Source of the DNA: Eledone cirrhosa
Lineage: Eukaryota
NCBI GenBank assembly: GCA_964016885.1
Contig: OZ024762.1
Coordinates: 29,078,001 to 29,142,000 of the forward strand
DNA length: 64,000 nucleotides
Reading direction: 5' to 3'
The notes below the pieces were generated by a model. That model worked only from the letters and a program-made list of their open reading frames with translations, made no database searches and was not told the origin of the DNA. The position numbers and the translations under genes are program-made. This document shows, in pieces, positions 1-64,000 of the stretch. Within the stretch, counting starts at the first letter, position 1. Each line of letters opens with the position of its first letter.

Positions 1-3000
1 GAAGTGACTGAGAGTACAAGACTTCCCCCTGGACAGGACACCAGTCCATCACAGGGTTATATTAAATCTAAAGTCTGTCATAAGCCAGAAGGATGTTAGG
101 CTGGTACTTATCCTGGTTTCATGGTGTGAAGTGACTGAGAGTACAAGACTTCCCCCTGGACAGGACACCACCCCATCACAGGGTTATGTTAAGTCTAAAG
201 TCTGTCTTAAACCAGAAGGATGTTAGGCCGGTAGTTATCCTTGTTTCATGGTGTGAAGTGACTGAGAGTACAAGACTTCCCCCTGGACAGGACACCAGTC
301 CATCACAGGGTTATATTAAATCTAAAGTCTGTCTTAAGCCAGAAGGATGTTAGGCTGGTACTTATCCTGGTTTCATGGTGTGAAGTGACTGAGAGTACAA
401 GACTTCCCCCTGGACAGGACACCAGTCCATCACAGGGTTATATTAAGTCTAAAGTCTGTCTTAAGCCAGAAGGATGTTAGGCCGGTACTTATCCTGGTTT
501 CATGGTGTGAAGTGACTGAGAGTACAAGACTTCCCCCTGGACAGGACACCAGTCCATCACAGGGTTATATTAAGTCTAAAGTCTGTCTTAAGCCAGAAGG
601 ATGTTAGGCCGATACTTATCCTGGTTTCATGGTGTGAAGTGACTGAGAGTACAAGACTTCCCCCTGGACAGGACACCAGTCCATCACAGGGTTATGTTAA
701 GTCTAAAGTCTGTCTTAAACCAGAAGGATGTTAGGCCGGTAGTTATCCTGGTTTCATGGTGTGAAGTGACTGAGAGTATAAGACTTCCCCCTGGACAGGA
801 CACCAGTCCATCACAGGATTATATTAAGTCTAAAGTCTGTCTTAAGCCAGAAGGATGTTTGGCCGGTACTTATCCTGGTTTCATGGTGTGAAGTGACTGA
901 GAGTACAAGACTTCCCCCTGGACAGGACACCAGTCCATCACAGGGTTATGTTAAGTCTAAAGTCTGTCTTAAACCAGAAGGATGTTAGGCCGGTAGTTAT
1001 CCTTGTTTCATGCTGTGAAGTGACTGAGAGTACAAGACTTCCCCCTGGACAGGACACCAGTCCATCACAGGGTTATATTAAATCTAAAGTCTGTCATAAG
1101 CCAGAAGGATGTTAGGCTGGTACTTATCCTGGTTTCATGGTGTGAAGTGACTGAGAGTACAAGACTTCCCCCTGGACAGGACACCACCCCATCACAGGGT
1201 TATGTTAAGTCTAAAGTCTGTCTTAAACCAGAAGGATGTTAGGCCGGTAGTTATCCTTGTTTCATGGTGTGAAGTGACTGAGAGTACAAGACTTCCCCCT
1301 GGACAGGACACCAGTCCATCACAGGGTTATATTAAGTCTAAAGTCTGTCTTAAGCCAGAAGGATGTTAGGCCGGTACTTATCCTGGTTTCATGGTGTGAA
1401 GTGACTGAGAGTACAAGACTTCCCCCTGGACAGGACACCAGTCCATCACAGGGTTATATTAAGTCTAAAGTCTGTCTTAAGCCAGAAGGATGTTAGGCCG
1501 GTAGTTATCCTGGTTTCATGGTGTGAAGTGACTGAGAGTACAAGACTTCCCCCTGGACAGGACACCAGTCCATCACAGGGTTATATTAAGTCTAAAGTCT
1601 GTCTTAAGCCAGAAGGATGTTAGGCCGATACTTATCCTGGTTTCATGGTGTGAAGTGACTGAGAGTACAAGACTTCCCCCTGGACAGGACACCAGTCCAT
1701 CACAGGGTTATATTAAGTCTAAAGTCTGTCTTAAGCCAGAAGGATGTTAGGCCGGTACTTATCCTGGTTTCATGGTGTGAAGTGACTGAGAGTACAAGAC
1801 TTCCCCCTGGACAGGACACCAGTCCATCACAGGGTAATGTTAAGTCTAAAGTCTGTCTTAAGCCAGAAGGATGTTAGGCCGGTACTTATCCTGGTTTCAT
1901 GGTGTGAAGTGACTGAGAGTACAAGACTTCCCCCTGGACAGGACACCAGTCCATCACAGGGTTATGTTAAGTCTAAAGTCTGTCTTAAACCAGAAGGATG
2001 TTAGGCCGGTACTTATCCTGGTTTCATGGTGTGAAGTGACTGAGAGTACAAGACTTCCTCCTGGACAGGACACCAGTCCATCACAGGGTTATGTTAAGTC
2101 TAAAGTCTGTCTTAAACCAGAAGGATGTTAGGCCGGTACTTATCCTGGTTTCATGGTGTGAAGTGACTGAGAGTACAAGACTTCCTCCTGGACAGGACAC
2201 CAGTCCATCACAGGGTTATGTTAAGTCTAAAGTCTGTCTTAAACCAGAAGGATGTTAGGCCGGTACTTATCCTGGTTTCATGGTGTGAAGTGACTGAGAG
2301 TACAAGACTTCCTCCTGGACAGGACACCAGTCCATCACAGGGTTATGTTAAGTCTAAAGTCTGTCTTAAACCAGAAGGATGTTAGGCCGGTACTTATCCT
2401 GGTTTCATGGTGTGAAGTGACTGAGAGTACAAGACTTCCCCCCTGGACAGGACACCAGTCCATCACAGGGTAATGTTAAGTCTAAAGTCTGTCTTAAACC
2501 AGAAGGATGTTAGGCCGGTAGTTATCCTGGTTTCATGGTGTGAAGTGACTGAGAGTACAAGACTCCCCCTGGACAGGACACCAGTACATCACAGGGTTAT
2601 GTTAAGTCTAAACTCTGTCTTAAACCAGAAGGATGTTAAGCTGGTAGTTATCCTGGTTTCATGGTGTGAAGTGACTGAGAGTACAAGACTTCCCCCTGGA
2701 CAGAACACCAGTCCATCACAGGGTTATGTTAAGTCTAAAGTCTGTCTTAAACCAGAAGGATGTTAGGCCGGTACTTATCCTGGTTTCATGGTGTGAAGTG
2801 ACTGAGAGTACAAGACTTCCCCCCTGGACAGAACACCAGTCCATCACAGGGTTATGTTAAGTCTAAAGTCTGTCTTAAGCCAGAAGGATGTTAGACCGGT
2901 AGTTATCCTGGTTTCATGGTGTGAAGTGACTGAGAGTACAAGACTTCTCCCTGGACAGGACACCAGTCCATCACAGGGTTATGTTAAGTCTAAAGTCTGT

Positions 3001-6000
3001 CTTAAACCAGAAGGATGTTAGGCCGGTAGTTATCCTGGTTTCATGGTGTGAAGTGACTGAGAGTATAAGACTTCCCCCTGGACAGGACACCAGTCCATCA
3101 CAGGATTATATTAAGTCTAAAGTCTGTCTTAAGCCAGAAGGATGTTTGGCCGGTACTTATCCTGGTTTCATGGTGTGAAGTGACTGAGAGTACAAGACTT
3201 CCCCCTGGACAGGACACCAGTCCATCACAGGGTTATGTTAAGTCTAAAGTCTGTCTTAAACCAGAAGGATGTTAGGCCGGTAGTTATCCTTGTTTCATGC
3301 TGTGAAGTGACTGAGAGTACAAGACTTCCCCCTGGACAGGACACCAGTCCATCACAGGGTTATATTAAATCTAAAGTCTGTCATAAGCCAGAAGGATGTT
3401 AGGCTGGTACTTATCCTGGTTTCATGGTGTGAAGTGACTGAGAGTACAAGACTTCCCCCTGGACAGGACACCACCCCATCACAGGGTTATGTTAAGTCTA
3501 AAGTCTGTCTTAAACCAGAAGGATGTTAGGCCGGTAGTTATCCTTGTTTCATGGTGTGAAGTGACTGAGAGTACAAGACTTCCCCCTGGACAGGACACCA
3601 GTCCATCACAGGGTTATATTAAATCTAAAGTCTGTCTTAAGCCAGAAGGATGTTAGGCTGGTACTTATCCTGGTTTCATGGTGTGAAGTGACTGAGAGTA
3701 CAAGACTTCCCCCTGGACAGGACACCAGTCCATCACAGGGTTATATTAAGTCTAAAGTCTGTCTTAAGCCAGAAGGATGTTAGGCCGGTAGTTATCCTGG
3801 TTTCATGGTGTGAAGTGACTGAGAGTACAAGACTTCCCCCTGGACAGGACACCAGTCCATCACAGGGTTATATTAAGTCTAAAGTCTGTCTTAAGCCAGA
3901 AGGATGTTAGGCCGATACTTATCCTGGTTTCATGGTGTGAAGTGACTGAGAGTACAAGACTTCCCCCTGGACAGGACACCAGTCCATCACAGGGTTATAT
4001 TAAGTCTAAAGTCTGTCTTAAGCCAGAAGGATGTTAGGCCGGTACTTATCCTGGTTTCATGGTGTGAAGTGACTGAGAGTACAAGACTTCCCCCTGGACA
4101 GGACACCAGTCCATCACAGGGTAATGTTAAGTCTAAAGTCTGTCTTAAGCCAGAAGGATGTTAGGCCGGTACTTATCCTGGTTTCATGGTGTGAAGTGAC
4201 TGAGAGTACAAGACTTCCCCCTGGACAGGACACCAGTCCATCACAGGGTTATGTTAAGTCTAAAGTCTGTCTTAAACCAGAAGGATGTTAGGCCGGTACT
4301 TATCCTGGTTTCATGGTGTGAAGTGACTGAGAGTACAAGACTTCCTCCTGGACAGGACACCAGTCCATCACAGGGTTATGTTAAGTCTAAAGTCTGTCTT
4401 AAACCAGAAGGATGTTAGGCCGGTACTTATCCTGGTTTCATGGTGTGAAGTGACTGAGAGTACAAGACTTCCTCCTGGACAGGACACCAGTCCATCACAG
4501 GGTTATGTTAAGTCTAAAGTCTGTCTTAAACCAGAAGGATGTTAGGCCGGTACTTATCCTGGTTTCATGGTGTGAAGTGACTGAGAGTACAAGACTTCCT
4601 CCTGGACAGGACACCAGTCCATCACAGGGTTATGTTAAGTCTAAAGTCTGTCTTAAACCAGAAGGATGTTAGGCCGGTACTTATCCTGGTTTCATGGTGT
4701 GAAGTGACTGAGAGTACAAGACTTCCCCCCTGGACAGGACACCAGTCCATCACAGGGTAATGTTAAGTCTAAAGTCTGTCTTAAACCAGAAGGATGTTAG
4801 GCCGGTAGTTATCCTGGTTTCATGGTGTGAAGTGACTGAGAGTACAAGACTCCCCCTGGACAGGACACCAGTACATCACAGGGTTATGTTAAGTCTAAAC
4901 TCTGTCTTAAACCAGAAGGATGTTAAGCTGGTAGTTATCCTGGTTTCATGGTGTGAAGTGACTGAGAGTACAAGACTTCCTCCTGGACAGGACACCAGTC
5001 CATCACAAGGTTATGTTAAGTCTAAAGTCTGTCTTAAGCCAGAAGGATGTTAGGCCGGTACTTATCCTGGTTTCATGGTGTGAAGTGACTGAGAGTTCAA
5101 GACTTCCCCCTGGACAGGACACCAGTCCATCACAGGGTTATGTTAAGTCTAAAGTCTGTCTTAAGCCAGAAGGATGTTAGGCTGGTACTTATCCTGGTTT
5201 CATGGTGTGAAGTGACTGAGAGTACAAGACTTCCCCCTGGACAGGACACCAGTCCATCACAGGGTTATATTAAGTCTAAAGTCTGTCTTAAGCCAGAAGG
5301 ATGTTAGGCCGGTAGTTATCCTGGTTTCATGGTGTGAAGTGACTGAGAGTACAAGACTTCCCCCTGGACAGGACACCAGTCCATCACAGGGTTATGTTAA
5401 GTCTAAAGTCTGTCTTAAACCAGAAGGATGTTAGGCCGGTACTTATCCTGGTTTCATGGTGTGAAGTGACTGAGAGTACAAGACTTCCCCCTGGACAGGA
5501 CACCAGTCCATCACAGGGTTATGTTAAGTCTAAAGTCTGTCTTAAACCAGAAGGATGTTAGGCCGGTACTTATCCTGGTTTCATGGTGTGAAGTGACTGA
5601 GAGTACAAGACTTCCCCCTGGACAGGACACCAGTCCATCACAGGGTTATGTTAAGTCTAAAGTCTGTCTTAAACCAGAGGATGTTAGGCTGGTACTTATC
5701 CTGGTTTCATGGTGTGAAGTGACTGAGAGTACAAGACTTCCCCCTGGACAGGACACCAGTCCATCACAGGGTAATGTTAAGTCTAAAGTCTGTCTTAAGC
5801 GAGAAGAATGTTAGGCCAGTACGTATCCTGGTTTCATGGTGTGAAGTGACTGAGAGTACAAGACTTCCTCCTGGACAGGACACCAGTCCATCACAGGGTT
5901 ATGTTAAGTCTAAAGTCTGTCTTAAGCGAGAAGAATGTTAGGCCAGTACGTATCCTGGTTTCATGGTGTGAAGTGACTGAGAGTACAAGACTTCTCCCTG

Positions 6001-9000
6001 GACAGGACACCAGTCCATCACAGGGTTATGTTAAGTCTAAAGTCTGTCTTAAACCAGAAGGATGTTAGGCCGGTAGTTATCCTGGTTTCATGGTGTGAAG
6101 TGACTGAGAGTATAAGACTTCCCCCTGGACAGGACACCAGTCCATCACAGGATTATATTAAGTCTAAAGTCTGTCTTAAGCCAGAAGGATGTTTGGCCGG
6201 TACTTATCCTGGTTTCATGGTGTGAAGTGACTGAGAGTACAAGACTTCCCCCTGGACAGGACACCAGTCCATCACAGGGTTATGTTAAGTCTAAAGTCTG
6301 TCTTAAACCAGAAGGATGTTAGGCCGGTAGTTATCCTTGTTTCATGCTGTGAAGTGACTGAGAGTACAAGACTTCCCCCTGGACAGGACACCAGTCCATC
6401 ACAGGGTTATATTAAATCTAAAGTCTGTCATAAGCCAGAAGGATGTTAGGCTGGTACTTATCCTGGTTTCATGGTGTGAAGTGACTGAGAGTACAAGACT
6501 TCCCCCTGGACAGGACACCACCCCATCACAGGGTTATGTTAAGTCTAAAGTCTGTCTTAAACCAGAAGGATGTTAGGCCGGTAGTTATCCTTGTTTCATG
6601 GTGTGAAGTGACTGAGAGTACAAGACTTCCCCCTGGACAGGACACCAGTCCATCACAGGGTTATATTAAATCTAAAGTCTGTCTTAAGCCAGAAGGATGT
6701 TAGGCTGGTACTTATCCTGGTTTCATGGTGTGAAGTGACTGAGAGTACAAGACTTCCCCCTGGACAGGACACCAGTCCATCACAGGGTTATATTAAGTCT
6801 AAAGTCTGTCTTAAGCCAGAAGGATGTTAGGCCGGTAGTTATCCTGGTTTCATGGTGTGAAGTGACTGAGAGTACAAGACTTCCCCCTGGACAGGACACC
6901 AGTCCATCACAGGGTTATATTAAGTCTAAAGTCTGTCTTAAGCCAGAAGGATGTTAGGCCGGTACTTATCCTGGTTTCATGGTGTGAAGTGACTGAGAGT
7001 ACAAGACTTCCCCCTGGACAGGACACCAGTCCATCACAGGGTTATATTAAGTCTAAAGTCTGTCTTAAGCCAGAAGGATGTTAGGCCGGTACTTATCCTG
7101 GTTTCATGGTGTGAAGTGACTGAGAGTACAAGACTTCCCCCTGGACAGGACACCAGTCCATCACAGGGTAATGTTAAGTCTAAAGTCTGTCTTAAGCCAG
7201 AAGGATGTTAGGCCGGTACTTATCCTGGTTTCATGGTGTGAAGTGACTGAGAGTACAAGACTTCCCCCTGGACAGGACACCAGTCCATCACAGGGTTATG
7301 TTAAGTCTAAAGTCTGTCTTAAACCAGAAGGATGTTAGGCCGGTACTTATCCTGGTTTCATGGTGTGAAGTGACTGAGAGTACAAGACTTCCTCCTGGAC
7401 AGGACACCAGTCCATCACAGGGTTATGTTAAGTCTAAAGTCTGTCTTAAACCAGAAGGATGTTAGGCCGGTACTTATCCTGGTTTCATGGTGTGAAGTGA
7501 CTGAGAGTACAAGACTTCCTCCTGGACAGGACACCAGTCCATCACAGGGTTATGTTAAGTCTAAAGTCTGTCTTAAACCAGAAGGATGTTAGGCCGGTAC
7601 TTATCCTGGTTTCATGGTGTGAAGTGACTGAGAGTACAAGACTTCCTCCTGGACAGGACACCAGTCCATCACAGGGTTATGTTAAGTCTAAAGTCTGTCT
7701 TAAACCAGAAGGATGTTAGGCCGGTACTTATCCTGGTTTCATGGTGTGAAGTGACTGAGAGTACAAGACTTCCCCCCTGGACAGGACACCAGTCCATCAC
7801 AGGGTAATGTTAAGTCTAAAGTCTGTCTTAAACCAGAAGGATGTTAGGCCGGTAGTTATCCTGGTTTCATGGTGTGAAGTGACTGAGAGTACAAGACTCC
7901 CCCTGGACAGGACACCAGTACATCACAGGGTTATGTTAAGTCTAAACTCTGTCTTAAACCAGAAGGATGTTAAGCTGGTAGTTATCCTGGTTTCATGGTG
8001 TGAAGTGACTGAGAGTACAAGACTTCCCCCTGGACAGGACACCAGTCCATCACAGGGTTATATTAAGTCTAAAGTCTGTCTTAAGCCAGAAGGATGTTAG
8101 GCCGGTAGTTATCCTGGTTTCATGGTGTGAAGTGACTGAGAGTACAAGACTTCCCCCTGGACAGGACACCAGTCCATCACAGGGTTATGTTAAGTCTAAA
8201 GTCTGTCTTAAACCAGAAGGATATTAGGCCGGTACTTATCCTGGTTTCATGGTGTGAAGTGACTGAGAGTACAAGACTTCCCCCTGGACAGGACACCAGT
8301 CCATCACAGGGTTATGTTAAGTCTAAAGTCTGTCTTAAACCAGAAGGATGTTAGGCCGGTACTTATCCTGGTTTCATGGTGTGAAGTGACTGAGAGTACA
8401 AGACTTCCCCCTGGACAGGACACCAGTCCATCACAGGGTTATGTTAAGTCTAAAGTCTGTCTTAAACCAGAGGATGTTAGGCTGGTACTTATCCTGGTTT
8501 CATGGTGTGAAGTGACTGAGAGTACAAGACTTCCCCCTTGACAGGACACCAGTCCATCACAGGGTAATGTTAAGTCTAAAGTCTGTCTTAAGCGAGAAGA
8601 ATGTTAGGCCAGTACGTATCCTGGTTTCATGGTGTGAAGTGACTGAGAGTACAAGACTTCCTCCTGGACAGGACACCAGTCCATCACAGGGTTATGTTAA
8701 GTCTAAAGTCTGTCTCAAGCGAGAAGAATGTTAGGCCAGTACGTATCCTGGTTTCATGGTGTGAAGTGACTGAGAGTACAAGACTTCCCCCTGGACAGGA
8801 CACCAGTCCATCACAGGGTTATGTTAAGTCTAAAGTCTGTCTTAAGCCAGAAGGATGTTAGGCTGGTACTTATCCTGGTTTCATGGTGTGAAGTGACTGA
8901 GAGTACAAGACTTCCCCCTGGACAGGACACCAGTCCATCACAGGGTTGTATTAAGTCTAAAGTCTGTCTTAAGCCAGAAGGATGTTAGGCCGGTAGTTAT

Positions 9001-9709
9001 CCTGGTTTCATGGTGTGAAGTGACTGAGAGTACAAGACTTCCCCCTGGACAGGACACCAGTCCATCACAGGGTTATGTTAAGTCTAAAGTCTGTCTTAAA
9101 CCAGAAGGATGTTAGGCCGGTACTTATCCTGGTTTCATGGTGTGAAGTGACTGAGAGTACAAGACTTCCCCCTGGACAGGACACCAGTCCATCACAGGGT
9201 TATGTTAAGTCTAAAGTCTGTCTTAAACCAGAAGGATGTTAGGCCGGTACTTATCCTGGTTTCATGGTGTGAAGTGACTGAGAGTACAAGACTTCCCCCT
9301 GGACAGGACACCAGTCCATCACAGGGTTATGTTAAGTCTAAAGTCTGTCTTAAACCAGAGGATGTTAGGCTGGTACTTATCCTGGTTTCATGGTGTGAAG
9401 TGACTGAGAGTACAAGACTTCCCCCTGGACAGGACACCAGTCCATCACAGGGTAATGTTAAGTCTAAAGTCTGTCTTAAGCGAGAAGAATGTTAGGCCAG
9501 TACATATCCTGGTTTCATGGTGTGAAGTGACTGAGAGTACAAGACTTCCCCCTGGACAGGACACCAGTCCATCACAGGGTTATGTTAAGTCTAAAGTCTG
9601 TCTTAAGCGAGAAGAATGTTAGGCCAGTACGTATCCTGGTTTCATGGTGTGAAGTGACTGAGAGTACAAGACTTCCCCCTGGACAGGACACCAGTCCATC
9701 ACAGGGTTA
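1..9709. repeat. 127-bp satellite array (~76 monomers, truncated by window start)
   Basis: GAAGTGACTGAGAGTACAAGACTTCCCCCTGGACAGGACACCAGTCCATCACAGGGTTAT... recurs at 1, 128, 255 etc. with few substitutions. Array ends at ...CACAGGGTTAA CCCCCCAG. Confidence 0.98.
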
Positions 9710-9757
9710 ACCCCCCAGTTATTGCTGGTACTTGTTTTTCAGCTGAGTATACTGGAG
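9583..9757 (-). mobile_element. 3' half of a tRNA-derived SINE with a V-type domain (last satellite monomer plus unique continuation)
   Basis: Minus strand reads CTCCAGTATACTCAGCTGAAAAACAAGTACCAGCAATAACTGGGGGGTTAACCCTGTGATGGACTGGTGTCCTGTCCAGGGGGAAG...GAAACCAGGATA, matching the recalled V-SINE domain (AACCCTGCGATGGACTGGCGTCCCGTCCAGGG). Confidence 0.75.
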
Positions 9758-9762
9758 AGAAT

Positions 9763-9862
9763 TGTCAGAGTCGTTAGAATGTCATATAGAATGCTTTGTG
9801 GTATCTGTTCCAGCTCTCTGAGTTCAAATCCCGCAGAAGTCAACTTTGCTTTTCATCCTTCC
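9763..9862 (+). mobile_element. Truncated SINE fragment of the same type as the copies at 19143-19331 and 19479-19654
   Basis: CTGAGTTCAAATCCCGCAGAAGTCAACTTTGCTTTTCATCCTT is close to CTGAGTTCAAATCCCGCCGAGATTAACTTTGCCTTTCATCCTT at ~19542. Contains B-box GTTCAAATCC. Confidence 0.75.
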
Positions 9863-10593
9863 TCTCTCTCTCTCTCTCTCTTTCTCATTTCCTCTCTCTC
9901 TATCTCTTTATAGCTCTTTCTCATTTCCTCTCTCTCTATCTCTATCTCTCTTTCTCATTTCCTCTCTCTCTCTCTCTTTCTCATTTCCTCCCTCTCTCTC
10001 TATATATATATCTCTTTCTCATTTCCTCTCTCTATCTCTCTATATATCTTTCTCATTTCCTCTCTCTCTCTCTTTCTCATTTCCTCTCTCTCTCTCTTTC
10101 TCATTTCCTCTCTCTCTCTTTCTCATTTCCTCTCTCTCTATCTCTATCTCTCTTTCTCATTTCCTCTCTCTCTCTTTCTCTTTCTCATTTCCTCTCTCTC
10201 TCTTTTTTTCTCATTTCCTCTCTCTCTCTCTTTCTCATTTCCTCTCTCTCTCTCTCTCTCTCTCTCATTTCCTCTCTCTCTCTCTCTCTTTCTCATTTCC
10301 TCTCTCTCTCTCTCTATATATATCTCTTTCTCATTTCCTCTCTCTCTCTCTTTCTCATTTCCTCTCTCTCTATCTCTTTCTCATTTCCTCTCTCTCTCTC
10401 TCTCTCATTTCCTCTCTCTCTATATATATATATCTCTTTCTCATTTCCTCTCTCTCTCTCTATCTCTTTCTCATTTCCTCTCTCTCTATATCTCTTTCTC
10501 ATTTCCTCTCTCTATATCTCTTTCTCATTACCTCTCTCTCTCTCTCTCTTTCTTATTTCCTCTCTCTATATCTCTATATCTCTTTCTCATTTC

Positions 10594-10625
<32 letters not shown>
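9862..10625. repeat. Compound (CT)n microsatellite punctuated by TTTCTCATTTCC
   Basis: Pyrimidine-rich tract of variable-length CT runs separated by a constant TTTCTCATTTC motif. Confidence 0.95.
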
Positions 10626-10760
10626 GGAAGAAATCTGCTCCACTCAGGCCTGGGGTGGGGTGGGCTCCCCCAGGCTTTAAAAATGCCCAAGAAACACCAT
10701 ATGTCAATATGGCGCCCCCTAAGACTCCATCAAGACTTACGCGACCTTACCATGCTGCAG

Positions 10761-10870
10761 CAACATAAAATGAAATGTTTTGTTCAAGAACACAACACGC
10801 AAGCCAGGTATCGAACCCAAGACATTACGATCGTAAGTCCAACACCCTCACCACTAGGCCACATGCCTCC
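10761..10870 (-). mobile_element. 5' tRNA-derived head of a SINE (Pol III A and B boxes)
   Basis: Minus strand GGAGGCATGTGGCCTAGTGGTGAGGGTGTTGGACTTACGATCGTAATGTCTTGGGTTCGATACCTGG...GTTGTGTTCTTGAACAAAACATTTCATTTTATGTTG. A-box TGGCCTAGTGG, B-box GGTTCGATACC, then CORE-like sequence. Confidence 0.85.
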
Positions 10871-10882
10871 ATACATAAATTA

Positions 10883-10978
10883 TCTAAACTATAATAAAGT
10901 AAGAAGTGCGGGACTGCGTACTGTTTATAATTTTTTATCCCCGTTAGTAAAATATGTTGGATTACTTTGAATAAATAA
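10883..10978 (+). mobile_element. 5' end of a putative non-autonomous Helitron-like element (copy of 19047-19142)
   Basis: A|TCTAAACTATAATAAAGTAAG... aligns with A|TCTTAACTATAATAAAGTAAG at 19047. TC start after host A. Confidence 0.55.
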
Positions 10979-11644
10979 TTGTCTCTACTTTTGGCACAAG
11001 GCCAGCAATTACCCCAGTGTATTACTGGTACTTTATTTTATCGACCCCGTAATAAATGTTTCTACTTTTGGGGGCACAAGGCCAGCAATTACCCCAGTGT
11101 ATTACTGGTACTTTATTTTATCGACCCCGTACTAAATGTTTCTACTTTTGGGGGCACAAGGCCAGCAATTACCCCAGTGTATTACTGGTACTTTATTTTA
11201 TCGACCCCGTAATAAATGTTTCTACTTTTGGGGGCACAAGGCCAGCAATTACCCCAGTGTATTACTGGTACTTTATTTTATCGACCCCGTAATAAATGTT
11301 TCTACTTTTGGGGGCACAAGGCCAGCAATTACCCCAGTGTATTACTGGTACTTTATTTTATCGACCCTGTAATAAATGTTTCTACTTTTGGGGGCACACG
11401 GCCAGCAATTACCCCAGTGTATTACTGGTACTTTATTTTACCAACCCTGTAATAATTGTCTCTACTTTTGGCACAAGTCCAGCAAATACCCCAGTGTATT
11501 ACTGGTACTTTATTTTACCAACCCCGTAATAATTGTCTCTACTTTTGGCACAAGTCCAGCAAATACCCCAGTGTATTACTGGTACTTTATTTTATCGACC
11601 CCGTAAGGATGAAAGGAAAAGTTAACTTCGGCGGGATTTGAACT
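10979..11644 (-). repeat. SINE 3' segment amplified as ~8 tandem 77-80-bp copies, followed by SINE body
   Basis: Unit GGCACAAGGCCAGCAATTACCCCAGTGTATTACTGGTACTTTATTTTATCGACCCCGTAA repeats every ~80 bp. The last copy continues GGATGAAAGGAAAAGTTAACTTCGGCGGGATTTGAACT, as in the single-copy SINE at 19143-19331. Confidence 0.92.
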
Positions 11645-12103
11645 CACCTTGCCCAATTAAACCTCTCAATAGAAATGTCACAGGATCGAGACCTCTGGCG
11701 TCATGCTGTACTGTAGAAGACCCCCCTCCCTTCCCATGTGCTGAAAATGAAATAAAACAAACATGTAGAGAACACACTAGTCTTCACCAATCTTCTCTTC
11801 CCCCCTCCCCATTCATAAGACCCTGCCCTCACCTGCTAAATATCCCACACACCTCGTTGATGCTACAACAATAAAAACACCCAGTTCATCCTGTAAGGTG
11901 GTCATACAAAAGTGTGCAGTCCACATTGTAACGTGTTTCGTGTAAAGAAGGGCATCCAGCCTTAGAAACCAAACCAAAATACACATCCATATGAGACCTG
12001 GTCTCCACACCTGACATGTCTCATAACGTGATAACCTGTTTAACCCATGCAGGTGTGATAAAAATGAACGTTAAATGATAATGTTGAAGATGATGATGAT
12101 GAT
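11645..12103 (+). mobile_element. Degenerate 3' end of an RTE-type LINE (ORF tail, 3' UTR, (TGA)n tail)
   Basis: ATGTCACAGGATCGAGACCTCTGGCGT resembles the MSLDRGLWR region at ~20857. Contains GAAGGGCATCCAGC motif shared with 21186 and 27470(-). Ends AACGTTAAATGATAATG...GATGATGATGATGA. Confidence 0.7.
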
Positions 12104-12129
12104 ATATATAAACAAACGTAGTAAAGTAC

Positions 12130-12495
12130 TGTAGCGGTTGTCTCCCTTGTTTTGATTGGGATCTAGACGGGAGGTGGAACCCTTTCTGCGACTTCCGGTC
12201 AGAGCCCTATAAAACTAACAACTTTAAGCTTCCTCCCTCTCTTTGCCTTTTCGGCACCAGGTCGAAGAGCCTCTCATTTGGCTCTGCCATTAATTTGGCC
12301 AACAGGCGCCTGGCCTTAGCCAGGCGCCCTCTGCCAGCCGCGTTTGCCTGGCAATCAAAACGGTAACTACTAACTTTGTTTCATTCTAACATCTATCTTT
12401 GACATGTCAAGTATTCTATCTACCGTTAATTAAATATTATATACACAAACAATGTCTCGTTTTGTTACATTCATACAACCAGTACCCTCCTTATA
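12130..12495 (+). repeat. 5' LTR
   Basis: Near-identical to 13864-14229. Contains ACTTCCGG, CTATAAAA and the hairpin GGCGCCTGGC-CTTA-GCCAGGCGCC. Confidence 0.93.
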
Positions 12496-12496
12496 T

Positions 12497-12528
12497 TGGT
12501 AACCCTGACGTGATACGAACACGCAGCC
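12497..12528 (+). promoter_or_regulatory. Primer binding site complementary to the tRNA-Trp 3' end (extended)
   Basis: TGGTAACCCTGACGTGATACGAACACGCAGCC compared with the complement of recalled animal tRNA-Trp, TGGTGACCCCGACGTGATTCGAACACGCAGCC. Begins 1 nt after the LTR. Confidence 0.85.
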
Positions 12529-13863
12529 GTTCATCGCTATAAGGGTCACCCCCCAAAAAAAGAAAAAAATAGCACATCTGGTTTTGTGAGTAACATTACG
12601 AATACACAGCAAATTTAGCGACAAACTATGAAAATACTCAAGGACACGCACATGTGGAATTCGCACAGACATACTTTTTCTCTCACGCATCAATTAACTG
12701 TCGCATTTCACCAATATATATATATATGTTTCTCGTTTCTTACAACGAACACTTTCAAAACAAAAAAAAACATTTCACGATATATATATATGTTTCTCGT
12801 TTCTTACAACGAACTCTTTCAAAACACAAAAAAAAAAAAAAAGAAATTTGATATTCTTTAAAAAACATTTCAACAGGAACATTTATTTTCGATGAACCAT
12901 TGCCTTTTGTTCATCGTTTTCTTCATCGTTCAAGTTTTTTGTTTTTTTCCAAAGTTCACACCTATAATTATGCTGATTGAAGCCTTTCTTTTTCATCATT
13001 GTCACTTTCAAAATTGCACTATCATTTTCTCGCGCGTTAGAAATATTTTTTTTCAACCTTGTATTGGCACGTGTAGGCAGCATAAATTCTCGATTCACTG
13101 AGATGTCTCTACTCACAGACAGCCGCACGCCAGAGATAGCATTTCTCCCCCAAGGATTCTTCAGCCTTAAGCTATATTCTTCTATTTGCCGGTTTATAAA
13201 TTTACAATGTAAATTTACCGTTGATAACCGCGCATTTATTAAGAATGCTTATTTCTCTGGTCGCTGGCCTCTTGACCCTTCCAGGTCAACGCATTCTCAA
13301 CATCGACCATCAACTTCGGCTGCTATTTCTAGCACTTTGCGCAACTCATTTTTTTCTAAAAAAAAATTTTTTTACTGTGAATTTAAACACCGAATACGCT
13401 CACTCAGCGAGACAACAGCAGCAGCAACAGCAATATAACAGCAACAGCAATACATCAATACAGCTTCACCAAAGCCAGAGAATTTATTTTTGCAGCACTC
13501 TTCCTGTGAGAAAATCCATTCGGAGGTTGGAAATTTCACGATATACCACAGAACAGAAACCACCTGCATTCATTCTCTGGAACACACTTTCTTTCCTGCT
13601 GTCATGTGATTGCACACCTGTGAACTATATTTTGAACTTTGAGCTCTTCTATTACTTTTACTTTATTACATTGTATCTTTGGGTGATGGATAGATGGATG
13701 TCCAGTCGTTCTCTGGCCAAGAGCGGTTGGCTACCTTGATATCTATCATTGATTTTTCCAAACATTCTTTTGTCGTAATTTTCATGCCTGTTACAACATT
13801 CTCGCCAACTTGCTACATATTTTCATTTCGATTTTTATACACTAAAATTCTGGCGGGAGGTTA

Positions 13864-14229
13864 TGTAGCGGTTGTCTCCCTTGTTTTGATTGGGATCTAG
13901 ACGGGAGGTGGAACCCTTTCTGCGACTTCCGGTCAGAGCCCTATAAAACTAATAACTTTAAGCTTCCTCCCTCTCTTTGCCTTTTCGGCACCAGGTCGAA
14001 GAGCCTCTCATTTGGCTCTGCCATTAATTTGGCCAACAGGCGCCTGGCCTTAGCCAGGCGCCCTCTGCCAGCCGCGTTTGCCTGGCAATCAAAACGGTAA
14101 CTACTAACTTTGTTTCATTCTAACATCTATCTTTGACATGTCAAGTATTCTATCTACCGTTAATTAAATATTATATACACAAACAATGTCTCGTTTTGTT
14201 ACATTCATACAACCAGTACCCTCGCTATA
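13864..14229 (+). repeat. 3' LTR
   Basis: Direct repeat of 12130-12495, preceded by a PPT-like tract and followed by the GTAC TSD. Confidence 0.93.
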
Positions 14230-14329
14230 GTACCAAGGGAGACAACTCCACCTTTGCTCAATTTAAATCCCATGTTAGTATTATTGAGCAGACCTCTCAT
14301 TAAAGTTGTTCCAGCCGTGACTATCATGT

Positions 14330-14340
14330 TTATATGTATA

Positions 14341-14381
<41 letters not shown>

Positions 14382-14396
14382 GTACATATATATACA
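14330..14396. repeat. (TA)n microsatellite
   Basis: Imperfect TA run. Confidence 0.9.
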
Positions 14397-15138
14397 TGTG
14401 TAAACTGCAGAATATGATCTTTGTTGTTGTAAGACAGAAGAGAGTGATATTTGGCTGCTATTTCTACCAAGTCAAGTAACCAGGTAGGAGACTCCCTCGT
14501 TGATACGTAATACATATTTTACTGGGAGATGTTGTTTGTTTTACCAGGGGTTGGATACAATTGATGGAGTGAATTGATATAACTGAAGGTATTAAATTAT
14601 GTCAGGGACTTTTAACGTATGACACCGGTGTTATTCAGGAGAGTGAAACATTACCAACGACAGCACGTACCTGCCATCTTAATTATAACTTTAATTAATC
14701 TAATTATATCTTGTGTATCAATTATATCATGTTAAGGTGAAAGTTAATATTCTGTAGATAACATAGAGTGAGCTACATGTTCCAGGGTAGGTGTTCCATC
14801 TCCTACATGATTAATTATTTCATTTCATGAGAAACTACGCTACATCGTGAATTGGTTGTTCCACATTTTACAGGACAGTGAGAAATAGGTTTAAATCACC
14901 AACATCTGAACAATTAGCTTTCCTGGTCTTTCTTGAATTTACACTTGGACTTGAAATATAAAGTACGTATTATTTGTATTGTTAACACAGCAGATATTGT
15001 GTACTTTTCTACACTCCGTGGTGAACAATCCCCATTTATTAAGACACACACACACTCTCTCTTACACTTTCTTATACCAACATCTGTCTTACACAGTCAT
15101 ATATCCTGAGAACTTCGAAGAATTCTTCAAGAATTACC

Positions 15139-16391
<1,253 letters not shown>

Positions 16392-16751
16392 GGGAAATCT
16401 TTCATTAGTAACACTGAATATAATAAACACAAAATAACACACGCTTGTGAAAAACTTTTTACACAGTGAAATATGTGGGAAATGTTTTTTTCTCTAACAG
16501 TTACTTAGACACAAACATACAGAGGAATGAAAGTTTTTAACTGTGAAACACGGACATCCTTCCTCTTACAAATCTAAAATTATTTTCCACCAATATCAAA
16601 TGTGAATACTTGGCAGTTTGATAGACTCCAAACATTGCTGGCCATTTTTACAAATATATTTTCATTTGAAATTGAAATCTTTCTCTGATCTATTCTTGAC
16701 TTTTTGAATTAATTTTAAATCTATGCCAGAAATTTCAGCCTTGGTTTGTCA

Positions 16752-17480
16752 ACACCAACATTCCCTGCTATAGTGTGTGTAATTAAGGGACCCTCTATCA
16801 CATAAGGTAATGTCTTGTATGCTATGATAAATTTTGGAGGACTACACCAACATTCCCTTTTGTAGTGTGTGTAGTTAAGTGACCCTCTATCACCTGAGGT
16901 AATGTCTTCTCTGCTGTGATAACTTTTAGAGGCCTACACCAACATTCCTTGCTATAGTGTGTAATTGAAGGGACCCTCTATCACCTGAGGTAATGTCTTC
17001 TCTGCTGTGATAACTTTTAGAGGCCTACACCAACATTCCTTGCTATAGTGTGTAATTGAAGGGACCCTCTATCACCTGAGGTAATGTCTTCTCTGCTATG
17101 ATAACTTTTAGAGGCCTACACCAACATTCCCTCCTATAGTTTGTGTAAGAGACCCTCTATCACCTGTTCGCTGGTATGTTAAATTTTAGAGGCCTACACC
17201 AACATTCCCTCCTATAGTGTGTAATTGAAGGGACCCTCTATCACCTGAGGTAATGTCTTCTCTGCTATGATAACTTTTAGAGGCCTACACCAACATTCCC
17301 TCCTGTAGTTTGTGTAAGAGACCCTCTATCACCTGTTCGCTGGTATGTTAAATTTTAGAAGCCTACACCAACATTCCCTGTTGTAGTGTGTAATTAAGGG
17401 CCCTCTATCACCTTAGGTAATGCTGTGTGTGTCTAGTCTCAGAAATTTTAGAGGGTAACACCAACATTTTCTGTTATAGT
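16752..17480. repeat. ~91-bp (79-93 bp) tandem repeat, ~8 copies
   Basis: ACACCAACATTCC...GGACCCTCTATCACCTGAGGTAATGTCTTCTCTGCT..GATAACTTTTAGAGGCCT recurs, e.g. at 16936 and 17027. Confidence 0.92.
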
Positions 17481-17660
17481 AAATTTCTTTCTGACTCCTT
17501 TTTTTTATTGATTTTATGTTTTGTAAATAATTTATTAATTTTTCATAATTAATTTTATAAATTGTATTTATGTCCTGAATTTCATTCTATTTGTTGTTAA
17601 TAAAAGAATTATATTTAAGGAATTTATTAAGTCTATAACTTCAACTTTTTGTTATTTTGC

Positions 17661-18742
17661 CATCTAAATCTGTTGTTAACACCATATGTAATGATATCAT
17701 CTTGTAAGTAGTTTTAATACATCTAACACCCATCTAAATCTCTGTTATTAACACCATATGTAATGATATCATCTTGTAAGTTGTTTTAATACATCTAACA
17801 CCCATCTAAATCTGTTATTAAGACCATATGTAATGATATCATCTTGTAAGTAGTTTTAATATCTAACACCCATCTAAATCTCTGTTATTAACACCATATG
17901 TAATGATATCAACTTGTAAGTAGTTTTAATACATCTAACACCCATCTAAATCTCTGTTATTAATACCATATGCAATGATATCATCTTGTAAGTAGTTTTA
18001 ATAACTAACACACATCTAAATCTCTGTTATTAACACCATATGTAATGATATCTTGTAAGTAGTTTTAATACATCTAACACCCATCTAAATCTCTGTTATT
18101 AACACCATATGTAATGATATCATCTTGTAAGTAGTTTTAATATCTAACACCCATCTAAATCTCTGTTATTAACACCATATGTAATGATATCTTGTAAGTA
18201 GTTTTAATACATCTAACACCCATCTAAATCTCTGTTATTAACACCATATGTAATGATATCATCTTGTAAGTAGTTTTAATACATCTAACACCCATCTAAA
18301 TCTCTGTTATTAACACCATATGTAATGATATCATCTTGTAAGTAGTTTTAATACATCTAACACCCATCTAAATCTCTGTTATTAACACCATATGTAATGA
18401 TATCATCTTGTAAGTAGTTTTAATATCTAACACCCATCTAAATCTCTGTTATAAACACCATATGTAATGATATCTTGTAAGTAGTTTTAATACATCTAAC
18501 ACCCATCTAAATCTCTGTTATTAACACCATATGTAATGATATCATCTTGTAAGTAGTTTTAATACATCTAACACCCATCTAAATCTCTGTTATTAACACC
18601 ATATGTAATGATATCATCTTGTAAGTAGTTTTAATACATCTAACACCCATCTAAATCTCTGTTATAAACACCATATGTAATGATATCATCTTGTAAGTAG
18701 TTTTAATACATCTAACATCCATCTAAATCTCTGTTATTAACA
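17661..18742. repeat. ~72-bp AT-rich tandem repeat, ~15 copies
   Basis: Unit CATCTAAATCTCTGTTATTAACACCATATGTAATGATATCATCTTGTAAGTAGTTTTAATACATCTAACACC. Confidence 0.95.
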
Positions 18743-18745
18743 GCA

Positions 18746-19037
18746 CTAGCAGAAAAACCACCCTAGCATGTGTACTGTGTATATTGATATTATACACAAA
18801 TATATATGCATGTAAATAAAATTGTAAATGACAATATACACAGAAATTGAACGAAGACTGCGTTACACTGTCTTATTTAACCAGTAACGTAATCCATGAT
18901 ATATTAAAAAAAGAAGATATTTTATATAAACTGGATTAGGAGAAAATTAGTGACGGAAATATATGAATGTTTATTTAAGCGATTGCCACCGGAAGTGTTG
19001 ACATTTGAACATTTTAAAGAAGTAAATCTTTAAATAA
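18746..19037 (-). mobile_element. 3' part of a Helitron-like non-autonomous element (inverted copy)
   Basis: Reverse complement aligns with 19407-19462 and 20212-20432. Ends CTAG|T on the minus strand. Confidence 0.6.
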
Positions 19038-19142
19038 ATAATAAAATCTTAACTATAATAAAGTAAGGAGCGTGAGACTGCATCCAGAATATATTTTTTT
19101 ACCCCGTTTGTAAAATAAGTTGGGTTACTTTGAATAAATAAT

Positions 19143-19331
19143 TGTTTCTCCTTTAGGCACAAGGCCAGCAATTACCCCAGTGTATTACTGGTACTTTATT
19201 TTATCGACCCCGTAAGGATGAAAGGCAAAGTCAACCTTGGCGGGATTTGAACTTAGAAGTGCAAGGGCCGTAACTCTATGCGTCAAAGCATGGCATCCGA
19301 CCCTCTACCGATACTGCCAACTCACCGCCCG
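19143..19331 (-). mobile_element. Full-length tRNA-derived SINE (Meta-domain-like) with 16-bp TSD
   Basis: TSD ACTTTGAATAAATAAT at 19127-19142 and 19332-19347. Minus strand GGGCGGTGAGTTGGCAGTATCGGTAGAG...GTTCAAATCCCGCCAAGGTTGACTTTGCCTTTCATCCTTACGGGGTCGATAAAATAAAGTACCAG. Confidence 0.9.
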
Positions 19332-19478
19332 ACTTTGAATAAATAATGAATGAATATTACATAATTTATCTATTAAATGTTGTGGCTGTTGATTAAATAT
19401 ATTTTATAGCTTATTTAAAGATTCACTTCTTTAAAATGGTCAAATGTCAACACTTCCTGTTAGCTGCCGTTATATTAT

Positions 19479-19654
19479 TGGCAGTATCGGTAGAGGGTTG
19501 GACGCCATGCTTTGAAGCATAGAGTTGCGTCCCTTTATGATCTGAGTTCAAATCCCGCCGAGATTAACTTTGCCTTTCATCCTTACGGGGTCAATAAAAT
19601 AAAATACCAGTAATACACTGGATAATTGCTGGCCTTGTGCCTAAAGTAGAAGCA
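19479..19654 (+). mobile_element. SINE of the same family, opposite orientation, with 10-bp TSD
   Basis: Reverse-complement match to 19143-19320. GTTATATTAT at 19469-19478 and 19655-19664. Confidence 0.88.
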
Positions 19655-19684
19655 GTTATATTATAACACTTATAATCACATAAT

Positions 19685-20204
19685 CACGTGCTGCTGTACA
19701 GGTCTGAGACTTGGACACTGACCAAGAAACTCACTCTGATGGTGGATGGGTGCTACACGAGAATGCTGAGGATGGCTCTGAATATTAATCAGTATACACT
19801 GAGGATGAAAAACTCAGAGCTGTATGGGAGCCTCCCAAAAGTCAGCTCAAAAGTGACACAGAAGAGACTGTAGTTAGCTGGACATGCTCACCGACATCCA
19901 GAGTTGACACTGCACTCAGTGCTCCTGTGGGAGCCCCTACATGGACACACTGGAAGAGGGAGACTGAGGTTAGCTGGACATGCTCACCGACATCCAGAGT
20001 TGACATTGCACTCAGTGCTCCTGTGGGAGCCCATACATGGACACACAGGAAGAGAAAGACCAAGGTTAACGTATGTTGATGCCCTAAGGACAGACACTGG
20101 TCTGTTGGAGACGCAAGACATGGCAGCGATAATGAGGGACAGAGACTGCTGGAGGGAACTCGTCCATGGATCTTGAGAATTTTACCTGCCCTAGATAGAT
20201 AGAT
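19685..20204 (+). mobile_element. 5'-truncated LINE (RTE/RTE-X-like), ORF2 C-terminus with a stop codon, a 96-bp internal duplication and a (TAGA)n tail
   Basis: LLYRSETWTLTK..DGCYTRMLR..RL*LAGH..LLWEP..GR.RPRLTYVD..DRDCWR are typical post-RT motifs. Duplicated segments start at 19865 and 19961. Confidence 0.88.
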
Positions 20205-20601
20205 ATAATGACATATATTTCCGTCGCTAATTTTCTCCTAACGCAGTTTATATATAATATCGTCTTTTTTAATGTATCATGGATTACGTTACTGATTACA
20301 TAAGACAGTGTAACACAGTCTTTGTTCAATTTCTGTGTATTATATATTGCCAATTACGATTTTATTTGATGTATCATATCTACATGTATATATACTTGTG
20401 TATAATATCAATATACACACTACACAAGCTAGCAGTTTATATATAATATTGTCTTTTTTAATGTATCATGGATTAATGATTACATAAGACAGTGTAACAC
20501 AGTCTTTGTTCAATTTCTGAGTATTATATATTGTCAATTACGATTTTATTTGATGTATAATATCTACATGTATATATACTTGTGTATAATAATACACACA
20601 C

Positions 20602-21077
20602 TTGTGTAATAGTAATATATACGAACGGCAAAGCATAAGTGAACTAAGTGAGAAATTAGGAATAAGAGGGATCAGATGCTGTTTACTCGAGAGAAGACTA
20701 CGTTGGTATGGCCACGTGATGCGCATGAAAGACGACAGTTGTATAAAAAAGTGCAGGGCGATCAAAATAGATGGTAGCCACGGAGTAGTCAGACCCAGAA
20801 AAACCTGGGACGATCTGATAAATTCCGGCCTTACACACTTGCACCTCTCTAAGACAATGTCCCTGGACCGAGGTCTTTGGCGCTACACAGTAATACAGAA
20901 AACCCGCCTTGCCTATGTACAAAGTAAAACCTACAGTCAGTAGGCACCTCTTAACCAAATATACACCCCAATCCACTACCCCTACCCTTTCCTCCCACTC
21001 CCACCAACACCACCCTCTCTCTATAAAGTTGCTACCACAACATCCAGTCCAAATAAATGAGATAATGAGATCGAGGT
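20602..21077 (+). mobile_element. 5'-truncated RTE-type LINE, ORF2 C-terminus and 3' UTR
   Basis: EKLGIRGIRCCLLERRLRWYGHVMRMKDDSCIKKC..G..RPRKTWDD..DRGLWR motifs of RTE-clade ORF2. Confidence 0.9.
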
Positions 21078-21600
21078 CATGTAGGTGTCACAAGACAAAA
21101 ACACACAGTCCACGCTGTAATGTGGCCGTGTAGGTAACACGGTAAAAACCTCCCAGTTCCACATTGTAAATGTGGTTCGAGTTAGGAAGGGCATCCAGCT
21201 GTAGAAAACCCACCAGACATGTAGGTGTTACAACAAAAAAACACACAGTCCACGCTGTAATGTGGCCGTGTAGGTAACACGGTAAAAACCTCCCAGTTCC
21301 ACATTGTAAATGTGGTTCGAGTTAGGAAGGGCATCCAGCTGTAGAAAACCCACCAGACATGTAGGTGTTACAACAAAAAAACACACAGTCCACGCTGTAA
21401 TGTGGCCGTGTAGGTAACACGGTAAAAACCTCCCAGTTCCACATTGTAAATGTGGTTCGAGTTAGGAAGGGCATCCAGCTGTAGAAAACCCACCAGACAT
21501 GTAGGTGTTACAACAAAAAAACACACAGTCCACGCTGTAATGTGGCCGTGTAGGTAACACGGTAAAAACCTCCCAGTTCCACACTGTAAACGTGGTTGGT
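21078..21600 (+). repeat. 140-bp tandem repeat (~3.7 copies) derived from RTE-LINE 3' UTR
   Basis: CATGTAGGTG starts at 21078, 21218, 21358, 21498. Each unit holds AGGAAGGGCATCCAGCTGTAGAAA. Confidence 0.92.
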
Positions 21601-22400
21601 GTTTGGAGCATAACTTAATAAAGGTTCTGACATGGAATTATAATGAAAGGTTTTTAGAACAAACAGTTTTGTGTCATAGAAGTAGGGTTGTTTGGAACAT
21701 AACTTAACAAAGGTTCTTATATAAAATTATCCATCAGAGTATTCGGTTTATGTGTGTTACTTATGTTTTAGAGAGTATTATGCACATAAAAAAATTCAAC
21801 TTTTTTATCTCCTAGGGCCTGCATTAGGTGAAAAACTGCGTGTTTTTTTTTCAGGTTTCTAGGGTTTTTTGAGGCGTTATGTCAGACCGATTTCCTTGAA
21901 ATTGTAACTATGTATTAGTCAGCCTCTTCATACCGTGAGCAAAGAAAATCCAATTTTCTTATGGCCTAGGGCTCGCTTTAGGTGAAAAACTTCATTTTTT
22001 CAGCATTTTAGGGCTTTTTTTGAGGCGTTACATCAGACTGATTTCCTTGAAATTGTAACTATGTATTAGTCAGCCTCTTCTTCATACCGGGAGCAAAGAA
22101 AATCCAACTTTCTTATGGCCTAGGGCCCGCATTATGGTGAAAAACTTCATTTTTTTCAGCTTCTTAGGGCTTTTTTGAGGCGTTACGTCTATCAGATATC
22201 CCGAAATTTCAAGGTATATTATGCACATAAGAAAATTTCATTTCCTTGATCCCCTAGGGCCCGCATTAGGTGAAAACCTGCATTTTTCCTGCTTCATAGA
22301 GGGAAAATCTTAGATTATCCAGCCATCAGACTATTCGGTTTATTTTCTTTACATATTGTCCAGGCATGCATTTTTTCCACAATTAGGTCTGTTGGTGGCC
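21600..22400. repeat. Degenerate ~150-bp repeated module, probably DNA-transposon/Helitron internal sequence
   Basis: CCTAGGGCCCGCATTAGGTGAAAA-like motif at ~21811, 21965, 22119, 22253. TTTTTTGAGGCGTTA recurs. Confidence 0.6.
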
Positions 22401-22407
22401 CGCGTTC

Positions 22408-23483
22408 CATGTGGGAGTGGATTACATGTGGGGCTGGAGGGACAGTGGGAGTGGATTACATGTGGGGCTGGAGGGACAGTGGGAGTACATTACATGTGGG
22501 GCTGGAGGGACAGTGGGAGTACATTACATGTGGGGCTGGAGGGACAGTGGGATTGCATTACATTACATGTGGGGCTGGAGGGACAGTGGGAGTACATTAC
22601 ATGTGGGGCTGGAGGGACAGTAGGATTGCATTACATGTGGGGCTGGAGGGACAGTGGGAGTGGATTACATGTGGGGCTGCAGGGACAGTGGGAGTGCATT
22701 ACATGTGGGGCTGAAGAGACAGTGGGAGTGCATTACATGTGGGGCTGCAGGGACAGTGGGAGTGCATTACATGTGGGGCTGGAGGGACAGTGGGAGTGCA
22801 TTACATGTGGGGCTGGAGGGACAGTGGGATTGCATTACATGTGGGGCTGGAGGGACAGTGGGATTGCATTACATGTGGGGCTGGAGGGACAGTGGGATTG
22901 CATTACATGTGGGGCTGGAGGGACAGTGGGATTGCATTACATGTGGGGATGGAGGGACAGTGGGATTGCATTACATGTGGGGCTGGAGGGACAGTGGCAG
23001 TGGATTACATGTGGGGCTGAAGAGACAGTGGGAGTGCATTACATGTGGGGCTGCAGGGACAGTGGGAGTGCATTACATGTGGGGCTGGAGGGACAGTGGG
23101 AGTGCATTACATGTGGGGCTGGAGGGACAGTGGGATTGCATTACATGTGGGGCTGGAGGGACAGTGGGATTGCATTACATGTGGGGCTGGAGGGACAGTG
23201 GGATTGCATTACATGTGGGGCTGGAGGGACAGTGGGATTGCATTACATGTGGGGATGGAGGGACAGTGGGATTGCATTACATGTGGGGCTGGAGGGACAG
23301 TGGCAGTGGATTACATGTGGGGCTGGAGGGACAGTGGGAGTGCATTACATGTGATGCTGGAGGGACAGTGGGAGTGCATTACATGTGGCGCTGGAGGGAC
23401 AGTGGGATTGCATTACATGTGGGGCTGGAGGGACAGTGGGAGTGCATTACATGTGGGGCTGGAGGGACAGTGGGAGTGCATTA
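22408..23483 (+). repeat. 34-bp G-rich minisatellite, left arm (~31 copies)
   Basis: Unit ACATGTGGGGCTGGAGGGACAGTGGGA(G/T)TGCATT. Confidence 0.97.
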
Positions 23484-23484
23484 T

Positions 23485-23512
23485 CCCGTGCAACGCCGGG
23501 TACCACTGCTAG
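23485..23512 (+). mobile_element. Helitron 3' terminus (subterminal hairpin plus CTAG)
   Basis: CCCGTGCAACGCCGGG-TACCACTG-CTAG followed by host T. Confidence 0.75.
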
Positions 23513-23557
23513 TATGTCAAAACGGGGGCCCTACATATATAATGTTTCTATTTTCAG

Positions 23558-23616
23558 ATGGTATCCGACATATTGCCAGCTACTTCATCCAGCAAACACG
23601 TTTCCACATGAAGAAG
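23558..23616 (+). CDS. Candidate internal exon (59 bp) of an unidentified host gene
   Basis: Acceptor TGTTTCTATTTTCAG| and donor AAG|GTGAGT. Non-repetitive sequence. Two open frames: (x)GIRHIASYFIQQTRFHMKK or WYPTYCQLLHPANTFPHEE. Confidence 0.7.
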
Positions 23617-23624
23617 GTGAGTAG

Positions 23625-23895
23625 AGGTAGGTGGGGCACATGGGAGGGAGGGAAGTGGGTAACTGGGGGATATGGGGGGGAGTAAGTGGGTAACGGGAGA
23701 CATGGGACGGGGTAACTGGGGGACATGGGAGAGAGGATGGTGGCTAACTGGGGCACATGGGAGGGGCGTAGAGGGGTAACTGGGGGACGTGAGAGGGAGG
23801 GAGGTGGGGGACATGGGTAGGTGGGTAACTGGAGGACATGGGAGGGGGGAAGGTGGGTAACTGGGGGATATGAGGGTGGGATGGGGAGGCCTGGG
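23625..23895 (+). repeat. Degenerate G-rich repeat (GGGTAACTGGGGG..CATGGG)
   Basis: About 7 imperfect copies of GGGTAACTGGGGGA/CATGGGAG with dense G-runs. Confidence 0.75.
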
Positions 23896-23951
23896 AGTTT
23901 TTTGTTTGTGAAGGTGGTGGTGGTATCTGTAGTGGTGGTGTGCTACATGTA

Positions 23952-26900
23952 CCACTCTCTCCAGCCCCACATGTAATGCACTCCCACTGTCTCTCCAGCC
24001 CCACATGTAATCCACTCCCACTGTCTCTCCAGCCCCACATGTAATGCACTCCCACTGTCTCTCCAGCCCCACATGTAATGCAATCCCACTCTCCCTCCAG
24101 CCCCACATGTAATGTACTCCCACTGTCCCTCCAGCCCCACATGTAATGCACTCCCACTGTCTCTCCAGCCCCACATGTAATGCAATCCCACTGTCCCTCC
24201 AGCCCCACATGTAATGCACTCCCACTGTCACTCCAGCCCCACATGTAATCCACTCCCATTGTCTCTCCAGCCCCACATGTAATGCACTCCCACTGTCCCT
24301 CCAGCCCCACATGTAATCCACTCCCACTGTCCCTCCAGCCCCACATGTAATCCACTCCCACTGTCTCTCCAGCCCCACATGTAATCCACTCCCACTGTCC
24401 CTCCAGCCCCACATGTAATCCACTCCCACTGTCCCTCCAGCCCCACATGTAATCCACTCCCACTGTCTCTCCAGCCCCACATGTAATGCAATCCCACTGT
24501 CCCTCCAGCCCCACATGTAATGCAATCCCACTGTCCCTCCAGCCCCACATGTAATGCAATCCCACTGTCCCTCCAGCCCCACATGTAATGCAATCCCACT
24601 GTCCCTCCAGCCCCACATGTAATGCAATCCCACTGTCCCTCCATCCCCACATGTAATGCACTCCCACTGTCCCTCCAGCCCCACATGTATTGCAATCCCA
24701 CTGTCCCTCCAGCCCCACATGTAATGCAATCCCACTGTCCCTCCATCCCCACATGTAATGCAATCCCACTGTCCCTCCAGCCCCACATGTAATGCAATCC
24801 CACTGACCCTCCAGCCCCACATGTAATGCAATCCCACTGTCCCTCCAGCCCCACATGTAATGCAATCCCACTGTCCCTCCAGCCCCACATGTAATGCAAT
24901 CCCACTGTCCCTCCATCCCCACATGTAATGCAATCCCACTGTCCCTCCAGCCCCACATGTAATGCAATCCCACTGTCCCTCCAGCCCCACATGTAATCCA
25001 GCCCCACATGTAATCCACTCCCACTGTCTCTCCAGCCCCACATGTAATCCACTCCCACTGTCCCTCCAGCCCCACATGTAATCCACTCCCACTGTCCCTC
25101 CAGCCCCACATGTAATGCAATCCCACTGTCCCTCCAGCCCCACATGTAATCCAGCCCCACATGTAATCCAGCCCCACATGTAATCCACTCCCACTGTCTC
25201 TCCAGCCCCACATGTAATCCACTCCCACTGTCCCTCCAGCCCCACATGTAATCCACTCCCACTGTCCCTCCAGCCCCACATGTAATCCACTCCCACTGTC
25301 TCTCCAGCCCCACATGTAATGCAATCCCACTGTCCCTCCAGCCCCACATGTAATGCAATCCCACTGTCCCTCCAGCCCCACATGTAATGCAATCCCACTG
25401 TCCCTCCAGCCCCACATGTAATGCAATCCCACTGTCCCTCCAGCCCCACATGTAATGCAATCCCACTGTCCCTCCATCCCCACATGTAATGCACTCCCAC
25501 TGTCCCTCCAGCCCCACATGTATTGCAATCCCACTGTCCCTCCAGCCCCACATGTAATGCAATCCCACTGTCCCTCCATCCCCACATGTAATGCAATCCC
25601 ACTGTCCCTCCAGCCCCACATGTAATGCAATCCCACTGTCCCTCCAGCCCCACATGTAATGCAATCCCACTGTCCCTCCATCCCCACATGTAATGCAATC
25701 CCACTGTCCCTCCAGCCCCACATGTAATGCAATCCCACTGTCCCTCCATCCCCACATGTAATGCAATCCCACTGTCCCTCCAGCCCCACATGTAATGCAC
25801 TCCCACTGTCTCTCCAGCCCCACATGTAATGCAATCCCACTGTCCCTCCAGCCCCACATGTAATCCAATCCCACTGTCCCTCCAGCCCCACATGTAATGC
25901 AATCCCACTGTCCCTCCAGCCCCACATGTAATGCAATCCCACTGTCTCTCCAGCCCCACATGTAATGCAATCCCACTGTCCCTCCAGCCCCACATGTAAT
26001 CCAATCCCACTGTCCCTCCAGACCCACATGTAATGCAATCCCACTGTCCCTCCAGCCCCATATGTAATGCAATCCCACTGTCCCTCCAGCCCCACATGTA
26101 ATGCAATCCCACTGTCCCTCCATCCCCACATGTAATGCAATTGCACTGTCCCTCCATCCCCACATGTAATGCAATCGCACTGTCCCTCCAGCCCCACATG
26201 TAATGCAATCCCACTGTCCCTCCATCCCCACATGTAATGCAATCCCACTGTCCCTCCATCCCCACATGTAATGCAATCCCACTGTCCCTCCAGCCCCACA
26301 TGTAATGCAATCCCACTGTCCCTCCATCCCCACATGTAATGCAATCCCACTGTCCCTCCAGCCCCACATGTAATGCAATCCCACTGTCCCTCCAGCCCCA
26401 CATGTAATGCAATCCCACTGTCCCTCCAGCCCCACATGTAATGCAATCCCACTGTCCCTCCATCCCCACATGTAATGCAATCCCACTGTCCCTCCAGCCC
26501 CACATGTAATGCACTCCCACTGTCTCTCCAGCCCCACATGTAATGCAATCCCACTGTCCCTCCAGCCCCACATGTAATGCAATCCCACTGTCCCTCCAGC
26601 CCCACATGTAATGCAATACCACTGTCCCTCCAGCCCCACATGTAATGCAATCCCACTGTCCCTCCATCCCCACATGTAATGCAATCCCACTGTCCCTCCA
26701 TCCCCACATGTAATGCAATCCCACTGTCCCTCCAGCCCCACATGTAATGCAATCCCACTGTCCCTCCATCCCCACATGTAATGCAATCCCACTGTCCCTC
26801 CAGCTCCACATGTAATGCAATCCCACTGTCCCTCCAGCCCCACATGTAATGCAATCCCACTGTCCCTCCATCCCCACATGTAATGCAATCCCACTGTCCC

Positions 26901-27265
26901 TCCAGCCCCACATGTAATGCAATCCCACTGTCCCTCCAGCCCCACATGTAATGCAATCCCACTGTCCCTCCAGCCCCACATGTAATGCAATCCCACTGTC
27001 CCTCCATCCCCACATGTAATGCAATCCCACTGTCCCTCCAGCCCCACATGTAATGCACTCCCACTGTCTCTCCAGCCCCACATGTAATGCAATCCCACTG
27101 TCCCTCCAGCCCCACATGTAATGCAATCCCACTGTCCCTCCAGCCCCACATGTAATGCAATCCCACTGTCCCTCCAGCCCCACATGTAATCCAATCCCAC
27201 TGTCCCTCCAGCCCCACATGTAATCCAATCCCACTGTCCCTCCATCCCCACATGTAATGCAATCC
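23952..27265 (-). repeat. 34-bp minisatellite, right arm in inverted orientation (~97 copies)
   Basis: Unit AATGCAATCCCACTGTCCCTCCAGCCCCACATGT is the reverse complement of the 22408-23483 unit. Confidence 0.97.
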
Positions 27266-27390
27266 CTGGGGATTTCGATTGTTAAATTTGTTTGTTTCAA
27301 TATTTTTACACGACTCTATGTAAAATCCCCGGCATGTGTCTTTGTATTGACCCCTTTTCTTGTGCGCCCTTGTGGAAAATATAGAAATAT

Positions 27391-27500
27391 ATCATCATCA
27401 TCACTTTACGTCTGCTTTTCCCTGCTTGCAAGGGTGGGACGGGAACTGATTCTGGCTTGATTTCTACAGCTGGATGCCCTTCTTAACACCAACCTCATTT
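27391..27500 (-). mobile_element. 3' terminus of an RTE-type LINE with (TGA)n tail
   Basis: Minus strand GAAGGGCATCCAGCTGTAGAAA...GAAAAGCAGACGTAAAGTGATGATGATGAT. Same motifs as 11948-12100 and the 140-bp unit. Confidence 0.8.
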
Positions 27501-27820
27501 ACAGTTAGTGCTGGGTGCTTTTTTGCCATGGCACCTCCACGACCACTTTGCAGTGAGTGCTGGGTGCTTTTTTGCCGTGGCACCTCCACGACCACTTTAC
27601 AGTGAGTGCTGGGTGCTTTTTTGCCATGGCACCTCCACGACCACTTTACAGTGAGTGCTGGGTGCTTTTTTGCCGTGGCACCTCCACGACCACTTTACAG
27701 TGAGTGCTGGGTGCTTTTTTGCCATGGCACCTCCACGACCACTTTACAGTGAGTGCTGGGTGCTTTTTTGCCGTGGCACCTCCACGACCACTTTACAGTG
27801 AGTGCTGGGTGCTTTTTTGC
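27498..27820. repeat. 49-bp tandem repeat (~6.5 copies, alternating GCCAT/GCCGT variants)
   Basis: Unit ACAGTGAGTGCTGGGTGCTTTTTTGCCRTGGCACCTCCACGACCACTTT, contiguous with the LINE 3' UTR. Confidence 0.93.
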
Positions 27821-30800
27821 CACCTCAGTCTTCTCTCCCACACACCACAACTTATCCCTCTTATACACAGTTTCTCTCTGAACACATCACATGTCCATAC
27901 CACCTCAGTCATCTCTCCCACACACCACAACTTATCCCTCTTATACACAGTTTCTCTCTCAACACATCACATGTCCATACCATCTCAATCTTCTCTCCCA
28001 CACACCACAACTTATCCCTCTTATACACAGTTAATCTCTCAACACATCACATGACCATACCACCTCAGTCATCTCTCTCACACACCACAACTTATCCCTC
28101 TTATACCCAGTTTCTCTCTCAACACATCACATGTCCATACCACCTCAGTCATCTCTCCCACACACCACAACTTATCCCACTAATACACAGTTTCTCTCTC
28201 AACACATCACATGTCCATTCCATCTCAGTCTTCTCTCCCACACACTACAACTTATCCCTCTGATACCCAGTTTCTCTCTCAACACATCACATGTCCATAC
28301 CATCTCAGTCTCCTCTCCCACACACTACAACTTATCCCTCTTATACACAGTTTCTCTCTCAACGCATCACATGTCCATACCACCTCAGTGATCTCTCCCA
28401 CACACCACAACTTATCCCTCTTATACACAGTTTCTCTCTCAACACATCACATATCCATACCACCTCAGTCTTCTCTCCCACACACCACAACTTATCCCTC
28501 TTATACACAGTTTCTCTCTCAACACATCACATGTCCATTCCATCTCAGTCTTTTCTCCCACACACCACAACTTATCCCTCTTATACCCAGTTTCTTTCTC
28601 AACACATCACATGTCCATACCACCTCAGTCATCTCTCCCACACACCACAACTTATCCCTCTTATACCCAGTTTCTCTCTCAACTCATCACATGTCCATAC
28701 CATCTCAGTCTTCTCTCCCACACACTACAACTTATCCCTCTTATACACAGTTTCTCTCTCAACGCATCACATGTCCATACCACCTCAGTCATCTCTCCCA
28801 CACACCACAACTTATCCCTCTTATACCCAGTTTCTCTCTCAACACATCACATGTCCATACCATCTCAGTCTTCTCTCCCACACACTACAACTTATCCCTC
28901 TTATACACAGTTTCTCTCTCAACGCATCACATGTCCATTCCATCTCAGTCTTCTCTCCCACACACTACAACTTATCCCTCTTATACACAGTTTCTCTCTC
29001 AACACATCACATGTCCATACCACCTCAGTGATCTCTCCCACACACCACAACTTATCCCTCTTATACACAGTTTCTCTCTCAACACATCACATATCCATAC
29101 CACCTCAGTCTTCTCTCCCACACACCACAACTTATCCCTCTTATACACAGTTTCTCTCTCAACACAAAATGTCCATACCATCTCAGTCATCTCTCTCACA
29201 CACTACGACTTATCCCTCTTATACACAGTTTCTCTCTCAACACATCACATGTCCATACCACCTCAGTCATCTCTCCCACACACCACAACTTAACCCTCTT
29301 ATACCCAGTTTCTCTCTCAACTCATCACATGTCCATACCATCTCAGTCTTCTCTCCCACACACTACAACTTATCCCTCTTATACACAGTTTCTCTCTCAA
29401 CACATCACATGTCCATACCACCTCAGTGATCTCTCCCACACACCACAACTTATCCCTCTTATACACAGTTTCTCTCTCAACACATCACATGTCCACAGCA
29501 TCTCAGTCATCTCTCTCACACACTACGACTTATCCCTCTTATACACAGTTTCTCTCTCAACACATCACATGTCCATTCCATCTCAGTCTTCTCTCCCACA
29601 CACCACAACTTATCCCTCTTATATCCAGTTTCTCTCTCAACACATCACATGTCCATACCACCTCAGTCTTCTCTCCCACACACCACAACTTATCCCTCTT
29701 ATACACAGTTTCTCTCTGAACACATCACATGTCCATACAACCTCAGTCATCTCTCCCACACACCACAACTTATCCCTCTTATACACAGTTTCTCTCTCAA
29801 CACATCACATGTCCATACCATCTCAATCTTCTCTCCCACACACCACAACTTATCCCTCTTATACACAGTTAATCTCTCAACACATCACATGACCATACCA
29901 CCTCAGTCATCTCTCTCACACACCACAACTTATCCCTCTTATACCCAGTTTCTCTCTCAACACATCACATGTCCATACCACCTCAGTCTTCTCTCCCACA
30001 CACCACAACTTATCCCTCTTATACCCAGTTTCTCTCTCAACACATCACATGTCCATACCATCCCAGTCTTCTCCTCCGCTCACTACAACTTATCCTTCTG
30101 ATACACAGTTTCTCTCCCACACACCACAACTTATCCCTCTTATACACCGTTTCTCTCTCAACACATCACATGTACATACCATCTTAGTCTTCTCTCGCAC
30201 AAACCACAATTTATCCCTCTTATACCCAGTTTCTCTCTCAACACATCACATGTCCATACCATCTCAGTCTTCTCTCCCACACATTACAACTTATGCCTCT
30301 TATACGCAGTTTCACACTCAACACATCACATGTCCATACCATCGCAGCCTTCTCTCCCACACACCACAACTTATCCCTCTTATACCCAGTTTCTCTCTCA
30401 ATACATCACATGTCCATACCATCGCAGCCTTCTCTTCCACACACCACAACTTATCCCTGTTATACACAGTTTCACACTCATCACATCACATGTCCATACC
30501 ATCGCAGCCTTCTCTCCCACACACCACAACTTATCCCTCTTATACCCAGTTTCTCTCTCAACATATCACATGTCCATACCATCTCAGTCTTCTCTCCCAC
30601 ACACTACAACTTACCAATCTGATACCCAGTTTCTCTCTCAACACATCACATGTCCATACCATCTCAGTCTTCTCTCCCACACACTACAACTTATCCCTCT
30701 TATACACAGTTTCTCTCTCAACACATCATATGTCCATACCATCTCAGTCTTCTCTCCCACACACCACAACTTCTCCCTCTTATACAGAGTTTCTCTCTCA

Positions 30801-33800
30801 ACACGTCACATGTCCATACCATCTCAGTCTTCTCTCCCACACACCACAACTTAACCCTCTTATACCCAGTTTCTCCCTCAACACATCACATGTCCATACC
30901 ATCTCAGTCTTCTCTCCCACACACTACAACTTATCCCTCTTATACACAGTTTCTCTCTCAACGCATCACATGTCCATTCCATCTCAGTTTTCTCTCCCAC
31001 ACACCACAATTTATCCCTCTTATACACAATTTCTCTCTCAACTCATCACATGTCCATACCATCTCAGTCTTCTCTCCCACACACTACAACTTATCCCTCT
31101 TATACACAGTTTCTCTCTCAACGCATCACATGTCCATTCCATCTCAGTCTTCTCTCCCACACACCACAACTTATCCCTCTTATACACAATTTCTCTCTCA
31201 ACTCATCACATGTCCATACCATCTCAGTCTTCTCTCCCACACACCACAATTTATCCCTCTTATACACAGTTTCTCTCTCAACACATCAAATGTCAATACC
31301 ATCTCAGTCTTCTCTCCCACACACCACAACTTATCCCTCTTATACACAGTTTCTCTCTCAACTCATCAAATGTCCATACCATCTCAGTCTTCTCTCCCAC
31401 ACACCACCACTTATCCCTCTTATACACAGTTTCTCTCTCAACACATCACATGTCCATACCATCTCAGTCTTCTCCCCCACACACCACAACTTATCCCTCT
31501 TATACACAGTTTCTCTCTCAACACATCACATGTCCATACCATCTCAGTCTTCTCTCCCACACACCACAACTTATCCCTCTTATACACAGTTTCTCTCTCA
31601 ATACATCACATGTCCATACTATCTCAGTTTTCTCTCCCACACACTACAACTTATCCCTCTTATACCCAGTTTCTCTCTCAACACATCACATGTCCTTACC
31701 ATCTCAGTGTCTTCTCCCACACACTACAACTTATCCCTCTTATACACAGTTTCTCTCTCAACACATCACATGTCCATACCATCTCAGTCTTCTCTCCCAC
31801 ACACCACAACTTATCCCTCTTATACACAGTTTCTCTCTCAATACATCACATGTCCATACCATCTCAGTCTTCTCTCCGACACACTACAACTTATCCCTCT
31901 TATACCCAGTTTCTCTCTCAACACATCACATGTCCATACCATCTCAGTGTCTTCTCCGACACACTACAACTTATCCCTCTTATACACAGTTTCTCTCTCA
32001 ACACATCACATGTCCATACCATCTCAGTCTTCTCTCCCACACACCACAACTTATCCCTCTTATACACAGTTTCTCTCTCAATACATCACATGTCCATACC
32101 ATCTCAGTCTTCTCTCCCACACACTACAACTTATCCCTCTTATACACAGTTTCTCTCTCAACACATCACATGTCCATACCATCTCAGTCTTCTCTCCCAC
32201 ACACCACAACTTATCCCTCTTATACACAGTTTCTCTCTCAATACATCACAAGTCCATACTATCTCAGTTTTCTCTCCCACACACGACAACTTATCCCTCT
32301 TATACACAGTTTCTCTCTCAACACATCACATGTCGATACCATCTCAGTCTTCTCTCCCACACACCACAACTTATCCCTCTTATACACAGTTTCTCTCTCA
32401 ATACATCACATGTCCATACCATCTCAGTCTTCTCTCCCACACACCACAACTTATCCCTCTTATACACAGTTTCTCTCTCAACACATCACATGTCCATACC
32501 ATCTCAGTCTTCTCTCCCACACACCACAATTTATCCCTCTTATACCCAGTTTCTCTCTCAACACATCACATGTCCATACCATCTCAGTGTCTTCTCCCAC
32601 ACACTACAACTTATCCCTCTTATACACAGTTTCTCTCTCAACACATCACATGTCCATACCATCTCAGTCTTCTCTCCCACACACCACAACTTATCCCTCT
32701 TATACACAGTTTCTCTCTCAACACATCACATGTCCATACCATCTCAGTCTTCTCTCCCAATCACTACAACTTATCCCTCTTATACACAGTTTCTCTCTCA
32801 ACACATCACATGTCCATACCATCTCAGTGTCTTCTCCCACACACTACAACTTATCCCTCTTATACACAGTTTCTCTCTCAACATATCACATGTCCATACC
32901 ATCTCAGTCTTCTCTCCCACACACCACAACTTATCCCTCTTATACACAGTTTCTCTCTCAATACATCACATGTCCATACCATCTCAGTCTTCTCTCCCAC
33001 ACACTACAACTTATCCCTCTTATACACAGTTTCTCTCTCAACACATCACATGTCCATACCATCTCAGTCTTCTCTCCCACACACCACAACTTATCCCTCT
33101 TATACAGTTTCTCTCTCAATACATCACATGTCCATACTATCTCAGTTTTCTCTCCCACACACGACAACTTATCCCTCTTATACCCAGTTTCTCTCTCAAC
33201 ACATCACATGTCCATACCATCTCAGTGTCTTCTCCCACACACTACAACTTATCCCTCTTATACACAGTTTCTCTCTCAACACATCACATGTCCATACCAT
33301 CTCAGTCTTCTCTCCCACACACCACAACTTATCCCTCTTATACACAGTTTCTCTCTCAACACATCACATGTCGATACCATCTCAGTCTTCTCTCCCAATC
33401 ACTACAACTTATCCCTCTTATACACAGTTAATCTCTCAACACATCACATGTCCATGCCATCTCAGTCTTCTCTCCCACTCACTACAACTTATCCCTCTTA
33501 TACACAGTTAATCTCTCAACACATCACATGTCCATACCATCTCAGTTTTCTCTCCCACTCACTACAACTTATCCCTCTTATACACAGTTTCTCTCTCAAC
33601 ACATCACATGTCCATACCATCTCAGTCTTCTCTCCCACACACCACAATTTATCCCTCTTATACACAGTTTCTCTCTCAACACATCAAATGTCCATACCAT
33701 CTCAGTCTTCTCTCCCACACACCACAACTTATCCCTCTTATACACAGTTTCTCTCTCAACTCATCAAATGTCCATACCATCTCAGTCTTCTCTCCCACAC

Positions 33801-36800
33801 ACCACCACTTATCCCTCTTATACACAGTTTCTCTCTCAACACATCACATGTCCATACCATCTCAGTCTTCTCCCCCACACACCACAACTTATCCCTCTTA
33901 TACACAGTTTCTCTCTCAACACATCAAATGTCCATACCATCTCAGTCTTCTCTCCCACACACCACAACTTATCCCTCTTATACACAGTTTCTCTCTCAAT
34001 ACATCACATGTCCATACTATCTCAGTTTTCTCTCCCACACACTACAACTTATCCCTCTTATACCCAGTTTCTCTCTCAACACATCACATGCCCATACCAT
34101 CTCAGTGTCTTCTCCCACACACTACAACTTATCCCTCTTATACACAGTTTCTCTCTCAATACATCACATGTCCATACCATCTCAGTCTTCTCTCCCACAC
34201 ACCACAACTTATCCCTCTTATACACAGTTTCTCTCTCAACACATCACATGTCCATACCATCTCAGTCTTCTCTCCCACACACCACAATTTATCCCTCTTA
34301 TACCCAGTTTCTCTCTCAACACATCACATGTCCATACCATCTCAGTGTCTTCTCCCACACACTACAACTTATCCCTCTTATACACAGTTTCTCTCTCAAC
34401 ACATCACATGTCCATACCATCTCAGTCTTCTCTCCCACACACCACAACTTATCCCTCTTATACACAGTTTCTCTCTCAATACATCACATGTCCATACCAT
34501 CTCAGTCTTCTCTCCGACACACTACAACTTATCCCTCTTATACCCAGTTTCTCTCTCAACACATCACATGTCCATACCATCTCAGTGTCTTCTCCCACAC
34601 ACTACAACTTATCCCTCTTATACACAGTTTCTCTCTCAACACATCACATGTCCATACCATCTCAGTCTTCTCTCCCACACACCACAATTTATCCCTCTTA
34701 TACACAGTTTCTCTCTCAATACATCACATGTCCATACCATCTCAGTCTTCTCTCCCACACACTACAACTTATCCCTCTTATACACAGTTTCTCTCTCAAC
34801 ACATCACATGTCCATACCATCTCAGTCTTCTCTCCCACACACCACAACTTATCCCTCTTATACACAGTTTCTCTCTCAATACATCACAAGTCCATACTAT
34901 CTCAGTTTTCTCTCCCACACACGACAACTTATCCCTCTTATACACAGTTTCTCTCTCAACACATCACATGTCGATACCATCTCAGTCTTCTCTCCCACAC
35001 ACCACAACTTATCCCTCTTATACACAGTTTCTCTCTCAATACATCACATGTCCATACCATCTCAGTCTTCTCTCCCACACACCACAACTTATCCCTCTTA
35101 TACACAGTTTCTCTCTCAACACATCACATGTCCATACCATCTCAGTCTTCTCTCCCACACACCACAATTTATCCCTCTTATACCCAGTTTCTCTCTCAAC
35201 ACATCACATGTCCATACCATCTCAGTGTCTTCTCCCACACACTACAACTTATCCCTCTTATACACAGTTTCTCTCTCAACACATCACATGTCCATACCAT
35301 CTCAGTCTTCTCTCCCACACACCACAACTTATCCCTCTTATACACAGTTTCTCTCTCAACACATCACATGTCCATACCATCTCAGTCTTCTCTCCCAATC
35401 ACTACAACTTATCCCTCTTATACACAGTTTCTCTCTCAACACATCACATGTCCATACCATCTCAGTGTCTTCTCCCACACACTACAACTTATCCCTCTTA
35501 TACACAGTTTCTCTCTCAACACATCACATGTCCATACCATCTCAGTCTTCTCTCCCACACACCACAACTTATCCCTCTTATACACAGTTTCTCTCTCAAT
35601 ACATCACATGTCCATACCATCTCAGTCTTCTCTCCCACACACTACAACTTATCCCTCTCATACACAGTTTCTCTCTCAACACATCACATGTCCATACCAT
35701 CTCAGTCTTCTCTCCCACACACCACAACTTATCCCTCTTATACAGTTTCTCTCTCAATACATCACATGTCCATACTATCTCAGTTTTCTCTCCCACACAC
35801 GACAACTTATCCCTCTTATACCCAGTTTCTCTCTCAACACATCACATGTCCATACCATCTCAGTGTCTTCTCCCACACACTACAACTTATCCCTCTTATA
35901 CACAGTTTCTCTCTCAACACATCACATGTCCATACCATCTCAGTCTTCTCTCCCACACACCACAACTTATCCCTCTTATACACAGTTTCTCTCTCAACAC
36001 ATCACATGTCCATACCATCTCAGTCTTCTCTCCCAATCACTACAACTTATCCCTCTTATACACAGTTAATCTCTCAACACATCACATGTCCATGCAATCT
36101 CAGTCTTCTCTCCCACTCACTACAACTTATCCCTCTTATACACAGTTAATCTCTCAACACATCACATGTCCATACCATCTCAGTTTTCTCTCCCACTCAC
36201 TACAACTTATCCCTCTTATACACAGTTTCTCTCTCAACACATCACATGTCCATACCATCTCAGTCTTCTCTCCCACACACCACAATTTATCCCTCTTATA
36301 CACAGTTTCTCTCTCAACACATCAAATGTCCATACCATCTCAGTCTTCTCTCCCACACACCACAACTTATCCCTCTTATACACAGTTTCTCTCTCAACTC
36401 ATCAAATGTCCATACCATCTCAGTCTTCTCTCCCACACACCACCACTTATCCCTCTTATACACAGTTTCTCTCTCAACACATCACATGTCCATACCATCT
36501 CAGTCTTCTCCCCCACACACCACAACTTATCCCTCTTATACACAGTTTCTCTCTCAACACATCAAATGTCCATACCATCTCAGTCTTCTCTCCCACACAC
36601 CACAACTTATCCCTCTTATACACAGTTTCTCTCTCAATACATCACATGTCCATACTATCTCAGTTTTCTCTCCCACACACTACAACTTATCCCTCTTATA
36701 CCCAGTTTCTCTCTCAACACATCACATGCCCATACCATCTCAGTGTCTTCTCCCACACACTACAACTTATCCCTCTTATACACAGTTTCTCTCTCAATAC

Positions 36801-39800
36801 ATCACATGTCCATACCATCTCAGTCTTCTCTCCCACACACCACAACTTATCCCTCTTATACACAGTTTCTCTCTCAACACATCACATGTCCATACCATCT
36901 CAGTCTTCTCTCCCACACACCACAATTTATCCCTCTTATACCCAGTTTCTCTCTCAACACATCACATGTCCATACCATCTCAGTGTCTTCTCCCACACAC
37001 TACAACTTATCCCTCTTATACACAGTTTCTCTCTCAACACATCACATGTCCATACCATCTCAGTCTTCTCTCCCACACACCACAACTTATCCCTCTTATA
37101 CACAGTTTCTCTCTCAATACATCACATGTCCATACCATCTCAGTCTTCTCTCCGACACACTACAACTTATCCCTCTTATACCCAGTTTCTCTCTCAACAC
37201 ATCACATGTCCATACCATCTCAGTGTCTTCTCCCACACACTACAACTTATCCCTCTTATACACAGTTTCTCTCTCAACACATCACATGTCCATACCATCT
37301 CAGTCTTCTCTCCCACACACCACAATTTATCCCTCTTATACACAGTTTCTCTCTCAATACATCACATGTCCATACCATCTCAGTCTTCTCTCCCACACAC
37401 TACAACTTATCCCTCTTATACACAGTTTCTCTCTCAACACATCACATGTCCATACCATCTCAGTCTTCTCTCCCACACACCACAACTTATCCCTCTTATA
37501 CACAGTTTCTCTCTCAATACATCACAAGTCCATACTATCTCAGTTTTCTCTCCCACACACGACAACTTATCCCTCTTATACACAGTTTCTCTCTCAACAC
37601 ATCACATGTCGATACCATCTCAGTCTTCTCTCCCATACACCACAACTTATCCCTCTTATACACAGTTTCTCTCTCAATACATCACATGTCCATACCATCT
37701 CAGTCTTCTCTCCCACACACCACAACTTATCCCTCTTATACACAGTTTCTCTCTCAACACATCACATGTCCATACCATCTCAGTCTTCTCTCCCACACAC
37801 CACAATTTATCCCTCTTATACCCAGTTTCTCTCTCAACACATCACATGTCCATACCATCTCAGTGTCTTCTCCCACACACTACAACTTATCCCTCTTATA
37901 CACAGTTTCTCTCTCAACACATCACATGTCCATACCATCTCAGTCTTCTCTCCCACACACCACAACTTATCCCTCTTATACACAGTTTCTCTCTCAACAC
38001 ATCACATGTCCATACCATCTCAGTCTTCTCTCCCAATCACTACAACTTATCCCTCTTATACACAGTTTCTCTCTCAACACATCACATGTCCATACCATCT
38101 CAGTGTCTTCTCCCACACACTACAACTTATCCCTCTTATACACAGTTTCTCTCTCAACACATCACATGTCCATACCATCTCAGTCTTCTCTCCCACACAC
38201 CACAACTTATCCCTCTTATACACAGTTTCTCTCTCAATACATCACATGTCCATACCATCTCAGTCTTCTCTCCCACACACTACAACTTATCCCTCTTATA
38301 CACAGTTTCTCTCTCAACACATCACATGTCCATACCATCTCAGTCTTCTCTCCCACACACCACAACTTATCCCTCTTATACAGTTTCTCTCTCAATACAT
38401 CACATGTCCATACTATCTCAGTTTTCTCTCCCACACACGACAACTTATCCCTCTTATACCCAGTTTCTCTCTCAACACATCACATGTCCATACCATCTCA
38501 GTGTCTTCTCCCACACACTACAACTTATCCCTCTTATACACAGTTTCTCTCTCAACACATCACATGTCCATACCATCTCAGTCTTCTCTCCCACACACCA
38601 CAACTTATCCCTCTTATACACAGTTTCTCTCTCAACACATCACATGTCGATACCATCTCAGTCTTCTCTCCCAATCACTACAACTTATCCCTCTTATACA
38701 CAGTTAATCTCTCAACACATCACATGTCCATGCAATCTCAGTCTTCTCTCCCACTCACTACAACTTATCCCTCTTATACACAGTTAATCTCTCAACACAT
38801 CACATGTCCATACCATCTCAGTTTTCTCTCCCACTCACTACAACTTATCCCTCTTATACACAGTTTCTCTCTCAACACATCACATGTCCATACCATCTCA
38901 GTCTTCTCTCCCACACACCACAATTTATCCCTCTTATACACAGTTTCTCTCTCAACACATCAAATGTCCATACCATCTCAGTCTTCTCTCCCACACACCA
39001 CAACTTATCCCTCTTATACACAGTTTCTCTCTCAACTCATCAAATGTCCATACCATCTCAGTCTTCTCTCCCACACACCACCACTTATCCCTCTTATACA
39101 CAGTTTCTCTCTCAACACATCACATGTCCATACCATCTCAGTCTTCTCCCCCACACACCACAACTTATCCCTCTTATACACAGTTTCTCTCTCAACACAT
39201 CACATGTCCATACCATCTCAGTCTTCTCTCCCACACACCACAACTTATCCCTCTTATACACAGTTTCTCTCTCAATACATCACATGTCCATACTATCTCA
39301 GTTTTCTCTCCCACACACTACAACTTATCCCTCTTATACCCAGTTTCTCTCTCAACACATCACATGTCCATACCATCTCAGTGTCTTCTCCCACACACTA
39401 CAACTTATCCCTCTTATACACAGTTTCTCTCTCAACACATCACATGTCCATACCATCTCAGTCTTCTCTCCCACACACCACAACGTATTCCTCTTATACA
39501 CAGTTTCTCTCTCAATACATCACATGTCCATACCATCTCAGTCTTCTCTCCGACACACTACAACTTATCCCTCTTATACCCAGTTTCTCTCTCAACACAT
39601 CACATGTCCATACCATCTCAGTGTCTTCTCCCACACACTACAACTTATCCCTCTTATACACAGTTTCTCTCTCAACACATCACATGTCCATACCATCTCA
39701 GTCTTCTCTCCCACACACCACAACTTATTCCTCTTATACACAGTTTCTCTCTCAATACATCACATGTCCATACCATCTCAGTCTTCTCTCCCACACACCA

Positions 39801-42800
39801 CAACTTATCCCTCTTATACACAGTTTCTCTCTCAATACATCACATGTCCATACCATCTCAGTCTTCTCTCCCACACACTACAACTTATCCCTCTTATACA
39901 CAGTTTCTCTCTCAACACATCACATGTCCATACCATCTCAGTCTTCTCTCCCACACACCACAACTTATCCCTCTTATACAGTTTCTCTCTCAATACATCA
40001 CATGTCCATACTATCTCAGTTTTCTCTCCCACACACGACAACTTATCCCTCTTATACCCAGTTTCTCTCTCAACACATCACATGTCCATACCATCTCAGT
40101 GTCTTCTCCCACACACTACAACTTATCCCTCTTATACACAGTTTCTCTCTCAACACATCACATGTCCATACCATCTCAGTCTTCTCTCCCACACACCACA
40201 ACTTATCCCTCTTATACACAGTTTCTCTCTCAACACATCACATGTCGATACCATCTCAGTCTTCTCTCCCAATCACTACAACTTATCCCTCTTATACACA
40301 GTTAATCTCTCAACACATCACATGTCCATGCCATCTCAGTCTTCTCTCCCACTCACTACAACTTATCCCTCTTATACACAGTTAATCTCTCAACACATCA
40401 CATGTCCATACCATCTCAGTTTTCTCTCCCACTCACTACAACTTATCCCTCTTATACACAGTTTCTCTCTCAACACATCACATGTCCATACCATCTCAGT
40501 CTTCTCTCCCACACACCACAATTTATCCCTCTTATACACAGTTTCTCTCTCAACACATCAAATGTCCATACCATCTCAGTCTTCTCTCCCACACACCACA
40601 ACTTATCCCTCTTATACACAGTTTCTCTCTCAACTCATCAAATGTCCATACCATCTCAGTCTTCTCTCCCACACACCACCACTTATCCCTCTTATACACA
40701 GTTTCTCTCTCAACACATCACATGTCCATACCATCTCAGTCTTCTCCCCCACACACCACAACTTATCCCTCTTATACACAGTTTCTCTCTCAACACATCA
40801 AATGTCCATACCATCTCAGTCTTCTCTCCCACACACCACAACTTATCCCTCTTATACACAGTTTCTCTCTCAATACATCACATGTCCATACTATCTCAGT
40901 TTTCTCTCCCACACACTACAACTTATCCCTCTTATACCCAGTTTCTCTCTCAACACATCACATGCCCATACCATCTCAGTGTCTTCTCCCACACACTACA
41001 ACTTATCCCTCTTATACACAGTTTCTCTCTCAATACATCACATGTCCATACCATCTCAGTCTTCTCTCCCACACACCACAACTTATCCCTCTTATACACA
41101 GTTTCTCTCTCAACACATCACATGTCCATACCATCTCAGTCTTCTCTCCCACACACCACAATTTATCCCTCTTATACCCAGTTTCTCTCTCAACACATCA
41201 CATGTCCATACCATCTCAGTGTCTTCTCCCACACACTACAACTTATCCCTCTTATACACAGTTTCTCTCTCAACACATCACATGTCCATACCATCTCAGT
41301 GTCTTCTCCCACACACTACAACTTATCCCTCTTATACACAGTTTCTCTCTCAACACATCACATGTCCATACCATCTCAGTCTTCTCTCCCACACACCACA
41401 ACTTATCCCTCTTATACACAGTTTCTCTCTCAATACATCACATGTCCATACCATCTCAGTCTTCTCTCCCACACACTACAACTTATCCCTCTTATACACA
41501 GTTTCTCTCTCAACACATCACATGTCCATACCATCTCAGTCTTCTCTCCCACACACCACAACTTATCCCTCTTATACAGTTTCTCTCTCAATACATCACA
41601 TGTCCATACTATCTCAGTTTTCTCTCCCACACACGACAACTTATCCCTCTTATACCCAGTTTCTCTCTCAACACATCACATGTCCATACCATCTCAGTGT
41701 CTTCTCCCACACACTACAACTTATCCCTCTTATACACAGTTTCTCTCTCAACACATCACATGTCCATACCATCTCAGTCTTCTCTCCCACACACCACAAC
41801 TTATCCCTCTTATACACAGTTTCTCTCTCAACACATCACATGTCGATACCATCTCAGTCTTCTCTCCCAATCACTACAACTTATCCCTCTTATACACAGT
41901 TAATCTCTCAACACATCACATGTCCATGCAATCTCAGTCTTCTCTCCCACTCACTACAACTTATCCCTCTTATACACAGTTAATCTCTCAACACATCACA
42001 TGTCCATACCATCTCAGTTTTCTCTCCCACTCACTACAACTTATCCCTCTTATACACAGTTTCTCTCTCAACACATCACATGTCCATACCATCTCAGTCT
42101 TCTCTCCCACACACCACAATTTATCCCTCTTATACACAGTTTCTCTCTCAACACATCAAATGTCCATACCATCTCAGTCTTCTCTCCCACACACCACAAC
42201 TTATCCCTCTTATACACAGTTTCTCTCTCAACTCATCAAATGTCCATACCATCTCAGTCTTCTCTCCCACACACCACCACTTATCCCTCTTATACACAGT
42301 TTCTCTCTCAACACATCACATGTCCATACCATCTCAGTCTTCTCCCCCACACACCACAACTTATCCCTCTTATACACAGTTTCTCTCTCAACACATCAAA
42401 TGTCCATACCATCTCAGTCTTCTCTCCCACACACCACAACTTATCCCTCTTATACACAGTTTCTCTCTCAATACATCACATGTCCATACTATCTCAGTTT
42501 TCTCTCCCACACACTACAACTTATCCCTCTTATACCCAGTTTCTCTCTCAACACATCACATGCCCATACCATCTCAGTGTCTTCTCCCACACACTACAAC
42601 TTATCCCTCTTATACACAGTTTCTCTCTCAATACATCACATGTCCATACCATCTCAGTCTTCTCTCCCACACACCACAACTTATCCCTCTTATACACAGT
42701 TTCTCTCTCAACACATCACATGTCCATACCATCTCAGTCTTCTCTCCCACACACCACAATTTATCCCTCTTATACCCAGTTTCTCTCTCAACACATCACA

Positions 42801-45800
42801 TGTCCATACCATCTCAGTGTCTTCTCCCACACACTACAACTTATCCCTCTTATACACAGTTTCTCTCTCAACACATCACATGTCCATACCATCTCAGTCT
42901 TCTCTCCCACACACCACAACTTATCCCTCTTATACACAGTTTCTCTCTCAATACATCACATGTCCATACCATCTCAGTCTTCTCTCCGACACACTACAAC
43001 TTATCCCTCTTATACCCAGTTTCTCTCTCAACACATCACATGTCCATACCATCTCAGTGTCTTCTCCCACACACTACAACTTATCCCTCTTATACACAGT
43101 TTCTCTCTCAACACATCACATGTCCATACCATCTCAGTCTTCTCTCCCACACACCACAATTTATCCCTCTTATACACAGTTTCTCTCTCAATACATCACA
43201 TGTCCATACCATCTCAGTCTTCTCTCCCACACACTACAACTTATCCCTCTTATACACAGTTTCTCTCTCAACACATCACATGTCCATACCATCTCAGTCT
43301 TCTCTCCCACACACCACAACTTATCCCTCTTATACACAGTTTCTCTCTCAATACATCACAAGTCCATACTATCTCAGTTTTCTCTCCCACACACGACAAC
43401 TTATCCCTCTTATACACAGTTTCTCTCTCAACACATCACATGTCGATACCATCTCAGTCTTCTCTCCCATACACCACAACTTATCCCTCTTATACACAGT
43501 TTCTCTCTCAATACATCACATGTCCATACCATCTCAGTCTTCTCTCCCACACACCACAACTTATCCCTCTTATACACAGTTTCTCTCTCAACACATCACA
43601 TGTCCATACCATCTCAGTCTTCTCTCCCACACACCACAATTTATCCCTCTTATACCCAGTTTCTCTCTCAACACATCACATGTCCATACCATCTCAGTGT
43701 CTTCTCCCACACACTACAACTTATCCCTCTTATACACAGTTTCTCTCTCAACACATCACATGTCCATACCATCTCAGTCTTCTCTCCCACACACCACAAC
43801 TTATCCCTCTTATACACAGTTTCTCTCTCAACACATCACATGTCCATACCATCTCAGTCTTCTCTCCCAATCACTACAACTTATCCCTCTTATACACAGT
43901 TTCTCTCTCAACACATCACATGTCCATACCATCTCAGTGTCTTCTCCCACACACTACAACTTATCCCTCTTATACACAGTTTCTCTCTCAACACATCACA
44001 TGTCCATACCATCTCAGTCTTCTCTCCCACACACCACAACTTATCCCTCTTATACACAGTTTCTCTCTCAATACATCACATGTCCATACCATCTCAGTCT
44101 TCTCTCCCACACACTACAACTTATCCCTCTTATACACAGTTTCTCTCTCAACACATCACATGTCCATACCATCTCAGTCTTCTCTCCCACACACCACAAC
44201 TTATCCCTCTTATACAGTTTCTCTCTCAATACATCACATGTCCATACTATCTCAGTTTTCTCTCCCACACACGACAACTTATCCCTCTTATACCCAGTTT
44301 CTCTCTCAACACATCACATGTCCATACCATCTCAGTGTCTTCTCCCACACACTACAACTTATCCCTCTTATACACAGTTTCTCTCTCAACACATCACATG
44401 TCCATACCATCTCAGTCTTCTCTCCCACACACCACAACTTATCCCTCTTATACACAGTTTCTCTCTCAACACATCACATGTCGATACCATCTCAGTCTTC
44501 TCTCCCAATCACTACAACTTATCCCTCTTATACACAGTTAATCTCTCAACACATCACATGTCCATGCAATCTCAGTCTTCTCTCCCACTCACTACAACTT
44601 ATCCCTCTTATACACAGTTAATCTCTCAACACATCACATGTCCATACCATCTCAGTTTTCTCTCCCACTCACTACAACTTATCCCTCTTATACACAGTTT
44701 CTCTCTCAACACATCACATGTCCATACCATCTCAGTCTTCTCTCCCACACACCACAATTTATCCCTCTTATACACAGTTTCTCTCTCAACACATCAAATG
44801 TCCATACCATCTCAGTCTTCTCTCCCACACACCACAACTTATCCCTCTTATACACAGTTTCTCTCTCAACTCATCAAATGTCCATACCATCTCAGTCTTC
44901 TCTCCCACACACCACCACTTATCCCTCTTATACACAGTTTCTCTCTCAACACATCACATGTCCATACCATCTCAGTCTTCTCCCCCACACACCACAACTT
45001 ATCCCTCTTATACACAGTTTCTCTCTCAACACATCACATGTCCATACCATCTCAGTCTTCTCTCCCACACACCACAACTTATCCCTCTTATACACAGTTT
45101 CTCTCTCAATACATCACATGTCCATACTATCTCAGTTTTCTCTCCCACACACTACAACTTATCCCTCTTATACCCAGTTTCTCTCTCAACACATCACATG
45201 TCCATACCATCTCAGTGTCTTCTCCCACACACTACAACTTATCCCTCTTATACACAGTTTCTCTCTCAACACATCACATGTCCATACCATCTCAGTCTTC
45301 TCTCCCACACACCACAACGTATTCCTCTTATACACAGTTTCTCTCTCAATACATCACATGTCCATACCATCTCAGTCTTCTCTCCGACACACTACAACTT
45401 ATCCCTCTTATACCCAGTTTCTCTCTCAACACATCACATGTCCATACCATCTCAGTGTCTTCTCCCACACACTACAACTTATCCCTCTTATACACAGTTT
45501 CTCTCTCAACACATCACATGTCCATACCATCTCAGTCTTCTCTCCCACACACCACAACTTATTCCTCTTATACACAGTTTCTCTCTCAATACATCACATG
45601 TCCATACCATCTCAGTCTTCTCTCCCACACACCACAACTTATCCCTCTTATACACAGTTTCTCTCTCAATACATCACATGTCCATACCATCTCAGTCTTC
45701 TCTCCCACACACTACAACTTATCCCTCTTATACACAGTTTCTCTCTCAACACATCACATGTCCATACCATCTCAGTCTTCTCTCCCACACACCACAACTT

Positions 45801-48800
45801 ATCCCTCTTATACAGTTTCTCTCTCAATACATCACATGTCCATACTATCTCAGTTTTCTCTCCCACACACGACAACTTATCCCTCTTATACCCAGTTTCT
45901 CTCTCAACACATCACATGTCCATACCATCTCAGTGTCTTCTCCCACACACTACAACTTATCCCTCTTATACACAGTTTCTCTCTCAACACATCACATGTC
46001 CATACCATCTCAGTCTTCTCTCCCACACACCACAACTTATCCCTCTTATACACAGTTTCTCTCTCAACACATCACATGTCGATACCATCTCAGTCTTCTC
46101 TCCCAATCACTACAACTTATCCCTCTTATACACAGTTAATCTCTCAACACATCACATGTCCATGCCATCTCAGTCTTCTCTCCCACTCACTACAACTTAT
46201 CCCTCTTATACACAGTTAATCTCTCAACACATCACATGTCCATACCATCTCAGTTTTCTCTCCCACTCACTACAACTTATCCCTCTTATACACAGTTTCT
46301 CTCTCAACACATCACATGTCCATACCATCTCAGTCTTCTCTCCCACACACCACAATTTATCCCTCTTATACACAGTTTCTCTCTCAACACATCAAATGTC
46401 CATACCATCTCAGTCTTCTCTCCCACACACCACAACTTATCCCTCTTATACACAGTTTCTCTCTCAACTCATCAAATGTCCATACCATCTCAGTCTTCTC
46501 TCCCACACACCACCACTTATCCCTCTTATACACAGTTTCTCTCTCAACACATCACATGTCCATACCATCTCAGTCTTCTCCCCCACACACCACAACTTAT
46601 CCCTCTTATACACAGTTTCTCTCTCAACACATCAAATGTCCATACCATCTCAGTCTTCTCTCCCACACACCACAACTTATCCCTCTTATACACAGTTTCT
46701 CTCTCAATACATCACATGTCCATACTATCTCAGTTTTCTCTCCCACACACTACAACTTATCCCTCTTATACCCAGTTTCTCTCTCAACACATCACATGCC
46801 CATACCATCTCAGTGTCTTCTCCCACACACTACAACTTATCCCTCTTATACACAGTTTCTCTCTCAATACATCACATGTCCATACCATCTCAGTCTTCTC
46901 TCCCACACACCACAACTTATCCCTCTTATACACAGTTTCTCTCTCAACACATCACATGTCCATACCATCTCAGTCTTCTCTCCCACACACCACAATTTAT
47001 CCCTCTTATACCCAGTTTCTCTCTCAACACATCACATGTCCATACCATCTCAGTGTCTTCTCCCACACACTACAACTTATCCCTCTTATACACAGTTTCT
47101 CTCTCAACACATCACATGTCCATACCATCTCAGTCTTCTCTCCCACACACCACAACTTATCCCTCTTATACACAGTTTCTCTCTCAATACATCACATGTC
47201 CATACCATCTCAGTCTTCTCTCCGACACACTACAACTTATCCCTCTTATACCCAGTTTCTCTCTCAACACATCACATGTCCATACCATCTCAGTGTCTTC
47301 TCCCACACACTACAACTTATCCCTCTTATACACAGTTTCTCTCTCAACACATCACATGTCCATACCATCTCAGTCTTCTCTCCAACACACCACAATTTAT
47401 CCCTCTTATACACAGTTTCTCTCTCAATACATCACATGTCCATACCATCTCAGTCTTCTCTCCCACACACTACAACTTATCCCTCTTATACACAGTTTCT
47501 CTCTCAACACATCACATGTCCATACCATCTCAGTCTTCTCTCCCACACACCACAACTTATCCCTCTTATACACAGTTTCTCTCTCAATACATCACAAGTC
47601 CATACTATCTCAGTTTTCTCTCCCACACACGACAACTTATCCCTCTTATACACAGTTTCTCTCTCAACACATCACATGTCGATACCATCTCAGTCTTCTC
47701 TCCCACACACCACAACTTATCCCTCTTATACACAGTTTCTCTCTCAATACATCACATGTCCATACCATCTCAGTCTTCTCTCCCACACACCACAACTTAT
47801 CCCTCTTATACACAGTTTCTCTCTCAACACATCACATGTCCATACCATCTCAGTCTTCTCTCCCACACACCACAATTTATCCCTCTTATACCCAGTTTCT
47901 CTCTCAACACATCACATGTCCATACCATCTCAGTGTCTTCTCCCACACACTACAACTTATCCCTCTTATACACAGTTTCTCTCTCAACACATCACATGTC
48001 CATACCATCTCAGTCTTCTCTCCCACACACCACAACTTATCCCTCTTATACACAGTTTCTCTCTCAACACATCACATGTCCATACCATCTCAGTCTTCTC
48101 TCCCAATCACTACAACTTATCCCTCTTATACACAGTTTCTCTCTCAACACATCACATGTCCATACCATCTCAGTGTCTTCTCCCACACACTACAACTTAT
48201 CCCTCTTATACACAGTTTCTCTCTCAACACATCACATGTCCATACCATCTCAGTCTTCTCTCCCACACACCACAACTTATCCCTCTTATACACAGTTTCT
48301 CTCTCAATACATCACATGTCCATACCATCTCAGTCTTCTCTCCCACACACTACAACTTATCCCTCTTATACACAGTTTCTCTCTCAACACATCACATGTC
48401 CATACCATCTCAGTCTTCTCTCCCACACACCACAACTTATCCCTCTTATACAGTTTCTCTCTCAATACATCACATGTCCATACTATCTCAGTTTTCTCTC
48501 CCACACACGACAACTTATCCCTCTTATACCCAGTTTCTCTCTCAACACATCACATGTCCATACCATCTCAGTGTCTTCTCCCACACACTACAACTTATCC
48601 CTCTTATACACAGTTTCTCTCTCAACACATCACATGTCCATACCATCTCAGTCTTCTCTCCCACACACCACAACTTATCCCTCTTATACACAGTTTCTCT
48701 CTCAACACATCACATGTCGATACCATCTCAGTCTTCTCTCCCAATCACTACAACTTATCCCTCTTATACACAGTTAATCTCTCAACACATCACATGTCCA

Positions 48801-51800
48801 TGCAATCTCAGTCTTCTCTCCCACTCACTACAACTTATCCCTCTTATACACAGTTTCTCTCTCAACACATCACATGTCCATACCATCTCAGTCTTCTCTC
48901 CCACACACCACAATTTATCCCTCTTATACACAGTTTCTCTCTCAACACATCAAATGTCCATACCATCTCAGTCTTCTCTCCCACACACCACAACTTATCC
49001 CTCTTATACACAGTTTCTCTCTCAACTCATCAAATGTCCATACCATCTCAGTCTTCTCTCCCACACACCACCACTTATCCCTCTTATACACAGTTTCTCT
49101 CTCAACACATCACATGTCCATACCATCTCAGTCTTCTCTCCCACACACCACAATTTATCCCTCTTATACCCAGTTTCTCTCTCAACACATCACATGTCCA
49201 TACCATCTCAGTGTCTTCTCCCACACACTACAACTTATCCCTCTTATACACAGTTTCTCTCTCAACACATCACATGTCCATACCATCTCAGTCTTCTCTC
49301 CCACACACCACAACTTATCCCTCTTATACACAGTTTCTCTCTCAATACATCACATGTCCATACCATCTCAGTCTTCTCTCCGACACACTACAACTTATCC
49401 CTCTTATACCCAGTTTCTCTCTCAACACATCACATGTCCATACCATCTCAGTGTCTTCTCCCACACACTACAACTTATCCCTCTTATACACAGTTTCTCT
49501 CTCAACACATCACATGTCCATACCATCTCAGTCTTCTCTCCCACACACCACAATTTATCCCTCTTATACACAGTTTCTCTCTCAATACATCACATGTCCA
49601 TACCATCTCAGTCTTCTCTCCCACACACTACAACTTATCCCTCTTATACACAGTTTCTCTCTCAACACATCACATGTCCATACCATCTCAGTCTTCTCTC
49701 CCACACACCACAACTTATCCCTCTTATACACAGTTTCTCTCTCAATACATCACAAGTCCATACTATCTCAGTTTTCTCTCCCACACACGACAACTTATCC
49801 CTCTTATACACAGTTTCTCTCTCAACACATCACATGTCGATACCATCTCAGTCTTCTCTCCCACACACCACAACTTATCCCTCTTATACACAGTTTCTCT
49901 CTCAATACATCACATGTCCATACCATCTCAGTCTTCTCTCCCACACACCACAACTTATCCCTCTTATACACAGTTTCTCTCTCAACACATCACATGTCCA
50001 TACCATCTCAGTCTTCTCTCCCACACACCACAATTTATCCCTCTTATACCCAGTTTCTCTCTCAACACATCACATGTCCATACCATCTCAGTGTCTTCTC
50101 CCACACACTACAACTTATCCCTCTTATACACAGTTTCTCTCTCAACACATCACATGTCCATACCATCTCAGTCTTCTCTCCCACACACCACAACTTATCC
50201 CTCTTATACACAGTTTCTCTCTCAACACATCACATGTCCATACCATCTCAGTCTTCTCTCCCAATCACTACAACTTATCCCTCTTATACACAGTTTCTCT
50301 CTCAACACATCACATGTCCATACCATCTCAGTGTCTTCTCCCACACACTACAACTTATCCCTCTTATACACAGTTTCTCTCTCAACACATCACATGTCCA
50401 TACCATCTCAGTCTTCTCTCCCACACACCACAACTTATCCCTCTTATACACAGTTTCTCTCTCAATACATCACATGTCCATACCATCTCAGTCTTCTCTC
50501 CCACACACTACAACTTATCCCTCTTATACACAGTTTCTCTCTCAACACATCACATGTCCATACCATCTCAGTCTTCTCTCCCACACACCACAACTTATCC
50601 CTCTTATACAGTTTCTCTCTCAATACATCACATGTCCATACTATCTCAGTTTTCTCTCCCACACACGACAACTTATCCCTCTTATACCCAGTTTCTCTCT
50701 CAACACATCACATGTCCATACCATCTCAGTGTCTTCTCCCACACACTACAACTTATCCCTCTTATACACAGTTTCTCTCTCAACACATCACATGTCCATA
50801 CCATCTCAGTCTTCTCTCCCACACACCACAACTTATCCCTCTTATACACAGTTTCTCTCTCAACACATCACATGTCGATACCATCTCAGTCTTCTCTCCC
50901 AATCACTACAACTTATCCCTCTTATACACAGTTAATCTCTCAACACATCACATGTCCATGCAATCTCAGTCTTCTCTCCCACTCACTACAACTTATCCCT
51001 CTTATACACAGTTAATCTCTCAACACATCACATGTCCATACCATCTCAGTTTTCTCTCCCACTCACTACAACTTATCCCTCTTATACACAGTTTCTCTCT
51101 CAACACATCACATGTCCATACCATCTCAGTCTTCTCTCCCACACACCACAATTTATCCCTCTTATACACAGTTTCTCTCTCAACACATCAAATGTCCATA
51201 CCATCTCAGTCTTCTCTCCCACACACCACAACTTATCCCTCTTATACACAGTTTCTCTCTCAACTCATCAAATGTCCATACCATCTCAGTCTTCTCTCCC
51301 ACACACCACCACTTATCCCTCTTATACACAGTTTCTCTCTCAACACATCACATGTCCATACCATCTCAGTCTTCTCCCCCACACACCACAACTTATCCCT
51401 CTTATACACAGTTTCTCTCTCAACACATCACATGTCCATACCATCTCAGTCTTCTCTCCCACACACCACAACTTATCCCTCTTATACACAGTTTCTCTCT
51501 CAATACATCACATGTCCATACTATCTCAGTTTTCTCTCCCACACACTACAACTTATCCCTCTTATACCCAGTTTCTCTCTCAACACATCACATGTCCATA
51601 CCATCTCAGTGTCTTCTCCCACACACTACAACTTATCCCTCTTATACACAGTTTCTCTCTCAACACATCACATGTCCATACCATCTCAGTCTTCTCTCCC
51701 ACACACCACAACTTATTCCTCTTATACACAGTTTCTCTCTCAATACATCACATGTCCATACCATCTCAGTCTTCTCTCCGACACACTACAACTTATCCCT

Positions 51801-54800
51801 CTTATACCCAGTTTCTCTCTCAACACATCACATGTCCATACCATCTCAGTGTCTTCTCCCACACACTACAACTTATCCCTCTTATACACAGTTTCTCTCT
51901 CAACACATCACATGTCCATACCATCTCAGTCTTCTCTCACACACACCACAACTTATCCCTCTTATACACAGTTTCTCTCTCAATACATCACATGTCCATA
52001 CCATCTCAGTCTTCTCTCCCACACACTACAACTTATCCCTCTTATACACAGTTTCTCTCTCAACACATCACATGTCCATACCATCTCAGTCTTCTCTCCC
52101 ACACACCACAACTTATCCCTCTTATACACAGTTTCTCTCTCAACACATCACATGTCCATACCATCTCAGTCTTCTCTCCCAATCACTACAACTTATCCCT
52201 CTTATACACAGTTAATCTCTCAACACATCACATGTCCATGCCATCACAGTCTTCTCTCCCACTCACTACAACTTATCCCTCTTATACACAGTTTCTCTCT
52301 CAACACATCACATGTCCATACCATCTCAGTCTTCTCTCCCACACACCACAACTTATCCGTCTTATACCCAGTTTCTCCCTCAACACATCACATGTCCATA
52401 CCATCTCAGTCTTCTCTGCCACACACTACAACTTATCCCTCTTATACACAGTTTCTCTCTCAACGCATCACATGTCCATTCCATCTCAGTCTTCTCTCCC
52501 ACACACTACAACTTATCCCTCTTATACACAGTTTCTCTCTCAACACATCACATGTCCATTCCATCTCAGTCTTCTCTCCCACACACCACAACTTATCCCT
52601 CTTATACACAGTTAATCTCTTAACACATCACATGTCCATACCATCTCAGTCTTCTCTCCCACACACCACAATTTATCCCTCTTATACACAGTTAATCTCT
52701 TAACTCATCACATATCCATACCATCTCAGTCTTCTCTCCCACACACCACAACTTATCCCTCTTATACACAGTTTCTCTCTCAACACATCACATGTCCATA
52801 CCATCACAGTCTTCTCTCCCACACACTACAACTGATCCCTCTTATACACAGTTTCTCTCTCAACTCATCACATGTCCATACCATCTCAGTCTTCTCTCCC
52901 ACACACTACAACTTATCCCTCTTATACACAGTTTCTCTCTCAACACATCACATGTCCATACCATCTCAGTCTTCTCCCCCACACACCACAACTTATCCCT
53001 CTTATACACAGTTTCTCTCTCAACACATCACATGTCCATACCATCTCAGTCTTCTCTCCCACACACCACAACTTATCCCTCTTATACACAGTTTCTCTCT
53101 CAATACATCACATGTCCATACTATCTCAGTTTTCTCTCCCACACACTACAACTTATCCCTCTTATACCCAGTTTCTCTCTCAACACATCACATGTCCATA
53201 CCATCTCAGTGTCTTCTCCCACACACTACAACTTATCCCTCTTATACACAGTTTCTCTCTCAACACATCACATGTCCATACCATCTCAGTCTTCTCTCCC
53301 ACACACCACAACTTATCCCTCTTATACACAGTTTCTCTCTCAATACATCACAAGTCCATACTATCTCAGTTTTCTCTCCCACACACGACAACTTATCCCT
53401 CTTATACACAGTTTCTCTCTCAACACATCACATGTCGATACCATCTCAGTCTTCTCTCCCACACACCACAACTTATCCCTCTTATACACAGTTTCTCTCT
53501 CAATACATCACATGTCCATACCATCTCAGTCTTCTCTCCCACACACCACAACTTATCCCTCTTATACACAGTTTCTCTCTCAACACATCACATGTCCATA
53601 CCATCTCAGTCTTCTCTCCCACACACCACAATTTATCCCTCTTATACCCAGTTTCTCTCTCAACACATCACATGTCCATACCATCTCAGTGTCTTCTCCC
53701 ACACACTACAACTTATCCCTCTTATACACAGTTTCTCTCTCAACACATCACATGTCCATACCATCTCAGTCTTCTCTCCCACACACCACAACTTATCCCT
53801 CTTATACACAGTTTCTCTCTCAACACATCACATGTCCATACCATCTCAGTCTTCTCTCCCAATCACTACAACTTATCCCTCTTATACACAGTTTCTCTCT
53901 CAACACATCACATGTCCATACCATCTCAGTGTCTTCTCCCACACACTACAACTTATCCCTCTTATACACAGTTTCTCTCTCAACACATCACATGTCCATA
54001 CCATCTCAGTCTTCTCTCCCACACACCACAACTTATCCCTCTTATACACAGTTTCTCTCTCAATACATCACATGTCCATACCATCTCAGTCTTCTCTCCC
54101 ACACACTACAACTTATCCCTCTTATACACAGTTTCTCTCTCAACACATCACATGTCCATACCATCTCAGTCTTCTCTCCCACACACCACAACTTATCCCT
54201 CTTATACAGTTTCTCTCTCAATACATCACATGTCCATACTATCTCAGTTTTCTCTCCCACACACGACAACTTATCCCTCTTATACCCAGTTTCTCTCTCA
54301 ACACATCACATGTCCATACCATCTCAGTGTCTTCTCCCACACACTACAACTTATCCCTCTTATACACAGTTTCTCTCTCAACACATCACATGTCCATACC
54401 ATCTCAGTCTTCTCTCCCACACACCACAACTTATCCCTCTTATACACAGTTTCTCTCTCAACACATCACATGTCGATACCATCTCAGTCTTCTCTCCCAA
54501 TCACTACAACTTATCCCTCTTATACACAGTTAATCTCTCAACACATCACATGTCCATGCAATCTCAGTCTTCTCTCCCACTCACTACAACTTATCCCTCT
54601 TATACACAGTTTCTCTCTCAACACATCACATGTCCATACCATCTCAGTCTTCTCTCCCACACACCACAATTTATCCCTCTTATACACAGTTTCTCTCTCA
54701 ACACATCAAATGTCCATACCATCTCAGTCTTCTCTCCCACACACCACAACTTATCCCTCTTATACACAGTTTCTCTCTCAACTCATCAAATGTCCATACC

Positions 54801-57800
54801 ATCTCAGTCTTCTCTCCCACACACCACCACTTATCCCTCTTATACACAGTTTCTCTCTCAACACATCACATGTCCATACCATCTCAGTCTTCTCTCCCAC
54901 ACACCACAATTTATCCCTCTTATACCCAGTTTCTCTCTCAACACATCACATGTCCATACCATCTCAGTGTCTTCTCCCACACACTACAACTTATCCCTCT
55001 TATACACAGTTTCTCTCTCAACACATCACATGTCCATACCATCTCAGTCTTCTCTCCCACACACCACAACTTATCCCTCTTATACACAGTTTCTCTCTCA
55101 ATACATCACATGTCCATACCATCTCAGTCTTCTCTCCGACACACTACAACTTATCCCTCTTATACCCAGTTTCTCTCTCAACACATCACATGTCCATACC
55201 ATCTCAGTGTCTTCTCCCACACACTACAACTTATCCCTCTTATACACAGTTTCTCTCTCAACACATCACATGTCCATACCATCTCAGTCTTCTCTCCCAC
55301 ACACCACAATTTATCCCTCTTATACACAGTTTCTCTCTCAATACATCACATGTCCATACCATCTCAGTCTTCTCTCCCACACACTACAACTTATCCCTCT
55401 TATACACAGTTTCTCTCTCAACACATCACATGTCCATACCATCTCAGTCTTCTCTCCCACACACCACAACTTATCCCTCTTATACACAGTTTCTCTCTCA
55501 ATACATCACAAGTCCATACTATCTCAGTTTTCTCTCCCACACACGACAACTTATCCCTCTTATACACAGTTTCTCTCTCAACACATCACATGTCGATACC
55601 ATCTCAGTCTTCTCTCCCACACACCACAACTTATCCCTCTTATACACAGTTTCTCTCTCAATACATCACATGTCCATACCATCTCAGTCTTCTCTCCCAC
55701 ACACCACAACTTATCCCTCTTATACACAGTTTCTCTCTCAACACATCACATGTCCATACCATCTCAGTCTTCTCTCCCACACACCACAATTTATCCCTCT
55801 TATACCCAGTTTCTCTCTCAACACATCACATGTCCATACCATCTCAGTGTCTTCTCCCACACACTACAACTTATCCCTCTTATACACAGTTTCTCTCTCA
55901 ACACATCACATGTCCATACCATCTCAGTCTTCTCTCCCACACACCACAACTTATCCCTCTTATACACAGTTTCTCTCTCAACACATCACATGTCCATACC
56001 ATCTCAGTCTTCTCTCCCAATCACTACAACTTATCCCTCTTATACACAGTTTCTCTCTCAACACATCACATGTCCATACCATCTCAGTGTCTTCTCCCAC
56101 ACACTACAACTTATCCCTCTTATACACAGTTTCTCTCTCAACACATCACATGTCCATACCATCTCAGTCTTCTCTCCCACACACCACAACTTATCCCTCT
56201 TATACACAGTTTCTCTCTCAATACATCACATGTCCATACCATCTCAGTCTTCTCTCCCACACACTACAACTTATCCCTCTTATACACAGTTTCTCTCTCA
56301 ACACATCACATGTCCATACCATCTCAGTCTTCTCTCCCACACACCACAACTTATCCCTCTTATACAGTTTCTCTCTCAATACATCACATGTCCATACTAT
56401 CTCAGTTTTCTCTCCCACACACGACAACTTATCCCTCTTATACCCAGTTTCTCTCTCAACACATCACATGTCCATACCATCTCAGTGTCTTCTCCCACAC
56501 ACTACAACTTATCCCTCTTATACACAGTTTCTCTCTCAACACATCACATGTCCATACCATCTCAGTCTTCTCTCCCACACACCACAACTTATCCCTCTTA
56601 TACACAGTTTCTCTCTCAACACATCACATGTCGATACCATCTCAGTCTTCTCTCCCAATCACTACAACTTATCCCTCTTATACACAGTTAATCTCTCAAC
56701 ACATCACATGTCCATGCAATCTCAGTCTTCTCTCCCACTCACTACAACTTATCCCTCTTATACACAGTTAATCTCTCAACACATCACATGTCCATACCAT
56801 CTCAGTTTTCTCTCCCACTCACTACAACTTATCCCTCTTATACACAGTTTCTCTCTCAACACATCACATGTCCATACCATCTCAGTCTTCTCTCCCACAC
56901 ACCACAATTTATCCCTCTTATACACAGTTTCTCTCTCAACACATCAAATGTCCATACCATCTCAGTCTTCTCTCCCACACACCACAACTTATCCCTCTTA
57001 TACACAGTTTCTCTCTCAACTCATCAAATGTCCATACCATCTCAGTCTTCTCTCCCACACACCACCACTTATCCCTCTTATACACAGTTTCTCTCTCAAC
57101 ACATCACATGTCCATACCATCTCAGTCTTCTCCCCCACACACCACAACTTATCCCTCTTATACACAGTTTCTCTCTCAACACATCACATGTCCATACCAT
57201 CTCAGTCTTCTCTCCCACACACCACAACTTATCCCTCTTATACACAGTTTCTCTCTCAATACATCACATGTCCATACTATCTCAGTTTTCTCTCCCACAC
57301 ACTACAACTTATCCCTCTTATACCCAGTTTCTCTCTCAACACATCACATGTCCATACCATCTCAGTGTCTTCTCCCACACACTACAACTTATCCCTCTTA
57401 TACACAGTTTCTCTCTCAACACATCACATGTCCATACCATCTCAGTCTTCTCTCCCACACACCACAACTTATTCCTCTTATACACAGTTTCTCTCTCAAT
57501 ACATCACATGTCCATACCATCTCAGTCTTCTCTCCGACACACTACAACTTATCCCTCTTATACCCAGTTTCTCTCTCAACACATCACATGTCCATACCAT
57601 CTCAGTGTCTTCTCCCACACACTACAACTTATCCCTCTTATACACAGTTTCTCTCTCAACACATCACATGTCCATACCATCTCAGTCTTCTCTCCCACAC
57701 ACCACAACTTATCCCTCTTATACACAGTTTCTCTCTCAATACATCACATGTCCATACCATCTCAGTCTTCTCTCCCACACACTACAACTTATCCCTCTTA

Positions 57801-60800
57801 TACACAGTTTCTCTCTCAACACATCACATGTCCATACCATCTCAGTCTTCTCTCCCACACACCACAACTTATCCCTCTTATACACAGTTTCTCTCTCAAC
57901 ATATCACATGTCCATACCATCTCAGTCTTCTCTCCCAATCACTACAACTTATCCCTCTTATACACAGTTAATCTCTCAACACATCACATGTCCATGCCAT
58001 CACAGTCTTCTCTCCCACTCACTACAACTTATCCCTCTTATACACAGTTAATCTCTCAACATATCACATGTCCATACCATCTCAGTTTTCTCTCCCACTC
58101 ACTACAACTTATCCCTCTTATACACAGTTTCTCTCTCAACACATCACATGTCCATACCATCTCAGTCTTCTCTCCCACACACCACAACTTATCCGTCTTA
58201 TACCCAGTTTCTCCCTCAACACATCACATGTCCATACCATCTCAGTCTTCTCTGCCACACACTACAACTTATCCCTCTTATACACAGTTTCTCTCTCAAC
58301 GCATCACATGTCCATTCCATCTCAGTCTTCTCTCCCACACACTACAACTTATCCCTCTTATACACAGTTTCTCTCTCAACACATCACATGTCCATTCCAT
58401 CTCAGTCTTCTCTCCCACACACCACAACTTATCCCTCTTATACACAGTTAATCTCTTAACACATCACATGTCCATACCATCTCAGTCTTCTCTCCCACAC
58501 ACCACAATTTATCCCTCTTATACACAGTTAATCTCTTAACTCATCACATATCCATACCATCTCAGTCTTCTCTCCCACACACCACAACTTATCCCTCTTA
58601 TACACAGTTTCTCTCTCAACACATCACATGTCCATACCATCACAGTCTTCTCTCCCACACACTACAACTGATCCCTCTTATACACAGTTTCTCTCTCAAC
58701 TCATCACATGTCCATACCATCTCAGTCTTCTCTCCCACACACCACAACTTATCCCTCTTATACACAGTTTCTCTCTCAACACATCACATGTCCATACCAT
58801 CTCAGTCTTCTCCCCCACACACCACAACTTATCCCTCTTATACACAGTTTCTCTCTCAACACATCACATGTCCATACCATCTCAGTCTTCTCTCCCACAC
58901 ACCACAACTTATCCCTCTTATACACAGTTTCTCTCTCAATACATCACATGTCCATACTATCTCAGTTTTCTCTCCCACACACTACAACTTATCCCTCTTA
59001 TACCCAGTTTCTCTCTCAACACATCACATGTCCATACCATCTCAGTGTCTTCTCCCACACACTACAACTTATCCCTCTTATACACAGTTTCTCTCTCAAC
59101 ACATCACATGTCCATACCATCTCAGTCTTCTCTCCCACACACCACAACTTATCCCTCTTATACACAGTTTCTCTCTCAATACATCACATGTCCATACCAT
59201 CTCAGTCTTCTCTCCGACACACTACAACTTATCCCTCTTATACCCAGTTTCTCTCTCAACACATCACATGTCCATACCATCTCAGTGTCTTCTCCCACAC
59301 ACTACAACTTATCCCTCTTATACACAGTTTCTCTCTCAACACATCACATGTCCATACCATCTCAGTCTTCTCTCCCACACACCACAACTTATCCCTCTTA
59401 TACACAGTTTCTCTCTCAATACATCACATGTCCATACCATCTCAGTCTTCTCTCCCACACACCACAACTTATCCCTCTTATACACAGTTTCTCTCTCAAT
59501 ACATCACATGTCCATACTATCTCAGTTTTCTCTCCCACACACGACAACTTATCCCTCTTATACACAGTTTCTCTCTCAACACATCACATGTCCATACCAT
59601 CTCAGTCTTCTCTCCCACACACCACAACTTATCCCTCTTATACACAGTTTCTCTCTCAATACATCACATGTCCATACCATCTCAGTCTTCTCTCCCACAC
59701 ACCACAACTTATCCCTCTTATACACAGTTTCTCTCTCAACACATCACATGTCCATACCATCTCAGTCTTCTCTCCCACACACCACAATTTATCCCTCTTA
59801 TACCCAGTTTCTCTCTCAACACATCACATGTCCATACCATCTCAGTGTCTTCTCCCACACACTACAACTTATCCCTCTTATACACAGTTTCTCTCTCAAC
59901 ACATCACATGTCCATACCATCTCAGTCTTCTCTCCCACACACCACAACTTATCCCTCTTATACACAGTTTCTCTCTCAACACATCACATGTCCATACCAT
60001 CTCAGTCTTCTCTCCCAATCACTACAACTTATCCCTCTTATACACAGTTTCTCTCTCAACACATCACATGTCCATACCATCTCAGTGTCTTCTCCCACAC
60101 ACTACAACTTATCCCTCTTATACACAGTTTCTCTCTCAACACATCACATGTCCATACCATCTCAGTCTTCTCTCCCACACACCACAACTTATCCCTCTTA
60201 TACACAGTTTCTCTCTCAATACATCACATGTCCATACCATCTCAGTCTTCTCTCCCACACACTACAACTTATCCCTCTTATACACAGTTTCTCTCTCAAC
60301 ACATCACATGTCCATACCATCTCAGTCTTCTCTCCCACACACCACAACTTATCCCTCTTATACAGTTTCTCTCTCAATACATCACATGTCCATACTATCT
60401 CAGTTTTCTCTCCCACACACGACAACTTATCCCTCTTATACCCAGTTTCTCTCTCAACACATCACATGTCCATACCATCTCAGTGTCTTCTCCCACACAC
60501 TACAACTTATCCCTCTTATACACAGTTTCTCTCTCAACACATCACATGTCCATACCATCTCAGTCTTCTCTCCCACACACCACAACTTATCCCTCTTATA
60601 CACAGTTTCTCTCTCAACACATCACATGTCGATACCATCTCAGTCTTCTCTCCCAATCACTACAACTTATCCCTCTTATACACAGTTAATCTCTCAACAC
60701 ATCACATGTCCATGCCATCTCAGTCTTCTCTCCCACTCACTACAACTTATCCCTCTTATACACAGTTAATCTCTCAACACATCACATGTCCATACCATCT

Positions 60801-63800
60801 CAGTTTTCTCTCCCACTCACTACAACTTATCCCTCTTATACACAGTTTCTCTCTCAACACATCACATGTCCATACCATCTCAGTCTTCTCTCCCACACAC
60901 CACAATTTATCCCTCTTATACACAGTTTCTCTCTCAACACATCAAATGTCCATACCATCTCAGTCTTCTCTCCCACACACCACAACTTATCCCTCTTATA
61001 CACAGTTTCTCTCTCAACTCATCAAATGTCCATACCATCTCAGTCTTCTCTCCCACACACCACCACTTATCCCTCTTATACACAGTTAATCTCTCAACAC
61101 ATCACATGTCCATACCATCTCAGTCTTCTCCCCCACACACCACAACTTATCCCTCTTATACACAGTTTCTCTCTCAACACATCACATGTCCATACCATCT
61201 CAGTCTTCTCTCCCACACACCACAATTTATCCCTCTTATACACAGTTTCTCTCTCAATACATAACATGTCCATACTATCTCAGTTTTCTCTCCCACACAC
61301 GACAACTTATCCCTCTTATACACAGTTTCTCTCTCAACACATCACATGTCCATACCATCTCAGTCTTCTCTCCCACACACCACAACTTATCCCTCTTATA
61401 CACAGTTTCTCTCTCAATACATCACATGTCCATACCATCTCAGTCTTCTCTCCCACACACCACAACTTATCCCTCTTATACACAGTTTCTCTCTCAACAC
61501 ATCACATGTCCATACCATCTCAGTCTTCTCTCCCACACACCACAATTTATCCCTCTTATACCCAGTTTCTCTCTCAACACATCACATGTCCATACCATCT
61601 CAGTGTCTTCTCCCACACACTACAACTTATCCCTCTTATACACAGTTTCTCTCTCAACACATCACATGTCCATACCATCTCAGTCTTCTCTCCCACACAC
61701 CACAACTTATCCCTCTTATACACAGTTTCTCTCTCAACACATCACATGTCCATACCATCTCAGTCTTCTCTCCCAATCACTACAACTTATCCCTCTTATA
61801 CACAGTTTCTCTCTCAACACATCACATGTCCATACCATCTCAGTGTCTTCTCCCACACACTACAACTTATCCCTCTTATACACAGTTTCTCTCTCAACAC
61901 ATCACATGTCCATACCATCTCAGTCTTCTCTCCCACACACCACAACTTATCCCTCTTATACACAGTTTCTCTCTCAATACATCACATGTCCATACCATCT
62001 CAGTCTTCTCTCCCACACACTACAACTTATCCCTCTTATACACAGTTTCTCTCTCAACACATCACATGTCCATACCATCTCAGTCTTCTCTCCCACACAC
62101 CACAACTTATCCCTCTTATACAGTTTCTCTCTCAATACATCACATGTCCATACTATCTCAGTTTTCTCTCCCACACACGACAACTTATCCCTCTTATACC
62201 CAGTTTCTCTCTCAACACATCACATGTCCATACCATCTCAGTGTCTTCTCCCACACACTACAACTTATCCCTCTTATACACAGTTTCTCTCTCAACACAT
62301 CACATGTCCATACCATCTCAGTCTTCTCTCCCACACACCACAACTTATCCCTCTTATACACAGTTTCTCTCTCAACACATCACATGTCGATACTATCTCA
62401 GTCTTCTCTCCCAATCACTACAACTTATCCCTCTTATACACAGTTAATCTCTCAACACATCACATGTCCATGCCATCTCAGTCTTCTCTCCCACTCACTA
62501 CAACTTATCCCTCTTATACACAGTTAATCTCTCAACACATCACATGTCCATACCATCTCAGTTTTCTCTCCCACTCACTACAACTTATCCCTCTTATACA
62601 CAGTTTCTCTCTCAACACATCACATGTCCATACCATCTCAGTCTTCTCTCCCACACACCACAATTTATCCCTCTTATACACAGTTTCTCTCTCAACACAT
62701 CAAATGTCCATACCATCTCAGTCTTCTCTCCCACACACCACAACTTATCCCTCTTATACACAGTTTCTCTCTCAACTCATCAAATGTCCATACCATCTCA
62801 GTCTTCTCTCCCACACACCACCACTTATCCCTCTTATACACAGTTAATCTCTCAACACATCACATGTCCATACCATCTCAGTCTTCTCCCCCACACACCA
62901 CAACTTATCCCTCTTATACACAGTTTCTCTCTCAACACATCACATGTCCATACCATCTCAGTCTTCTCTCCCACACACCACAACTTATCCCTCTTATACA
63001 CAGTTTCTCTCTCAATACATCACATGTCCATACTATCTCAGTTTTCTCTCCCACACACTACAACTTATCCCTCTTATACCCAGTTTCTCTCTCAACACAT
63101 CACATGTCCATACCATCTCAGTGTCTTCTCCCACACACTACAACTTATCCCTCTTATACACAGTTTCTCTCTTAACACATCACATGTCCATACCATCTCA
63201 GTCTTCTCTCCCACACACCACAACTTATCCCTCTTATACACAGTTTCTCTCTCAATACATCACATGTCCATACCATCTCAGTCTTCTCTCCGACACACTA
63301 CAACTTATCCCTCTTATACCCAGTTTCTCTCTCAACACATCACATGTCCATACCATCTCAGTGTCTTCTCCCACACACTACAACTTATCCCTCTTATACA
63401 CAGTTTCTCTCTCAACACATCACATGTCCATACCATCTCAGTCTTCTCTCCCACACACTACAACTTATCCCTCTTATACACAGTTTCTCTCTCAACACAT
63501 CACATGTCCATACCATCTCAGTCTTCTCTCCCACACACCACAACTTATCCCTCTTATACACAGTTTCTCTCTCAATACATAACATGTCCATACTATCTCA
63601 GTTTTCTCTCCCACACACGACAACTTATCCCTCTTATACACAGTTTCTCTCTCAACACATCACATGTCCATACCATCTCAGTCTTCTCTCCCACACACCA
63701 CAACTTATCCCTCTTATACACAGTTTCTCTCTCAATACATCACATGTCCATACCATCTCAGTCTTCTCTCCCACACACCACAACTTATCCCTCTTATACA

Positions 63801-64000
63801 CAGTTTCTCTCTCAACACATCACATGTCCATACCATCTCAGTGTCTTCTCCCACACACTACAACTTATCCCTCTTATACACAGTTTCTCTCTCAACACAT
63901 CACATGTCCATACCATCTCAGTCTTCTCTCCCACACACCACAACTTATCCCTCTTATACACAGTTTCTCTCTCAACACATCACATGTCCATACCATCTCA
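27820..64000. repeat. 80-bp satellite array (~450 monomers, runs off window end), LINE-ORF-derived, with higher-order repeats
   Basis: Unit CATCTCAGTCTTCTCTCCCACACACCACAACTTATCCCTCTTATACACAGTTTCTCTCTCAACACATCACATGTCCATAC. Minus strand encodes VLREKLCIRGISCSVWERRLRWYGHVM. Confidence 0.98.

Follow-up and report, generated by a model that had tools for sequence, protein, structure and literature searches.

Does a short exon in the loop of a kilobase-scale inverted minisatellite belong to a gene whose splicing could be tuned by the number of repeat units? This question is raised by a 59-bp exon in the window, the whole stretch of 64,000 nucleotides analysed here, where two opposing arrays of the same 34-bp unit lie on either side of it. 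We consider it probable that the exon derives from the C-terminal extension of telomerase reverse transcriptase (TERT), that the recently duplicated fragment around it, from which both neighbouring exons are gone, is likely a pseudogene, and that DNA repair likely produced the arms as a neutral by-product and not as a splicing switch.

An exon between two opposing arrays

The features surrounding the exon are the following:
21750..22409, plus strand: Helitron-like element, non-autonomous (body), containing an internal tandem repeat of 154 bp (TRF period 154), cut by the left array
22411-23483, plus strand: left arm, 34-bp unit, 31.4 copies (TRF)
23484-23512, plus strand: Helitron 3' end with a 16-bp hairpin (23485-23500) and terminal CTAG (23509-23512), then T
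23558-23616, plus strand: 59-bp exon assigned to TERT, pyrimidine-rich AG acceptor, GTGAGT donor, phase 1 to phase 0
23632-23808, plus strand: degenerate G-rich 32-bp repeat just 3' of the donor site (TRF)
23959-27266, minus strand: right arm, complementary 34-bp array of 30.6 + 66.8 copies, approximately 97 units (TRF)

TRF thereby bears out the opposing arrays described in the first-pass annotation, with a gap of 475 bp between them. The spacer is only partly unique, as it holds the high-copy Helitron end and the degenerate G-rich repeat, both of which had been missed before. Seven four-run G motifs lie on the sense strand between 23617 and 23900, and the G-rich 32-bp repeat after the donor presumably could have a role as a splicing enhancer or in G-quadruplex formation. 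In the arms themselves no G-quadruplex motif was found with loops of up to 12 nt allowed.

The left arm ends 74 nt before the exon, and the right arm begins 342 nt past the donor with an inner end that grades into a degenerate partial unit. Unit types are common to both arms, which pair with more than 90% identity in 44 ungapped registers (95% in the best one). The predicted fold of a 951-nt sub-stretch reaches -597.7 kcal/mol, with a z of -25 against 20 shuffles, a weak control since any long inverted repeat outscores its shuffles. If transcribed, RNA of the window copy is predicted to form a duplex of about 1 kb with the exon in its loop, in agreement with the earlier reading. Three further close inverted pairs of kilobase scale occur within the 1.47 Mb scanned.

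Back-splicing, which the same annotation names among the effects of complementary repeats around an exon, could in principle turn the 59-nt exon into a circular RNA. The arms flank the exon closely, and the available part of PMC4201285 reports that short inverted repeats next to splice sites suffice for circularisation. However, the same part of that source describes ZKSCAN1 exons of up to 400 nt as circularising poorly or not at all, and the exon here measures 59 nt and is alone in the loop, so that we regard back-splicing as extremely improbable.

A telomerase exon in four recent copies

Judged by its alignments, the 59-bp exon codes for part of the TERT C-terminal extension. It aligns to residues 105-128 of the Octopus vulgaris TERT query (P0001) and is in phase with both neighbouring exons in the copies on contig C27. 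The preceding exon of 130 bp exceeds the cut-off of PF21399 (TERT_C) with 38.8 bits, and all four of its PDB matches are TERT (best E 0.0056; human residues 990-1033). Together, the five exons of copy B encode 142 aa with 58% identity to O. vulgaris TERT CAI9741689.1 (E 5e-57), and in copies A and B the C-terminal extension is complete over five exons with AG/GT edges and no stop. On their own, the 59-bp and 103-bp exons are too short and gave no PDB or Pfam match. Word-based protein searches returned nothing for the 45-aa exon and otherwise only three bivalve TERTs or the query itself; P0003, one of four protein matches, was dropped as a repetitive chance match. The segment with consensus splice sites picked out in the first-pass annotation is thus a real coding exon by its TERT match. 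The nearest named proteins come from Octopus and Argonauta, which fits the earlier guess of a cephalopod, and by these matches the host is most likely an octopod. The animal is short-lived and edits its RNA heavily.

The TERT 3' end has been duplicated through clusters of C2H2 zinc-finger genes. Four recent duplicates contain the 59-bp exon, differ by 0.35-0.7% (99.3-99.65% alike) and lie on two chromosomes and both strands. All five exons are present in copies A and B, three in copy C and one in the window copy on C23; the last TERT exon has three matches in the genome, none of them on C23. Exon and splice sites are intact in every copy and do not differ among the four; since such identity is expected by chance at so low a divergence (P 0.22-0.66), it is uninformative on purifying selection. 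Two older orphan exons, one on C10 (97%) and one at C27:2.56 Mb that contains an internal stop (95%), were ruled out as the parent gene, each being a single exon. In total there are six TERT 3' fragments in the genome, at least four of them incomplete.

Both arms accompany the exon in all four copies, and therefore the arrangement is older than the duplications and may also sit in a working gene. The four arm junctions are shared, whereas unit order and array length differ; arm length ranges from 19 to 114 units, in line with the variable copy number suspected earlier. A 27-base part of the unit has 335 exact matches in the genome (119 forward, 216 reverse; control 0), all confined to the four copies, making the array locus-specific. 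Within one copy the two arms are 0.46-0.54 apart, compared to 0.06 and 0.22 between the paralogous arms of A and B, and this comparison gave no sign of ongoing conversion between arms.

Origin of the left arm and decay of the window copy

The left arm interrupts a Helitron body that is 85-90% identical to dispersed copies (L006-L008), where it takes the place of about 5 bp. All three of these copies are readable at the equivalent site and lack the array; the empty state of the site is thus represented by paralogous Helitron copies. The same three share the 3' end with its hairpin, CTAG and following T (a further copy, L005, was not aligned), hallmarks that agree with the available part of PMC12001565, and 36 of 40 scored genome matches cover this 3' end alone. 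Loose ends of contigs start at 23514-23520, next to the Helitron end. L008 (852 bp to CTAG) has a TA-rich 5' start with TC following an A; no 5' start was located in the window copy, the 5' part of which is cut or rearranged. Delivery of the array by the Helitron was rejected, as the dispersed copies are without it and the 27-base motif occurs nowhere else.

Microhomology of 2 bases at the outer and 5 bases at the inner junction suggests that the left arm was likely copied in inverted orientation with the right arm as template, and we infer that the right arm came first. An inverted insertion beside its own template with microhomology is the signature given in the accessible text of PMC8421209, and the nearby inverted template and microhomology at both junctions are found here. 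Insertions in that text are short and at most 100 bp from their template, which speaks against a templated origin at a distance of approximately 475 bp; later expansion is assumed.

The sequence of events that we propose would begin with a 34-bp minisatellite arising in the intron after the exon; the intron preceding the exon held the Helitron. This element may then have suffered a break that was repaired by a template switch to the opposite-strand array 0.5 kb away, placing an inverted array copy at the junctions observed, after which both arms would have grown and shrunk independently to their present lengths. Segmental duplication then spread the TERT 3' end through the zinc-finger clusters, and the copy on C23 suffered two deletions, received an LTR insertion and underwent a large expansion of an 80-bp array. 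The locus would thus be a clear case of an exon-flanking inverted repeat arising in one step. The decay of the window copy is marked by three further features:
21603..21604, plus strand: deletion junction, 368 bp of C27 copy B absent, the TERT exon of 130 bp among them
27820..27822, plus strand: deletion junction, 49-bp array followed directly by the 80-bp array after loss of at least 15 kb present in copy B
27820..64000, plus strand: 80-bp array (TRF), at least 146 kb in the window copy

The junction at 21603 has 2 bp of exact microhomology within a 7/9 match, and the deletion at 27820 removed the TERT exons of 56 and 103 bp. In copies A and B the 80-bp array lies in the last TERT intron and is about 7 kb long; beyond the array of the window copy, the terminal TERT exon was not found. 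The LTR insertion is private to the window copy, and a zinc-finger ORF near it is shortened to 310 aa, compared to 417 in copy B. The window copy is therefore likely a dead duplicate, a fragment of a TERT pseudogene. Since the preceding exon and the two that follow have been deleted, there is no TERT reading frame to tune and the proposed splicing switch cannot act in this copy, so that the tuning of splicing by repeat number suggested in the first-pass annotation is not borne out here. No TERT protein of the window copy depends on the predicted duplex.

Both deletions are known from the assembly only. In runs X1-X3, contigs of the undeleted form are present at 21603, high-copy repeats dominate and none of the contigs listed bridges that junction; contig depth (19-24 for the spacer, 31-33 for the undeleted exon) was not taken as copy number. 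It could be argued that misassembly of this repeat-rich region produced the inversion, the fourfold occurrence or the deletions, given the near-identity of the copies, the missing 5' half of the gene, which suggests an imperfect assembly of the locus, and the lack of a bridge over any arm junction as well among the contigs listed. Still, the four arm junctions are the same in all copies, which lie on two chromosomes and on both strands and differ in unit order and arm length, the single spacer contig from X1-X3 carries letters found in the C27 copies and no N occurs in any stretch examined. We therefore judge misassembly to be very unlikely.

The unlocated telomerase gene and known systems

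A search of 1.67 Mb surrounding the copies yielded no catalytic-domain TERT exon, and no exon from the reverse transcriptase (RT) side in 433 kb (B), 340 kb (A), 260 kb (C) and 153 kb (window copy) upstream, where the P0001 control recovered all C-terminal exons. Genome-wide, heuristic searches prone to missing short exons gave no RT, RNA-binding or TEN exons; P0002 failed to pick up the 103-bp exons in A and B, and P0001 those of 59, 56 and 81 bp. Weak 5'-half matches (PF12009, PF17984, PF11474 and protein queries) were judged to be chance or retroelement RTs, four degenerate motif patterns for the 5' half gave 5 matches in total compared to 5 in controls, and ten weak loci yielded the C10 exon as their sole product. 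At the same time, about 4 kb of telomeric hexamer stand at 4 of 20 sampled contig ends, in near-perfect, correctly oriented, canonical arrays, and therefore an active TERT likely exists. We take the working gene to be one that the searches did not locate.

The absence of these exons from both the local and the genome-wide results and the incompleteness of most 3' fragments would also suit a lineage that has lost the catalytic half of TERT, retains only decaying 3' fragments and keeps its telomeres in another way. This is highly improbable, however, in view of the near-perfect terminal arrays, the five-exon open frame kept in copies A and B, a heuristic search that misses known short exons and an assembly in 1,796 contigs.

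If the arms also sit in a working TERT, either copy A, its 5' half being far away or missing from the assembly, or a fifth copy that was not assembled, their pairing could loop out the exon, skipping would lead to a premature stop and decay, arm length would set the amount of active telomerase and the window copy would be a dead witness. Skipping of the exon in the intact C27 context would shift the frame, as predicted earlier, with a stop 7 codons on, at nt 153 of the spliced piece and 136 nt upstream of its last junction. The presence of both arms in every exon copy, the complete open C-terminal extension of A and B and the telomeric ends are consistent with this reading, as are one contig per run in X1-X3 that spans from the spacer to the Helitron end and the lack, among the X1-X3 matches listed, of an exon with a different flank. 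Precedents in the accessible parts of the literature are RNA pairing (PMC3948165) and a length effect (PMC11830802) of the VNTR in human TERT intron 6, and exon skipping that accompanies inverted Alu duplexes (PMC13019944). On the other hand, no RT-side exon precedes the four copies despite a positive control, arm lengths drift freely, similar inverted pairs occur nearby and splice-site choice may precede synthesis of the right arm, which lies 342 nt past the donor. We therefore find this reading unlikely. Slightly more doubtful still is its full form, in which a working octopod TERT has a frame-shifting 59-nt exon looped out by an inverted minisatellite generated at the locus itself, the variable length of which governs skipping, decay and the dose of telomerase.

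Array length could tune telomerase splicing only on condition that the working gene has these arrays too; a natural allelic series of 19-114 units would then be at hand for minisatellite-length control of telomerase splicing outside primates. For the window copy we retain the reading of a decayed duplicate, with an inverted repeat that is probably neutral and offers a testable lead for the intact gene. The scattering of the TERT 3' end as six fragments in zinc-finger clusters, with the catalytic half not located, matters for genome annotation. Among the matches listed in our literature searches, which leave most subscription journals outside their coverage, there was no paper on cephalopod TERT.

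Regarding known systems, the sequence is collinear with the TERT C-terminal extension (PF21399; CAI9741689.1; human TERT PDB 7qxa), with 58% identity over 142 aa for copy B, but comprises the last five exons only, one of them in the window copy, whereas the RT, RNA-binding and TEN parts were not located. The tandem array within a non-autonomous Helitron resembles Heli2Xen and DINE as described in the available part of PMC12001565; in contrast to these, the array is not part of a family and its 27-base motif is found nowhere else in the genome, so that it was not carried in by transposition. With MMB-TI, as far as the accessible text of PMC8421209 extends, the left arm shares an inverted insert near its template, microhomology at both junctions and the replacement of few bases, but the template is about 475 bp away rather than within 100 bp and the insert of now 1-3 kb requires later tandem expansion. 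Exon-looping pairs of inverted Alu elements (PMC13019944; PMC4201285, as available in part) likewise place complementary intronic repeats on both sides with a long predicted duplex; the arms here are a locus-specific minisatellite of variable length with 44 alternative registers instead of dispersed SINEs.

The closest functional parallel would be VNTR6-1 in intron 6 of human TERT, also a G-rich, variable TERT-intron minisatellite of similar unit length (38 bp), where skipping would likewise give a non-functional, decay-prone message. According to the accessible parts of PMC3948165 and PMC11830802, VNTR6-1 is a single array, lies more than 1 kb away from the junctions and either pairs with distal non-repeat RNA or folds into G-quadruplexes; its effect has been demonstrated experimentally. 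Here, two complementary arrays lie 74 and 342 nt from an exon in another part of the gene, known from DNA sequence alone. The two minisatellites presumably arose independently, and if array length did act on splicing in a working octopod TERT, it would be an independent and simpler parallel to VNTR6-1 that originated from a single repair accident.

Identity of the exon between the arms

The first-pass annotation described opposed 34-bp arrays around a spliceable 59-bp segment, which it took to be an exon. Both points are borne out, and the exon is now identified as part of the C-terminal extension of TERT.

22411-23483, plus strand: left arm, 34-bp array of 31 units
23558-23616, plus strand: 59-bp exon between the arms, with good acceptor and donor
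23959-27266, minus strand: right arm, complement of the 34-bp array, about 97 units

The arms lie 475 bp apart, have unit types in common and can pair at >90% identity in 44 registers. The predicted fold of a 951-nt part places the exon in the loop of a long stem, with a shuffle control that demonstrates only the presence of the inverted repeat.

In the duplicates of this locus on contig C27 (copies A, B and C), a 130-bp exon is located 3-4 kb upstream of the 59-bp exon. It exceeds the Pfam TERT_C cut-off, its PDB matches are all TERT (4/4), and the two proteins retrieved with it, P0001 (named Octopus vulgaris TERT) and P0002 (named as an Argonauta protein), both carry TERT_C. Five exons of 130, 59, 56, 103 and 81 bp, ending at the stop, are collinear with P0001 in A and B. 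Because they map in order and in phase, yielding 142 amino acids with 58% identity to P0001, the 59-bp segment is, as judged from sequence, a real TERT C-terminal-extension exon, and the sequence most probably comes from an octopod. Computed in the five-exon context, its omission introduces a stop 136 nt ahead of the last junction, at nt 153; by the usual rule, such a stop would trigger decay.

Duplication and decay of the locus

Of 88 candidates from a genome search with the spacer, 40 were scored and four proved near-identical, namely the window on C23 and copies A, B and C at 14.72, 14.25 and 13.14 Mb of C27. A protein search returned the identical four places (4/4 candidates). Both arms with identical junctions are present in every copy, and a 27-base part of the unit has 335 exact genome matches, all inside the four copies. 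Left/right unit counts are 31/97 (window), 47/36, 66/19 and 90/114. The duplicated blocks reach at least 100 kb upstream, and the duplications are recent, since unique introns diverge by only 0.35-0.7% from copy B. Exon identity among the copies cannot indicate selection.

Two deletions affect the window copy:

21603: 368-bp deletion that removes the 130-bp exon
27820: deletion junction, at least 15 kb gone including the 56- and 103-bp exons

Both were read from the assembly, and the one at 21603 is neither backed nor opposed by contigs (three runs, one sample). We regard misassembly of the inversion, the four copies or the deletions as very unlikely. The last TERT exon had no match on C23 in the genome search. 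As only one of five TERT exons is kept, the proposed switch, in which arm pairing loops out the exon and repeat copy number tunes splicing, cannot act in the window copy. The 80-bp array after 27820 spans at least 146 kb here; in copies A and B its length is about 7 kb. This TERT-intron minisatellite (27820-64000, continuing to C23:29252000) has thus expanded from an intronic repeat to the scale of a satellite.

Copy C retains three exons; a 1.5-kb inverted duplication (L020, 23.4-25.4 kb past the exon) is found where it loses the last two. An orphan 103-bp exon lies on contig C10 (L057, C10:54765011-54765191), 0.5 Mb from the contig end, and adjoins degenerate telomere-like arrays. Another single orphan exon, with an internal stop, is located at C27:2.56 Mb inside a zinc-finger cluster. 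In all, the genome holds six TERT 3' fragments. The window locus is probably a fragment of a TERT pseudogene, in which the inverted repeat is neutral.

Other repeats and a gene occupy the window:

1-9709: 127-bp array
10974-11606: 80-bp array
12130-14223: 2.1-kb LTR element, 360-bp LTRs 99.7% alike, short target duplication
15139-16402, same strand as the TERT exons: single-exon C2H2 zinc-finger gene
17660-18742: 72-bp array
21078-21597: 140-bp array
27498-27822: 49-bp array

All five arrays differ in length among the four copies, and several may derive from SINE-like repeats. The LTR element is absent at the corresponding site in A-C; a 97% copy is situated within the long 80-bp array, near C23:29212300. 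The C2H2 reading frame encodes 310 amino acids in the window, 226 in A and C, and 417 in B, and relatives at 85-88% are clustered in tandem at C27:2.53-2.57 Mb.

The catalytic half of TERT

The RT-side parts of four proteins revealed no TERT exon in 1.67 Mb around the copies. The scan ran upstream from each copy, over 433 kb for B (as far as the end of A), 340 kb for A, 260 kb for C and 153 kb for the window copy; as controls, P0001 recovered 5/5 C-terminal exons and P0002 3/5. Genome-wide, no TERT catalytic, RNA-binding or TEN exon was found; since these searches also overlook short exons known to be present, this result is not proof of absence. Some 95 kb upstream of the exon in copy B (L088 region), the opposite strand carries an RT fragment that matches TERT weakly (E 8e-4) and is Penelope-like by appearance. 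Copy B looks 5'-truncated. Copy A may represent the 3' end of a gene whose start is far away or unassembled; alternatively, the working gene could lie outside the assembly.

Canonical telomeres are present, with about 4 kb of correctly oriented repeat at 4 of 20 contig ends sampled. For this reason an active TERT probably exists somewhere in this animal, and loss of TERT is highly improbable. Midway along the largest chromosome, at G000:C1:208.56-208.59 Mb and at 217.83 Mb, long interrupted telomeric-repeat blocks also occur interstitially, possibly as old fusion sites.

A working TERT might carry the same arms, whose pairing would promote exon skipping and decay. Both arms accompany every exon copy, A and B have open frames, and an intronic VNTR controls splicing of human TERT via RNA pairing (PMC3948165) and length (PMC11830802); exon skipping has also been tied to inverted Alu duplexes (PMC13019944). 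However, searches of the genome located no working copy and arm lengths drift, and we consider this scenario unlikely. That the proposed switch operates in an intact TERT gene is unlikely too. Circular RNA is unlikely from an exon of only 59 nt, going by PMC4201285.

Origin of the inverted arms

The pseudogene reading includes a neutral inverted repeat. The left arm resides in a Helitron-like element with a hairpin and CTAG end at 23485-23512, both Helitron hallmarks according to PMC12001565. Three dispersed copies of the element have about 5 ordinary bases at the site of the array, and the array-element joints share 2 and 5 bases. The left arm was probably copied from the right arm, which lies on the opposite strand and is the simplest source because the 34-bp unit occurs nowhere else. 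Continuing exchange was not seen when unit make-up was compared, since arms within one copy are no closer than paralogous arms. Selection need not be invoked for the inverted layout, given three other close kilobase-scale inverted pairs in the 1.47 Mb scanned, a repeat-rich and biased sample. The templated-insertion signature described in PMC8421209 fits this origin, except that the template distance and the present size of the arm differ.

Follow-up and report, generated by a model that had tools for sequence, protein, structure and literature searches.

A 173-kb satellite derived from an 80-bp coding segment of an RTE-type LINE in Eledone cirrhosa

Introduction

Satellites derived from transposable elements originate predominantly from non-coding sequence, according to PMC9659126, which also describes three satellites that contain LINE ORF2 sequence: HinfI/SCR1 of chicken (CR1), PROsat of Phodopus, and Pvc20 of seals (L1). 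The array described here resembles these in being a tandem repeat homologous to a non-LTR retrotransposon coding frame. As presented there, however, HinfI corresponds to ORF2 only in part and PROsat matches L1 over a small region, whereas the present unit is a LINE segment in its entirety. Unlike HinfI and PROsat, it is up to 100% identical to a young LINE family, and across hundreds of loci it is found as a single unit, in short arrays, and in giant ones.

A second group of satellites arose from repeats that lie inside elements, including those of the Ogre 3′ UTR (PisTR-A), the central repeats of Helitrons/DINE, and those of an oyster Helentron (PMC9659126 and PMC10048060). There, as in the LINE studied here, short arrays are found in dispersed elements and a few become long satellites. 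In Ogre, Helitrons, and the Helentron, however, the repeat is built in and is moved by transposition, whereas the LINE is a single-unit element (5,352 copies) whose tandem state depends on location. A third precedent is the spread of Rsp-like into 1.688 clusters in Drosophila (PMC7403614), in which existing dispersed repeats act as landing sites and microhomology and unequal exchange move and expand the satellite, as we propose below. In contrast to Rsp-like/1.688, the landing sites here would be LINE copies, which are also the source of the unit. LINE-ORF satellites, growth from repeats within elements, and spread into existing repeats are already known.

The neighbour of the array also has described counterparts. 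SINEs of the form tRNA head, CORE, RTE 5′ UTR, and RTE 3′ end, Ceph-SINEs among them, are reported in PMC5786205, in which the combination of RTE 5′ and 3′ parts is a normal arrangement. The element beside our array shares the tRNA-like head, the RTE 5′ UTR piece, and the RTE tail, and additionally carries a 49-bp VNTR; the likeness to these SINEs is one of layout. Two motif searches in the supplement to PMC5786205 gave no matches, the 5′ UTR motif of our SINE being absent from it, and the SepiaSINE and OegopSINE bodies printed there appear different by eye from the SINE described here.

Results

The stretch of DNA analysed (hereafter, the window; 64,000 nucleotides, C23:29,078,001-29,142,000 of a 3.0-Gb genome) contains an 80-bp tandem array that Tandem Repeats Finder delimits from 27820 to the end of the window at 64000. 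The array claimed in the original prediction is thereby borne out, although its length was understated: the repeat overruns the window to C23:29,278,714, for a total of ∼173 kb and ∼2,130 units (Table 1). Within the window, 435 of the spacings between 452 anchors are exactly 80 bp, and the 91 distinct monomers show a mean of 2.6 differences from the consensus. A variant unit of 78 bp recurs at intervals and the identity between units is highest at a lag of 33 units, which together indicate higher-order blocks; candidate unit lengths of 75 and 85 were rejected as probable false anchors. The sole interruption is a 2.1-kb element whose long terminal repeats are identical and which is bordered by a target-site duplication of 4-5 bp. 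The units scored (n = 2,024) fall into 1,637 of subfamily-B type and 387 of subfamily-A type, which interleave in blocks beyond the window, the units inside it all being of B type. The commonest variant private to the array occurs 104 times, always inside it, and all 150 listed matches (of 182) in a DNA search with the array lie within the array itself. The repeat is thus a long head-to-tail array with local homogenisation.

Table 1. Coordinates of the array and of neighbouring features (window positions unless marked C23).
Feature	Position	Strand	Remarks
Homologous single segment of a more distant LINE family	20639..20718	(+)	24-27 differences of 80; relative, not parent
34-bp satellite	23959..27266	(.)	belongs to the segmental duplication block
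Segmental duplication block	26047-27821		one C27 locus 95% identical over 1,776 bp
Flank	27267..27390	(.)	common to at least three C27 loci with intact SINE
SINE 3′ tail ending in (TGA)n	27391..27443	(-)	94% over 63 bp to LINE tail
SINE body with GAAGGGCATCC motif	27471..27522	(-)	homologous to parent LINE 5′ UTR
49-bp VNTR, 6.6 units, in tRNA-headed SINE	27498..27819	(-)	unit homologous to LINE 5′ UTR
Rearrangement junction	27820..27822	(.)	satellite cut mid-unit, joined to SINE 49-bp repeat; 2-3 bases common
80-bp satellite	27820..64000	(-)	proximal 36 kb of 173-kb array, C23:29,105,820-29,278,714

On the minus strand, the monomer reads VLREKLCIRGISC[G/S]VWERRLRWYGHVM, reproducing the peptide that had been predicted. 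At 80 bp the unit length is not divisible by three, and the tandem run meets stops in all frames. DNA comparison shows homology between the unit and a LINE ORF, and 68 of the 2,024 units scored are identical to the segment of the young LINE subfamily, so that the coding origin from an RTE-type LINE first proposed from translation now holds for the DNA as well. The LINE fragment at ∼20641-20721 with which the monomer had been aligned is nonetheless a relative and not the parent: it differs from common monomers at 24-27 of 80 positions, compared to 6-10 of 80 between these monomers and a single-unit copy of a sister LINE family (one copy, L094).

The parent LINE contains one ORF of 1,021 amino acids with Exo_endo_phos (apurinic-type endonuclease), RVT_1 (reverse transcriptase), and PHD finger domains, and the unit lies around codon 924 of ∼1,021. 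Near-full-length copies of the family on C1 are 97% identical among themselves. Sense-strand frames upstream of the ORF overlap low-complexity UTR or flank. A (TGA)n tail follows directly after the end of the ORF; a short tandem-repeat tail in this position is a mark of RTE-clade LINEs, and the RRLRWxGHV motif presumably assigns the parent to the same clade. We therefore call the parent RTE-type on the basis of its architecture and of this motif. The 120 listed homologues carry no clade names, and the relatives in the PDB are L1 and R2 only. The C23 array is non-coding satellite DNA from one 80-bp segment of the ORF of an RTE-type LINE.

The tail-to-head junction of the unit has 5,767 exact matches genome-wide, of which 1,023 are in the C23 array. 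Twenty further loci, drawn from the first 100 junction matches listed, carry 2-25 units; 19 of them run into the downstream ORF and 18 retain the upstream ORF, and expansion in place is seen at 19 of the 20 small arrays examined. A search pattern comprising the junction, one unit, and the LINE continuation gave 279 matches, against 5,352 for the corresponding single-unit pattern; the former selects one register and others exist. In a tree of the 3′ flanks of 94 copies, of which 39 are duplicated and 55 single (with two single copies taken from another family), duplication requires 25 changes against a shuffled mean of 29.6, and a single change suffices in 0% of bootstrap trees. The resolution of the tree is poor, with 4 of 86 branches well supported, and these force at least four changes. 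The 3′ flank of one duplicated copy matches that of four single-unit copies exactly. The duplicated copies are scattered across subfamilies and do not form one lineage or clade. Contigs of two other organisms also cover the LINE segment, and one record reaches 20 bases past a monomer junction, too few to count as bridging it. A search for expression listed no RNA record.

In 26 of 37 arrays, the units of an array share variants that are uncommon among single-unit copies, which argues that array growth is local. Variants are also shared between arrays: this is the case in 6 of 12 pairs less than 1 Mb apart versus 68 of 313 other pairs (permutation p 0.009), although three of the six near pairs belong to one C7 cluster whose variant is seen in many arrays. 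Mixing of A and B units occurs in only 2 of the 37 small arrays. These patterns, together with the mosaic of A and B units in the C23 array, provide modest evidence that units may have been exchanged between loci.

Tandem formation is concentrated at this segment. In a word-gap-word test, a word in the unit gave 7,334 matches and an upstream word none; a word near the tail gave 19 matches at 8 loci, with differing breakpoints. The left boundary of the unit is CATG(A/G) in 23 of 31 scored duplicated copies versus 7 of 43 scored single copies (8 duplicated and 12 single copies could not be scored), an enrichment that is confounded with subfamily age and chromosome because most single copies came from C1. 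The CATGG form matches the right boundary at 10 of 11 positions in a gapped alignment. In the last kilobase of a young LINE copy, however, the 25 best ungapped 12-mer repeats listed do not include this boundary repeat; given its weakness there, microhomology alone fails to explain the hotspot. A 6-bp hairpin of ∼-3 kcal/mol holds the 3′ breakpoint in its loop; the last kilobase contains three hairpins of this class, and we regard the coincidence as a lead only.

Other large arrays have a comparable origin. An A-type array used as query led to the end of C28, where a 162-kb array (136,297,664-136,459,308) with one 3.8-kb interruption consists of A-type units in 1,533 of 1,535 cases and has one haplotype in common with the C23 array. 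Its start lies within a LINE copy whose upstream ORF is still joined to the array, and is an in-place expansion of the kind once proposed for C23. Two further satellites derive from sister LINE families. One, on C2, has a 43-bp unit and was seen in three pieces between 400.914 and 400.962 Mb; the other, on C28, has a 90-bp unit and was sampled in two 2-kb stretches separated by 100 kb. Both likewise end at the GHVM-type codons (CATGTGATG) or immediately beyond them. Related LINE ORFs also hold arrays with other breakpoints (139 and 142 bp).

We consider it probable that the segment was duplicated after insertion of the LINE, that local unequal exchange and some exchange between loci followed within a compartment prone to tandem repeats, and that the C23 array was then likely detached by rearrangement. 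The segment would be duplicated when the weak repeats CATG(G/A)ATGTG and CATGTGATGCG misalign through slippage or during repair, possibly helped by the short hairpin at the 3′ breakpoint. Unequal exchange would then lengthen and homogenise each array locally, and ectopic conversion could move units between arrays at different loci, a transfer made plausible by the homology of their LINE flanks; such conversion would help explain why there is one common register and why some arrays are mixed. Close to chromosome ends, a small number of arrays would reach satellite size and fuse with neighbouring repeats. Such a history requires no function.

The main rival to this scheme, which we judge unlikely, is that the junction had one or a few origins and spread mainly by ectopic gene conversion through the shared flanks. 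The recurrence of one register at at least 279 loci, compared to the unique breakpoints of the control segment, would follow naturally from such a spread, as would the weak microhomology at the boundary, the variants shared by neighbouring arrays, the mixed arrays, and the clusters of duplicated copies at C20:9-13 Mb and on C25. Yet 35 of the 37 small arrays lack any mixing of the two unit types, some two-unit copies are identical or nearly so to the young single-unit LINE, and conversion from a single origin cannot explain why the sister families' own duplications end at or just after CATGTGATG. Duplication at individual copies after insertion thus remains our preferred reading.

The tandem state also depends on chromosomal location. 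None of the 279 junction copies lies on the giant chromosomes C1-C4 (1,617 Mb, 54% of the genome), where ∼114 would be expected if the density on C1, with 100 single-unit copies in its first 74 Mb, holds across C1-C4. In comparison, C25 carries 50 duplicated copies in its initial 10.3 Mb, and C20 carries 15. A less strict pattern, for which the matches listed do not extend to C3 or C4, identified an array of 5 units on C1, 1.5 Mb from the chromosome end. Among about six family copies in a sample from C25-C27, one was tandem, and the sample contained 2 exact single-unit matches. The tandem share in C25:0-10 Mb is ∼15% even at the upper bound for single copies, their density on C25 being derived from 1 exact match in 200 kb, versus <3% in C1:0-74 Mb. 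Complex tandem repeats occupy 15-29% of 400 kb on C25-C27 (40 stretches of 10 kb at fixed steps) and 2% on C1, the latter value coming from 30 loci centred on LINE copies and not from a random sample. C2H2 zinc-finger arrays lie in the same compartment in the samples taken. Tandem copies are found almost only on small chromosomes and at chromosome ends, and the contrast between giant and small chromosomes points to a mutational regime that is compartment-wide.

This distribution bears directly on the idea that the duplication is made during retrotransposition, through slippage of the reverse transcriptase at the hairpin or through master elements, and that the copies then insert. The fixed register, the small hairpin at the 3′ breakpoint, and the identical units of two-unit copies are all consistent with such a route, but it predicts duplicates wherever the LINE inserts, in conflict with their absence from C1-C4, and the duplicated copies are not a clade. 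A master element would, moreover, need help in trans because the 80-bp duplication shifts the frame. Selective loss from the giant chromosomes is possible; overall, we find duplication during retrotransposition improbable, and continue to favour duplication after insertion.

The ends of the C23 array speak to its local history. It is adjoined proximally by the 3′ half of a SINE with a tRNA head, and not by the LINE 3′ end to which it had been described as still attached. The 49-bp repeat, the GAAGGGCATCC motif, and the (TGA)n tail reported there are indeed present, at 27391-27822, but the motif comes from the LINE 5′ UTR. The SINE body and the 5′ UTR of the parent LINE are 79-80% identical over 53-56 bp (E 3e-6 for 79% over 53 bp), and the matching piece sits ∼55-110 bp upstream of the parent ORF; the alignment of the SINE motif and 49-bp unit with the 5′ UTR scores 49, compared to a maximum of 30 in 300 shuffles. 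In true LINE copies, the ORF passes straight into the tail without a 49-bp repeat, and a collinear LINE could not present the order ORF, 5′ UTR, tail. When the genome was searched with 27380-27900, the best matches spanned the 49-bp repeat, motif, and tail, and upstream of the matches listed there is mostly a tRNA-like head, with the 80-bp unit absent. The Rfam tRNA model scores 28.1 and 32.1 bits on two intact SINE copies (L019), against a gathering threshold of 29, and ARAGORN detected no tRNA in 4 SINE loci. The number of 49-bp units is 0-2 in 16 of 16 SINE copies on C1 and 11-20 in 3 of 45 copies on C25-C27, an observation that agrees with the effect of location but is too weak for us to count.

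In the copy in the window, the tRNA-like head has been lost. At three C27 loci this SINE insertion is found with its head intact and with the 3′ flank seen in the window, and in two of the three the duplicated block can be traced on into the 34-bp satellite; the 80-bp unit was not found in six 10-kb stretches near the C27 SINE loci. Because this same insertion and flank are intact on C27, position 27820 is a rearrangement junction. The CACCTC microhomology that had been suggested for it is not borne out: a join there would retain 5 more SINE bases, and only 2-3 bases are shared. At the distal end, where upstream LINE ORF was to be sought, the array instead adjoins a 45-bp satellite through a short shared run. 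On the proximal side, ∼200 bp of the ORF downstream of the unit are missing, and collinear LINE sequence is found on neither side. The SINE that is truncated here and intact on C27, the distal 45-bp satellite, and the mixture of two subfamilies indicate that both ends of the array are rearranged.

We therefore abandon the model in which one LINE copy at the C23 locus expanded in place and keeps its own 3′ end. The array and the adjacent tail do share a strand, the tail is 94% identical to that of the LINE, and expansion in place is real both at the small arrays and at the start of the C28 array. However, genuine LINE copies lack the 49-bp repeat between ORF and tail, the GAAGGGCATCC motif belongs to the 5′ UTR, the same insertion retains its tRNA-like head on C27, and the missing downstream ORF, the distal 45-bp satellite, and the mixing of two LINE subfamilies all contradict the single-locus model, which is left very improbable. 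The genome-wide mapping of the monomer that had been proposed as a check likewise went against in-place expansion at C23, with the same junction at at least 279 other loci. The 3′ attachment to a LINE is refuted; the array may have started in a nearby LINE copy whose flanks were later lost, and later rearrangement likely detached it from them. That the large arrays or their junctions are artefacts of assembly we regard as the least probable explanation of all: although none of the short-read contigs among the matches listed bridges 27820, both sides of which are high-copy repeats, the 264 kb of sequence examined around the C23 array contain no N gaps, the higher-order blocks are ordered, the private variant is confined to the array in all 104 occurrences, the internal LTR insertion has its target-site duplication, and the small arrays have unique flanks.

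Discussion

The findings suggest a broader interpretation, which we put forward tentatively. The RTE coding stretch that ends at the small hairpin after the GHVM codons could be an intrinsic satellite seed, becoming tandem independently in many copies and several LINE families but almost only within one compartment, that of small chromosomes and chromosome ends, where DNA of every kind would become tandem, with the network of LINE copies providing both seeds and landing sites; at least four large satellites would have this origin.

In the literature, we encountered no account of the C23 satellite or of recurrent same-register tandemisation of a LINE, subscription journals and Repbase/Dfam entries lying outside the scope of the search; the available parts of PMC13282606 and PMC9115989 make no mention of the C23 satellite. 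What appears to be new, in that we did not find it in the literature, is that, in an element with a single unit, one coding segment has become tandem in the same register hundreds of times over, with a strong chromosome bias and with replicate giant arrays.

The first step from single copy to tandem, and the growth of some arrays into satellites, usually have to be reconstructed from one old end product. In this genome the ancestral state persists in >5,000 single-unit copies, intact ORFs among them; arrays of 2-25 units at no fewer than 279 loci represent the intermediates, and two independent giant arrays are present alongside. Because ancestor, intermediates, and the 173- and 162-kb end products coexist, rates of birth, growth, and exchange can be measured against boundary, age, and position. 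The presence of C2H2 zinc-finger arrays in the same compartment suggests a testable link to gene-family expansion. If the seed interpretation is true, the genome would offer hundreds of replicates of satellite birth from an ancestor that is young and intact, in which the effects of sequence and location would be separable.

Related arrays derived from LINE coding sequence

The 80-bp segment of the RTE-type LINE ORF has given rise to more than one large array. In a second, 162-kb array of the unit on contig C28 of the assembly (G000), the repeats come from a different LINE subfamily than those of the main C23 array; it starts within its LINE copy and lies 40 kb from the contig end. The same coding motif, in sister LINE families, is the source of two further satellites with units of 90 and 43 bp, and the 90-bp unit retains its reading frame except for one stop. 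In another LINE family, an in-frame 96-bp duplication within the window begins at the RLRLAGH motif of that family and recurs on C25 (L269:1249-1433). Inspection of three near-full-length young LINE copies (L301, L303, and L304) shows that their ORFs are intact and that a PHD finger follows the reverse transcriptase; L303 and L304 constitute one local 16-kb duplication.

Coordinates of repeats and insertions in assembly G000 (L numbers, individual stretches read)
Feature	Location	Stretches
Second array of 80-bp LINE unit, 162 kb	G000:C28:136,297,664-136,459,308	L313-L333
90-bp satellite, sister LINE family	G000:C28:135.80 and 135.90 Mb	L351, L352
43-bp satellite, sister LINE family	G000:C2:400.914-400.962 Mb	L246, L307, L308
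In-frame 96-bp duplication, LINE ORF	window 19863-20068	
2.1-kb element inserted in C23 80-bp array	G000:C23:29,212,280-29,214,375	L028
45-bp satellite, ~310 kb	G000:C23:29,278,705-29,589,137	L034-L040, L071-L081, L091-L093
127-, 80-, 140-, and 111-bp arrays	window 1-9709, 10974-11606, 21078-21597; G000:C23:29.62-29.80 Mb	
34-bp satellite	window 22411-23483 and 23959-27266	
C2H2 zinc-finger-type array, 84-bp period	window 15357-16402	

Chromosomal distribution of zinc-finger-type arrays

Arrays of the C2H2 type with an 84-bp period are also found on C25 and C27 (L281, L295, and L297). Their linker motifs number 35 in 170 kb sampled from C25 (11-17 Mb) and C27, with none in the remaining 230 kb sampled and none in 91 kb of C1 loci. 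Four giant chromosomes of 379-443 Mb stand out among the contigs; three others measure 103-136 Mb, many more fall in the range of 22-94 Mb, and tandem-repeat load contrasts sharply among these size classes.

Satellites and an insertion around the C23 array

The insertion within the C23 array carries identical terminal repeats of ~365 bp, is flanked by a 4-5-bp target duplication, and has no long ORF that we could see; it resembles a non-autonomous LTR element of very recent origin. The 45-bp satellite, whose extent was partly read and sampled in the intervening stretches, comes directly after the C23 80-bp array. The head of a different tRNA-type SINE serves as the repeat unit, and at the far end the satellite continues into the remainder of this SINE, which is 91% identical to window 19137-19330; the satellite therefore appears to have expanded in place. 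The 127-, 80-, 140-, and 111-bp arrays also look SINE-derived, and the 80-bp member of this group matches a SINE 3′ part. The 34-bp satellite forms two blocks in opposite orientations, separated by a 500-bp spacer. The end of C23 in which the window lies is a chain of element-derived satellites.
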